Shown here: in pieces, positions 1 to 64,000 of the stretch | How the letters are laid out: every line of letters begins with the position of its first letter | Position numbering within the stretch: position 1 is the first letter of the stretch | DNA from: Octopus sinensis | Taxonomy: Eukaryota | Direction: 5' to 3' | Assembly: GCF_006345805.1 (NCBI RefSeq) | Contig: NC_042997.1 | Location: forward strand, 53,134,001 to 53,198,000 | DNA: 64,000 nucleotides | Notes under the pieces: model-generated | What the model saw: only the letters and a program-made list of their open reading frames with translations | The model's database searches: none | What the model was told of the DNA's origin: nothing | Made by a program: the position numbers and the translations under genes

Positions 1-642
1 AAGACATTGCTGTCATCTGGCAGCTGGCTATACTCAGTATACAGGAAAATTGGCAGTTAGATCGCCAAGGAAATAAATTCATTTAAATGTTCAGATTGTT
101 CCCTATAAGTAACTGATAACTTTGATTATCTAGGTAGTCTGATAAACTGGATGTTGATGTTCTGAAAGCATAGAACCAAAGGAAAAAATGAGGTAGGAAA
201 AGTTCAATGTCCTCTTAATTTTATTGGTAATAAAAGGATTTTTCTGTCTAATTGAAGAGCAGATTATATGATATTTGTAGCTAATGTTACAAGACAGTCA
301 AAAATGGTGACTGAATCTGGAAGATGTAATGATCATCAACTTGATCTTGAGCATAACCACTTTCTTATTGTAGATATGCCTGTAACTGGTTCGTTAGCTT
401 TCTATTAACAAGTTCTATTTCATTATCTACAATGATAAAAAAATAATACAACTGATAGAAGAGCGAGTTATGGTGGGATGAGCAATAAGGAGATGAAAGC
501 AAGTAGCAGATGTAGACAGAGACATATTAGTCATGGGACCCATGATAGGGATATATTAATCATGGGACCAAAAGGTGTGCATGCATATACACATACATAT
601 GCAAGTTATGAGAAGTATTTAAGGAAATATGTGGTAATTTAA

Positions 643-857
643 AGGTAGTGAGCTGGCAGAAACATTAGCATGCCAGGCAAAATGGCTTAGCAGTATTTTG
701 TCTGTCTTTACATTCTGAGTTCAAATTCCTCTAAGGTTGACTTTGTCTTTCATCCTTTCGGGGTCGATAAATTAAGTAGTAGTTGCATACTGGGGTCGAT
801 CTAATTGACTGGCCCCCCCTCCAAATATTTTGGGCCTTGTGCCCAGAGTAGAAAAAA
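643..857 (+). mobile_element. tRNA-derived SINE, family A (gagctggcagaa... ctttcatcctttcggggtcgataaattaagtacc)
   Basis: The same about 215-bp sequence recurs at about 2690, 24620, 24865, 28095, 28420, 32825, 35945, 48110 and 61281, and on the minus strand at about 29215. It has a gagttcaaattc B-box-like motif. Confidence 0.85.
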
Positions 858-1039
858 ATATGCGGTAATTTAATGAACCAACTCTAATCCAGCAAAAACT
901 AAATGTATTTCAATAAAAATTTGTGCACAATCATGGTGGTTCTACAGCATCACTGCAGCCACGTGGCTGAAATGAATAAAAAAATAAAAGGATACATGCT
1001 CTCAAGAAGCTTTCTTATAATCTTATTTTATGAACCCAC

Positions 1040-1225
1040 ATTCAGCTTTGATGGCTGCTTCAGAGCAGGATCAGAATAATTGATATACCTCCTCTAAACG
1101 GCCTGTATTCATTTCAGACATTACCTTGACAATAGCGACTTTCAGTGAAGCTATGGTATTGTGAGGATGTTGATTGGTCCCCCATTCAACAACACCCCAA
1201 AGAAAGTAGACCATGATATTATTAT
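1040..1225 (-). mobile_element. Tc1/mariner transposase C-terminal remnant
   Basis: Translation YFLWGVVEWGTNQHPHNTIASLKVAIVKVM resembles the D(Y/F).LWG..E....H.....L segment that follows the SPDLNP motif. Degenerate. Confidence 0.55.
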
Positions 1226-2061
1226 ATATATATATATATATCGCTTTTTCTCTGTCAATCATTCACACATTCAATCACTACAAAAAGTGAATAAAAAATT
1301 TCAGTTATCTCTCTCTCTCACACACACATACCACAAGCACACACTGCAGCAACATTACTCTCCCTGTCTCTTCACACACACTAATAAAAGCACTTCACAT
1401 ACACACCACACTTAGTGTCTCGCACACCCCATCAAACACACACTCTCTCTCTCTCTCTCTCTCTCTCTCACGTATGCACACCCATTCTTCCGATTCACAC
1501 CAACTTCAAAAGAACTTCCCTCATACAATCGCACTCTCTCTGTCTCTTTCGCTTTCACGCCGACTTCAAAAAAATCCCCTTTTCCCACAACCCCATATGT
1601 GGTTTGTAAGTGACAGTCGTGTGACTAGTATCGTAAGATCGCCCTTAAGTCTAAAGAAAGTGGATATTAATTATTGATTTGGACACCAAATAGTTAAAAA
1701 AAATCCTCGGAATCCATATTAATCGGGAAATGTATTACTTTTGTATTTCTTTTGTAAATTTAAACACAAAGATAATGTACATTATTGTTGCATATATGAT
1801 CACAGAACAGTTTAAATATAGTATGATTCCATACATATAGAATTCCGAGCTTTATTACATAATTTGATCTGCATTTATATACCAGTTTAGAACAGAATTG
1901 GTGAAATTTAAGAAATAATCAAGAATCCTGATCTTGACGTTTTTTTTTTATATTTTTAATACATTGCTTTTGTTACGTAATTTTCAAAATAATCCAGAAT
2001 CTCACAATAAATCTTTCTATTTGAAATTCAAATCTCATTTTAGTACTTGAAACATTCAGAC

Positions 2062-2205
2062 GCAGGAGTGGCTGTGTGGTAAGTAGCTTGCTTACCAACC
2101 ACATGGTTCCGGGTTCAGTCTCACTGCATGGCACCATGGCACCTCGGGCCGACGAAAGCCTTGTGAGTAGATTTGGTAGACGGAAACTGAAAGAAGCCCG
2201 TCGTA

Positions 2206-2250
<45 letters not shown>

Positions 2251-2345
2251 TTGTGTCTAGGCTTACAAAGAATAAGTCCTGGAGTCGATTTGCGGTGCTC
2301 CAGCATGGCCACAGTCAAAAGACTGAAACAAATAGAAGAGAAGAG
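2062..2345 (+). mobile_element. tRNA-derived SINE, family B (CORE-like; gcaggagtggctgtgtggtaag...)
   Basis: Related copies at about 9540, 46375, 55090 and 61236. Fuller copies carry the CORE-like ccttgggcaagtg motif. Internal (TA)n(TG)n tract. Confidence 0.85.
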
Positions 2346-2690
2346 TACATATAGAATTCCGGGCCTTGTTACTTACATAATTTGATCTGCATTTATATAC
2401 CGGTTTAGAACAGAATTGGTGAAATTTTAAAAATAATCAAGGATCCTGATCTTGACCTTTTTTTTATAATATTTTTAATACATTGCCTTGCTACGTAATT
2501 TTCAAAATAATCCAGAATCTCACTATAAATCTTTCTATTTGAAATTCAAATCTCATTTTAGTACTTTGAAGCATTCAGGTACTCCATACATAATTTAATA
2601 ATATTCAATACAGAGTTGTTTCCCTTCAATAGCATTTTAGTTAGAGTAGAGCAGCAGCTAAGACGTGTTGCTTATATCTTCAACAAAAGA

Positions 2691-2902
2691 AGGCGGCGAG
2701 CTGGCAGAAACGTTAACACGCCGGGCGAAATGCCGTTACGTTCTGGGTTCAAATTCCACCGAGGTCGACTTTGTCTTTCATCCTTTCGGGGTCGATAAAT
2801 TAAGTACCAGTTACGCACTGGGTCGATGTAATCGACTTAATCCGTTTCTCTATCCTTGTTTGTCCCCTCTATGTTTAGCCCCTTGTGGGTAGTAAAAAAA
2901 TA
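2691..2902 (+). mobile_element. Young family-A SINE with 15-bp TSD
   Basis: tatatcttcaacaaa at 2673-2687 and 2903-2917. CpGs retained. Confidence 0.9.
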
Positions 2903-2982
2903 TATATCTTCAACAAATTGCATCATAAATGGGAGCATAAACGAATCTGAAAATTGAGTCTAGACAATAAAATGACCTAGAT

Positions 2983-3161
2983 CAGTGGTTTTCAACCAGG
3001 GTTCCGCAAGAAGTTACAAAACTGCTAAAATCGGCAGTAATTTTTAATTTTCCTGTGCAGATATGTCTGCATAAGACTATTAAATTATTGCACAGGGGTT
3101 CCCCGAGCCAATGGAATGTTTCCTTGGAGTTCCGCTCCAGCAAAAAGTTTGAAAAGCACTG
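2983..3161 (+). mobile_element. hAT (Charlie-like) MITE
   Basis: TIRs CAGTGGTTTTCAACC / GTTTGAAAAGCACTG, with an 8-bp TSD acctagat / ccctagat (NNCTAGNN pattern). Confidence 0.8.
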
Positions 3162-3199
3162 CCCTAGATTATCTACCCACAGAAAGAAGAATAGAAATA

Positions 3200-3340
3200 T
3201 TAGGTTGTCCCAAAAGTTCGTAAACACTTGCGAAAATTGAATTTTTACTCGCCAAGTACTAACAAAAACAACAAAAATTATTCCTCAAAATAAAGACCAT
3301 TATTTTCCAAGACTTTCTACGAACTTTTGGCACAACCTTA
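3200..3340. mobile_element. Mariner-type MITE
   Basis: TIRs taggttgtcccaaaagttcgta / tacgaacttttggcacaacctta, flanked by TA. Confidence 0.75.
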
Positions 3341-3639
3341 TAAATAAGAACGATACAGGGAGGTAACTCTTTCTAAGAAAAATAGTTGCTTAGAATGTCT
3401 TCAAAGGGACAGTATCTTCTGAGGTAACGTTTTTATAGATATACATTTTTGTTTATTTCGTGTTACGAAATCATAAAATACAGATTTGTGTTAGAAATTT
3501 GCAGAACCAGTCGTATGTTTATTCTTTATGTAAGCTAAATTACATTTCTGAATATATTTCTGCATTTTTTAGTCACAGTTTCATCCCAGCAACTTTTTAA
3601 ATTGTGTCGTCTGCTTGAATCACTAATCGGCGTTTCTCT

Positions 3640-3807
3640 CTGTCATCCCCCTCTCTCTCTCTGTCTCTCTCTTCCTCCCTTTCTATATCACCCTCTCTCT
3701 GTCTCTCTCTTCCTCTCTTTCTATATCACCCTCTCTCTCTCTGTCTCTCTCTTCCTCCCTTTCTATATCACCCTCTCTCTCTCTCTCTCTTCCTCCCTTT
3801 CTATATC

Positions 3808-3840
<33 letters not shown>
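3640..3840. repeat. CT-rich low-complexity tandem repeat (ctctgtctctctcttcctccctttctatatcaccctct, about 4 copies)
   Basis: tttctatatcaccctctctct is repeated four times. Confidence 0.85.
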
Positions 3841-3842
<2 letters not shown>

Positions 3843-3874
3843 GTTAAGAGCTAGAGGATCTTTTCTGTTTGATG

Positions 3875-4567
3875 CAAAGGGTCTAATTTCGTTGAGGATT
3901 TCTACAAAGGGTTTAATTTCGTTGAGGATTTCTACAAAGGGTCTAATTTCGTTGAGGATTTCTACAAAGGGTCTAATTTCGTTGAGGATTTCTACAAAGG
4001 GTCTAATTTCGTTGAGGATTTCTACAAAGGGTCTAATTTCGTTGAGGATATCTTCAAAGGGTCTAATTTCGTTGAGGATTTCTACAAAGGGTCTAATTTC
4101 GTTGAGGATTTCTACAAAGGGTCTAATTTCGTTGAGGATTTCTACAAAGGGTCTAATTTTGTTGAGGATATCTTCAAAGGGTCTAATTTCGTTGAGGATT
4201 TCTACAAAGGGTCTAATTTCGTTGAGGATTTCTACAAAGGGTCTAATTTCGTTGAGGATTTCTACAAAGGGTCTAATTTCATTGAGGATATCTTCAAAGG
4301 GTCTAATTTCGTTGAGGATTTCTACAAAGGGTCTAATTTCGTTGAGGATTTCTACAAAGGGTTTAATTTCGTTGAGGATTTCTACAAAGGGTCTAATTTC
4401 GTTGAGGATTTCTACAAAGGGTCTAATTTCGTTGAGGATTTCTACAAAGGGTCTAATTTCGTTGAGGATTTCTTCAAAGGGTCTAATTTCGTTGAGGATT
4501 TCTTCAAAGGGTCTAATTTCGTTGAGGATTTCTACAAAGGGTCTAATTTCGTTAAGGATTTCTACAG
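3875..4567. repeat. 30-bp minisatellite (aaagggtctaatttcgttgaggatttctac), about 23 copies
   Basis: Directly visible head-to-tail units with no spacers. Confidence 0.97.
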
Positions 4568-5047
4568 CACTGGTTTTGCATGCCAATTACGAAAATAATT
4601 ACCATTGTTTGAAGAAATTAGGGCATATCTACACAAGTGTGTTCCCTACCATCTTTCACCAACCTTGTTTCCTCATAACTTTCAGAATAAATGAGTATTT
4701 TTAAAGGAAATTTGATGTAGATTACGATATCAAAATTCAAGGTTAAAAAAAATAGTGGGTACGCACACATACGTGTTGTCACACATCACATATCTCTACA
4801 AAATGAAACTTGAATTGTTGCAAAAACTATGTGATGTGTATCAGTATGTATGTGTACCACCATTCTTTTTCCATTTTAATTTTTCATATAATCATAATAT
4901 ACACCATCTGGAAGATATCTGTATAAAATTTTATTAAAATGATTTACATTATCCTGGCATCCTGTTGAGCTTCTTTTTTCTTTATTTAAGTATAATATGC
5001 ACGTATGTATGTATGTATGTATGTATGTATGTGTGTGTGCGTGTGTG

Positions 5048-5080
<33 letters not shown>

Positions 5081-5399
5081 AAACACTTATTAAATTTTCA
5101 ATTGCTTTTACAATTGTAAAACAATATTATAAGAATAATCCGAGTAAATGTATATGTACTGATAAAAAAGACATGATTTTCAGTTTTATATGCATATAAT
5201 TTGGATTTATTTATTTATGTTTTTAACACCTGATTTAGATATTCTTGAAACAGCAGGAGTAACATTCTGAAATATGACGGAAAGGGTGCATAGGACAAAA
5301 ATGTTTAAGAATCAGGAATCCAAGATTTCTTTCTTAACCAATCCTTCTCTGTGATAATTTATTCTTTTTATGCTATTTCATAAGTGGATGAACCAAGCA

Positions 5400-6400
5400 C
5401 CTCCTCCTCCTCCTCCTCCTCCACCTCCTCCTTTTAACATTTGTTTTCTAGTCTGGCATGTGTTAGACAGTTTCAGAAGAATTGGTAAGTTAGAAGACTA
5501 CTCCAAGTTCTACTGTCTGCTTCAGCATGGTTTCTATGGTTGGATGTCCTTCGTAATGCCAACCATTTTACAGAATGTACTGAGTGCTTTTTATGTGGTG
5601 CTATCAGTAAGTGAAGTCACCAACTAACTTGCAGGACAAAGCCCCTCAACTTGTGGGGAGAAGTATTGAAGGGAAAAAAAGGTGTCTTGCATTAGAGGAA
5701 AAACATGGCTACCTCAGGTGGAGAGAGAGAGAGGAGATGGTGAAGGTGTTATGGGGAAGGAGGCAGGAGCCATACACCTAAGTTACAGGGAAGTGTATAT
5801 AGTGAAGTGGACTTGGAATTGGAGAGGGTGAGTGGGTGAGTGAATTCAAAAGATTGCGAAAGGAGTGTGGGTGTTGATGAGGTGTGAGAGGGAATTTAAT
5901 TAGTGGGCATAAGTGCAGGGAGGGCATATTAGGAAGATATGTTATAGGGAAGGGATTCAACAAGTAGGTATGTGAGAGAATATGAATGGGAAGGGAATAC
6001 TGCAATGGTGAGTATGGGTGGGGGAAAGGGTGCTATGAACATAAAAGACATGCTTTTATAGCCTGGATTTTATTTAGCCAGGCTGGGTTTTCTATACTGT
6101 AAATCATCAATCATCTTAGTCTTTTGTCATCTTCTCTGTGAGGCTCAATATCTGAAGATCATTTCTCACCACTTCATCCCACACCTTCCTGGGTCTTCCT
6201 TTTCCACAGGTTCCCTTATTTAGAGATAAGCATGTCTTTATGCAGTTTTCTTGTCCATATGCACCATACCAGCACAGTCTTCTCTCTTACACACCACAAC
6301 TGATGCCTGTTATACCCAATATTTCTTCAAAACATTTACACTTTGTCGTGCATGCACACTGACATTACACACTTATTATATTAACAAATGATAGATAAAG
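5400..6400 (-). mobile_element. 5'-truncated RTE-clade LINE (3' ORF end, 3'UTR, trinucleotide tail)
   Basis: Decayed GTCG.GRP.KTW motif near 6190, the ggatg(c)ccttc..aatgccaacc 3'UTR motif, and a (GGA)n tail at about 5400. Confidence 0.65.
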
Positions 6401-6639
6401 ATAATATAATGTCCAAAATTCACTGATCCATGTATATATTGTTCCAGATTTACTATACCTTCATCTTATTTAAGACCATACCATATACTCTAATGTGCAG
6501 TGGGTAAGTGCATAATTAGTAGTGTTATAATCTGAATATGTTATGTTCCTATTTCTGTATGCTTGCAGTTGTTATTGCTTAGCCCCCAGTTAGCTTTGAT
6601 CAAGTAGACCTATGATCAAAAGCATTCCAGCCATGACCA

Positions 6640-8170
6640 TCTCATCATCATCATCATCCTCATTTAACATTCATTTAACATTCCTATGCATGCATAGGAC
6701 AGTTGACAGGGACCAGCCAAGTAGAAGGCTACCCCAGTCTACTGTGTCTGTTTTGGCAGGGTTTTTGCAGCTGAATACCCTTTCTAACACCAGCCACTCT
6801 GCAGAGTGAACTCAGTGCTTTTAACGTGGCACTAGCACAGGCAAGGTTAGTTTTGGTATGATTTTTACAGCTGGATGCCCTTCCAAATGCCAACCACTTT
6901 ACAGTGTGGACCAGATGCTTTTTGCATTGCACCAGCACCAAATACTCACGAGACAAGGAATTTTGAGAGGGACAGAGGCATTTGAGGAAGGAACATTTGT
7001 CAGAAAATGAAAGGTTAGAGTGTGACAGAGAAATAGAGAGGCAGAAACAGCTGTTTTGCTATAGAGGAGGTACATGATTACTCAGAGAGAGAGAGAAGAG
7101 AAAGGAAGGGAGAGGAAGTGAGAGGGAGAAAGAGAGTGAGAGAGGGAGAGAGATACAAGAAAGAGGACAGAAACAGATGTGCTGATATAAAGGAGCTAAT
7201 TGGTTAACTAGTCAGAGGGAAAAGCAAGAGAAGGAGAGAAAGAGTGATCAAGAATGTGGTCAGAAACAGATGTACTGCTATAGAGGAGATACATGGCTAC
7301 CTAGCCAGAGTGAAGAGCAAGGGGAAGAGAGAGAGAGGGTGGGAAATAGCAAAAATGCAAGAGAGCAGGAGATGGTGAAGTGCCAGGGTATACTCACAAG
7401 TTACAAGGATCAGAACATAGGTGTGATGGTAGAGTAAAGAAGGGAGAAGTATGGAGGTCATAATATACGTGGTCAGGTATTACCAAGAAGATGCAAATAG
7501 GGACTGGGAATTGCAGTGACTTTACTCATATGCATCACATGTCCAAACCAATGCATTCTCCTCTTCTGCATGCCATATTTAATCCCTCTTATGCCTTACT
7601 TTTCTCTCAACATAGTTGTGCTTTGTCGGTCATACATATTGATGTTGCAAATCTGATGGAGTATACCACCTTCATTCCTCTCCAGTCTATGCATGTCCTC
7701 CACATTCAGAGTCTCTGTTTCACTACCATGTAGTATAGCCATTCTCACATAAGCATCATACAATCTACCTTTTACTCTGAGAGAGAGTCATTTTGTTGAG
7801 AACAGAGATAGTAGCTCTCTGAACTTCTATCCTCTTCTTATTCTAGAAACAATACTTTCAGAGCATCCACCACCATTACTAATTTGGTCACCTAAGTAGT
7901 AGAAACTATCTACTACCTCTAGAGAGCTACCTGGGCATTTGATAGAGTCTAAGTCTCTCATGTTCTTAGTGATTGCTGTTCCTGTGTATCTGCCACACAC
8001 AAAAGCAACCTTATCTGTTAACCTACCTGCGATTCCACTGCATTTCTTATGCACCCATAGCTTACATTGGGTGTAGCAAATGGAATTACTTCCCACTCCT
8101 TTCCTACATATTGAGCTGGGCCATTTTCCTGGAGGAAAGAGAGTCTTATCTGTTTTCTTGCTAACAAGAA
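6640..8170 (-). mobile_element. 5'-truncated RTE-clade LINE
   Basis: ORF 7827..8096 (GSNSIC..C..WVHKKCSG...LEVVDSFYYLGD) and RMHWFGHV near 7550, with a (GAT)n tail at about 6640. Confidence 0.85.
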
Positions 8171-10611
8171 AGAAATAAAATGGAATGTTATGGAACTGTC
8201 AAAATAGGTGAAAAAGAATATTTCAGAATTTTAGCTTCTATTGTTATCTGAATTTTACAGTGAGTGTCTGGGTTTTCAGTTCATAACAAACTCTTGTTGT
8301 GTTGAAGCATATTAGTATAAATAAACAATATGTATTAATAAATAATTCCATTTTTATCTATTATTTTGTGATTCATAAGAAAAAGAAAAATATTCAAATT
8401 TTAATTTTGGTTAGAATCTTACTGTGCTGCTAACTAGAAACAGCAGCTAAATCTCACTCAAATCACACCTTCCCATCTTAAACAAAAAATTGAAAGGAAC
8501 ATGTAACAATGTAATTTTAAATGCAGAAACAGATGGGATAGTCACACCAAGAATACCTGAAATCATAGGTCTGCTCAATCAAGCCTAACCTAAGAGCTAA
8601 ACAAAAACAACAATAAGTCATGTGGGTGAGGAAAAATACCTCAGAGGAGTGTTCTGTATACTAAATGCAGAAACAGTAGGGTCTTGCCTTATTTATTGCA
8701 GAGAATTGAAAAAAAAACTTTGATCCTTAAAACACACTCCTAGTAAAAGAATTTTCACACTAACTAGTTTAAGTATTTTTACTTATCACTTTTCCAAACA
8801 GAGAAGATGATAATTGTTGATCACTTGAAAGAAATTAAGAAATTATAAATACGTTACATTTCTCTTGATCGAAGAGAAGAGCTTTAAATTGTATTTGGTT
8901 TTAAATAATCTTAACGGACAAATGTTAGATTGTTTATTTCTTCTTCAGGAAAGACTCAGACAAAAATAAATAGATTTATGAGGAAAACCCAAAATTTAGA
9001 TCAAATATTTTATTTTGTTTCTTTTTATTCATGTAACAAAATATTCAACAGTTTATTATCTCTTATACATATGAAAATAACAATTGACATATATACATTT
9101 GCATATAAACAACATATAAGATAGACGTTGACATATAAATATGAATGTTCGTATGTACACATATGAATATAATATCACATTTTCTCCAGTTTGAAAATTG
9201 GGAAAATAAAAAAAAATTCACATTCTTACTAATATATAATTCCTCTCAATTTCAAACATAGATTCAACAGTTATAAATTAGTCATTGTTTACAACAAGTA
9301 GCCTGTAAAATAATGAAAATGGCAGTAATGATTTTTTTTTTTTTTTAAGACAATAAATTTTAGTTGAGGACATGAAAGAAACATAATTTTAACATGTTCA
9401 ATGTTCATGAAATATTACCGAAATATTACTAAGTAAAAGAAAAAATTAGTCTGCTTACATTTTATAAATACTGATGTTTGATCGATAAATTGAATTACCA
9501 ATAATTTGGGACTGTTTTCAACTGATCACAACACTGTCAGCCACAGTATAACCAAATGGTTAAGAAGTTCACTTTGCAACCATGAAGTGTTGGGTTCAAT
9601 CCCACTGCATAGCATCTTTGGCAAATGTTATTTTCTGTAGCCTCAGATCATCTTGTGAGTTTGGGTAGACAGAAACTGTATAGAAGTTCATCTATATGGA
9701 TTGCACCTGTAATTCAAGGTACAGCCTTGTCACACAGATTTCTGTCTAAGAATTACATTAAAAGTACACATGTCTGTGGAATGCTCAGCCACTTACACGC
9801 TAATTTGGTAAGCAGGTAATCCATTTGATCACATAACTGAATACTCATCACCAAAATTGATGGAGATACATCCATATACACATTCACACGTCTAAGCACA
9901 TATATATATATATATTCATATACAAATAGACACACAGGTATACACATATTATGTCTTTAAGTGTATATCTATGTGTGTGTGTGTTTGTATGTATGCATGA
10001 TATGCATATATATATATATATATATTCATATACAAATAAACACACAGGTATACACATATTATGTCTTTAAGTGTATATCTATGTGTGTGTGTGTTTGTAT
10101 GTATGCATGATATGCATATATATATATATATATAATACATAATAGATACACACAAATAGAAGATGTATATGAATATGTATACGATGATGATGACATACAT
10201 GTGTATAACATTGGGGTCAAAAGTGGGTGGAGGTAGGATAAAGGAAAAAAATATATCACTGACTTTTAGGTACAAAAAAGTGAAGTTGTATTATATTTGA
10301 GATCACAACGAGTATATACGTATATACGTATATATAATTGTAAGTGTATCTGTGTGTGTATATCTGTGTGTGTGTTTGTATATATGTGTATATATATATA
10401 TATGTGTGTATGTATATACATATATATGTATATGTAAATATATATATATATATATATGTATATGTGTATATGTATGTATATATATGCATATATATGCATA
10501 TATTTGTATATTTATGTCTATGTATATATATCTATGCATATGTATATATATATATATATACATACATATATGTATATATATATATATAATGTATGTATAT
10601 ATGTGTGTGTG

Positions 10612-10711
<100 letters not shown>

Positions 10712-10774
10712 GTAAGCACTTAGGTGAAAAATAAGGTGGAAAAAATAGTACTTGAATACCAAAGGCAGAGTAAT

Positions 10775-11278
10775 ATACTATTTCATTAAAGCTGAGAAAA
10801 TCTTCACAAACTGTGACCATTTCAGGTGACCTTTCATCAGACATGTGTGATAATATAGAGTGATCCCCTTTGGTCATGAATGACCGTGGGATTGCACCTA
10901 GAATGTTACCCTCCAAGGCACAAGTCCGGGCAAGATTGTTTATGGATGACCAGCAGTTGCCCATGCATACCAGCCTCTCCTCTCCATGCCACAAATGTTA
11001 TCCAAGAGAAAGGCAAAGGCTGATATAGCTTGGCACCAGTGACATCACAACTCATTTCTACAGCTGAGTGAACTGGAGCAACATGGAATAAAGTGTCTTG
11101 CTCAAGAACACAACACGTAGCCCGGTCCAGGAATTGAACTCACAACCTCACGATCATAAGCCATGTGCCTTCATATGTGTGATAATATGGACTAATTATT
11201 CCATATCATCATAACTGTCTGATGAACAGTCACACGAAACTCTGAAACTCTTATGAAGATTTTTTCAGCTTTATTAAA

Positions 11279-11283
<5 letters not shown>
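10775..11283. mobile_element. Penelope-like inverted repeat carrying hammerhead-ribozyme cores (interrupted by a SINE)
   Basis: Minus-strand CTGATGA-AAGGTCACCT-GAAA-TGGTC-ACAGTT at 10809-10840, and plus-strand AACTGT-CTGATGA...GAAAC at 11213-11240. The arms share gaagatttt.tcagcttta.t.aaata. Confidence 0.6.
10857..11174 (-). mobile_element. tRNA-derived SINE, family C, with 14-bp TSD
   Basis: tRNA-like head (ggaattgaactcacaacc on plus) and gtgtcttgctcaagaacacaac body. TSD atgtgtgataatat at 10843-10856 and 11175-11188. Confidence 0.8.
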
Positions 11284-11316
<33 letters not shown>

Positions 11317-11356
11317 CACACACACACACACTCACACATACACTCACACACTCACA

Positions 11357-11387
<31 letters not shown>

Positions 11388-11491
11388 CCATACATTTGAA
11401 TAATTGATTGACCCACTGCTTGTTTTTAAAATGCAAGTAATAGGAAAGTAATCAAATTTAACAATAATTATGTATGTATAATTATAATTAT

Positions 11492-11534
<43 letters not shown>

Positions 11535-12195
11535 GAGTAAAACATTTTGGTAGTGTATAGAATAGTATATTGGCAGTATAGTATAAGGTCAGTCAAAAGA
11601 AATGAAAGAATTGTTCCTTTGTTTATACACAAGACAATAAAGACTTCAAATTTCTCAAGGAAATGAAATGAAATGGAATGAAATAAAATAGAGTAAAAAT
11701 ACAGTAGAATATTTAGTAGAGGCACAAGGCATTGTCAAACACTTGACAAAATATTCTTAAATGCTTTAATGTAACTATTCTACTTTATTTTAGTTAACTT
11801 TATCTTATTTCATTCCATTTCATTTCATTTCCTTGGAAAATTTGAAGATTTTTCTGAATATAAATAAACTTAATAATTTCTTCCTTTCTTCTGACTACTA
11901 ACTTTATTATGATGACTACCAACATTATATAATATATATATATATATATATATGCACACCACATGGATATAATTTCTCATCACCTAAATGCTTTAAGTAT
12001 TTTATTTAGATGGTGGTTCTTGAGTTTATAGACTCTCAAAATATAAGACAGTAATTCATGTAGACTGCTCTGTTCTTGAGAATATCTCAATTTTCATTGC
12101 CTCTTTAAAATCTTTGTGAGGAGGGAAACACATAGAAATTGTTGGTATGAAAACCATTTAGAGGGAGAAAGACTTTTCAAAAGTAGGTGTACTTT

Positions 12196-12202
12196 TTAAA
12201 GG
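12196..12202 (-). CDS. Candidate terminal coding micro-segment of the Asp-rich protein (CG|C CTT TAA gives ...EKDRL*)
   Basis: Donor-like CG|GTAAAT at 14447/14446, acceptor tttccatttCAG at 12204-12203, and AATAAA at 12001-12006. Other acceptors exist at about 13200, 13135 and 12965, so this assignment is not unique. Confidence 0.35.
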
Positions 12203-12432
12203 CTGAAATGGAAATTTTCAAATTTTGACATATGACATACACCAATAATATTGAAATGATTGTTTATATTTGTGTTCATATTATATTTTTGTGTGCTTGC
12301 ATGTGTATGTGTGATTGTATATATATCTGTGTTTGTGTCTATGTGTTTGTTTGTCTGTTAACATAAATGGAATTAAAGAGATCTGTTGATAAATATTTCC
12401 TTGCAAAACTCCTGGAAATAAAAAATTTTATG

Positions 12433-12467
<35 letters not shown>

Positions 12468-13857
12468 TGATAGTAGTAAAGAAGTAAAGAAGCAGTACAC
12501 AGTAGGGTAGGGTAAAGTAGAGTGTTTATTTAATTTGGTAGACTAAAACCAATGCCATTATTCCCTCATGATGACCTAACAAACTGTGAAATTTTCGCAT
12601 AAGGAAATTACAAATAGTCATTGGTGTTGGTTTCAATCAACCAAATTAATTAAATGTTTATATACACACACACAGACACAAGCAGACACACACGCACACA
12701 CACAAGTAACATATGTATATGTAGTACCTGTGTGTGCTACATATATTCCATTGTAATGCTACAACTGTTAGTTTTGCAACAACATAAGTTTTTAGGTAAT
12801 GTTCCAGCTTCATATGTTGCTTGTCAATGTAAGAATGGACACGAATTGATTGTTTCATATGTTTGAATTTTGTGTAACACTCTATTGTCAATTAACAATT
12901 AGAAAATAAATAATTTACATCACCAGAACACAGTTACTAGGACACAGAAATACAATTTCTATTCTGAAATTGTGTCAATCTGCAGAAACTCCAGGAGAAA
13001 TTAGATATGTATGAAGCCATTATTACTTCTTGCATTATTCAGAACAGAATTGATTCTATGGATATGACTATAACAACATAACTATATACTTAGAAAATTG
13101 GAAAGTATTTTAGACTGCAACACATTTGAGTTCTGAAAATTAACAATATACCATATGTTATTTAATTGTGACTCTTTAGATAAAGCAGTAATTTATCTGA
13201 AATCAAATGCTTTTTAAACTTTTGCTCCTCAGAAAAGTTATCCATCTTGAAAAATCAAGCTAAAGTATTGAAAGCCACTCAGAATTTATCTTTTTATACC
13301 TTGACATGTGTTGGTACTTCTTTAAACACCTTAATAACATCTTAATAGGGGTAATAAAATTCTTGTAGAACACCCATTTCCTTTTTGTTTTCACTTTTCA
13401 ATTTCCTCTTCAAATACTATTTCCTACCTAATTAATAAAAAAAGTTAACGAGCTCCCTCCTTTTAAAAAAAGTACATGGGAATAATTTAACAAATTCTAT
13501 TACACATGCAGATACATTGAAATATATTTGTGTATGCATGAATATACATGTACATACCCTACTATTAAAAGAACAATACACTATCATACAGATGCATGTA
13601 CACATAAGGGAAATGGTCCAGACAGACAGGAAAGTACATGGACATTTTCAAACAGGCTTGTAAAAATTCAAATACTCACTTTACAAAGTTGAAATGTACA
13701 TCAAGACATATTAACAACACAAAATAGTCGCCAATACAAATGCATGGTTCACAATTCAAACAATGTAATAAAAAAAGCTCTATTCGTATCTTAACAAGCA
13801 ATGTATGAAAGTGGTGGAATATGAAACGTTACTGGAAGATATGTATATGTATATATG

Positions 13858-13896
<39 letters not shown>

Positions 13897-14442
13897 ATGT
13901 GTGTATTTGTATATATACATACACATACATATATATATATATATAATGAAGATAAATATGTGTGTGTATATGTATGTATGTATGTATGTATGTATATATA
14001 TATATAAAGAGAGAGAGATTCATATGTATATACATATATATAAAACGAAAATAATTATATGTGTATATATTGTGTGTATGAGCATACACACACACACACA
14101 GATTTATATATATGCATGTTACATAGCTATTCTCTTTATATAAAGATTCCTCATTCATACCTTCTTTGATATGAAGATGAATCATTAGATTCAAATATAA
14201 TTGCCTGCCACATGTTGTTATATTTGACAAGATCTTTTTAAAATGAATTTTGATTTCTTGAAAGATTTTCACTTTCTTATTTCACGAAATGAAATCAACC
14301 ATATAGAGATTTTACACATGTTTCCTAGATGTTAAAATGTCTTGCAAGGAATCGAAATAAAATTTGGTAATTCCATTTACCATAGATGCTACTAAATGCA
14401 TCTCATGATTTTAGAAACTTGATATTTCTGCTTTAAACTCAT

Positions 14443-17400
14443 TTACCGATCTTTTTCATCTGATGTAGTGAAATAGTCCATAAACTGTTTATATGTGTGA
14501 GTTGAAGCATGCTCAAGAACTGTGAGTAAGTCAATCTTCTGTTCATGATCTTGCTGTTCAATTTCTTTGACATCTGCAAAAATATCAGCTTCTTTTCCCT
14601 TTCCATCATCTTCTTCCAGTACAATTAATGGAGGCATCTTTGACTTTAGCTCCTCTACCACTGACATTAGTTGTGAAATTAGACCTGGCTCATCATCAGT
14701 TTTATCCTCACAAGTATCACCTTCACATGTGCTAGCCTCTTCTTCACTATCTGGGATACCATCACCATCATCATCATCATCTAAATAGTCAGGGACACCA
14801 TCGCCATCAGCATCTTCTTTATAGTCAGGTATACCATCACCATCAGAGTCTCCTTCCAAATCATCAGGGATACCATCCCCATCACTATCGGCATCTAAAT
14901 GGTCAGGTATACCATCACCATCACCGTCAGACTCTTCATCAGCATCAGGGATACCATCACCATCATCATCATCATCAAGATAATCTGGAATGCCATCACC
15001 GTCAGTATCTAAGTCTACATCAGCATTATCAATTTCTTGGGCATCGGGAATACCATCACCATCTGAATCAGGGTCTGCAAAATCAATGATACCATCACCA
15101 TCTTTATCATCATCTAAAGTATCAGGAATACCATCGTTGTCATCATCTTCATCAATATAATCAGGTATACCATCACCATCAGTGTCCTTCAAATAATCTG
15201 GGATACCATCACCATCACTGTCCAATACCAAGTGATCTGGGATACCATCACCATCATCATCATCATCAAGATAATCTGGGATACCATCACCATCGGCATC
15301 TTCTTTGTGGTCAGGGATACCATCGCCATCAGTATCTCCTTCTAAGTGATCAGGGATACCATCACCATCAGTATCTTCCTTGTAGTCTGGGATACCATCA
15401 CCATCACTGTCTCCCTCAAGATGGTCAGGGATACCATCACCATCATCATCATTGTCAAGATAATCTGGGATGCCATCACCATCAGCATCCTCCTTGTAGT
15501 CTGGGATACCATCACCATCACTGTCCCCTTCAAGGTGGTCTGGAATACCATCACCATCATCATCATCATCCAGATAATCTGGGATACCATCACCATCAGC
15601 ATCTTCCTTGTAATCAGGGATACCATCACCATCACTGTCCCCTTCAAGGTGGTCAGGGATACCATCACCATCATCATCATCATCAAGATGATCTGGGATA
15701 CCATCACCATCAGCATCCTCCTTGTAATCTGGGATACCATCACCATCACTGTCTCCCTCAAGATGGTCAGGGATTCCATCACCATCATCATCATCATCAA
15801 GATAATCTGGAATACCATCACCATCAGCATCTTCCTTGTAATCTGGGATACCATCACCATCACTGTCTCCTTCTAAATGATCAGGGATACCATCACCATC
15901 ATCATCATCATCCAGATAATCAGGAATACCATCACCATCAGCATCTTCCTTGTAGTCTGGGATACCATCACCATCACTGTCTCCTTCTAAGTGATCAGGG
16001 ATACCATCACCATCATCATCATCGTCAAGATAATCTGGGATACCATCACCATCGGCATCTTCCTTGTAATCTGGGATACCATCACCATCACTGTCTCCCT
16101 CAAGATGGTCAGGGATTCCATCACCATCATCATCATCGTCCAAGTAATCTGGGATACCATCGCCATCAGCATCTTCCTTGTAATCTGGGATACCATCACC
16201 ATCACTGTCCCCTTCTAGGTGGTCAGGGATACCATCACCATCATCATCATCATCCAGATGATCAGGGATACCATCGCCATCAGCATCTTCCTTGTAATCT
16301 GGGATACCATCACCATCACTGTCTCCTTCGAGGTGGTCAGGGATACCATCACCATCATCATCATCATCGAGATAATCTGGGATACCATCACCATCAGCAT
16401 CTTCCTTGTAATCTGGGATACCATCACCATCACTGTCTCCTTCGAGGTGGTCAGGGATACCATCACCATCATCATCATCATCGAGATAATCTGGGATACC
16501 ATCACCATCAGCATCTTCCTTGTAATCTGGGATACCATCACCATCACTGTCTCCTTCGAGGTGGTCAGGGATACCATCACCATCATCATCATCATCAAGA
16601 TAATCTGGGATACCATCACCATCAGCATCTTCCTTGTAATCTGGGATACCATCACCATCACTGTCTCCTTCTAAGTGATCAGGGATACCATCACCATCAT
16701 CATCATCATCCAGATAATCTGGGATACCATCACCATCGGCATCTTCCTTGTAATCTGGGATACCATCACCATCACTGTCTCCCTCTAGGTGGTCAGGGAT
16801 ACCATCACCATCATCATCATCGTCGAGATAATCTGGAATGCCATCACCATCAGCATCTTCCTTGTAATCTGGAATGCCATCACCATCACTATCTCCCTCG
16901 AGGTGGTCAGGGATACCATCACCATCATCGTCATCGTCAAGATAATCTGGGATGCCATCACCATCAGCATCTTCCTTGTAATCTGGGATACCATCACCAT
17001 CACTGTCTCCTTCTAAATGATCAGGGATACCATCACCATCATCATCATCATCAAGATAATCTGGAATACCATCACCATCAGCATCCTCCTTGTAGTCTGG
17101 GATACCATCACCATCACTATCTCCCTCGAGGTGGTCAGGGATACCATCACCATCATCATCATCGTCAAGATAATCTGGGATGCCATCACCATCAGCATCT
17201 TCCTTATAATCTGGAATACCATCACCATCACTGTCTCCCTCTAGGTGGTCAGGGATACCATCACCATCATCATCATCGTCAAGATAATCGGGGATACCAT
17301 CACCATCAGCATCTTCCTTGTAGTCTGGGATACCATCACCATCACTATCTCCCTCGAGGTGGTCAGGGATACCATCACCGTCATCATCATCGTCAAGATA

Positions 17401-20400
17401 ATCTGGGATACCATCACCATCAGCATCTTCCTTATAATCTGGAATACCATCACCATCACTGTCTCCCTCTAGGTGGTCAGGGATACCATCACCATCATCA
17501 TCATCGTCAAGATAATCTGGGATACCATCACCATCAGCATCTTCCTTGTAGTCTGGGATACCGTCACCATCACTGTCTCCTTCTAAGTGATCAGGGATAC
17601 CATCACCATCATCATCATCATCCAGATAATCTGGGATACCATCACCATCAGCATCTTCTTTATAGTCCGGGATACCATCACCATCACTGTCTCCCTCAAG
17701 GTGGTCAGGGATACCATCACCATCATCATCATCGTCAAGATAATCTGGGATACCATCACCATCAGCATCTTCTTTGTAGTCTGGGATACCGTCACCATCA
17801 CTGTCTCCTTCTAAGTGATCAGGGATACCATCACCATCATCATCATCATCCAGATAATCTGGGATACCATCACCATCAGCATCTTCCTTGTAATCTGGGA
17901 TACCATCACCATCACTGTCACCCTCGAGGTGGTCAGGGATACCATCACCATCATCATCATCATCCAGATAATCTGGGATACCATCACCATCAGCATCTTC
18001 CTTGTAATCTGGGATACCATCACCATCACTGTCTCCCTCAAGGTGGTCAGGGATACCATCACCATCATCATCATCGTCAAGATAATCTGGGATACCATCA
18101 CCATCAGCATCTTCCTTGTAGTCTGGGATACCGTCACCATCACTGTCTCCTTCTAAGTGATCAGGGATACCATCACCATCATCATCATCGTCAAGATAAT
18201 CTGGGATACCATCACCATCGGCATCTTCCTTGTAATCTGGAATTCCATCACCATCACTGTCTCCCTCAAGGTGGTCAGGGATACCATCACCATCATCATC
18301 ATCGTCAAGATAATCTGGAATACCATCACCATCAGCATCTTCCTTGTAATCTGGGATACCATCACCATCACTGTCTCCTTCTAAGTGATCAGGGATACCA
18401 TCACCATCATCATCATCATCCAGATAATCTGGGATACCATCACCATCGGCATCTTCCTTGTAATCTGGGATACCATCACCATCACTGTCTCCCTCTAGGT
18501 GGTCAGGGATACCATCACCATCATCATCATCGTCGAGATAATCTGGAATGCCATCACCATCAGCATCTTCCTTGTAATCTGGAATGCCATCACCATCACT
18601 ATCTCCCTCGAGGTGGTCAGGAATACCATCACCATCATCATCATTGTCAAGATAATCTGGGATGCCATCACCATCAGCATCTTCCTTGTAATCTGGAATA
18701 CCATCACCATCACTGTCTCCCTCAAGGTGGTCAGGGATACCATCACCATCATCATCATCGTCAAGATAATCTGGAATACCATCACCATCAGCATCTTCCT
18801 TGTAATCTGGAATTCCATCACCATCACTGTCTCCCTCAAGGTGGTCAGGGATACCATCACCATCATCATCATCGTCAAGATAATCTGGATACCATCACCA
18901 TCACTGTCTCCTTCTAAGTGATCAGGGATACCATCACCATCAGCATCTTCCTTGTAATCTGGGATACCATCGCCATCACTATCTCCTTCTAAGTGATCTG
19001 GGATACCATCACCATCACTGTCTCCTTCTAAGTGATCAGGGATACCATCACCATCATCATCATCATCCAGATAATCTGGGATACCATCACCATCAGCATC
19101 TTCCTTGTAATCTGGGATACCATCACCATCACTGTCTCCCTCTAGGTGGTCAGGGATACCATCACCATCATCATCATCGTCGAGATAATCTGGAATGCCA
19201 TCACCATCAGCATCTTCCTTGTAATCTGGAATGCCATCACCATCACTATCTCCCTCGAGGTGGTCAGGAATACCATCACCATCATCATCATTGTCAAGAT
19301 AATCTGGGATGCCATCACCATCAGCATCTTCCTTGTAATCTGGAATACCATCACCATCACTGTCTCCCTCAAGGTGGTCAGGGATACCATCACCATCATC
19401 ATCATCGTCAAGATAGTCTGGGATGCCGTCACCATCAGCATCTTCCTTGTAATCTGGGATACCATCGCCATCACTATCTCCTTCTAAGTGATCAGGAATA
19501 CCATCACCATCATCATCATCATCGAGATAATCTGGTATACCATCTCCATCTGTATCCTTTTTGTAATCCATGATTTTATTGCCTTTTCTGTCTTTTTCTA
19601 ACTTATCCGGTATACCATTACCATTCGCATCACAGTCTAGATAATCTGGTATGCCATCACCATCTGTATCTTCTTTATAATCCAATATTCCATTACCATC
19701 TGAGTCAACTTCTAATTTATCAGGTATATTGTTTCCATTTGCATCATCATCGAGATAGTCTGGGATACCATCACCATCTGTATCTTTACTTCGTGACGAT
19801 GGCAGAATTTTACCATCAGCATTAATATCTGTATCTAGCTTGTCTGGAATACCATCACCATCACTGTCTATTTCTAAATGGTCAGGGATACCATCACCAT
19901 CATCATCATCATCCAGATAATCTGGAATACCATCACCATCAGCATCTTCCTTGTAATCTGGGATTCCATCACCATCACTGTCTCCCTCGAGGTGGTCAGG
20001 TATGCCATCACCATCATCATCATTATCAAGATGATCTGGGATGCCATCACCATCAGCATCTTCCTTGTAATCTGGAATTCCATCACCGTCACTATCTCCC
20101 TCTAGGTGGTCAGGGATACCATCACCATCATCATCATCATCAAGATAATCTGGGATACCATCACCATCAGCATCTTCCTTGTAATCTGGGATGCCATCAC
20201 CATCACTGTCTCCCTCGAGGTGGTCAGGGATTCCATCACCATCATCATCATCATCCAGATAATCTGGGATACCATCACCATCAGCGTCTTCCTTGTAATC
20301 TGGGATTCCATCACCATCACTGTCTCCCTCAAGGTGGTCAGGGATACCATCACCATCATCATCATCGTCAAGATAATCGGGGATACCATCACCATCAGCA

Positions 20401-23400
20401 TCTTCCTTGTAATCTGGGATACCATCACCATCACTGTCTCCCTCGAGGTGATCAGGGATACCATCACCATCATCATCATTATCGAGATGATCTGGGATAC
20501 CATCACCATCAGCATCTTCCTTGTAATCTGGAATACCATCACCATCACTATCTCCCTCTAGGTGGTCAGGGATACCATCACCATCATCATCATCATCCAG
20601 ATAATCTGGGATACCATCACCATCAGCATCTTCCTTGTAATCTGGGATTCCATCACCATCACTGTCTCCCTCGAGGTGGTCAGGGATGCCATCACCATCA
20701 TCATCATCATCGAGATAATCTGGGATACCATCACCATCAGCATCTTCTTTATAGTCCGGAATACCATCACCATCACTGTCTCCCTCGAGGTGGTCAGGGA
20801 TACCATCACCATCATCATCATCATCCAGATAATCTGGGATACCATCACCATCAGCATCTTCCTTGTAATCTGGGATTCCATCACCATCGCTGTCTCCCTC
20901 AAGGTGGTCAGGGATACCATCACCATCATCATCATTATCGAGATGATCTGGGATACCATCACCATCAGCATCTTCCTTGTAATCTGGAATACCATCACCG
21001 TCACTATCTCCCTCTAGGTGGTCAGGTATACCATCACCATCTTTGTCGCCTTCCAAATGGTCAGGAATACCATCTCCATCATCATCATCGTCAAGATAAT
21101 CTGGGATACCATCACCATCAGCATCTTCTTTATAGTCCGGGATACCATCACCATCACTGTCTCCCTCGAGGTGATCAGGGATACCATCACCATCATCATC
21201 ATCGTCAAGATAATCTGGAATACCATCACCATCAGCATCTTCCTTATAGTCAGGGATACCGTCACCATCGCTGTCGCCCTCAAGATGGTCTGGAATGCCA
21301 TCACCATCATCATCATCATCGAGATAATCTGGTATACCGTCACCATCAGCATCTTCCTTGTAATCTGGAATACCATCACCGTCACTGTCTCCCTCGAGGT
21401 GGTCAGGGATACCATCACCATCATCATCATTATCCAGATAATCTGGGATACCATCACCATCAGCATCTTCCTTATAATCTGGGATACCATCACCATCACT
21501 ATCTCCCTCAAGGTGGTCAGGGATACCATCACCATCATCATCATCATCGAGATAATCTGGGATACCATCACCATCAGCATCTTCCTTGTAATCTGGGATA
21601 CCATCACCATCACTGTCTCCTTCTAAGTGATCAGGGATACCATCACCATCTTTGTCGACTTCTAAATGCTCAGGGATACCATCACCATCATCATCATCAT
21701 CAAGATAATCTGGGATACCATCGCCATCAGCATCTTCCTTGTAATCTGGAATACCATCACCGTCACTGTCTCCCTCGAGGTGGTCTGGGATACCATCACC
21801 ATCATCATCATTATCCAGATAATCTGGGATACCATCACCATCAGCATCTTCCTTATAATCTGGGATACCATCACCATCACTGTCTCCCTCGAGGTGATCA
21901 GGTATACCATCACCATCATCATCGTCATCAAGATAATCTGGGATACCATCGCCATCAGCATCTTCTTTATAGTCCGGGATACCATCACCATCACTGTCTC
22001 CCTCTAGGTGATCAGGAATGCCATCACCATCATCATCGTCATCAAGATAATCTGGGATACCATCACCATCTGCATCTTCCTTGTAATCTGGGATGCCATC
22101 ACCATCACTGTCTCCCTCAAGGTGGTCAGGGATACCATCACCATCATCGTCATCATCAAGATAATCTGGGATACCATCACCATCAGCGTCTTCCTTGTAA
22201 TCTGGAATACCATCACCATCACTGTCTCCCTCTAAGTGGTCAGGAATACCATCACCATCATCATCATTATCGAGATGATCTGGGATACCATCACCATCAG
22301 CATCTTCCTTGTAATCGGGAATACCATCACCATCACTATCTCCCTCGAGGTGGTCCGGGATACCATCACCATCATCATCATCATCCAGATAATCGGGGAT
22401 ACCATCACCATCAGCATCTTCCTTATAATCTGGAATACCATCACCGTCACTGTCTCCCTCTAAGTGGTCAGGAATACCATCACCATCATCATCATTATCA
22501 AGATGATCTGGGATACCATCACCATCAGCATCTTCCTTGTAATCGGGAATACCATCACCATCACTATCTCCCTCGAGGTGGTCCGGTATACCATCACCAT
22601 CATCATCATCATCCAGATGATCAGGGATACCATCGCCATCAGCATCTTCCTTATAATCTGGAATACCATCACCATCACTGTCTCCCTCTAGGTGGTCAGG
22701 GATACCATCACCATCATCATCATCATCAAGATAATCTGGGATACCATCACCATCAGCATCCTCCTTGTAATCTGGTATACCATCACCATCACTGTCTCCT
22801 TCTAGGTGGTCAGGGATACCATCACCATCATCGTCATCATCGAGATGGTCTGGGATACCATCACCATCAGCGTCTTCCTTGTAATCTGGGATTCCATCAC
22901 CATCACTGTCTCCTTCTAGGTGGTCAGGAATACCATCACCATCATCATCATCATCAAGATAATCTGGGATACCATCACCATCAGCATCCTCCTTGTAATC
23001 TGGGATACCATCACCATCACTGTCTCCTTCTAGGTGGTCAGGGATTCCATCACCATCATCGTCATCATCGAGATGGTCTGGGATACCATCACCATCAGCG
23101 TCTTCCTTGTAATCTGGTATACCATCACCGTCACTATCTCCCTCAAGGTGGTCAGGGATGCCATCACCATCATCGTCATCATCCAGATAATCTGGGATAC
23201 CATCACCATCAGCATCTTCCTTGTAATCTGGGATCCCATCACCATCACTGTCCCCTTCTAAATGGTCAGGGATACCATCGCCATCATCATCATTGTCGAG
23301 ATAATCTGGGATACCATCACCATCAGCATCTTCCTTGTAATCTGGGATACCATCACCATCACTGTCTCCCTCTAGGTTGTCAGGGATACCATCACCATCA

Positions 23401-23702
23401 TCATCATCGTCGAGATAATCTGGAATGCCATCACCATCAGCATCTTCCTTATAATCTGGAATACCATCACCATCACTGTCTCCCTCTAGGTGGTCAGGGA
23501 TACCATCACCATCATCATCATCATCAAGATAATCTGGGATACCATCACCATCAGCATCTTCCTTGTAATCTGGGATACCGTCACCATCACTGTCTCTCTT
23601 TAGGTGATTAGGGATACCGTGTCCACCACTGTCCTTCTTCAGTTTTGCAGAGCTGGTTTTCGCATCAATCGAAAGTATTTTTCTTTTACAAAATGTGCAG
23701 AC
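14443..23702 (-). CDS. Giant exon encoding an about 3,085-aa Asp-rich protein segment of tandem TSP3-like (DxDGDGIPDxxD/E) Ca2+-binding repeats; one 1-bp frameshift at about 18888
   Basis: ORF track 18495..23759 and 14443..16143 lie in frames offset by one base. The offset is explained by ctggat versus the usual ctgggat at 18885-18890. Strong acceptor tctttttttcttttTAAG|GTC at 23704-23702. Unit [38 protein letters not shown] (114 bp), with unit-to-unit changes mostly at third codon positions. Unique N-terminal (VCTFCKRK...) and C-terminal (...[10 protein letters not shown]) flanks are in the same frame. Confidence 0.88.
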
Positions 23703-25439
23703 CTTAAAAAGAAAAAAAGAAAATATCTTACTATATTTGTAATATGGATTTTTGTACAAATCATTTTTTTTTTTTTCTTCATGTGGTGCAAGATGTACTG
23801 AATTGTTACAGCTTTCGTTTTAGGAAGTTGAAGGTTTATATTTGATTTCTGTGCAATACCGCACATGCAGTAAGTTTTGATAGTAAAATTTTGAAAGCTG
23901 TTTGTATCAAATGAACTGCATCTAAAATTCAAAGGATCAACCTCTATATACATATTGACACACAATTTGTATGATTATTATGTTTGGCCAAAAACATCTG
24001 AATCATACTTGACAACTTATACAATTCCTTTTATGAAATAGCTCAAACAATCATCTGTGGAATTAATGTGATCCATCATTATGTATTTTATTGTATCTAT
24101 TTACATGTTTACATATTTTATAATATCCTATTTAAATTATATTTATTGTCATAGTTATCATTTAGGTCTGTTGTTGCTTTCAACTTCAATATATGTTAAC
24201 ATTTGCTTAAGGTATTCCAGCCATGACCATCTCATCTTTTTGAAGTCTCTAGAACTACATTATTTGATAATATGCAATGTTTTTTCTCAAGACAGAAGAG
24301 TGATGTTTGACTGATATTTGGTTTTTATTTTTAGTAGGTCTGGCAGCTACTAAGATGCTCCCCATGATTTATGTTTATTGTTTGATAAGGTGGTGTAATG
24401 GAAGAAATCAAAATTCAGGAATTACCTTATTAGATTTCATTATCATATATTGTTTAAATTCACTGAATTCACCTATGTCTTTCAACTTGGGACTGATAAA
24501 ATAAGTACCAGTCATTTATTAGGGTTAATTCTATTTGTTATACAATTATCTCCTAAAAGGTACATGACATTGTAGGAATCATGTCATTATTAGCTTTGCT
24601 ATCATTGTCATCATTATTATTATTGATGGGCTGGCAGAATTGTTATTATGCTGGGCAAAATGCTAAGCAGCACTTTGTCCATCTTCGTGTTCTGAGTTCA
24701 AATTCTGCTCTGCTTTTCATTCTTTTGGGGTCAATAAATTAAGTACCTGTGAAACACTGGGGTTGACGTGATCAGCTAGTCTCCTCTGCCAAAATTTCAG
24801 GCTTTGTGCTTTCAGTAGAAAGGGCTGTTATTATTATTATTATTATTATTGTTATTATTATTATTGGTGAGCTGGCAGAATTGTTAGCATGCTGGGCCAA
24901 ATGCTTAGTGGCGTTTCACCCATCATTATGTTCTAACTTCAAATTCCAACAGGGTTGTCTTTGCCTTTCCTCATTTTGGGGTCAATAAAAAATAAGTACT
25001 GGTTGTGCAATGGGGTTGATACAATCAACTTATCTCCTCTCCTGAACTGGCCAACCTTGTGCTAAAATTTGAAATCATTATTGTTGTTGTTGTTGTTGTT
25101 ATTATTAGTGAGAATGCATGAGTGCAATAAATTTCTCATTCTCTTTGTATACTCTCTGCTGGTGATTTGTTTCATTTCTTCATATTATATTTCATCCGCT
25201 TTCAGTATCCCCAAATACTTATATCACTGTCCTTTCTCAACCTCTTTTATTGTTTGCCCATTTGGCATTTCAATACCCTACCTTCCTTCAAATCTTACTC
25301 ATTTCATTTTCAACATAGTGTACATATCCATAAAAAGATGATTTATCTGACCATATCCTTTTCCCAAATCATAAGCTATTTTAACTTTATGCAATATCAA
25401 ACTGAGTGGTATAATGGCCAATATAAATAGTAGTGGAGA

Positions 25440-26765
25440 TAAGCTATTGCATTAAAATATTCCATGTCTGATGTTCACTTTTCCAAGTCTTTGTTTTCCT
25501 CCAATCAATTCAGTATTCCAATGTTTCGTACTTTCATTAACCATTTTCTCCATATTTTCTACCTCTCCAAACATGTTCATTGTTTTACTTATCCAGCTGT
25601 ACAATACTGTGTCATATGCTCTTTTGTAATCTAACCATGCTACATTTAGTCCCATCAATTTGCACGTACAATTTCTAATTATCTAATTATCAATTAATAG
25701 TGGTCTTTTGTTGCCTTACTTTATTTCCTGCATCCTTTCTGCTCTTCTGGAAGTAGATTATAACTTTCTGGATGATTAGATAACTTTTTCACCAAGACAC
25801 TGGTCATAAGCTTGCACATAAGTGGTAAACAGGTTATAGGTAAAAAATCTGATGTCAAGTTACCTTTCAAGGGATCCTTGAGACATAACAGCATTTGTCC
25901 ACTTGTCATCCAGGTAGGGACATGACCATGTTACAGGCTTTCATCCAGTTGTGCTGCGATCCTTTCATGCTACTGTATAAAGTTCTTCAGCCAGTAGCCT
26001 TGTACTCCTTCCAAGCCAGGTCCTTTCTAATTTACTATTTTATTTTAAACTTCAGTCTCACTGTATATAGATTGATTCTGACCTCCTTTTCGTCTTGGCA
26101 CAACTGCAAGTTGTCTTTCCACCTGTTTTAGCCACTCTGCACTTTCTTAATGTCTCACTGACCTTTTTTTACAGTTCACTCCAAAATATTTTACTTTCTT
26201 TGACATCAGGAATCATTTCCTGATGTTGGTTCCCCTCTATTTTGTCAAAAAGATGCCTTCTATTTGATTGGAACAGTCTATTCTGTTCAAAGCTTTTGCA
26301 TCTAGTATCATATCTTTTCAGTTTGGCCTTTAATAATATCACCCTTAGTGACAATTCTTCATGTACTGTTTACTTCTCCCTTTCTTCTAACCTGTACTGT
26401 CCATTCAACCATCTGATTACTCACTCATTCTTGAGCTCTCCTCTCATTATCCTATTCTATTACCCCACTTTTTTCCGTATCTTTTCTGACTTCAGTCATA
26501 TTTTCTTCCTCCAGTTTAGTTCTTCCTTTTCATTTCCTTTAATTTCTTCAGTTTTCCACTTGTAGCCTACTATGTCAGCTACATCATTAGCAGCAGCTAT
26601 GATTAGCTGGTTTGTTCCACTGATGTTTTCTGTTCTAATCAAGCTCAAAATGTCATTTACTTTGGCTCTGGCTCTCCTTACTTTCCTTCTGTCCATATAT
26701 CTGACATTTGGTGGTACTTCATTGTTCCCATAACACATTTTACCTCACAACATTTCCAGAATCTC
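25440..26765 (-). mobile_element. R4/Dong-clade non-LTR retrotransposon, N-terminal and RT fragment, decayed
   Basis: ORF pieces ...PITCLPLMCKL...LPEEQKGCRK, VAWLDYKRAYD, and FEQNRLFQSNRR. Confidence 0.85.
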
Positions 26766-26821
26766 CTTCTCTTCATCATTCAAATCTTGTGCAGCAGTTG
26801 TTGTTATTATTATTATTATTA

Positions 26822-26854
<33 letters not shown>

Positions 26855-27027
26855 TATTATTATTTTTTTTTTCTTCTTTCAAATTTGCTTCCATTTCTTG
26901 ACGAGTGTCTTCCCGACTCCTAGGGCAAAGAAACTCATAGTATACATTGGTAGGCCATTAAACTAAACTCAATAATTTGTTCATTTTTTTTTTAAGTTAA
27001 ATTAAAATACATGGGTAGTAATAGTTC

Positions 27028-27105
<78 letters not shown>

Positions 27106-27111
27106 TATTAC

Positions 27112-27154
<43 letters not shown>

Positions 27155-27184
27155 TATTATTATTGTCTTTGCATAGCTTCTAAT

Positions 27185-27990
27185 GCTGGAGATGTACTAC
27201 GGTGTCAGCTGTTCATTACCAGTGAACCATCCAGAGTATTGGAGTGGTTCCAAGCAGTGCAGCTTTCTACAAGTGCTCCACCCTTATTGCAGCCCCTATT
27301 TGTTTCATGTACTTCTCAAGATTTTTACTCACTGTTCCCAGGGCTCTTACAATTATTGGTACTACTACCACCTTTTCAGCGACCACAACTGCTTAACCTC
27401 CTGAGCTAACCTGTCATATCTATCGACTTTCCTTTCTTCCTTATTGCATACATTGTTGTCAGCTGGGCATGCTATATCTATGATCCAGCATTGTTTGCTT
27501 TCTTTCTCAATTAACACTATGTCTGGTTTCCTATTCTCTATCTCATGGTCACACTGAATCATAAAATCCCATAGGATCTTTACATTATCATTTTCGATGA
27601 TGTCTTCGGGTTTATGTTTGTACCACTTTTTTACTCTGTCAGGTCCATATTTGTTGCAAAGTGTCCAATGGACAATCCTTACTATATTGTCATTATGTCT
27701 CTTATAGCCACTGGGCTAGTGGCGTACATTGACTGGTAATATGCCACACAGTTTCACCATTTTGTCCACAAATTCTGCACTTATCACTTTCTAATGTGTT
27801 GTCTATTCTGTATTTGATGTAATTTGTTCTTAGTGCTTGCTCTTGGGCAACACAGATTAGAGTCTCCATTTCTGGTTTTAAATCACTTTTAGTCATCCAT
27901 AGCCATCTTTTTTCTCTGTCTTCAACATCTCTATGTAATTGTCTATGCATTCTTTTCTTAATCCACCTATTTTCAGTTTCATTCATTCAT
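27185..27990 (-). mobile_element. R4/Dong-clade 3' fragment (CCHC zinc knuckle plus restriction-like endonuclease) with (TAA)n tail
   Basis: AQEQALRTN...KCRICG...ETVWHITSQC and RKPDIVLI...CWIIDIACP. The (TAA)n run at 27025-27165 lies directly 3'. Confidence 0.9.
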
Positions 27991-28320
27991 TCATTCATTC
28001 ATTATTATTGTTGTTGTTGTTGTTGTTGTTATTGTTGTTATTGTCGTCGTCATCATCATCATCATCATTATTATTATTATTATTATTATTAGAGCAGTAG
28101 ATTGGCAGAATTGTTAGAATATTGGAACAAATGCTTTACCTTGTTTGTTCCAACTCCTTACATTCTGAGTTCAAATCCTGATGAAACGAAGTTTGCCTTT
28201 TATCTTTTTGGGTCAATAAAATAAAATACCCATCAAGTGCTAGGTCAATCTATCAACTAGCCCCCACCCAACAAAGTGTTGGCCTTGTGTCTATAACAGA
28301 AAGAGTTATTATTATTATCA

Positions 28321-28419
<99 letters not shown>

Positions 28420-29395
28420 GTGGGATGGATTGGTAAGGGCATTGAACGAAACACATTGCAGCATTTAGTTATGACTCTTTACATTCGGAGTTCAAATAAT
28501 GTCAAGGTCAACTTAGCCTTTCATCCCTCTGGGGTTGATGAATTAAAGTACCTCTCAAACACTGGGTTTGATTATAATCATCTTATCCTCTCACCCCAAA
28601 TTTCCAGCCTTGTTAGAAAATAGTATTGTTTAAGTGATGAAAAGTTAAAAATAGATCATTATTGTTAATGGGTTTTGATAGGAAATCCAGAGATGTTGCT
28701 CTATGAACATTTAAAAATTACCATCAGTTTTGCTTGACTAGGAATGACTTTTTTTTCATTGATCTTATTGTCAGTTGCCTAGAACTAATCCACTGTCTTT
28801 CAGTGAATTTTTATCCTTTTCTGTCCTATTTTCCCCTTTCATAGAATCATTTGTCTTAAAATTTGGATCTCCAAAATTCACAATTTCTCTTTGAAATGCA
28901 AATATGGATCCTTAACATAAAATAATAAAGTTCACTGAGATTGAAAAAGGAAAAATATTAGATGCAAATAGTGAAAAAAGTGGAGCTAAAAAGCGGTTTA
29001 GCATTTTTTTTTTTGTGGTTAACAGCAGTGTTGCAAACATAGCACTATAAGCTTTCCAACTGAAAAATCTTTGAATAACATTGCTACTTACCATAGGAAA
29101 TTATTTACAACAAAATTTACAACAACAACTAAGTTAACAACAACTATGGCAACATCAAAAAACAACAGCATAAAATCAACAGCAACAACAGCCTAGATAA
29201 TTGTTTTTAATTTAGGCACAAGACCGACAGTTTTTCAAGAAGTCACACTAACACCAATACTTGTCTGGTTCTTTATTTTATTGACCCTGCAAGGTTCAAA
29301 GGCAAAGTTGACCTTGGTCAGGTTTGAACTTGGAATGTAAAGAGCTGGAAGAAATACTGCAAGGCATTTTGTCTGACACTGCAAAGCATACTGTT

Positions 29396-29783
29396 GTGGA
29401 AGCACTCCGTCGGTTACGACAACGAGGGTTCCGGTTGATCTGAATCAACGGAACAGCCTGCTCGTGAAATTAACGTGTAAGTGGCTGAGCACTCCACAGA
29501 CACGTGTACCCTTAACGTAGTTCTCGGGGATATTCAGCATGACACAGAGAGTGACAAGGCCGGCCCTTTGAAATACAGGTACAACAGAAACAGGAAGTAA
29601 GAGTGAGAGAAAGTTGTGGTGAAAGAGTACAGCAGGGATCACTACCATCCCCTGCCGGAGCCTCGTGGAGCTTTAGGTGTTTTCGCTCAATAAACACTCA
29701 CAACGCCCAGTCTGGGAATCGAAACCGCGATCCTATGACCGTGAGTCCGCTGCCATAACCACTGGGCTATTGCACCTCCACAT
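29396..29783 (-). mobile_element. SINE-like element with 13-bp TSD, adjacent to a family-A SINE
   Basis: aaagcatactgtt at 29383-29395 and 29784-29796, and a tRNA-like head (gggaatcgaaacc on plus). CpG-rich. Confidence 0.8.
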
Positions 29784-30992
29784 AAAGCATACTGTTATCC
29801 ACTACCCTTAACAACAAGCTAAAAACTGTAAACAACAATAATAATAGCAACAAAACAATGAAAGAGAAAATATATTTAGCCCATGCCACAAACCAATGGG
29901 CAACACATTTATTTGAGGGAAAGTCAGAAGGAATCAAAAAGTATGGGAATGATATTCTATGCCCTGGAGTGATGTCACTTTTGAGCCAAAGAAATAATAA
30001 ACACTCAGAAAAGGTTCAATCTCTACACTTGCATAAATTGTAGACACTGAAAACTATATTACTCATCTGCAGTCAAAATTCAGGAGTCTACACAGAAAAA
30101 AACAATAATGGATAATGAGAACTATTTGTAGGGAATAGAAAACTTAAGAAGGTTTTTCATCCTTTTCGGGTTGATAAAATAAGTATGAATTGATCATTGG
30201 AGTTAATCTAGTTGACTTATCCACTTTCCCTAAAATCACTGTCTCTGGGCCAAAATTTGAAACCATTATTAGTATTATTGTTGTTGTTATTTTAGAAATA
30301 ATTTTTATTATTGCTGTTGCTGTTGTTATTTGAGTGATGGAGTAAGGGAACCATTAAATGATTGACTAAATGCCTTTTGAGTGATGGAGTGTACTGTTAA
30401 ATTTCCTGTACATTCTGAGTTCAAATACTGTTACAATTAACTTTGCCTTTTATTTTCAAGGAAGTTGATAAAATAGTAAAATCCCAGTCAAGTAAGGGTG
30501 TTTTAATTAACTATAGTTTCCCACCACTTTTGATGTGCGACCTTGTTCATTGACCAGAAATCTTTATTAATATTATTGTTGTTGTTTTGGGCTGTGATGG
30601 AGTGGCAGAACTGGGAATTGTCAGATTAAATAACCTCTTGTGATATTTAGTTACATGCATACCTCAATTTAATGGATCAGTCGGTTTCAAATGTCCGATC
30701 ATTAAGTGAGAGAGTGAGAGGCTAAGTCACATAGAAATATTGTTGTAATGCATTCTCATGGAGGAGATTTGAAGTAAGAAAATTTTAAAATGTTAAATAA
30801 AAAGCAAAACAACAGCATAGGCATGACCAATGATTTGATTAAATGAATAATGTTTTTGCTCATTGTGGGTTTATCACTCAATGTGAATTTGTCACTTGTG
30901 TTTGATTCACTCGAGGAAGAAATAATCATTCTTTCCTTTATAAATCTACCAAGAATTCCTTTCTTCAGTTAGGGTTTTCTTTGTTTTGTTTT

Positions 30993-31945
30993 TTACTTCT
31001 GCCAAGGAAGGAGGTTATGTTTTCATTGGCATTGGTTTGTCTGTCTGTGTGCAAAATAACTTAAAAAGTTGTGAACAGTATTTGATGAAACTTGCAAGAA
31101 AAGTTGGTAATGACACAAGGAACAGATGATGAAATTTTGGTAGTGATCCGGGAATTTTTATGGATTCTTGAAGGACTTTTCATTTGTTATATTTACTTTA
31201 CATGAAGTATTACAATATTATATTCTTTGATTATCTCTCTTGAAAACACGTTCATCGTTTCCACGTAACTTATGATGGCGTTGCTGTTTCCAAAGTTTAT
31301 TTTCGTTTCTCTATTACTAATTTTACTTGCATATCTATCTTAAAATGAGCTGCTTGGCGGAGGTCTGTGGAGGATGACATGACAAGCCTTGACTATTGGG
31401 ATCAACTGAAAAGGCTCAGGCTTTGCTCCCTCCACTACCGCTGTGAGCTCTATATCATCTGTATGATGTGGAAAATATTCCATCAACATTGCCCATCTTT
31501 AAAATTCGTCCAAGGCTTGGCCCCCGTGCCCTCCATCCACTACATAAAAGTTTGTGTCATATCACAACACTATGACAGAACTATTCCACCTCAATTGGCC
31601 CTGCTCTCTTCAACATTGTGCCATGAAAGAGGAAAGTGACTTCACAGCATTCAAACAATCCCTAGATGATTACCCCCAACAAATACCAGATAAACCACCC
31701 ACACCCAGATATGTCTCTGAAAACAATAACCCTCTGCTTGAATGGGCTATGGTTCCCCAGAGCTGACTGTGTATCTTTTCCAGGTGGTGCTATTAAATTA
31801 GACATGGCCGCAGTCAACTTCAGCTGAAACTTATCTAAGTAATCTAATCTATGTTATAACCTTTTAATCAAAGCATGACAACATGGGTATAGGGTGGAAA
31901 TTAGCTGCTTGGCGGAGGTCTGCACTCTCCGAGTGCTTTTCTATT
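30993..31945 (+). mobile_element. Helentron-associated (HINE/DINE-1-like) non-autonomous element
   Basis: 5' ttacttctgccaaggaaggagg is inverted relative to the subterminal cttggcggagg. A 3' hairpin gcactc..gagtgc is followed by a T-run. Confidence 0.65.
31368..31845 (+). mobile_element. CR1/L2-type LINE 3' fragment inside the Helentron element
   Basis: LDYWDQLKRLRLCSL.YR.E.YII.MMWKI resembles the CR1-group ORF2 end (LSY.ERL..L.L.SL..RR.R...I..WKI). Confidence 0.65.
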
Positions 31946-32215
31946 TAGATCTGTAGCAATTCTTTTACTTCATTTAGAATTTGAATGTTGAAGTTTGAAA
32001 ATCTCAGTTATTTTTTGAGTATGTGAAAAGGCTCCCTTTGAGCCCTTTGTGAGGGCAGAAATAAAAAAGGAGTTTCTACTGTTAAACTTTCTTCAATGTT
32101 TTCATAATGGTTGGGCTCATGATCGTAAGGTCATGGGTTAAATTCCCCCACCAGACATTGAATCCTCAAGCAAGGTATTTTATTTTATGCTGTTCCAATT
32201 TACTCAGCTGGTGCA

Positions 32216-32251
<36 letters not shown>

Positions 32252-33169
32252 GCTGTCACATCTCTGATGTTCTGCTGGGTGGAGAGTAGGAGAGTTAAGA
32301 AGGTGTTAATGTCTTATGACTTCATAGATACCTAAAACAACCAGTGAAAGTGTGATACAAGTGACCCGGTCATATTCATTTGCAAGCAATGTATCAACTT
32401 TTAATGAATTGATTCAAATGTTTTACGACTAAAGAGTATTGGGGAGAACATAAATACAGTATGTGTGCTCAGCACCACCATGTAAACTAACTGAATGAAC
32501 AAACTCGTATACATTTACTATCAAGGTGCATTGTAGTAATTAAACTTTTAAAGCAACTGTTCTGAATGCTTAGTATATATTTTGCTCAAGTAACTTTAAT
32601 TTTTAGAATTAAAAAGCAATCATTAAAGTGGCATGTAGTTAAGTGGGAGATTGTTAAACAAAGTATTGCTGCCTGTTGCTTTATACTTTACGCTCAAGTC
32701 TTGCTGGAATTTTCATTGCTTTTCAGGTTTCAGAAGATATTCATAACGTACTAACTTCAATTTTATTGACTACTTCTCTGTACACATTTGTAATCTTGTA
32801 GTAAAATTAGAAATCAATATTATTATTGGCAGCAAGACAGTAGTATTTTTAGCATGTAGGCAAAATGTTTAGTAGCATTTTGTCCGTCTTTATGTTCTGA
32901 GTTGAAATTTCCATGAGGTTGACTTTACCTTTCATCCTTTTGGGGTTAATACAATAAGTACCAGTTGAGCTCTGGGGTTGATGTAATTGACTTACTCCCT
33001 CCCCAAATTTTGAAACCAATATTATTATTGTAGTTTTTGCTGAGGTGGCAAATCAATATAACTGTAATTATTTTTCTTAACCTAAAAAACACAAATGTCA
33101 AACTCAGCTACTCTGTCTCACAGCATACTTTCCTCAGGTGTTACACCATTTTAATTTGTTAAAGGAAAG

Positions 33170-33720
33170 TTTCAATCCAGGGATTGAGAGTGCCTAAAAG
33201 TCTCGACAACAACTTGTGCAAAAAGAAATCTTTCTGTCAATAACTCATACTTTGTCATATTCCATTCTTCTGCATAGTGAGTAGCTGTTCCCAGACTTAT
33301 GGCCAAAGAAACAAAGTTAATTCTAGAAGATGTGTCACTGTTTGCGATGTCCATATCAACAGCTTGCCATTCTAAATAAGGTTGCAGTTGTGGAAGAAAA
33401 TAGCAGTATTGAGGCCTTTTTTAACATTGTTTAGCACAGCATGGTGAAGTAAACATCCCACATTGACAATCAGAAAGTGACAGTAGCTTTTATGTAACTG
33501 ACACATGCAGAAACTGAGGCACTGAACAACTCCAAAGTATTTGCACACATTAAGGAGGGTAAGGCTGCTAGTTGACAAAGAAGGTACTGTGTTGAACCAG
33601 TCACCACTGTTTGGTTTTGAGGTAGTCTGGAGGCAAGTGAAATATTGTTGGTCAAATGATGATTGAACCCTTGTGCTGGTGGATTTATGTTTGATCCTAG
33701 TTATGTTGGTTGGCTGTATA
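33170..33720 (-). mobile_element. Decayed CRE-like (RLE-type) non-LTR retrotransposon 3' region
   Basis: Frames give PNSGDWFNTVPS and MDIANSDT...AEEWNMTKY...RFLFAQVVVETF, echoing the SG.WL...P and WDVT..DT...AE..K..KY...F.P.AVET motifs. Multiple frameshifts. Confidence 0.55.
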
Positions 33721-34160
33721 CTCTGAAGGACAATGAGGTCCCAATCACCAATTCAGGCAGTTCACACAGTCTTATGGTTTACTTAGGACAAAATACAAAC
33801 AAATAGAAATGGGGTTGACATCAAATAAAAAAGACCACCACAATAAAAATTTCAACAAGAAAAGTTCCCATAAAAAGAAGGAGGTCTACCTTCTTACAAA
33901 AGCCTAAATTTCTCTGCCATGTCCAAGATATCCTTTCCTAGTTTTTCTGTTTTCAAATTCTACCAGGGTAAATTTTGCCTTTCATCTCTCTGGGTTTGAT
34001 ATAATACAGAGAACTTATGTACAAGCACACACTATTATTATTAAATGCATTTCAGTTTGGCTGCATCAGCTTTGTTTACCAAACATAATATAATATATAT
34101 TTCCAGGGTGCATGAAATTTGAAAGTATTTACTATGATTTCCAGTATGAGTTTCCTTATA

Positions 34161-35472
34161 CAGGGTGGTATATGGAAAAGTAGTCTGGATTCTGTTGCAT
34201 AGTGTAAATACAGAAATGAATTTATAAGTGCTGGAAGGGACACACCATCATAGAAGATTTTGAAAATAGTTACCTGCAGCATCAATATACAGCTATGTTT
34301 ATTTACACCCAATGTAAAATAGTGATGTCAATGGTGGTTCCTGTATTATGTGCAGATTTTTTCATATGTTGTGCTCTTTATGTGTTCCAGAGATAATTAT
34401 ACATGTCAGGAGAACGTGGTGGTCACAAATTTTTGATAACCGTGTGTTCCTCAGAGAATATACCATGGACTTGCTGCATGCACACTGGAAAAGTGTGGTA
34501 AGTCACCCTGTCCTGCTGGAAGAAGTACACTTGTCTTCCAAGTTCAGTGAGTTGAGCACAAAATTGGTCCAAAATGTTCATGTAGACCTCTGTGTTGACA
34601 GTACTGTCAAAAAATATTGATCCAATGATACGTGTCCCTGAAACAGCACACCAAACACTGTTTTTTTATTGTGAAGTGACTCCTCATACAAATGGTGAGG
34701 ATTCTCCACTGCCCAGTACCATGTGTTTTGTGGATTTACATAGCTGAAGAGATGAAACTATGGTTCATCACTCATTATATTCCAGAATAGGTGTGGCTCA
34801 CCATTAGCAATGCTATTCAGAAGTCATGTTCTGTAATTTACTTGTTTATTCTTGTCATCCACTTTTAATTGTTTTACACAGGTGAAATGATATGGTTTCA
34901 ACTTGAAACTTTTTGATATCCGTTGGCATGACCTCCTCCTTATGTGAGACTGCTGTACCAATTTATGTGTTGACTTCTTTGGAATTTGAGTAATCCTTTG
35001 CTTAATGTCCTGAATAACTTCTGGCCTTTGAACTGTAGGGTATCTTTGTTTTGGGGTGTTGTGCGCTGACCCTGTAGTGCACCACTTCTTAACCAGCATT
35101 TATATCATTCTCTTTGCTGGTAAGCCTTTACCTGGAAACTTGACTTCAAAACATTTGTGCATTTGCTTAACAGAACCTGTTCTCACATACACTTCCACAT
35201 TCTCCACTCATTCTGCTATCAAGTATTTCATCTTGCAGAAAAGGCTAGAAATGCTCATTCAGTGTCATCTTACAATCAACTAATGTGGTGAGGGTGCACT
35301 GAGGGTAACATAGCAAATAGTCGACTTGTGCGCCATCTTTGTTCAGCAGTTAGAACTGGTGAAAATAACACAATGACAAATGAAAGACTGGGTGCTTTTT
35401 CATGTGTGTAAATATATTTCTGTATTTACACTATGCTACAGAATCCAGGCTACTTTTCTGTGTGCCACTCTG
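34161..35472 (-). mobile_element. Full-length decayed Tc1/mariner DNA transposon (1,312 bp)
   Basis: About 55-bp TIRs (CAGGGTGGtatatggAAAAGTAGtCTGGATTCTGT... / ...ACAGAATCCAGGCTACTTTTctgtgtgCCACTCTG), TA on both sides, HTH-like ORF 34824..35099, and a WPPRSPD motif with W mutated to stop near 34425. Confidence 0.92.
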
Positions 35473-35901
35473 TATATTGTAGTGTGTATGTTACCCCTAA
35501 CAATAATTTGTTTTTATGTGTTGTGTTAATATACTGACTATTTGTGTTAATGTTAGAAAGTCTGAGAATAAATCTTTGGAATATCGATATTTTGTATGCA
35601 ATTTGGGAACATAATTTATGTATTTAAAGTCTTTAATTATATCTAGGAACATGACTTGTACACAGCTCAGATTACCTAGCTATTGTACCTGTAACAGGCT
35701 GACATTCTGTTTAAAAGCACATTCATAGGTCAACCATTTCACATTACTGAATCTGTAATTATGCATCTGATTTAAGAGCTACTGTGGATCATACTAACTT
35801 TGCTTGTATTTTTTTAGCTGAGACCAATAAAATAAAGTACCAGTCAAATACTGGGATCATTGGCTCTTTGAGATTGCTGACCTTGCACCTAAATTAGAAG
35901 C

Positions 35902-35946
<45 letters not shown>

Positions 35947-36159
35947 GGTGGCAAGCTGGCAGAATTGTGAGCATGCTAGGTGAAATGCTTAGCAGTATTT
36001 TCTTTGCCATTACGTTCTGAGTTCAAATTCCACTGAGGTTGACTTTGCCTTTCATCCTTTTGGGGGTCAATAAAATAAGTACCAGTTGAATACTGAGGTC
36101 AAAGTAATCAAGTCATCCCCTCCCCACTAAATGACTACCCTTGTGGCAAAATTTGAAAC

Positions 36160-36219
<60 letters not shown>

Positions 36220-37049
36220 ATTATAAACAACAACACTTTCAGATACAGAGAAAACAAGCACATGATATTACTCAAAATAATCAAATCATCAACAAACATT
36301 TTCACCTATACTTTGTGTTTCTTTGCTTGCTACTCTTTTCCCGCTATGCAGGAATTACCATTAACTATTAACAATTAATTTTCACTTTCATCCTTTTGTA
36401 GTCTGTAAAAAAAAGTACCAGTTGAGCATTGGAGTGGATAGGCAGTCTCATTAGAGCAGCAGACAAAATACCTTGCAGTTTTTCTTCCAGTTCTTTATGT
36501 TCTGGTTTCAAATTGCATTGAGTTGAACTTTGTCTTTTATCTCTTCAAGTACTTGGATCAGTGGTACACTCTGCCTCAAAATTGTAGGCCTTGTTCCAAA
36601 TTTAGAAATAGTTTTGCCTTTCATCCTTTCATGGTGGATAAAATAAAGTATCAGTCAAGTACTATTGTCAGTGTAATTGACCAAGCCCCCTCCTACTAAG
36701 ATTGTTGGCTTGTGCCAAAAATTATTATTATTATTATTAATATTGTGTTTGGAGGTGAATAAACATGGCAACATCAACATATAGCTCCATTAAGCATTTG
36801 GATTTTACTGTATTTGCACTTAAGGGAATTCTATTTTGTGCCTGTCACATGTACTTTGGGATGAAGAATAAAGGATTTATCCTTGAACAAGATTTTATGT
36901 GTGTGTGTGTGTGCGTGCACATGCGCACGCATATGTGTGCATGTGTGTATGAATGATCAAGCCCTCAAATATATCAAAGCTGATTGGGTTAGAGAGTTTT
37001 GTCAATACACTGCAAACCTCAAACTTAAGTGATGAGATACATATGAAAC

Positions 37050-38330
37050 CCATACATTAGAATCATAATTCAAGAAATTCGTGTACTAGATACAATCAAA
37101 GGCTTTGTTTTTGAAAAGGCAATGACATTACTTTTAACCTTCAAGAGAATGGGACTTCTGATGAGTTATAGAGAGAAGGATACAAGTACATTTTGCTTTA
37201 TGGATGTCATACTGGTGATAATGAGAAAGGAAAGGGACTCCACGTGTTAGGGATGTTTATTGCAGTAGAATCTCTTCAGAAAAGTGATTGAAACAGAGCA
37301 ATAGTCCAGTAATTATTTAGGCTAGAGAAGTCTTTCTTGAGAATAAGTCACTGGACCATATTTAGAAAGATTGAAATATATCTCTATGGAGAAAGAAAGA
37401 TTGAAGTTTGGCTAGGAAAACAGATACCTCTAGAATGCAGTCAGTGACTGTAGGTTTGTTAGTTTGAAGAGAGTAGAGTGTGGTGATGAGCAGTCTTTCT
37501 CTGTAAAATTACAGCATTTAGAACCATGTTGGTTGTGAACAGTGCATAAGAAGATTCTGTAAAATTTGTATAGAGATCCTCTTGACAAAAGACCAAAAGT
37601 ACTGGTGCTTACTGAGTATTACAAGAATTTATAACTTGTAGTGAACAAGTGAGTTGATGTAGAGTTTTTCTATAATTTGTAGCTTGTATATTTTATTCAT
37701 CTTACCATTTGAGGGTTGAGGGAGAAATGTGAAGACATACTTAAAATGATGGTATCTGTCACCTACTTAGCTAGGTCAAGGGCAAAGAATATTTGCAATT
37801 ACAGGTGTCATAAAAACTTACAAAGCTTTGATGAACTAGCTGACTTTAGATGCCATAGATTTTAAGAGGCAAGTGTATTACATGTAGCTTTATGGCATTG
37901 AACAACCAAAGAATTTGACCCAAAAGAAAGGAAATGAGCCAAAAGCAAAGGTATGGTAAAACTAATGAAGGGGAATGCCTCTCTCTAATTCCAGGAGGAC
38001 ATGGGTTTCTTTGTTATGCAAAGTACTGAGTAGCTAATAGAAATGATGAAGAGGACATTGTGAAAACTGAGTGTAAAGAAATAGGAAAAGAATTCAAAAA
38101 ACAGATAACAGACTGTGGGTGTCTTTTTTTATCATTAGTCTATTATTGTCTGAGACTGGAATATTCAGTGGATATGAGGTACTTTATACCTCATCTCGCA
38201 AAGAGGATTATCATAAGCAATTTTGGATAAACGATGTTCCAATATGGGGAGTGAAAAGTAGTTGTAGTCATGGGGTCCTTTAATTTAACCTAGATAGTGG
38301 ATACTTGTCGTAGGTGCAGGTAAGTTGCTC
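37050..38330 (-). mobile_element. Highly decayed LINE ORF2 fragment (endonuclease/linker region)
   Basis: Minus-strand FWSFVKR-like motif near 37585. No long ORF. Confidence 0.4.
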
Positions 38331-39239
38331 TTGTTTTGTTTACACACACACCCACATGCACACACACACAAACATGTGTACATATAAATATGTGAGTGTG
38401 TTGTAGATAACAAGATATCAAATAACTTAATAGATGCATGCAATGAGTACCAAGGTTGAATTAATGCCTAAACACCAGTGTTAAGTACTGGATTGTGATA
38501 TTTATCTAAATGAAAATTGGCTATAGGCAATATATCAGTTGAGCTGCTTTAGGTATAATGGAAGAAAAGCATAAACAGGTAGTTAATAGGTATGAAATTG
38601 ACTTATGATATATATATGTATACTTATATATACCTATATAACATATTGAAGAAACATGAATGAACATAAATAATTAAAATATATATGTTGAACCGTTGAA
38701 CCGTCCAACCCATGCTAGCATGGAAAGCGGATGTTAAACGATGATGATGATGATGACGATGATGTAGCAGAAACTCAGGGAATATGGATTGTGAAAAGTT
38801 CATAATAGTTCAAATGTAGACGGGTGTATTTCAGGATAAGAAAGAAATGAAGTCCATCGTGATGATGAAACTTACTTCGGTTAAGAGATCAATGGTGACA
38901 CTGGTAAAAAAACTTTGGAATTGATGGTAAAGGTTTGCAAGTAGTACTATACAGCTACTATGGTAGCATGATTGATGCAGATCTTTGCATATTGTCTGCA
39001 GCACCAAAGGTTAGTTGCAACCTATACCATCATAAGAAGAACAATGGGAGTTATAATAGCCATTAATATATATATATACATGGTCAGCTCCTCTCAAACT
39101 GTTCAACCCATGCCAACATTGAAAACAGATGATGATGATGGTATATATGGTGGTGTATGGGAACATGCAAAACACATCGAGTATGCATGGATATAATGTT
39201 TACAACACTCGCACTGCTTTTAATTCATAACAGAATATA

Positions 39240-39270
<31 letters not shown>

Positions 39271-39709
39271 GCAGTTATGCCTGAATATACAACTTAATTT
39301 GTCCCTGGAGGTCACTCGCAAAGTGAAGACTCATAAAGCAGAGTAGTAATTTCCTATAGTAGCAATGAAATTTTATGCCATCATTTTACTCTGTTGCTGT
39401 GTAGACTCATCAGAACTTGTGTTGCCACATGTTGGAACATTGCCACTCACACAAAATGGCTGTTTAACCTTTCATATTTATAATAAAATAAAACTCATAA
39501 ATCCAGAGTAAAGTGAGGTATTATGGTATAAATATATATATATACTTGCATTTCTGTCCAATAAGTTATATGAATATAAATGTTATGAATTGATTTCATT
39601 CCTGTTGATAATATGCATTATATATATATAATAATAATTAATATATTATATATATAATAATTAATATATATATATATATATATAAATATATATATAATAT
39701 ACATATAAT

Positions 39710-40645
39710 CATCATCATCATCATCATTATATAACGTCCGCTTTCCATGCTAGCATGGGTTGGACAATTTGACTGAGGTCTGGCAAACCAGATGCCTGCA
39801 CCAGGCTCCAGTCTGATCTGGCAGAGTTTCTACAGCTGGATGCCCTTCCTAATTCCAACCACTCCGAGGATGTAGTGGGTGCTTTTATGTTCCACTGGCA
39901 TGAGGGCCAGTCAGGCGGTACTGGCATGAGGGCCAGTCAGGCGGTACTGGCAACAGCCATGCTCAAATGGTGCTTTTTATGTGCCACCTGCACAGGAGCC
40001 AGTCCAGTGGCACTGGCAATGACCTTGCTTGAATATTTTTTCATGTGCCACCAGCACAAGTGCCAGTAAGGCAGTAAGTGCAGGTAACAATCACACTCGA
40101 ATGGTGCTCTTCATGTGCCACCGGCACAGAAGCCAGCCTCTTGCTCTGGCAACGATCAAGCTCGGATGGTACTCTTAGCGCTCCACTAGCATGCCAGTCA
40201 TCGAATTTGATTTCGATTTCACTTGCCTCAACAGGTCTTCGCAAGCAGAGTTTAGCGTCCAATCAAGGAAGGAGCCAATGAATAAGTGGGCTGGTTACAC
40301 CCCTGGCATAGGCCACAAGGTTATGGTCTCACTTGGCTTGCCGAATCTTCTAAAGCACAGCATATTTCCAAACGTCCCGGTCACTAGTCATTGCCTTGGT
40401 GAGGCCCAATGTTCGAAGGTCATGCATCACCACCTCATCCCAGGTCTTCTTGGGTCTACCTCTTCCACAGGTTCCCTCAACCGCTAGGGTGTGGCACACA
40501 GCTATCCACATCCATTCTCGCCACATGGCCATACCAGCGCAGTCATCTCTCTTGCACACCACATCTGATCCTTCTTAGGTCCAACTTTTCTCTCAAGGTA
40601 CTTACTCTCTGTCGAGTATGCACACTGACATTACACATCATATAA
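39710..40645 (-). mobile_element. 5'-truncated RTE LINE with (GAT)n tail
   Basis: ORF 40350..40562 VEGTCGRGRPKKTWDEVV..DL..LGL, with a 3'UTR shared by the copies at 44235, 54470 and 56990. Confidence 0.9.
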
Positions 40646-40649
40646 ATTA

Positions 40650-40728
40650 TATATAATATCTATCTATATATATATTATGTATATATATATGTATACATAT
40701 GATATATATATATATATTTATATATATA

Positions 40729-40776
<48 letters not shown>

Positions 40777-40812
40777 ATATATTATATATATATATATTAT
40801 ATATTATGTATA

Positions 40813-40869
<57 letters not shown>

Positions 40870-40875
40870 ATATAT

Positions 40876-40916
<41 letters not shown>

Positions 40917-41047
40917 ATATTATGTATATATATATTATATATATATATATATATTTTATATTATGTATATATATATATCATATATATGTATACATATTAT
41001 GTATGTATTTTATACATATTATGTATATATATTATATATATGTATAC

Positions 41048-41078
<31 letters not shown>

Positions 41079-41340
41079 TGATAGAAATGGCAAGACAACA
41101 AAAGAATGAAAGAGACCTCAATATTATGTAAATAGAGGAATTTATCTGTAAATATAATAAGTGGGAATTATTCGGTAACCATGATGAAACTCTGAGTTTC
41201 GGATGTCGGGCCAGAAACCCATGCCGGCATCTCTTCAGTTATAGGGCCATAAAAAAAAATGCTATGAAAATGACTGTTAAAACAAGGGAAATTACTTTGT
41301 TTTTTCTAGGTGTTGCAATTCTGGCCAAAACTTATCTAAG

Positions 41341-41374
<34 letters not shown>

Positions 41375-41597
41375 TTATATATATACATATATATATATAC
41401 ATATATATTATACATATATATATATATACATATATATAATACACATATATATATATACATATATATATATACATATATATATATACATATTATATATACA
41501 TATATATATATACACATATATATATACACATATATATATATACATATATATATATATAATATATATATATACATATATATATATACATATATATATA

Positions 41598-41652
<55 letters not shown>

Positions 41653-41775
41653 CATATATATTATACATATATATATATACATATATATACATATATATAT
41701 ACATATATATATATATATGTATATATATATTATACATATATATATATTACATATATATTATATATATATATATGT
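40650..41775. repeat. Two large degenerate (TA)n/(TACA)n microsatellite blocks (40650-41080, 41340-41775)
   Basis: Near-pure AT dinucleotide sequence. Confidence 0.95.
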
Positions 41776-42033
41776 ATCATGAGGGCACATAACCTAGTGG
41801 TTAGGGTGTGCAAGATCATGCTTTCACTACATGGACCAGGTAGTGCATTGTATTCTATGTATTCTAGAGCAAAACACTTAATCTAACATTGCTCTTTGAT
41901 CATTCCAACATCTAATGCATGGTACACTGTGCAGCTGTTTAGACTATGATTTGATGAAAGGAGTGGGCTAATGTGCAGCATATACATTTGATAAACAAAT
42001 CATTTGTGCAAGTTGTTTAGTAAAAACTGAACA

Positions 42034-42069
<36 letters not shown>

Positions 42070-42444
42070 GTTTTATAAATACTATTTTGTAACTATAAGT
42101 TAATACTATTTATTTAATTTGATGTTGTTTGTAGTAATAAGCAGGTGTTGGAGTAATGGACATACTTTGTTAAAGTTTCACTCTTGCTGATTTCTTTTGA
42201 TTCCTGGGCAGTGTTTTTTATGTTTTCAATGCTATTGACACTGTCAGACTGAAAGGGGTTGAAACCGATGATGGGAATGTATATTTGATATGCATGTTTG
42301 TGATTTTTTTGTCTTGGAAGTTTCGTTATTCTGAGTTGTCCTTCATTCTTGTAAAGTTCAAAGTGTTTGTGGGTTCATGGTTTACAGTGATTACTTATAT
42401 TGATATTGGTTGATTCAGTTCATAGACAATCTTATTAGGCTTCG

Positions 42445-42477
<33 letters not shown>

Positions 42478-43127
42478 ATAATATATATATATAATTAAGA
42501 GAAATAACCTCTATTAAGTAATTCAATAGTGATAGACTTTATCTATATCATATAAAAAATTTAAATATACTATAATAAGTATTATTCAAAAAATCACTGA
42601 ATTAAATAAACATTAAATTGACTATGCACGTTTCGTGACTATATCTTTAAATCGATAATAATAAAATCAATACTATTAAAATTAACCTGATTTAAAAATA
42701 TAGCCACTCTTCATTAATATTGTTATATTTTCTTTGGTTATTTATAGTTAAGAAACGTTTATTTCTGTATATATTTATATATGTTAAGATACATACATTT
42801 AATTTATTATTATTTTAGACCTGAAGAGTGGCTATATTTTTAAATCAAATTAATTTTAAATTGAACTGAAATACAGTATATATGTGTGTGTGTTTATATA
42901 TACTGTATATGTATATATATACATATACTGTATGTAACCATTACACACATTTTTTTTCTCTCCTTGTTTTTTACTGTGTCCCTTTCTGTAAAAGAGCGTA
43001 GGCTCGAAACGTAAAAGACTTTTTCAATTCCTGAGCGTTATACTAATACATCTGTTTGTTTTCTACACCAACTGTCTTCATCTTTTATTTTTTTCGTGTA
43101 CTATCCCTATATATATATATATATATA

Positions 43128-43633
43128 CCATATATCCTCAAGTATAATCCGCATTTTTTCCCAAAATTTAAAAGTCAAAATTCCTAATGTGTACTATATA
43201 CGAGGTAAAAATGAAAATTATTTTGTCATCAATGTCCGAGTCTCAATTTGCTGTCCAGCAATGTTTATTCAGATGCATTTTGTGATGTCGGGCCCGAAAA
43301 TACCTTAAGTTAAGCCTGAAAGCCACGAGGTCATAAAAGAATCATCCATAACTTGCAATAAGCAACATTTATTAAACGTTATTCCTGTTATTTCTTTATT
43401 TTCTGCAAACAAAATGCCCAAAAAAGCTACATGTTTGCATCATGTTATGTATACAATAATAATAAAGGATGTTACCGTATACATTTTTACAAACCAAGCA
43501 AGTTGTATAGACCTCCTTGACTCAAGAGAAGGGGTGCGTATTATACACAAGGTTTAGGTTTTTTAGAGGTACAGCCCCCTAAAAATCCCCTGCGTATTAT
43601 ACTCAAGGGCCGACTATACTTGAGGATTTACAG
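43128..43633. mobile_element. pogo/Tc2-type MITE
   Basis: TIRs (TA)CCATATATCCTCAAGTATA / TATACTTGAGGATTTACAG(TA). Confidence 0.7.
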
Positions 43634-44234
43634 TATATATATATAAATATATATATATACTGTATATATATGTATGTATATATATATGTATATATAGGGA
43701 GTATTGTATTTCGCTTGAAGCATTGTGCATTGTTTGTATGGTACAACAATGCACTATAATACAAAAAAATGAACTATATACCTGTTGTAATGTAGTTATC
43801 TGATGATATTTTGGAATAAAATTCCTTCTTCAGATATTCTTAGACGGAGTTACTGCCATATATATAATAATATATATATATACTGTATATATATGTATGT
43901 ATATATATATGTATATATAGGGAGTATTGTATTTCGCTTGAAGCATTGTGCATTGTTTGTATGGTACAACAATGCACTATAATACAAAAAAATGAACTAT
44001 ATACCTGTTGTAATGTAGTTATCTGATGATATTTTGGAATAAAATTCCTTCTTCAGATATTCTTAGACGGAGTTACTGCCATATATATAATAATTATATA
44101 TATATAATAAGAATATCTGAAGATGGAATTTTATTCCGAAATATCATTGGACTATGAATAACTAAATTACAACAGGTATATCGTCCATTTTTTATATTAT
44201 AGTGCATTGTTGTACCATTCAAAACTTTTTATAT

Positions 44235-44690
44235 ATATATATCATCATCATCGTTTAACGTCCGCTTTCCATGCTGATGGTTTGACTGAGGACTGGCAAG
44301 CCAGATTGATGCACCAGACTCTAATCTGATCTGGCAGAGTTTCTACAGCTGGATGCCCTTCCTAATACCAACCACTCCGAGAGTGTAGTGGGTGCTTTTA
44401 CGTGCCTCTGGCATGATGGCCAGATAGGCGGTACTGGCAACAACCATGCTTAAATCGTGTTTTTACATGTATCCACACAGGAGCCAGTCCAGTGGCACTG
44501 GCAACGACCTCATTCCAATGTTGTCTTTCATGTGCCACTGGCACAAGTAGTATGGTGACGCTGGTAATGATCACACATGAATGGTGCTTTTTACGTGCCC
44601 CCAGCACAGAAGCCAGTCAGCAGCCCTGGCAACGATCATGTTCGGATGGTGCTTTTAGCGCTCCACTAGGACGGATGCTAGTCAAGAATC
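44235..44690 (-). mobile_element. RTE 3'UTR fragment
   Basis: catcatcatcgtttaacgtccgctttccatgc start, and the ggatgcccttcctaa motif shared with the 39710 copy. Confidence 0.8.
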
Positions 44691-44717
44691 ATGTATAAAT
44701 ATATATATATATATATA

Positions 44718-45198
44718 TCTTTCTCTATATAAACGGCAGTTTGTCTGTCAGGTTGTACCCTCACCCTGACCATGGCTTTCAACCGATTCTGATGAAACTT
44801 GACACACACATAGCCCAATGTCATAATTCAAAATTAAAGCAGCAAAAATTTTGAAAAGTTCCCGCAGTTCTGAAAAAAATCGATAAATTCGACATGGGGT
44901 CGAGAATCTAAACTCTTTATGTGCAACACATTTTCTATTGTAATTTTCGCAACTTGCAATCGATTTTCACCAAACTCATGGTGAAGCTTAATGTTACCCT
45001 AAAAAACTTAATTCTGATGTTAGTTTTCCATGCAATACCTTACCATCAGAAAAAATACACAGAAGTATTCGAGTGAAGAGAAGACATTGCAACCTACACA
45101 TGTGCCTTCGTTCCCTAGAGCGAAAGGACTAGATTGGGATTAGTCGTTGCCTACTAGGGGCTCTTACATACCCGGACAACGCCGGGCTATGCTGCTAG
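44718..45198 (+). mobile_element. Non-autonomous Helitron
   Basis: 5' A|TC start, subterminal hairpin cccggacaacgccggg (45171-45186), and 3' CTAG|T end. Confidence 0.75.
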
Positions 45199-45519
45199 TA
45201 TATATATATATATGTATATATATAGGGAGAGAATTTACAAAAAAAACAAAGGATGAAGACAGGTGGTGTAGACAACAAACAGATGTATTAGTATAATGCT
45301 TGGGAAGTGAAAAAGTCTTTAACGTTTCAAGCCTGCGCTCTTCCACAGAAAGGAACACAGAAAGAAACAAGGAGAAAAAATAAAGAATGTGTAGTGGCTA
45401 GCGATCTATCATGTTTATTATATGTCAAGGCAGATTGTAGTATGATGCCTGTGTACATACACCTATGTTGCATGGCATTGAAACATGAGCTCCAACAACA
45501 GAAAACTTGCAAAGGCCTG

Positions 45520-46200
45520 AAAGAAATGAAGCTAGTATGTTCCACCGAATGGGCAATGTCAGTGTACATGCATGACAGAGTGCAAATGATTTAAGACAAA
45601 AACTGGCATCAGATGTGTGTAAGAGAGAAGATTGTGCTGGTTTGGTGATGTGATGCATATGGATGAGGAAAGCTACTTAAAGAAGTGCTGATCTGTAATT
45701 GTGGAGGGTACCTGTGGAAGGAATAGACCCAGGAAGATGTAGGATGAAGTAGTGAAAAATGATCTTCAGATGCTGGGCCTCACTGAGGAAATGACATAGG
45801 ACTGGGAGTTGTGGTGATTTGCTGTACTCAAGAAGATGCATCAAGCTAAGTAAATTTGTAGTCATTCATGCATACAGGCATGTCCTTTGCAAGTGCCAGT
45901 GCCACATAAAATGCACTCATGCATTTTTACAGGGCCAATACCAGTGCCATGTAAAATGCATGAATGCTGGTGCTGCATAAATGCATTCATGCTGATGCCA
46001 TGTAGATGCACCTGTGCCCGTAGCATGTAAAAAGTACCCAACGCATTCTGTAAAGTGGTTGGCATTAGGAAGGGCATCCAGCTGTAGAAACCATACTAAA
46101 ACAGTTAACTGGGGTCTGGATTGCTCACTGGCTAGCCTATTCCTATCAAACCATGCCAGCATGGTACATGGACAGTAAACAATGAAGATGATGATGATGA
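45520..46200 (+). mobile_element. 5'-truncated RTE LINE
   Basis: LCWFGDVMHM, gtggagggtacctgtggaagg (VEGTCG), the ggttggcattaggaagggcatcc motif and a (GAT)n tail at about 46190. Confidence 0.8.
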
Positions 46201-48112
46201 TATATATGCATATACTTATTTTATTTGTATCATTTAAAAAATTTAGAGTCTTAATATATTTGTTGCACATCTTTTATCTCACTCTACTGTTAAATATCTT
46301 TAACTATATAAAGGCAATTATGTGAATAAAATTAAATATAAACAACTTGGCTTAGATATACAAAATATATATGTGCAGGTGTGGCTGTGTGGTAAGGAGC
46401 TTGCTTCCCAACCACATGGTTCTGGGTTCAGTCCCACTGTGTCGCACCTTGGGCAAGTGTCTTCTACTATAGCCCCAGGCTGGCCAAAGCCTTGTGAGTG
46501 GATTTGGTAGACAGAAACTGAAAGAAGCCCATTGTATATATATAAATATATATATATGTTTGTTTGTTCCCCCTCTGCCACTTGACAACTGACTTTGGTG
46601 TGTTTACAACCTTGTAACTTAGTGGCTCAGCATAGGAGACTGATAGAATAAGTACTAGGCTTACAAAGAATAAGTCCTGGGGTCGATTTGTTTGACTAAA
46701 GGCAGTATTCCAGCATGGGCAGTCAAATGAAAGAATATCTATACAAGCAATAAGAAAGCAAAGACTGAAGACTTTCAGGCGATGAATATTTAAGTTTAAA
46801 AATATAGATATTTATATTAATAAATCAAACTTATACAGAGTACAAATGACAGAGAAAATTACAGAAAATGAGGTAAGGTGTTTTAATCCAGCAGCTGATT
46901 TTGGGGGCTCATAGTTCTATCATGTTGGTAGATGTAGTTCACCATAATATACAGGCTATAATGGAAGCAAATAAACATTGGATAAATTGAGCCTCCATCA
47001 TCAGGGTACAAAAAATCTTACACTTCAGATCTTATATTCCACCTCTAAAATTCTCTGCATCATGATTTTTTCTACCTGGTGACAGAGGCTTGATTTATTC
47101 AATACTTTTTCACTTCCATTACAGCCTGCATATTGGGTTGAACTACATCTACCAATATTATGATGGCTCTCTGAGCTCTCAGAAACAGCTGTTGAGTTAT
47201 AACACTTTGCCTATTCACCTTTAATTTTCTGTTGTTTGTACTCTGTGCGAGTTTGATCTATTAATATAAATATCTATATATTTACACTTAAATATTCGTC
47301 TGAAAGTTATCAATTTTTGATTTCTTTCTGTTTGCATGTATACATATTTCATATATCTAACCCAAGCTGTTATATTTAATTTGTTTATCTGCATAATTAC
47401 TTCTATATCTGCTCACCTTGATTCCACTTATCATCACTCTTTACCCCTTGAAATTGGACATCAGAGTCTAATTTCGAATCATTTGAGTGCCATTAAGTAT
47501 TTTCTTTATCGAGAATCTCTGGATTTCATCTGTTGACTATATATCTAACTATATATATATATATGTGTGTGTGTGTATTGTGTAATTATATATATGTGTG
47601 TGTGTGTGTGTATAACTGCATTTACATCTATTTGTAACATGCATACATTAATAAATTCTGGTGGCAAAACTAAAAAAAATAATTGTTATTACATATTAAA
47701 TTTGTTTTTGAAGCATTGAAATGTATTGTAGAACAAGTAGAAAGATATGCCAGCAATTTTTTCTGTTCTCAAAAGGATTTTGTCCTTTATATATACTGTT
47801 CAGTATTTATGTTTTGAAAAAAATTGTTATTAATAGAGCGTTGAATGGCAGAAAAGGTAGATTGAGGGATTAACTTTCTTCCAAATTTCAATCACATGAA
47901 AGTTAGCTTTGCTTCTCATTCAATAAAGTAACTGTCAAGTACTTGAAGGTTAATCTAATCAATTGTTCCCCTCACCTCAAATTTGTGGTCTTATGTTTGT
48001 GTTAAAAATCATTATTGTTAAAGGTGCAAGGTAGAATTCATAAAGTATCAGAACAATGCATTTCAGTATTTTTTTTTGCATCATTTTATGTTCTTATACT
48101 GGAATGAAGGCA

Positions 48113-48330
48113 GCGAGTTGGCAGAAACGTTTGCACTCCAGTCGAAATGCTTAGCAGTATTTCGTCTGCCATTACGTTCCGAGTTCAAATTCCACCGAGG
48201 TTGACTTTGCCTTTCATCCTTTCAGGGTCGATTAAATAAGTACCAGTTAATCACTGGGGTCAATGTAATCAACTTAAACCCCTTGTCTGTCCCCTCTATG
48301 TTTAGCCCCTTGTGGGCAATTAAGAAATAT
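48113..48330 (+). mobile_element. Family-A SINE with 17-bp TSD
   Basis: atactggaatg(a/g)aggca at 48096-48112 and 48331-48347. Confidence 0.88.
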
Positions 48331-48399
48331 ATACTGGAATGGAGGCAAGAATAATTAGAAAGGTTGCTATGAAAATGGTAGAAAAAAAAAGAGAATTTT

Positions 48400-50070
48400 A
48401 AAATATGCTGACATCAACTTTGTCTTTTCTGTGAATGGCAACTGAATTATTTACTCTCTAAAAGATCATTTTCCAATGCCAACTTTTCATTACAACTTCA
48501 GCGAGTATGGTAAAAGCAATGCTTTGCAGACTTCTGAAACAAGACTGAGATATGGCCAGAATTATCTCCCATACTTGCCAAAAACTTTAGTTATTGAATA
48601 ATATAATTTTTATTCCTTGGTTTTTATTTTGAGGTTCACAGTATTTAATTTCATAACAGGAAGAGACCTATGGTTAAAGGTATTTTTCTTGGCATATCTC
48701 TTATTTTTCGACAATTTATTTTAGACATCAAGTTGCAGTTTGACTGAGACTTGGCTGCTATTTAGAGCAGGTTGAAGCTGCCTATGGGTTTTTATTGGAA
48801 TGTAGAATTACACATGTATCTCATCTAATAATTAGGAGTGAAACTTAGTTTAGCATTAAAAAATCGTATTATATGTAAGGAAGACTTGTTTGATAAACAA
48901 TGAGAAGGATAAGCATGGATAAATGAATCAGGAGCAGTGTACAGTGAAGAATTTAGCATATTTATGGCTCTTTCATAAGGATTCTGTTCTCAGTTCTTTC
49001 TCTTTAATCATTGCTTTTGAGGCAATCTCAAATTAAACTATAAATCCTTGTTTTCTGACAATATGTTCCTACTGTACAATAATCATGTCTGACTTATTTC
49101 TCTTGAAAGATGTTAAGGGCTTTTTCATAGAGCCAGAACATAGTTTGTAGAAGTTGTCTAGATTCCCTTATGGGTGGGGTGGGGGCTTTCTTGGCAGATT
49201 AAGCAAGTGTGAAGGGTTATACTTCAGCTTTGTGGGGAGTCAGCAATTGATCAAAGCTGAAGTATTTTTTAACTTAAAAGGGAAGGAGTGGTCCTCAGCA
49301 TTAAGCTTTAGTTATGTATGTAGGTTCAATAAGAAAGTCAGTAATTACAAGATCAAGCACTTATGACTTTGAGGGTTATAAATATATGTTGTCAATGACA
49401 AAAGAGTGTGAGGTACAAAATTGTTTACTGGATTGCCATTAACCTTTTGTGAAAAGTTGAAGGATGATAAGTATTAGCCTCTATGTAGAAGTGAGCATTA
49501 TTGCAAGTAATAGTAAAGCTGCTATCAAATATACAAGAGAAAGAGTAGCTGCTGTGTGTGTCTGGATAATCAAGCCTTTAGTTACATCAAAATTGATAGA
49601 TTGGGTTAGAAAACTGTTACTGTACATAGCAATATTGACAGCAAATTTCAAATCTAAGATGAAACCCATATGCAAGAAATTAAATCAAGAAATTCTTGTA
49701 CCAGACAGTCAAAGGTTTTGCTTATGCCATGTGCAGTGACATTACTTATAAGGTATGGGACAGAGGAAAGTAAATTGCATGTACATCTTGCTCTACAGAA
49801 ACTATACAAATAGTTATCAAGAAAAGAAAGAGACTCAAAGCACTGGAGAAATTTATTTTTGAAGAACGCCTCCTGAAAATGAAAAGTAATGAATAAAATA
49901 GAGCAATAGTTCTGTAGTTGTTAAGGTTAGAGAAGTTGCCTTTCTTGAGATTGGGACATTTTACCAGGTATCTAAAGACTGGAAGATATCTATAAAATGA
50001 AAGATTGAAGTTTGGCAAGACCAAGAGATAGCTCTAGAGCACATTCAGGTCTTGGACATGTTAGTTTCAA
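48400..50070 (-). mobile_element. Decayed LINE reverse-transcriptase region (CR1/Jockey-group)
   Basis: ORF 49746..50024 contains PNLKKGNFSNLNNYRTIAL, matching the P.PKKG....P.NYRPIAL RT N-terminal motif. Confidence 0.6.
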
Positions 50071-51603
50071 GTGAGAGTTGGTGTTCTGTTACATAGCACA
50101 CACACTTCAATAAAAAAAATGTACTCCATCTGGTGAGAGAAATATTATTTAATGGTCACAATACATGTATTAAAGTGCTACTAATAGTTTCATATGTTGA
50201 GAGAACTCAAACATATTTTCAGGAGCAAACCACATACAATGAACTAAATAATTGAATAAATAGAAGGAAGGCAGCATATAGAAAATGCAGACAGTAAACT
50301 AAGAAAAATGAAACTAAAACGTCAAAAGGTAAAAAGTGCTATTGTCCTTAATAAGGTTGGAAAGATATCAAGTCAGGAAAAGGCAGAATTTTCCAATTCT
50401 TCAGAATATATTTATACATATGCATGCAACCACTAATTCCTAACTCTACTGAACTCCAGGTCAGAAATTTTCAGTAGTTACATGCATATGTATAAATATA
50501 TTCAGATGAATTGGAAAATTCCACCTATTCCTGATTGACTTGATATCTTTCCAGCCTTATCATTTAAGGCCAAAGGAGGATAGCACTTTTTACCTCTTGA
50601 CACTTTAGTTTCGTTTTTTGTTTACTGTCTGAGTTTTCTATATGCTGCCTTCTCAGCTTCATCGTGTTTCTTCTATTTATACAATATTTTTGTTATGATA
50701 TGTGGTTTGCACCTGAAGAACATGTTTGAGTTATCTCAACACATCAAACTATTAGTAGCACTTTAATACATATATTGTGACCTTTAAATAATTTATATAT
50801 ATATATAATTGTGTGTAAAGGCATATGGCCTAGTGGTTAGTTAACTTTGACCGACATCTCTTGCTATCATGTATTCTCATTTAGCCACTCACAAATAGTA
50901 CCTTCATGCTTCTTTTTCAGTAATGGTAAGGGTGAATTCATTCTGAATCCATTTCTCCAATGACGTCTTGACTTTCTATGGCACAGTCTGACACTCCAAC
51001 AAAGATCTGATGCTTACAACACAAACCATGTGCAAATCCACTACTCTTGTAATCATACATGATAACCTAGCTTTATAACTTTGTAATGCTTGTTGCTCCC
51101 CCTTTCCTTCCAGTGTGAGTGGATAGACAACACACAACCCATAATTATCTATAAATATAAGTTGTCTCCTGATCGATATAGGAGACAACTGGTGTCACAA
51201 ATCTGAAATTACAATTTGGTAAATGTATCATATATACCCCAGTACAATAAATAAAACATTCAATTATTTACATTCTGTCCATAGAGTCAAAGAAGGCATT
51301 CCAGTTACACTAATAAACTTTCTACTTGCATTATAAAGCTCTCAAAGACTTGTTTGAACATTTGATTACTAGCTGGACAGTTTGTGCTGGCTATGGTTCT
51401 TCTTAATCTCTTCCCATAAAAGACTAATGCCCTTACCAAAATTCCCAATAAAACTGATTTACATTGATGGTCCAAAAAAATTGTTTTCTTAGCTCTAAAA
51501 GTTTCAAACAAGATTTTAAGTGTCATAACTTTGTTATATAAAAAAAAAAACCCAAAAAGTTATTAAATGCAAATTTTAAGTTTCTAGATACAATCATGTC
51601 TTG

Positions 51604-51638
<35 letters not shown>

Positions 51639-52208
51639 ATTTTTAAGGGAAAACCCATTTGACAATATATTGGTTTCAATTGATAATCATGGAAAGTAAA
51701 TGGTATTCTGTGCTTAATGGTTGAATGAAAACAATCTGCAAACTTCTGTAAGCTCTTGATAAGTATAATAATAAAAGCAAACATGCATTGAAGGGCACAC
51801 ATTAGTTGGCACATTTAAAACAGGACAATAAATAATTGTAATAGAACAGGATTAAAATATAAAATTAATATTTACACTGCAATTATAACCAGGTAGGAGT
51901 TTTAGCAGGAAAATTACTGGAGGAGAGTGATGTGTGATTACAAGGAAGAAAAGAATGAAGGAATTAAGCTTTTACCTACTTTATGTAACTAATTAAAATC
52001 CTCACCATCATTAATAAAATACAACCTGAACTATAAAACCCATTTTACAACTTGAAAATTGATTCATCATCATAACCAGATAAATATATTGCATCAAAAT
52101 TTTCAATAGGAAGAGAATTCAAACAAATTAAAATTTAAATTGAACATCTTTCAGTTACGTGAAAAAAAATACTAAGTAGGAACTAAGATTATAATTAGTT
52201 TTATCCAA

Positions 52209-52452
52209 TTTATTTGTATTCAAATATTAAAAAACAAATTTTAAATACATTAACCAAAAAGTAATACCTTTGACAACAGAGGAAAAAAAATGTTCCACTT
52301 TCTTGTCAGTAATTGGCTTCTATAAATAGTTATCTCAAAGGTTGAATGAAAATGGATACAGATGCAAAACTATTTTATCACTGTTATAAAGAAACCAACT
52401 TGATAATTTTAAGAGGGCAGAAAAAGAGAAAGAATAAGTAGAAAGATTTATT
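52209..52452 (-). promoter_or_regulatory. Candidate AATAAA polyadenylation signals of the short GRP94 transcript (52447-52452, 52209-52214)
   Basis: Plus-strand TTTATT hexamers about 260 and 500 nt downstream of the stop. The motif is common in AT-rich DNA, so support is weak. Confidence 0.35.
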
Positions 52453-52712
52453 CACAAAGAATGATGTGTACACTTTCAATTCACTTCAGGCATAACAGTT
52501 TCACATGAAAAAAAATACAGAAACAAACAGAGAAAAGTCCTCTCAAAAAATGAAATGATATTTGACAGCAATATTTGATTTGATGAAGTATTAGTGAATT
52601 CTCCAAGGTAGTTGATAGGTGGTACTTGGTGGTAATAGGAAATTTCACACTTGTCAGGAACAACAGCTGCCAACTTTGTTAGTGTGAACAGAATAATTCC
52701 TCTTCAATGAGG

Positions 52713-52739
52713 TTATAATTCATCTGAATGATGGGATAC
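52713..52739 (-). CDS. HSP90B1: Endoplasmin/GRP94 terminal coding exon VSHHSDEL* (KDEL-like ER retrieval signal)
   Basis: Acceptor cttttcattttatCAG followed by GTA TCC CAT CAT TCA GAT GAA TTA TAA. Phase 0 matches the previous donor. SDEL fits the [KRHQSA]-[DENQ]-E-L pattern. Confidence 0.85.
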   Translation of the reverse strand, partial: VSHHSDEL

Positions 52740-55513
52740 CTGATAAAATGAAAAGTAATATAACGTTATAAACACAGAATCCCCTGCCAACCAGTACTGT
52801 GTGCCTCTCTGCCAGGTTTGTGTGTGCACACTAGGAAAGCCTAACAAAAGAGTTAGTGGAAGTGTCAAAACACACCATGCTTAATATGTATATATTATAT
52901 AATCAAACAGCTATTAGTCAAGTTGTCTACAGACTACTTAGAGTATTTCTATAACTTCAGAAATCTACTGATGCTATATCTATAAGGTTAACCCTTTTGT
53001 TACCATATTTCCCTGCCTCATGTGTTTTAATTATATTAATCACAAATTTAGGCTTACTTTGTGAAGCATATACAAGTGTCTTGAACACAAAAGATTCTTC
53101 CCTAAGCCAATTATGGAATTTGTCTTAAAATTACTGATTACAAATACGGTTAAATTTCAAATACAGCTATTTAAATTTTATTTAAATATCAATAAGGTAT
53201 TAGCCAATATAGCTTACTAAATGCTCTGCATTTATTGCAAATATGCCATGTGTTTGTTGAATTTGTCCCATTTCCTATGCTTACATTTTACATCATAATC
53301 AGTCATTGCGATTATATGGAACACTTAAATTGAATACACAGTCAACAGGTTTCCAGCCATGAGGATAACTGACTGGCTTCAGTTTCTAAAAACTTTGGAA
53401 GCTAAATGTTTACATTTTCTTTCTAGAAATTATTGCTTGACATTATTTACACATTCAGGAATTGAAACATTTGGTTTAATGACTAATTTTTAAATATTTA
53501 CTGCATTTGAAAATCATTTCAAATTCAGAGGTATTATTACTAAATCTGAGGTTTATATAGTAAGGGGGTGGGGGCAGAGCATAAAAATAAAAGGAAAAGT
53601 ATTAACATACTCTAACAAGTTACTTATGCTGAAAATGTTGGAGTGTGTACAGCATGTTTGTTTAGTGAAATCCTACTGTGAATATAGCAATATTTGTTGA
53701 TATTTTAACATGAAAAAAATGGGTGGTATTGGGTGGGTTGGTAACAAAAGGGTTACATACAAGAGCAGGAACAAAATTCCTTCAGTGGTATTAACACTTA
53801 AATGCTGTAGACAATTATAAACAAGAGGAACAACAATTTTGCCCTTCAATTTTGAAAGGTGAAGAGCACACACACAAAGGCAAAAGCAGCAACACAATAA
53901 CTGGAAGATTAAAAATTCATACTATTGTCACAGAATTCATGCAAATTACATCATCATGCAAATAATTTGTAAAGTTGAGCATGCTATGGTATTGTCAAGC
54001 AAACAATCTAGTCAAAGAAAGCATGGTAACAATTATCTTTGAATTGGGGAAAACAATGACAATCTGGATCTTAATGTAGAGAAAGTACTTTTATCATTTA
54101 TTAGCATCTACACTTATGTTTTGCAAAATATGGATAAAATTTTTAAAAGATGAGAGAAAGGAAACATACATGTAAAAGAAATTGATAACTGAGTTTTACT
54201 GCAGAATATACAGATTGGAGCCGTACATAATATGGAAAGTAACTTTAATCAAATTAATTTCAGAAATATCTAAGTTGAACTGTCTTTGTATTTGGTAGAC
54301 AATCAATTCAGTACTGCTTATTTTTTAAAAATAAACTGCTAAAATTTAAGATACGATCTATATGTTTGAGTGACAATGTAAAAACTAATTTGGTCAATCA
54401 CTAAAATCCACGCAAATTTATGATATAACCACAAAACTTTTGTGTAAAAAATTATCAATTAGGAATTATCGTCATTGTTTAACGTCCACTTTCCATGCTA
54501 GCATGGGTTTGACGGTTCGACTGAGGGCTGGCAAGCCAGAAGGCTGCACCAGGCTCCAATCTAATTTGGCAAAGTTTCTACAACTGGATGCCCTTCCTAA
54601 TGCCAACCACTCTGAGAGTGTAGTGGGTGCTTTTTACATGTCACCAGCACGAGGGCATTGACCATGCTTGAATGGGGCTTTTTACGTGCCACCGGAACAA
54701 GGGAATGTAATTGATAAAATCCAATGTTCGAGAGATCAGGAGAAAACTGAATTATATAGTTTCTGTTCTCTCTCTATTGCAACATAACATGTATTTTTGA
54801 ACTACTTAATTGTATTAGGTTCTTTCAGCTAAAAAGTGCCTGTTCCTCATAACTACACAAATTTACAATGTCAATATTTGCCCCATATATATTGGGATGC
54901 AAGGTCAATTTTCATAAATACAGTAAACATTGCTCAACATTCAAAAAGATGGAGCTGGAACTGATCAGTAAGGGTATTTCTATATTGAAATGAGTTAAAA
55001 ATTTCATTTATTCCAGTCACCGTTGCAATAAAAGTAAACCTTTATATCATAATTGTGTGCATGCATACATATATAACTGGACAAAAGCATGGCTAAGTGG
55101 TTAATAAGCTCATTTAGCAACCATGAGGTTCATGAGAGAGCCTACTGTGCAGTGTCTTGAACTTCACTATAGCTTTGGGATGTCCCAAGCCTTGCAAGTG
55201 AAATTAGATAGATGAAAAGCCTGTTGGAGAGGCTGTGCCTGCATTTCAAAAAATCAGTCTCATACTGACTTTTTTACTTGAGAATTGTGAAGGGTACATG
55301 CTTGTGGAATACCCAACCACTTCCCATGCTAATTCAATAATTGTTCAGTTGATTGTTCCATCAGTTGCAATACAATACACAGTTGTTCAATTATATATAA
55401 TCATCACTGTTAACCATAAAAATACAAAGGGAATCCAGACAAATTAAATGACCTGGAAAAAATAACTGGCAATCAATTTTGTCATGAAAAATATATTTAC
55501 GGAGTTTACTTAC

Positions 55514-55606
55514 TTTTTCTTCCTTTTCATCTGTTTCACTTGCATCAGCATCAACCTTTTCTTCCTGTTCTACTTGCTCCTCTTGTTCTTCAGGTTCTTC
55601 CTCAAC
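55514..55606 (-). CDS. HSP90B1: Endoplasmin/GRP94 acidic-tail exon VEEEPEEQEEQVEQEEKVDADASETDEKEEK
   Basis: VEEEPEE matches the start of the GRP94 acidic tail. Acceptor tttTAG, donor AAA|GTAAGT. 93 nt, phase 0-0. Confidence 0.92.
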
Positions 55607-55881
55607 CTAAAACATTTCAGTTAAAATTCTTATTTCCTAATGCCAAGTAATTAAACTAAGGTGTTATAAGAGTATGATAGAAATGGGGATTTAAGTGGAT
55701 GCATGTCATTTGTGAATATCCATTTGGAGGGGAAGGGAAGATTTAGTGGGCCAAGGAGGAGGTAATAAAGAACAATAATAGAGAGAATGTGAAGCGTAAT
55801 GGGTAAAATAGTTATTTACAGCATTAGAAATAGTGCTGTAGCTCGACGAGTGATGGGGGAAATGGATGTTAGAAAGTAAGT

Positions 55882-55918
<37 letters not shown>

Positions 55919-56989
55919 GTTTTAACATTCACTTTTCTGTGGTTGCATGGGTCAGATGGAATTTGTTGATGCATATTTTCTATGGCAGGATGACATTCCA
56001 TCATCAACCGTCACCTGTTTAATATTTATTCTTGGTTGGGCATAATGGTGACTTGTTTACAACAGTTGTGATGTGGAGACAAGACAACATCTACATATAT
56101 GTACGTACACATGCACAACAGGGTTCTTTCAGTTTCTATCTCACAAAGAGGAAGAACTAACCCAAAGTGTCAAGCAGAGGGACTGAACCATGTGGTTGAG
56201 AAGTGAACAACCACACAGCCATACACACAAATCCCCTAACATCTGTTTTCCATGCTGGCAAGGGTTGGATGAGGATACAATGGATCACAGACTGAATCAT
56301 ACTCCAGTGCCTGCTTCGGCATGGTTTCTATGACTGGATGCCTTTCTAAACAAAACTTTCAGTGTATGCTAGGTGCTTTCTTTTTTTTTATTTTTTTGTG
56401 TCAGTGACACTATTGAGGTTACCATGTAGTTTGCAAGTCAACAAACCCAGAGAGTGAGGATATTGATCTCTATGCTAGATACACATGTAATATCTCAATT
56501 GAAAGTATTATTGAACATGTAATGTATATGAAACATCCACTTTTCTCTGTTTGCATGGATCAAGCAGATTTTGTATGGCTGGATACTATTCCTGTTGTCA
56601 ACCTTCACTCATTTCTAAATAAGGTAATATTTCACTATAGCTAGACATGTTTTCAGGGAAGATCAGAAACAAAGGATACCACTTGCTTATAACTATCACA
56701 TGATGTCAAGGCAAGGAGACAACAAAAACACACATGCATAAATAGGTATATATGAAGAAGTGTGGAAAAGTTCCTAGCTTTAAGTGTATCCCAAAAAGCC
56801 TGGTTGGAAGCCTAACCTTCCAAGTTCTTTTACAGAGCTTAGAAAAAAATGAAGGACTGCTGTAATAAATGTGTAAACCTGAGAGGGGAATATGTTGAAT
56901 AAAATAACTGATCCTCCTGTATTTTGTTTTATGCAGAACCAGGAACTCAGAGTACCAACAAATTTGAATTAAACTGTTTTCATCCATAT

Positions 56990-57885
56990 ATATCATCATT
57001 TAACATCCATTTTCAATGCTGGCAAGGGTTGGACTGCTTGACAGGAGCTGGCCAGCTGAAGAGCTACCCAGGTTCTATGTCTGTTTTGGCATGGTTTCTG
57101 TGGCTGGATGCCCTTCCTAACGCCAACAACTTTACAGAGTGTACTAAGTGCTTTTACGCAGCACTGGCATGGGTACATTTACAGTAAGGGTGCTTTTTAC
57201 ATGACACCAACACCCATGAGCCAACAAGGTTAGGAATGGTCAGCTGGAGAGGAATGCAGGGGACTGTCTGTAGGTGAGGACAATCACACTTACATCTAAT
57301 CTGAAGTATCTTTTCAAGCATAGTAACCCACCAGGAGTCTTGGTCCTGTTATTCCCTCAAAACTTCATTCCAGGTCTTCCTGAGTATCCCTTCCACATGT
57401 TCCCTCTACAATTTGAGACTGGCATCTCAATGCAACTGTCTTCATTCATATGCATTACATAGCCATACCAGTATAGTCTTCTCTTACACATTACATCTGA
57501 TGCCTTGTATACCTAGTTTTTCTGTCAAGTCACTATTGTATATACAGACATTACTCATCTATCAGAGCAAACTGGCTTCATTTCTTTCAAGCCTTTGCAT
57601 ATCCCAGTAGTTACAGCCCATGTCTCATTGCTACGTAGCATAGCTGTTTATACATAGGCATCATACAATCTGCCTTTCACTCTGAGGGAAAGGCCCTTTG
57701 TTACTAACAGAGGTAGTAGCTGTGAAATTTGCCCAGCCTATTCTTATTCTAGCAGTTATGCTTTCAGAACAACCTCCCCACTACTAATTTGGTCACCTAC
57801 ATAAACTGTTTACTTCTAATGATCCCCTGACACCTTTACATATTGAGCAGGGCCATCTCCCTTTTGGTTTTCCTACTTAATACTT
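56990..57885 (-). mobile_element. Decayed 5'-truncated RTE LINE in GRP94 intron
   Basis: Same 3'UTR and tail as other RTE copies. LGDQISSG.GCSESI.ARI motif near 57760. Confidence 0.75.
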
Positions 57886-59511
57886 TAGTCTACATACACA
57901 TCTATGAGTGTGCATATGTCATATCTGTTTACATTTCTTAGATTGTTGATGTCAAGGCAAGGAGACAACAAAAACACACATGCATAAATAGTATATATGA
58001 AGAAGTGTGGAAAAGTTCCTAGCTTTAAGTGTATCCCAAAAAGCCTGGTTGGAAGCCTAACCTTCCAAGTTCTTTTACAGAGCTTAGAAAAAATGAAGGA
58101 CTGCTGTAATAAATGTGTAAACCTGAGGGGGGAATATGTTGAATAAAATAACTGATCCATGGAAAAAAGGTTACTATCAGGAAGGGCAAGCATAGAAAAA
58201 CAGACTAGTTGGGAACTAAACAGACGTTTATATATATACAAGTATGAAAAGTATTGGTGTCAGGAAGACCCAAAAGGTATTGGGTAAACACTAAGTAAGA
58301 GCTCTGGATAGACCATGGTTAAGCTCCAGGCTCGATAATGATACGAGTGAAGAGTCCAACGTGGTCATGTATTAGCATGCAGATATATAAATTGACAGAA
58401 TGAGATAAAAACCGAAGGTAATAAATAGATTACATAATATTTATCAAGAAAAAAGTCTACAGCTGTTTCTGCAATATTTTATATATCCCTTTAGAGACGG
58501 TGCAAGAAAGTGTTTGAGTATTAATTGTTGTAGAGAAGATATGAAATACAGAGAGAAGTAAGAGAATGAATATAGAAGTGAGATACACAAGGATATTGTA
58601 TTTGCAGTTCCATTATTCAAGTAAAATGGTGTATATAAGTGATGAAAAAATTTTCTTATACTTGGTGTGTGAGTTCCAATGGTGGTTATATTTGGTCGTT
58701 CTAAGCACAGAGCCTTGTAAACAGTATTGGTTGATCGAGGGTTTTTTTGGGGGTGAATTAAAATATGTTGGTAGTGTTAATGGATAGATAGAGGGAGAAG
58801 AGATGTGTATGATTAGAAAGAGGAGATAGGTCAAATCAAAAACAAGAAGAGAGAATGGGAGAGAAAAGAGAAGCAAAAGGACCTCTTCCTTTTGCTTCTT
58901 CTATTTACTGTCTTGGTTTTTTTTTTTTTTTTTAAATCTCATTCTAAGAATTTATATATACATATGATTATAGAGGTGCAAACAGTAATATTTTGAAAAG
59001 AGTTTAATATTCAATTTTATATGTGTGTCTTAAATTGATAAATATAACATACATAAAAATTTGCAATTTTGACATTAAACAACGATGATTTGTTTTGATT
59101 AAAATATCAGGTACCGCAGAGCTAAACTTCTCACTATAACTCACCTGCATTTAGCACCCCTTACTATCTCTCATCCCATCTGTTTTGCCAGCATAATCAG
59201 AATGTGAAACGCATTGCATTTTATTACAGATTTTTATATATAGATATCAAATACATACATACAAATGCGTGTTTGCTTACATTTGCATGTGATGAAAGAC
59301 TAGCTATGTACGAGTTGTGGTAGTGTTAGGTATGTAAACAAATTGTCCGCTAACTTCACATCTTCAAAGATGTGTGAAATACAGGTAAGAATTAACAGGA
59401 AGGGTATGTCTGTAAAACAGGGTTTCAATATATTTTTCTAACCTATGCTAACATGGAAAAACAAATGGAACAAGAGAGCGATTCATAAACATGTGAGTTA
59501 AATGAACTTAC

Positions 59512-59667
59512 CATATCTTCACCGTCAATATTCAAACTCAATCGAAGCATTCTCTCTACTCTACCAGCAAAACCAGCAGTATCAGGAACTAAATAACCTG
59601 ATCTCATAGTTGCTGTTTCAAAAAGTATGACAGCTAGATCTTTGGCTGTTGGATCATCTTTATTACT
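59512..59667 (-). CDS. HSP90B1: Endoplasmin/GRP94 exon SNKDDPTAKDLAVILFETATMRSGYLVPDTAGFAGRVERMLRLSLNIDGEDM
   Basis: GRP94 DLAV.LFETAT.RSGY...RML RLSLNID motif. Acceptor tttCAG, donor ATG|GTAAGT. 156 nt, phase 0-0. Confidence 0.96.
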
Positions 59668-60457
59668 CTGAAAATAAAGAGAAGTGAATGCATTGAATGT
59701 GGTTAAATAAAGGAAGTTTAGGAGAAGGGACAACTGTTGAAATGACTGGGTCTTAATGTGATTTGCATGGTAATTGCAACTGATGTGAACTGTAGTGTTG
59801 TACAATCTATACAAAGAGCGTGTATGACAAAATAGTAAATGTACAGCAAAAAGAGCTAGAATGAAGAAATTGAGCCCTAAAAACATGGATCCAAATAGTG
59901 AATGCAGCAGCAACATTGTAGGACTGATTTTGTATCCATAATTTTGTGTTTTATGCAATATATAGGTTGGATGAAAATATTTGAATTCAAATCTTATTGA
60001 AGAATAGCCATAAGTGTTAGGATGACTCACTAAAAGTTGCTATAACAGCCTCTACTTGTTTCATAACTCACTTCAGCTTACACCACTTGTTAATATCAAG
60101 CTGAGATGAATAGAACAGGCTAAATAAAATATTGTGTTAACCTTCATTCATACTTTTATCACCAACTTGCATGGGGGTAGGCCATTTAACAAAATTTGCA
60201 TCAATTTTTATTGGCATTACAGCTATTTTAGATGGGTCAGAAGATCATGTCTCATTCGAGACATCTATTGCAGCATGGTTTCTACAGCTGGTTTCCTTAA
60301 CTCAAACCACTTTACAGAGTATACTGGGTGATTTAAATTTTTATTGTTGTACCACCAGCACTAGAATGACTCTCAAACCCTTGGTGAGACTAAAGGAGTC
60401 TGCAAAATAAAATTTAACATCTTGCACACATTTTAACTTTAATACAAATAAACTTAC

Positions 60458-60536
60458 CTCAACTTTTTCTTTCAACATTTTGATAAGCTTGTGTCTGGGA
60501 TTTATTTCAAGTGTTCTTTTCTGGTTAGCAAAATAG
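60458..60536 (-). CDS. HSP90B1: Endoplasmin/GRP94 exon (D)YFANQKRTLEINPRHKLIKMLKEKVE
   Basis: HSP90 C-domain LEINPRH motif. Acceptor ttttttttcCAG, donor GAG|GTAAGT. 79 nt, phase 2-0, in frame with both neighbours. Confidence 0.95.
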
Positions 60537-60997
60537 CTGGAAAAAAAATTCTCATATTGAAATAAATGTTAATTAGATATTTAAAATAGCTACACTTATT
60601 GTTGCCTCAAGTAATTATAACAGGCTAGTAGCAGTATAATGCATAAGTATACTTGTTAAATCAAAGCTGACTAGTCTGGATACGTTCCAGGTTGTAATCG
60701 TTTCAAAAACACTAAATGTCTAAAGGAAAACACTAACGTAAGTTCTCATTTCTCACTCAAATTATTAAATTTATATTCATTATGTTTGATACCTCTATTT
60801 ACAAAACCTCAAATAGATGGCTCCCACACTTGCATGAAATATCTGATTGATCATGAGATATATATTAGTGTCAAAGAACTAAAGATATTTAAGGTTTAGA
60901 TTGTATTTAATACAACTGAAAACTGAGACAAAGGACACTAAAAATATTTGCAAAGTAATTTATAAAAGTGCCAATTTAAAATCCTTTTGCAACTTAC

Positions 60998-61134
60998 TCC
61001 TGTGATGAATCTTTAGCTTTGGCATAGGCTTGGGCTCTCATAATTCTTTCCATGTTGCCAGACCAACCATATTGACTAGCAATCAAGGCACACGGGGAGG
61101 AAGACAATCTTTCAGAAACTGTAGCTTTTTCAAT
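60998..61134 (-). CDS. HSP90B1: Endoplasmin/GRP94 exon [45 protein letters not shown]
   Basis: Manual translation shows the GRP94 [23 protein letters not shown] motif. Acceptor tgtCAG, donor GA|GTAAGT. 137 nt, phase 0-2. Confidence 0.96.
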
Positions 61135-61235
61135 CTGACAAAGAAAAATAGAAGTCAAAATACCTTAAAAAGAAAGCTCTTATATATAAGCTAAATTATT
61201 TTGAAAATATTTCAAAAAGATTTTCAACATTATAG

Positions 61236-61640
61236 GTGCAGGCGTGGCTGTGTGGTAAGAAGCTTGCTTCCCAACTGCATAAAGGCAGTGAGCTGGCAGA
61301 AATGTTAGCATGCCAGGTGAAATGCTTAGCTGTATTTCATTTGCCATTACGTTCTGAGTTCAAATTCAACCAAGGTCGACTTTGCCTTTCATCCTTTTGG
61401 GGTCGATTAAATAAGTACCGGTTATGCACTGGGGTCAATGCAATCAACTTAATCTCTTTGTATGTCCTTGTTTGTCCCCTGTATGTTTAGCGCCATGTGG
61501 GCAATAAAGGAATAAGAACTGCATGGTTCCAGGTTCAGTCCCACTGGATGGCACCTTGAGCAAATATCTACTATAGCCTCAGGCTGACCAAAGCCTTATG
61601 AGTGGATTTGGTCAATGGAAATTAAATGAAACCCATTGTG
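61236..61640 (+). mobile_element. Family-B SINE interrupted by a family-A SINE (61281-61516)
   Basis: TSD aactgcat at 61273-61280 and 61517-61524 splits the B-SINE head. Confidence 0.85.
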
Positions 61641-62064
61641 TATATAGTAATAATAATCCATGGATGGAATTTATAAATATTTATCCTACATTATATCAGC
61701 ACAGCTTGGTGAGACCCTAAAAAACTGGTACTGCCATTTGGTATCATTAGGCTGAAGCCGGTATAATAAAATAGTTTTTGTGTTTCCCATAAATGAACTT
61801 AAAGGAAATATATACATATATGCATAATGAGAGTGTGTGTATGTATTTGTTCCTCTACCACTGCTTGACAACCACTGTTGTGTCCCTGTAACTTATTGGT
61901 TGAGCAAAAATAGTCCAATAGAATAAACATAAGGCTTTAAAAAAGCAAAATAAGTACTGGTGTTGAGTGCCCCAGCATGGCTGCATTCTGATGACTGAAT
62001 CCATTGAACCATTCCCTATATTTCCCTATGAGAAGAAAGTCCAAAACTTTAGATAAAAATTTAC

Positions 62065-62310
62065 CTGATTGCTCAATGCATCATCTTTCAACCATTTCAG
62101 TAGGGGTTCATATTCTTTTTCTAAACTTTCTTTCTTTTCCTTAGCATTTTCAGAATCAGAAAGAGATAAACCTTCTTTGGCAACGTTTTGGAATTTTTTG
62201 CCTTCAAATTCTGGTAAAGCTTGAATGCAGTATTCATCAACAGGCTCTATTAGATAGAGTACTTCATAACCTTTCTTAAGTAGTCGCTCCACAAAAGGTG
62301 AATTTTTCAC
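62065..62310 (-). CDS. HSP90B1: Endoplasmin/GRP94 exon [47 protein letters not shown]...LSNQ
   Basis: Hallmark GRP94 sequence. Acceptor tttgtttCAG, donor CAG|GTAAAT. 246 nt, phase 0-0. Confidence 0.97.
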
Positions 62311-63447
62311 CTGAAACAAAAATAGGTTGTTCAATTTTCATATCAAAACTTTAGGTATTTTTCATCCTGTATTCACGTTTGTAGATAACTATGACAGAAT
62401 ATTTGATTCAAACAATAAAAGAACCAGCAGACTTTTCTAGATTGCATCAATGATTTCACACAAACGACAGAGTTAAATGAATCTGGCCTTTACATATTTT
62501 AAACAATTTAAATATTGTTCATCAGAAAGAAAGAAAAAAAAAGCTAAGCTCTAATATGTATATTTCTAACTAAAAGATTAAATGAGATTTAGCAGAAATT
62601 TAATGATTTATCAGAGTTTTTCAGCAAGACAATGGTATGTGCAAATACATTAAGTTAAGAAATACCTTTGTGGAATTCTATGTACAAATCAAAGTTAGAG
62701 TATTTATACAAAGAGTTTCTATACAAAACTAATATGTAGTTTGCTTGCTTTCATAGCAAAACAGATTATAACAGGATATGCTGCTGTCAAGTGAATGCAA
62801 TATGACTAGTTTGCCACAACATTGCCTAGTTGAGTGAAAAGCCTCAACAGAATCACTTGCTAGAAACAGCAGAAGAAATTTTATATCCCTTTTATTGCAG
62901 GTGTAGTTGATCAGGAATAACCTAAAATTAGGCAACAATGTTGTGTGCACTACTTATATTAGACAAAAATATAGAACATTGAATTAACACCTAAGTATAC
63001 CAAGAGTGAGGGGTGAGATTAAGTCCTCTGCAAATGAAATTATTTTCCATGCCAGCAAGGAAGGCAGGTATAGAAATACAATAAGAAAAGTCTTTTGTTT
63101 CATTGAGAACTCAACCCTTTTGTTACCACACTATTTCTAATGAAATGCACTGCTTGCATTTTAATTTTGAAAAGAATTTGGAGAAATTTAATAAAATAGT
63201 CTTTTCATTAAGCTGATGTCTAAAACAAATTGAAAGATAGATGGTTGCAATATAAATATGAACACTTCAAATTGACAATTTTCTTTTTTATTGTGGTCAG
63301 TTTCAAGGATATTGGCGTCTAAACAGTTAATTCTTATAATCCCAAAGAAATTGATCATATCAAAAATCTTTGTCCATTATCTCCCACCATTTATATATCA
63401 AATCTTCATGCATACATTTAAATAATAATAATAAAGGTTTTCCTTAC

Positions 63448-63619
63448 CTCCTTCTGTGATGTTCCAGCCACAAAATAAATAGCTGTTTGTTTTTCTTTCA
63501 TTCTTTCCACATATTCAGCTAAACTTGTTTGTTCAGTTTCAGAATTGGAAGAATAAAATCGTAGAAGTTTAGCAAGTCTAGTCCTGTTAGATGGATCTTC
63601 AATCACTCCAAGCTTGATG
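63448..63619 (-). CDS. HSP90B1: Endoplasmin/GRP94 internal exon (middle domain), (N)[21 protein letters not shown]...AGTSQKE
   Basis: The peptide matches the GRP94 motif [21 protein letters not shown]...YVERMKEKQ. Acceptor ccttttTAG at 63621-63620 and donor GAG|GTAAGG at 63447. 172 nt = 1 nt + 57 codons. Upstream exons lie beyond the window. Confidence 0.96.
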
Positions 63620-64000
63620 CTAAAAAGGTTTATGGTAAATTTTGTATAACAAAATATAAAACATTTCATAAACTATGTATAAATATGTAACCAAAACTAT
63701 TAAAAGTAATTCTACTATAATCCTCAACAGCAATCAAATTATATGATAACACCAACAACATCTTTTGCTATTTTCATTGAGTGTTCCTGCTTCTCTCAAT
63801 CATGAGGAAGATTGGCAGAAAAAAAAACAAAAACAAAAAAAACAGGTCAATTGTAAATTGATCAAGTTTTACTGCCATGGCCTTTTCTAGGAGCAATATC
63901 AGTATCAACATGATTAACTAAGAGAAAGTAGTTCTGCTTGGAAAAAGAGAGAGGAAAGTAGTCAGTCATTCCACCAGAGGTTTTGAAAAGTACATAGATG

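Follow-up and report, generated by a model that had tools for sequence, protein, structure and literature searches.

The window, a stretch of octopus DNA of 64,000 nucleotides, harbors on its minus strand a giant exon that is genuine coding sequence, and purifying selection has maintained the protein sequence that it encodes. It probably represents the 3'-terminal coding exon, a large one, of an animal gene that is uncharacterised and under selection; the product of this gene, a string of loops of the thrombospondin type-3 (TSP3) kind with predicted Ca2+ binding, would function in a high-Ca2+ compartment. Taken alone, the exon is an incomplete gene.

Reading frame and selection

14443..23702, minus strand: giant coding exon, 3,086 codons with one missing base allowed, ending in TAA at 14443-14445
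18885..18887, minus strand: sole frame-breaking lesion, one C lost from a CCC run (GGTATCCAGAT)

The exon is covered by two overlapping long open reading frames, 18495..23819 and 14443..18894, both on the minus strand, and a 1-base shift at about 18886 connects them. At that site the sequence is GGTATCCAGATTAT and that of the other units GGTATCCCAGATTAT, one C being absent from the C run. Between the acceptor at 23702 and the stop codon, the continuous frame encodes 1,150 Asp (37% of the product), 168 Glu, 540 Gly and 5 Cys, and the computed protein has a mass of about 325 kDa and a pI of about 4. An earlier sequence-only reading of this DNA had proposed a frame of about 3,085 codons with one 1-bp lesion and a product above 300 kDa, and both proposals hold; the many frame-breaking mutations that it had set against its own view come down, in the assembly, to this one lesion, with low dN/dS on both sides of it.

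Comparison of neighbouring units has revealed that their mismatches amount to 5.3%, 2.1% and 23.1% at codon positions 1, 2 and 3, respectively, an excess at the third position that is far beyond chance and reflects real coding. In the frame of the exon, dN/dS between adjacent units is 0.088, with a dS of 0.54, and in the other frames it is at least 1.2, except for one antisense frame at 0.2. In the same corrected frame, dN/dS is 0.097 on the 5' side of the frameshift and 0.052 on the 3' side. It could be argued that the frameshift is real and the exon a pseudo-exon in decay, or a satellite that looks coding and is no longer expressed, given that one deletion breaks its frame, that it has no start codon, and that no protein bearing its tail occurs in the public collections searched. 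Such decay is very unlikely, because dN/dS stays at 0.05-0.10 and dS at 0.4-0.6 across 9 kb, the acceptor is intact, and the single lesion in 9,260 bases lies within a homopolymer run, where indels are a typical long-read consensus error. The exon also shows how a single consensus error in long repeats can conceal a strongly selected gene from annotation.

Architecture of the tandem array

14749..23590, minus strand: tandem array of 114-nt (38-residue) three-motif units, defined by Tandem Repeats Finder, unit statistics and Pfam
19539..19880, minus strand: degenerate island within the array, with Asp-to-Asn or Lys changes and the only internal Cys
14749..15234, minus strand: diverged motifs of older date that close the array on its 3' side, up to ...DGDGIPD (translation, lag identity, residue counts)

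Tandem Repeats Finder resolves the array either as 74.5 copies of a 114-nt period or as 231.6 copies of a 39-nt period. About 228 motifs follow one another in register with the form D-x-D-G-D-G-I-P-D-x-x-[D/E], and across the exon the consensus D.D.DG..D..[DE] is matched 224 times and DGDG[IV]PD 223 times. Within each loop, positions 1, 3, 5 and 9 are Asp, 4 and 6 are Gly, 7-8 are Ile-Pro and 12 is either Asp or Glu. The third motif of the unit is flanked by (DD) before and (G) after, and between the loops there are neither disulfides nor spacers. Per-position residue counts show that D1, D3, G4, D5, G6, I7, P8 and D9 are retained in about 226-228 of the 228 motifs. This near-invariance of the Gly, Ile and Pro positions together with the acidic ligand positions points to a defined loop geometry rather than to charge alone. 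Identity at a lag of 114 nt falls to 0.58 in the degenerate island, where one of the five Cys of the exon is located. A single-sequence AF2 run gave no confident fold for the product.

The Pfam scan of the exon found TSP3 families only, and no EGF or TSP_C domain nearby. TSP3_bac (PF18884) scored 181.9 and 171.3 bits and TSP_3 (PF02412) 93.8 and 117.3 bits, all far above the cut-offs of 25, and the only solved structure with a sequence match to the array is the type-3 region of COMP (3fby). The TSP3 character assigned to the motif by the sequence-only reading is thus confirmed, as is its 38-residue three-motif unit with 15 Asp and 2 Glu, which is exactly the consensus; its estimate of about 230 tandem motifs agrees with the number counted, and its description of the array as Cys-free is essentially right, with one internal exception.

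Ends of the exon

23703..23725, minus strand: splice acceptor, a polypyrimidine tract tttctttttttcttttt followed by aag; the exon begins GTC TGC
23634..23702, minus strand: unique N-terminal 23 codons, with a CxxC pair and a basic stretch (KRK) in the translation
14446..14748, minus strand: unique C-terminal tail of 101 residues, with a second Cys pair and predicted helices

The intron that precedes the exon is in phase 0, and the open frame contains no in-frame ATG ahead of the array. As the exon also opens at an acceptor, we infer at least one upstream coding exon. The single 9.3-kb exon of the earlier reading is accordingly one uninterrupted exon, as claimed, but not the whole gene. The 23 N-terminal codons lead directly into a degenerate first motif. 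The C-terminal tail is single-copy in the genome, its AF2 model is helical with low confidence, a profile scan assigned it to no Pfam family, and no homolog was found in the public protein collections within the length ranges searched. The short unique flanks that had been quoted earlier are present in the translations, and the statement that this is not a recognised named gene stands, as no named relative has the same flanks and the tail searches were empty. The last residues, ...SDEKDR, do not form a KDEL-type signal.

A homologous exon in another eukaryote

A second exon of this kind, P0024, is a 1,907-residue open frame on ctg711 of ENA ERZ28675667, a eukaryotic contig of 4.3 Mb. Like the octopus exon, it is a single giant uninterrupted coding exon built of the same three-motif unit, with a phase-0 acceptor one or two codons ahead of a CxxC, and with two further Cys in the tail; 38% of its residues are acidic. 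One motif of its triplet reads DSDxDGIPD..D. P0024 contains 47 motifs, which form about 16 triplets; between these stand acidic spacers, roughly 35-80 residues long, that resemble generic acidic disordered linkers, whereas the octopus exon has no spacers, and the two tails show no significant similarity. The P0024 exon is homologous to the octopus exon, a homology whose apparent extent is inflated by low-complexity repeat similarity. The 46 kb upstream of P0024 yielded neither a start codon nor a signal peptide, nor any further exon.

It has to be considered whether the array is bacterial, either a contaminant or a TSP3-repeat surface protein recently acquired by horizontal transfer, as the bacterial TSP3 model of Pfam outscores the animal one and the top-scoring database matches are bacterial OmpA, T9SS and Ig-domain proteins. 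These matches are limited to the generic motif, and the exon carries no OmpA, T9SS or other bacterial anchor domain. AT-rich animal sequence surrounds the array, with microsatellites, SINE/LINE fragments and, in the same window, an intron-bearing endoplasmin gene; a splice acceptor takes the place of start codon and signal peptide, and both the triplet unit and the intron position are common to the second eukaryotic contig. A bacterial origin is thus extremely improbable.

Outside these two exons, the literature search for the motif returned nothing beyond a peptide from an earthworm hydrolysate, which contains the motif and was assigned to an Owenia gene model (PMC11547318). Annelids thus do produce protein with motifs of this kind.

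The upstream endoplasmin gene

55514..55606, minus strand: penultimate exon of endoplasmin, acidic tail VEEEPEEQ...DEKEEK, with an AAA|GTAAGT donor in phase 0
52713..52739, minus strand: final coding exon of endoplasmin, which encodes VSHHSDEL and the stop

On the minus strand, the first gene upstream encodes endoplasmin (GRP94/HSP90B1) and lies 28.7 kb from the giant exon. The exons adjoining its penultimate exon match endoplasmin structures at E = 1e-60, an AATAAA at 52447-52452 follows its stop codon by about 270 nt, and its terminus is the only [DE]EL-stop on this strand. Together with the acceptor before 23702, the donor after 55514 makes an in-frame pair, as each is in phase 0.

This arrangement raises the question of whether the giant exon is an alternative 3'-terminal exon of endoplasmin, in which the Ca2+ array would replace the SDEL exon to give an ER-targeted fusion of chaperone and calcium sponge devoid of the retrieval signal. 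In that sense, the retrieval signal VSHHSDEL stands alone on a tiny last exon, the donor suits the acceptor, and no independent first exon, signal-peptide exon or start codon was found in the 28.7 kb between the two. A match of phase, however, would occur by luck one time in three, endoplasmin carries a polyadenylation signal (AATAAA) of its own, and the fusion would require a 31.8-kb intron that skips the normal terminal exon. Moreover, no endoplasmin-like exon was found in the 46 kb upstream of P0024, as searched by tblastn over about 36 kb and by long-ORF listing over the outermost 10 kb. The fusion is therefore unlikely, and the endoplasmin neighbourhood with its phase-compatible donor, an arrangement absent in the P0024 species, gives a weak hint of the ER as the location of the product.

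Proposed function of the product

The most likely function of the giant-exon product, by analogy, would be that of a low-affinity, high-capacity Ca2+-binding polyanion in a high-Ca2+ compartment. The model proposes that each loop would bind one to two Ca2+ with an affinity of about 0.1 mM, as in the thrombospondin 'wire'. At low Ca2+ the chain would be an extended polyanion, and at millimolar Ca2+ it would take up several hundred ions and compact. Such behaviour would make sense only in the lumen of the ER/SR, in secretory granules or in the extracellular space, where the protein could act as a high-capacity Ca2+ buffer or as a Ca2+-cross-linked matrix or gel protein, and the terminal Cys pairs could join chains. 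It is from this analogy that we infer Ca2+ binding, its stoichiometry and the compartment. Secretory targeting is a prediction of this model, as the 28.7 kb examined at the octopus locus and the 46 kb in the second species showed no start codon, no signal peptide and no exon upstream.

An intracellular product, cytosolic or nuclear, whose polyacidic chain would have a charge-based role, such as the binding of basic proteins or of other cations, would be compatible with the lack of a signal-peptide exon in the regions searched in both species, with the linker-like spacers of P0024, and with the CxxC followed by KRK at the exon start, which could be a zinc-binding or nuclear-targeting module. 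This reading has a minor share of the probability: charge alone would not explain the near-invariant Gly4, Gly6, Ile7, Pro8 and acidic ligands in about 228 copies, and at the thrombospondin affinity of about 100 uM the loops would be empty in the cytosol.

Returning to a Ca2+-loop protein of a high-Ca2+ compartment, a broader proposal, possible but tentative, is that the octopus exon and P0024 belong to an undescribed family of giant, Cys-free, one-exon, three-loop 'calcium wires', possibly including annelids, that would serve as the main high-capacity Ca2+ store or as a Ca2+-set gel of a secretory compartment. In size, the octopus protein, whose roughly 228 loops could bind 200-450 Ca2+ per chain, would then far exceed any characterised TSP3 array. 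A bolder version adds that it would enter the ER as endoplasmin's alternative C-terminus.

If it is expressed, the protein would be among the most Ca2+-dense encoded by an animal genome, its Ca2+ binding being predicted, and a candidate for cephalopod Ca2+ storage, for the formation of statolith or other matrices and for Ca2+-set secretions. It presents a well-understood loop without the disulfides and partner domains that shape thrombospondins, and would make a natural system in which to test the Ca2+-dependent folding of a bare TSP3 'wire'. The array would also be a source of compact metal-binding repeat units.

Comparison with known systems

The type-3 repeats of thrombospondins and COMP share the D-x-D-x-D-G-x-x-D-x-x-D loop with the array, for which low-affinity, multi-site Ca2+ binding is predicted as in these proteins. 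The TSP-1 wire has 13 repeats with 26 Ca2+ sites of about 100 uM affinity (PMC2755945). Thrombospondins and COMP contain 13 motifs with interleaved Cys and disulfides, as well as EGF-like modules and a C-terminal lectin-like TSP_C domain; the giant exon, in contrast, has all of its motifs in one exon, no interleaved Cys (5 in 3,086 residues) and neither of these domains. The genome's only TSP_C is at C2:8.73 Mb, within the sole canonical thrombospondin (C2:8.72-8.74 Mb). Membership of the thrombospondin family was rejected because of the missing interleaved cysteines and of the missing EGF and TSP_C domains nearby.

Bacterial TSP3 proteins also have short Cys-free DxDxDG[IV]PDxxD motifs in long runs, with 40-56% local identity to the array. 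They bear signal peptides and anchor or sorting domains, whereas the giant exon has the anatomy of an animal gene and different ends; in the full-length bacterial proteins P0003 and P0004 the spacers between motifs are irregular, unlike the strict 38-residue triplet unit of the octopus.

With calsequestrin, the histidine-rich Ca-binding protein (HRC) and sarcalumenin, the product would share a very acidic, low-affinity, high-capacity storage of Ca2+, predicted by analogy. HRC and sarcalumenin have most of their acidic repeats in a single exon or an alternative isoform. None of the three proteins has TSP3 loops, and their signal peptides and SR location are known. Aspein and Asprich of bivalve shells and the phosphophoryn part of DSPP resemble the giant exon in their extreme Asp content and long single-exon repeats. 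These repeats are prone to sequencing frameshifts, and their proposed role is the binding of Ca2+ or mineral. They consist, however, of plain poly-Asp or DSS runs, and it is a defined loop motif that sets the octopus array apart from them.

Architecture of the giant exon

The array comprises 74.5 copies of a 114-nt unit, or 231.6 copies of its 39-nt sub-unit, over 14749–23590 (Tandem Repeats Finder), and lies within a single exon whose parts in the window are as follows.

Parts of the giant exon
18495–23819 and 14443–18894, minus strand: overlapping open frames, both translating to one and the same repeat
23634–23702, minus strand: unique N-terminal 23 residues, with a CTFC pair
19539–19880, minus strand: degenerate island in the array
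14749–15234, minus strand: older, diverged motifs at the 3' end of the array
14446–14748, minus strand: unique C-terminal 101 residues (the tail), with a CEGDTC pair

Only one missing base, at ~18886, separates the two open frames; GGTATCCAGATTAT stands there in place of the GGTATCCCAGATTAT of sister units. Allowing for this base, read-through spans 3,086 codons between the splice acceptor (23702) and the TAA (14443–14445), in agreement with the frame of ~3,085 codons with one 1-bp lesion described in the sequence-only reading. The product contains 1,150 Asp (37%), 168 Glu, 540 Gly and only 5 Cys, with a calculated mass of ~325 kDa and a pI of ~4. Its consensus 38-residue unit has the 15 Asp and 2 Glu first reported, and counting in register gives ~228 motifs, close to the original estimate of ~230. 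Residues D1, D3, G4, D5, G6, I7, P8 and D9 are retained in 226–228 of these ~228 motifs, and all but the few degenerate copies have Asp or Glu at position 12.

Selective constraint on the array

Openness of the frame alone is weak proof of coding: the opposite strand, too, carries open frames longer than 1,200 codons. These plus-strand frames (19826–23611, 1,261 codons; 15090–18917, 1,275 codons) are rich in His, Gly, Tyr, Leu and Pro.

Each 114-nt block was compared with its neighbour, blocks not being chosen by their protein sequence. Mismatches between neighbouring units amount to 5.3%, 2.1% and 23.1% at codon positions 1, 2 and 3, and the Nei–Gojobori dN/dS of adjacent units in the giant-exon frame is 0.088, with dS = 0.54. 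The remaining five frames give a dN/dS of 1.2–2.6, save one antisense frame at 0.2; antisense values are 2.1–2.6, and 0.2 where the wobble positions coincide with those of the array frame. Codon-position bias and low dN/dS together indicate that the units are old at silent sites and constrained to one protein sequence. The long antisense frames are read as a by-product of the repeat, with no evidence of a second gene.

Constraint is found on both sides of the frameshift (dN/dS of 0.097 on the 5' side and 0.052 on the 3' side), so that the lesion either arose very recently or reflects a miscalled homopolymer in the consensus. Set beside these values, the idea that the giant exon is a non-expressed relic, to which a broken frame might point, is considered very improbable. 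The giant exon is a genuine gene fragment of extreme architecture, under selection and apparently unannotated.

Boundaries of the gene

The exon opens at a textbook acceptor, tttctttttttctttttaag/GTC TGC, in phase 0, and no ATG precedes the array in its open frame. It thus represents only part of a gene and requires at least one further coding exon upstream; the array itself does lie in one exon, as first described. A scan for an ATG with a hydrophobic stretch and a donor in phase 0, run over 23.7–56 kb and so including the 28.7 kb that separate the giant exon start from the end of the upstream endoplasmin (GRP94) gene, revealed no convincing first exon with a signal peptide. The only candidate with a strong donor, 24426–24515, was rejected, as it lies inside a SINE copy and encodes no signal peptide. 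SINE copies occur on the minus strand at 24400–24700, with related ones at ~39.9–40.3 kb and ~44.4–44.7 kb (...tgaactcagaacacgaagatggacaaagtgctgcttagcattttgcccag...).

At the other end, a GTAAAT that could act as a donor overlaps the TAA. Use of this donor has been provisionally rejected, given that P0024, a homologous giant exon described below, also stops shortly past its last motifs, and that the downstream part of the window has neither a TSP_C exon nor a DEL-stop exon. As no recognisable coding exon was found downstream of the giant exon, and no TSP_C in this chromosome region, the stop is taken as real. The nearest minus-strand AATAAA/ATTAAA lies 1.28 kb past it, so that the 3' UTR is long or a variant signal is used. 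(TG)n/(TA)n microsatellites (13860–14042) lie ~400–580 nt downstream of the stop, within the likely 3' UTR.

A second giant exon

P0024 is a 1,907-residue open frame (L014, 10001–15724) on a 4.3-Mb eukaryotic contig of 35% GC (ENA ERZ28675667 ctg711), from an assembly that carries prokaryote-style gene calls. It shares with the octopus exon the same kind of three-loop unit, with 47 motifs in ~16 triplets, although here acidic spacers separate the triplets. Like the octopus exon, it is one uninterrupted exon without a true ATG and opens at a phase-0 acceptor, ttcctttcaag/GAA TCG TGT GAA ATC TGC, with a CxxC after the junction. Its tail carries two more Cys, and the two tails have no significant likeness.

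Comparison of the two upstream regions at the protein level found no common exon, and a first-exon scan upstream of P0024 returned simple repeats only. The simple-sequence arrays upstream of P0024 (L018, 1–1950; L017, 5700–6700) include a 15-nt repeat read as TDNHS... over ~2 kb, together with poly-Asp-encoding tracts of poly-GAT/ATC. Gene-caller proteins of up to 835 residues in these arrays are artefacts.

Relation to endoplasmin and genomic surroundings

The exons upstream of the giant exon, on the same strand, match endoplasmin structures at E = 1e-60.

Endoplasmin features
52447–64000, minus strand: 3' half of the endoplasmin (GRP94/HSP90B1) gene
55514–55606, minus strand: acidic-tail exon, ending AAA/GTAAGT in phase 0
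52713–52739, minus strand: last coding exon (27 nt), only VSHHSDEL and the stop
52447–52452, minus strand: AATAAA

The last two coding exons are separated by a 2.8-kb intron, and the ER-retrieval signal stands alone on its exon, an arrangement that could permit its swap by alternative splicing. The giant exon could be an alternative terminal exon of endoplasmin, as splicing from the endoplasmin donor would be in frame, both being in phase 0. Such a junction would be of interest, endoplasmin itself being a chaperone that binds calcium in the lumen. However, the phase match is a one-in-three coincidence, and neither endoplasmin nor any recognisable gene was found in the 46 kb upstream of P0024, which weakens the idea of an endoplasmin isoform; it is regarded as improbable. 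The comparison suggests instead that the octopus array belongs to an independent gene, whose first exon may be short, far away or weakly conserved.

The AT-rich window contains microsatellites, a 30-nt minisatellite, and SINE, LINE and mariner fragments; it is animal DNA, in keeping with a cephalopod source. The minisatellite (3875–4566, and 3645–3832) has 23 copies with 96% matching and is open in several frames (e.g. KGLISLRIST...); an 80-nt CT-rich repeat adjoins it, and neither has any coding sign. An (AT)n tract of ~1.1 kb (40640–41777) and a 223-nt duplication (43635–44106) are also present. Inspection by eye alone also picked out LINE-type reverse-transcriptase-like open-frame pieces, part of a mariner/Tc1-like transposase and a Cys-rich piece similar to a retroelement zinc finger.

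Transposon remnants (by eye only)
25400–28000, minus strand
34400–35100, minus strand
7830–8198, minus strand

Relatives of the motif and of the tail

The repeats match both Pfam families TSP3_bac (182 and 171 bits) and TSP_3 (94 and 117 bits), bearing out the TSP3-like identity first proposed; among solved structures, the type-3 region of COMP alone is matched by sequence. Membership among TSP3 repeats is thus assigned at the level of the motif. A first homology search returned mostly bacterial surface proteins that share only this generic motif, P0024 alone being informative. Bacterial contamination or transfer, to which such matches might point, is scarcely credible against the animal flanks, the splice acceptor and the second eukaryotic locus.

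In the 2.72-Gb assembly (13,516 contigs), array and tail are single-copy. Searches for paralogs with the unit, the tail and the tail of P0024 recovered only the giant-exon locus; a match at C13 is a simple repeat. One canonical thrombospondin (TSP_3 + TSP_C) is present, on another chromosome.

The tail matches no Pfam family and, against 1.84 billion cluster representatives, gave three chance matches only, to phage-fibre-like coiled coils (E ~1e-5). Word-index searches among proteins of 55–175 aa and of 1,100–3,500 aa found no match, and the one search that took in 815–1,099 aa was swamped with repeat words. For a Logan-type contig with a predicted start, the product would be 111 aa, a length within the negative 55–175 aa search. 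Single-sequence AlphaFold runs, with no alignment, gave no usable model (pLDDT 53 for four units, 51 for the tail).

A peptide with an array-like motif from an earthworm (Eisenia) hydrolysate has been assigned to the Owenia fusiformis model Ofus.G011730 (PMC11547318, Table 2), so that proteins with this motif are made in annelids. Set beside the sequence that closes the octopus array, this peptide may point to an annelid member of the same family.

Proposed function and comparison with known systems

The 13 type-3 repeats of thrombospondin-1 make up a 'wire' that offers 26 Ca2+ sites of ~100 µM affinity (PMC2755945). The ~228 copies in the octopus array hardly vary in the ligands, the two glycines or the Ile-Pro turn, which favours a defined loop over mere negative charge. 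At sub-micromolar calcium the chain would take the form of an expanded polyanion, while at millimolar calcium it would bind ~200–450 ions and compact. The Cys pairs at either end could join chains. Such binding would be of use only within the lumen of the ER/SR, inside secretory vesicles or extracellularly, which favours a buffer, matrix or gel role in the secretory pathway; an intracellular polyacidic protein with a charge-based role is judged unlikely. With moderate confidence, the product probably belongs to the secretory pathway, either buffering calcium at high capacity or forming a matrix or gel that sets with calcium; the compartment is the weakest link in this proposal.

Among known systems, the thrombospondin family differs by its interleaved cysteines, EGF and TSP_C domains, all absent from the giant exon, whose motifs were initially called Cys-free and whose whole frame has 5 Cys in 3,086 codons. 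Bacterial TSP3 proteins have a bacterial gene context that is missing here. Calsequestrin, HRC and sarcalumenin resemble the predicted product in function, but the binding unit of the giant exon is different and structured; Asp-rich matrix proteins are likewise similar in predicted role, and it is again the structured unit that sets the giant exon apart.

Follow-up and report, generated by a model that had tools for sequence, protein, structure and literature searches.

A giant aspartate-rich exon downstream of octopus GRP94 is probably an ancient alternative last exon of the gene

Background

Canonical GRP94 (HSP90B1) ends with an HSP90 C-terminal domain, an acidic Ca2+-binding tail, and an xDEL retrieval signal. 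In vertebrates, insects, and nematodes, GRP94 is not known to carry an array of thrombospondin type-3 (TSP3) repeats. The annotations of flukes contain 1,500-3,300-aa "endoplasmin" isoforms beside the 796-aa KDEL form known from cDNA. These models, labeled 'endoplasmin' or 'putative thrombospondin', include Schistosoma mansoni XP_018651354.1 (old Smp_030300.4, 2,126 aa), Clonorchis sinensis KAG5444747.1 and KAG5444748.1, Opisthorchis viverrini XP_009176728.1, P. westermani KAA3676735.1, and models from S. bovis, S. rodhaini, and Calicophoron. Each has a full GRP94 with signal peptide, followed by a long TSP3 array and an amphipathic-helix tail. In a miracidium proteome of S. mansoni, isoforms.3 and.4 (197 and 239.5 kDa) were each represented by 20 peptides, one of them unique (PMC4723143); the gene identifier was changed from Smp_030300 to Smp_340630 (PMC9559072). 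A literature search found no papers that describe or discuss these long models.

Other systems resemble parts of such a protein. The type-3 repeats of thrombospondin and COMP form a 'calcium wire' of 13 loops with disulfide-forming Cys pairs. Giant bacterial surface proteins carry TSP3_bac repeats and end in sorting or anchor domains (OmpA-anchored, T9SS, or gliding-motility C-termini). Calsequestrin and the C-domain of calreticulin are also very acidic proteins of the secretory pathway, where they act as low-affinity, high-capacity luminal Ca2+ buffers. Lastly, site-1 protease (SKI-1/S1P, MBTPS1) cleaves precursors at the motif R-X-aliphatic-Z, in which Z is not V, P, C, or E, and for which RRLL is the best sequence (PMC8310232).

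The GRP94 3' end and the giant exon

Within the window (the whole 64,000-nucleotide stretch of Octopus sinensis DNA that was analyzed), re-inspection upheld all coordinates of the first-pass annotation, on the minus strand. Five exons for the GRP94 (endoplasmin) C-terminal domain lie on this strand at 59479-63621 (~63621-63436, 62313-62059, 61137-60997, 60541-60452, and 59667-59479), as seen from ORF fragments and from tblastn with the mollusc GRP94 proteins P0108, P0100, and P0491. Together they match the HSP90 middle and C-terminal domains (Pfam PF00183, E 1e-110, profile positions 240-514 of 518) and are 78-83% identical to mollusc GRP94 fragments; their best database matches are endoplasmins. 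The N-terminal two thirds of the gene, including the signal-peptide and ATPase exons, lie beyond the window (past position 64000).

The penultimate GRP94 exon (55606-55514, minus strand, 93 nt, phase 0 at both ends) encodes the acidic tail VEEEPEEQEEQVEQEEKVDADASETDEKEEK (VEEEPEEQ...DEKEEK) and closes with the phase-0 donor AAA/GTAAGT, whose GT lies at 55513-55512. The last exon of the canonical form, recognized by ORF inspection and tblastn, is a mini-exon of only 27 nt including the stop codon (52739-52713, minus strand; ttttatcag/GTATCCCATCATTCAGATGAATTATAA). It encodes VSHHSDEL, placing a KDEL-type retrieval signal, SDEL, after the acidic tail. An AATAAA, one of two GRP94 poly(A) signals in all, is found 3' of the mini-exon, at 52452. 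A related animal provides a spliced contig (P0100, 1,318 nt) whose end is ...EKEKVSHHSDEL, indicating that the SDEL mini-exon join is used.

On the same strand, 29.0 kb past the GRP94 stop, a strong acceptor, ttttctttttttctttttaag/GTCTGCACA, preceded by an 18-nt pyrimidine tract, opens a second exon in phase 0 at position 23702. As had been noted at first pass, then, an Asp-rich exon with a strong phase-0 acceptor follows GRP94 at about 29 kb. Its start (23673-23702, minus strand) contains a CxxC plus R-x-aliphatic-L motif, CTFCKRKIL (23699-23673), and its reading frame extends for 9.26 kb in a single exon. Most of this frame consists of a 114-nt unit (38 aa) repeated in tandem about 75 times (14749-23590, minus strand), an array detected by TRF (period 114, 74.5 copies, 85% matches) and by Pfam (TSP3_bac, E 1e-30 to 1e-32; TSP_3, E 3e-18 to 6e-18). 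The array comprises about 228 TSP type-3-like loops, counted as G[IV]PD and predicted from sequence to bind Ca2+; by analogy with thrombospondin, cooperative binding of many Ca2+ ions would be expected. No Pfam domain besides the TSP3 types was found in the product of the giant exon. Among 62 in-register 114-nt units, codon positions 1, 2, and 3 vary by 1.4%, 0%, and 13.3%, respectively. Because of this third-position bias, the Asp-rich frame is real coding sequence.

The array is followed by a non-repeat tail (14443-14748, minus strand), which ends ...SDEKDR and whose stop codon overlaps a donor-like CG/GTAAAT. This tail is homologous to that of an ORF in the snail Bulinus (shared motifs CxxxTC and HEQK[IY]DL[LI]xV; Smith-Waterman score 67, z 6.4, reached by 1 of 2000 shuffles); homology searches found no tail homologues other than Bulinus. 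A search downstream of the giant exon found no further exon.

The frame is broken once, at 18886-18890 on the minus strand, where comparison of units reveals ATCCA in place of the ATCCCA present in every other unit. This 1-nt deletion within a CCC run (CC at 18888-18887), which does not appear in the first-pass description, causes the Asp-rich frame to resume in the -1 frame, and as assembled the ORF from 23702 ends after 1,735 aa. The break counts against the reading that we favor below, and it could mean that the exon is a dead or dying pseudo-exon in a species that makes only canonical GRP94. The distance to a poly(A) signal, the nearest of which lies 1.3 kb past the tail stop, at 13166, fits such a remnant as well. 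However, the halves on either side are open for 1,602 and 1,483 codons and vary alike, strongly and at third positions only. The shift falls within a run of C, a typical place for assembly errors, and the acceptor, the N-terminal motif, and the tail are all intact; we therefore regard a remnant as improbable. Since both halves are under the same codon-position constraint, the frameshift likely reflects either misassembly of the homopolymer or a change of very recent date. With the frames joined, the product has 3,086 aa (325 kDa), of which 1,150 (37%) are Asp and only 5 are Cys, none within the regular repeats. The fusion of roughly 400 kDa proposed earlier would hold only if the frameshift is an error.

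The resemblance of the array to known proteins is limited to its loops. Its DxDxDGxxDxxD sequences match Pfam TSP_3, but the repeats lack disulfide-forming Cys pairs, and the thrombospondin C-terminal lectin-like (TSP_C), EGF, and coiled-coil domains are absent, so membership in the thrombospondin family was rejected. When the array is considered alone, its best matches are the bacterial TSP3 proteins (55-70% identity over ~1,000 aa), a likeness confined to the loop motif; in contrast to these proteins, it forms part of an intron-containing animal gene. It has no sequence or domain kinship with calsequestrin or calreticulin.

How translation of the giant exon begins

The giant exon is unable to start translation itself, because its first in-frame Met is codon 1378 (1,377 codons without Met) and the closest upstream ATGs (23782 and 23764) are out of frame. 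The donor after 55514 would be the branch point of the proposed alternative splicing. Removal of a 31,811-nt intron (55513-23703, minus strand) would join ...EKEEK in frame to the giant exon, in agreement with the 31.8-kb intron first suggested. This intron would contain the SDEL exon together with the 3' UTR and poly(A) signals of GRP94, as well as 29 kb of DNA rich in repeats, including runs of (TTA)n and (AT)n and, at 27702-27986, a reverse-transcriptase zinc-finger fragment. That the extension lies 29 kb past two GRP94 poly(A) signals, across such DNA, is an argument against the splice.

The other obvious source of a start is an independent gene for a secreted TSP3-repeat protein, with one or more short 5' exons (5' UTR, ATG, signal peptide, and phase-0 donor) that escaped detection between 23.7 and 52.7 kb. 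Its tight linkage to GRP94 would represent conserved microsynteny (for example, if both genes were under common stress or secretory regulation), and the fluke fusions would be errors of gene prediction. GRP94 has, after all, its own stop, an AATAAA, and a 29-kb spacer. Molluscs have short, secreted TSP3-repeat proteins that bear signal peptides of their own (Biomphalaria P0034), making such a gene biologically possible, and stand-alone secreted TSP3 proteins are known more generally (P0001, P0029, P0034). A scan of the 29-kb interval for an ATG, a hydrophobic stretch, and a donor yielded only low-complexity candidates, in keeping with the earlier failure to recognize a convincing start or signal-peptide exon; in Bulinus there is one weak phase-0 candidate (MILFHISFVTKLNKFYL/GT). 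Nor did tblastx against the corresponding Bulinus and S. mansoni intervals find a conserved exon, a weak negative, since homology cannot reveal sequences as short and variable as signal peptides.

Comparison with other genomes

The layout of this locus recurs at four others: in Bulinus truncatus (L003), S. mansoni, O. viverrini, and the compact genome L005/L006 (ORF-level calls only). In each, a phase-0 donor at the end of the acidic tail is followed by a tiny xDEL-stop exon and a same-strand extension, which begins with a phase-0 acceptor 1-4 codons before a CxxC-basic motif and continues into TSP3 repeats. At a control locus (L007), HDEL lies within the main exon and the genes downstream are on the opposite strand.

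In Bulinus, GRP94 ends ...KPSDSD/gtaagt in phase 0, followed by a 33-nt exon (ESEDTARDEL-stop) and, 2.6 kb further on, by ttttattttag/GAAGAGTGTACGTTCTGTAAGAGAAAA, which opens a 2,170-aa ORF. This ORF begins EECTFCKRKL... and proceeds through TSP3 repeats to the tail described above. The N-terminus of the giant exon is identical to it at 7 of 7 positions, a score that none of 2000 shuffles reached. No gene is called at this ORF in the Bulinus annotation. In L005, ...ESEEK/gtaagt (phase 0) precedes an AKEEL-stop exon, and only 255 nt separate that stop from ttttag/GTAAGAAATACTTGC..., which encodes VRNTCLFCQRKILS and leads into TSP3 exons. In S. mansoni, the ENQSSSPKDEL-stop exon, which is used by the 796-aa cDNA and by Logan transcript products, is skipped in the long model in favor of a phase-0 CPTCRRLL exon. 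Likewise, the long model of O. viverrini skips VGEPSNAKDEL-stop and joins the penultimate exon straight to DKENCPTCRRLL. The regular expression CxxC-[KRQ]R-x-[IL][LM] has a single match in the six frames of the window (CTFCKRKIL), and one each, at the equivalent place, in L003, L005, L008, L009, and L001.

A protein homology search with the hypothetical fusion returned as top matches 1,900-3,400-aa fluke proteins from at least five annotation projects, in which HSP90 domains are joined to the extension. A scan of fluke long models found CPTCRRLL in 11 of them, with no exact match in the Calicophoron and Clonorchis models. Like the proposed octopus form, the fluke models place the acidic tail at a phase-0 donor, skip the xDEL mini-exon, and use a phase-0 acceptor before CxxC-[KR]R-x-L. 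Unlike the window, where one 9.26-kb exon encodes near-identical 38-aa units without Cys, the fluke extensions are spread over many exons in 75-90 kb, with K/S/T/P-rich linkers and Cys-containing repeats (DHDCDGIPD).

Phase compatibility alone has about a one-in-three chance, as was pointed out at first pass. The combination of donor, mini-exon, acceptor, and motif at four other loci goes beyond this and, judging by the sequences, does not arise by chance. For an independent gene, the 255-nt gap of L005 is a difficulty, since no usable ATG plus donor fits within it. In addition, strand, order, phase, and motif position are the same in molluscs and flukes, no gene start was found by the Bulinus annotators, and the fluke long isoforms among the matches listed all begin with the GRP94 signal peptide and vary at their 3' ends. 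The listing of S. mansoni isoforms.3 and.4 in a proteome also speaks for the long form. On the other side, the Asp-rich region of Taenia solium is annotated with no HSP90 domain on record. The fluke long isoforms are also annotation models only, which counts against a true fusion; gene predictors overlook very small last exons and continue into the following gene, habits that would yield exactly such GRP94 fusions. The change of the S. mansoni gene identifier weighs on the same side. The first-pass annotation had held an independent gene to be equally possible; given the comparative layout, we now consider such a gene unlikely and an alternative last exon probable.

A short intergenic gap such as the 255 nt of L005 is also typical of the distance between cistrons in an operon. 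The extension could be a downstream cistron, co-transcribed with GRP94, whose acceptor receives a trans-spliced leader, so that no fusion protein is made. Flukes do use spliced-leader trans-splicing, and flatworm spliced leaders end in AUG. Nevertheless, the product, M-(V/E)xCxFC..., would lack a signal peptide, an unexpected feature in a Cys-paired, Ca2+-binding TSP3 array; a gap of 29 kb, as found in the window, does not resemble an operon; and cephalopods and gastropods keep the layout, although to our knowledge trans-splicing is not known in either group. We judge this explanation very improbable indeed.

Taken together, the comparisons argue that the Asp-rich exon is probably the cephalopod representative of a long-conserved 3' extension of spiralian GRP94, an ancient alternative last exon rather than a separate gene, because it occupies the same place, strand, and splice phase elsewhere. 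Two alternative ends would follow the phase-0 donor at the end of the acidic tail (55514). If this donor is joined to the 27-nt exon, the product would be ordinary, ER-retained GRP94 ending in SDEL. Skipping of the SDEL exon and its poly(A) site, with splicing to the acceptor at 23702, would give a long isoform composed of the whole of GRP94 with its signal peptide, the CxxC-basic motif, about 228 TSP3 loops, and the short conserved tail. From this layout we infer that the junction 55514/23702 is spliced in this animal, and likewise the fate and function of the product.

Fate of the long form

The predicted long form loses SDEL and ends ...SDEKDR, without a retrieval signal, and no retrieval signal is conserved at the C-termini of its relatives (KTEL, HDH, NSSG...). 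Consequently, whereas genome comparison strongly favors the switch of last exon proposed at first pass, in which SDEL is skipped and the array appended, the ER calcium-store function attached to that fusion is doubtful. The long form would be expected to exit the ER, unless it paired with the short form and was thereby retained.

A conserved motif of the type R-X-aliphatic-Z lies at the boundary between GRP94 and the extension (RRLL in flukes, RKIL in the window, where it stands at the start of the exon, RKLM in Bulinus, and RKIL in L005), which is a match in sequence to the substrates of site-1 protease; the likeness, found in five lineages, is one of motif only. This R-x-aliphatic-L/M sequence at the junction, a motif of just four residues, suggests cleavage after ER exit. 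The long form may thus be a precursor, and its likely fate would be cleavage into free GRP94 and a polyanionic protein that binds Ca2+ and is secreted or resides beyond the ER.

A more speculative extension of this idea, which we put forward tentatively and as less likely than the splice itself, is that across Spiralia GRP94 serves as the built-in carrier of a giant polyanionic Ca2+-binding protein that is released by site-1 protease. The alternative last exon would trade the retrieval signal for 1,000-3,000 aa of TSP3 loops, the chaperone portion would provide the signal peptide and perhaps help with folding in cis, and site-1 protease would cut at the CxxC-R-x-aliphatic-L junction after ER exit. 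The freed, secreted Ca2+-binding polymer would be a candidate in the chemistry of statoliths, shells, eggshells, and calcareous corpuscles. Such a chaperone-cargo polyprotein design has not been described; if shared across Spiralia, it would be more than 500 million years old.

Implications

Annotation pipelines treat the extension in two ways, fusing it to GRP94 in flukes and overlooking it entirely in Bulinus. If the proposed structure is correct, unannotated ORFs of 2,170 aa in this snail and of 3,086 aa in the window would be identified, and the appearance of fluke 'endoplasmin' in proteomes as a 'secreted' protein of 200-240 kDa would be explained. Much of the animal kingdom, at least molluscs and flatworms, would make a giant calcium-binding polyanion as a second and entirely different product of the GRP94 locus, which in cephalopods would be a candidate for calcium handling or the control of biominerals. 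The locus would then provide a natural case in which an ER-retention signal is swapped for a cargo domain by alternative splicing.

GRP94 and the giant Asp-rich exon

The window carries the C-terminal third of the GRP94 (endoplasmin) gene on the minus strand, with the 5' part of the gene lying outside it. Five HSP90-domain exons from 63621 to 59479 (Pfam HSP90 E 1e-110; endoplasmin database matches) are followed by a 93-nt acidic-tail exon (55606-55514), which ends ...DEKEEK at a phase-0 donor (GTAAGT), and by a 27-nt terminal exon (52739-52713) encoding VSHHSDEL*; an AATAAA lies 261 nt past this exon. The canonical join to the SDEL exon is in use, since a 1,318-nt spliced contig of a related animal ends ...EKEKVSHHSDEL. 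On the same strand, 29.0 kb beyond the terminal exon, a phase-0 acceptor at 23702 (ttttctttttttctttttaag/GTCTGCACA, the slash marking the splice boundary) leads into an Asp-rich reading frame whose stop codon is at 14445-14443. The first-pass annotation proposed that this giant exon may be an alternative last exon of GRP94, and its coordinates (donor 55514, SDEL exon, acceptor 23702, spacing of about 29 kb, minus strand) are all correct. The in-frame skip of the SDEL exon that it described also holds: joining the two phase-0 sites, 55514 to 23702, takes out an intron of 31,811 nt and keeps the reading frame, and the predicted junction sequence is GAAAAGGAAGAAAAA/GTCTGCACATTTTGT.

In the giant exon, a 114-nt unit is repeated in tandem about 75 times, and each copy encodes three thrombospondin type-3 (TSP3)-like Ca2+ loops (Pfam TSP_3 and TSP3_bac). 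When 62 units in the same register are compared, the first, second and third codon positions vary by 1.4%, 0% and 13.3%, with both halves of the array alike; by this measure the exon is genuine coding sequence, and its reading as a pseudo-exon is a minor alternative. The assembled frame stops after 1,735 aa because of a missing C, a 1-nt frameshift that the first-pass annotation did not mention: at minus-strand 18886-18890 one unit has ATCCA where all others have ATCCCA, the C being lost from CCC at 18888-18887. The most probable cause is an assembly error, given that the shift falls in a homopolymer and that the array on either side remains open and under constraint. Once the frames before and after the shift are joined, the predicted protein has 3,086 aa (325 kDa), with 1,150 Asp but just 5 Cys, and about 228 loops.

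The giant exon cannot itself initiate translation: its first in-frame Met comes only at codon 1378, and two upstream ATGs close by are out of frame. This Met and the sole internal Cys lie in a degenerate island of the otherwise near-perfect array (about 19480-19850, minus strand; codons ~1290-1400), which may be the boundary of two sub-arrays expanded separately. At the other end, the stop sits inside a good donor-like sequence, GATCG/GTAAAT (14443-14450, minus strand), and a poly(A) signal is absent for 1.3 kb. A search past 14443 for more exons, by xEL-stop ORFs and by homology to the K/P-rich tail of the snail Bulinus, found none, so the giant exon is treated here as terminal; a further 3' exon is conceivable.

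The interval between GRP94 and the giant exon

The 29-kb interval is rich in repeats. A scan of 23.7-52.7 kb for an ATG, a hydrophobic stretch and a donor gave nothing at a strict threshold and six weak candidates, mostly microsatellite-derived, at a relaxed one. No credible signal-peptide exon was thus found in the interval, in agreement with the first-pass annotation, which had recognised no convincing start, signal-peptide exon or promoter there. When the corresponding intervals of Bulinus and Schistosoma mansoni were compared with that of the window (tblastx, blastn), only low-complexity matches were obtained.

Several other features were observed. An ORF fragment at 27702-27986 (minus strand) that resembles the zinc-binding part of reverse transcriptases (Pfam zf-RVT, E 3.5e-5, under the gathering score) is a retrotransposon remnant within the proposed intron. 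The middle of the interval is AT-rich (GC 27%) around a 1.1-kb (AT)n tract (40640-41777) and a 223-nt unit present in 2.1 copies at 98% identity (43635-44106). Elsewhere, a minisatellite of ~33-nt units at 3801-4704, open on both strands (EILNEIRPFV..., LRISTKGLIS...), is probably non-coding. Rfam and tRNA scans of the whole window gave nothing.

Long GRP94 models in flukes

Proteins whose length exceeded about 1.75 query lengths were apparently missing from the homologue listing, so that long fluke proteins were hidden from short queries. The giant exon's non-repeat tail alone, and its last 1,200 aa searched against 1.84 billion representatives, gave generic TSP3 matches only, for the most part giant surface proteins of bacteria. 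The best 150 are all bacterial surface proteins, and none of these 150 matches the tail or N-terminus of the exon. A stand-alone class of secreted Asp-rich proteins, separate from the GRP94-linked one, consists of short proteins with TSP3 repeats, each with a signal peptide of its own (P0034, Biomphalaria glabrata A0A2C9KXT0, together with the database proteins P0001 and P0029); they lack the Cys-x-x-Cys-basic motif described below.

The only query that exposed the long fluke proteins was the 3,379-aa hypothetical GRP94 fusion. Its best matches are fluke proteins of 1,900-3,400 aa with HSP90 domains and an Asp-rich extension, from Paragonimus (three species), Schistosoma (seven species), Trichobilharzia, Opisthorchis and Calicophoron; a separate search added Clonorchis. 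They are named 'putative endoplasmin', 'putative thrombospondin' or 'Endoplasmin, variant 2' in databases, and all those seen begin at the GRP94 signal peptide and span the whole chaperone. In the six models examined across the junction, the acidic tail leads through a linker into many TSP3 loops; CPTCRRLL is identical in the linker of 11 of the models scanned, and a helix-like motif (e.g. ...SILKRIENIFGVE...) ends seven of ten tails examined. The short form is also represented in S. mansoni (gene Smp_030300, now Smp_340630; PMC9559072), both by the cDNA-derived 796-aa endoplasmin AAF66929.1 and by Logan transcript contigs that give the identical product, ending ...SSQID/ENQSSSPKDEL.

Conservation of the locus layout

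In S. mansoni, a 36-nt exon, ENQSSSPKDEL*, lies directly 3' of the phase-0 donor ...SSQID/gtaagt; the long model omits it and resumes 8.6 kb away. Its CPTCRRLL exon has a phase-0 acceptor 4 codons ahead of the first Cys. In Opisthorchis viverrini, ...TPSDE/gtaagt is followed by a skipped VGEPSNAKDEL* exon and, after 20 kb, by cttacttcag/GATAAGGAAAACTGTCCTACATGTCGCCGTCTATTG; here the long model joins the penultimate exon straight to the CxxC exon, the same join as that proposed for the window. In Bulinus truncatus (JAGDYQ010000047.1), ...KPSDSD/gtaagt (phase 0) precedes a 33-nt ESEDTARDEL* exon, and a same-strand acceptor 2.6 kb further on, ttttattttag/GAAGAGTGTACGTTCTGT..., begins an uninterrupted 2,170-aa ORF (19771-26280) where no gene is annotated. 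This ORF starts EECTFCKRKL, has TSP3 loops throughout and a K/P/Q-rich tail, and ends KKTEL*. It shares with the window both CTFCKRK (score reached by 0 of 2000 shuffles) and a collinear tail containing CxxxTC and HEQK[IY]DL[LI]xV (score 67, z 6.4, 1 of 2000 shuffles). Finally, in a compact, AT-rich, short-intron animal genome (L005, 11212-13872, and L006; Logan SRR23372228 and SRR31984834), known from raw ORF calls only, ...ESEEK/gtaagt is followed by an 18-nt AKEEL* exon and, 255 nt further, by ttttag/GTAAGAAATACTTGC..., which encodes VRNTCLFCQRKILSVES (the CLFCQRKILS exon), with small TSP3 exons next.

Five lineages thus have in common a separate mini-exon for the retrieval signal, a phase-0 donor ahead of it, a same-strand phase-0 acceptor past it, and the same Cys-x-x-Cys-basic motif, 1-4 codons from this acceptor and with a TSP3 array after it. 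A six-frame search of the window for the motif pattern gave one match, and every locus has the motif in the corresponding position. By contrast, a control GRP94 locus has HDEL within its main exon and neighbours on the opposite strand. (At the Taenia solium locus, the sequence upstream of the Asp-rich model is too short to show whether GRP94 precedes it.)

Because a start-less exon is always placed for in-frame splicing to GRP94, the simplest reading, and probably the right one, is that the giant exon serves GRP94 as an alternative last exon (or block of exons). The chief alternative, still a serious one, is a separate gene whose small 5' exon escaped detection, with the fluke fusions as run-on predictions caused by the tiny terminal exon. 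The 29-kb spacer in the window, the poly(A) signals of GRP94 and the existence of stand-alone secreted TSP3 proteins in molluscs speak for such a gene, but it is hard to accommodate in the 255 nt of L005 and leaves unexplained why the fluke isoforms are seen without a start of their own. An operon-like arrangement of the extension is a minor alternative.

Predicted fate of the proposed long form

If the giant exon is joined to GRP94, the 'chaperone plus ER Ca2+ store' of the first-pass annotation is unsupported as stated: SDEL is lost and the long form ends ...SDEKDR. Long forms of relatives end KTEL, HDH, NSSG and similar, so a retrieval signal is not a conserved feature, although some of the long form could be kept in the ER if it dimerised with the short form via the GRP94 interface. 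The conserved junction motif, RRLL in flukes and RKIL or RKLM in molluscs and L005, fits the consensus R-X-aliphatic-Z of site-1 protease, for which RRLL is optimal (PMC8310232). Given the loss of SDEL, the unconserved retrieval signal and this fit, we favour an inferred model in which the long form would exit the ER as a precursor and be cleaved, releasing a polyanionic Ca2+-binding protein from GRP94. Among the secreted proteins listed for a miracidium proteome of S. mansoni are 'endoplasmin' isoforms of 197 and 239.5 kDa, with 20 peptides each, one unique (PMC4723143), a weak but consistent observation.

Literature searches found no published description of a GRP94-TSP3 fusion or of its conservation. 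The fluke long models have been present in databases for years, and the cephalopod and snail copies of the extension appear to be unrecognised so far; if the junction is confirmed, the GRP94 extension would be of high interest.
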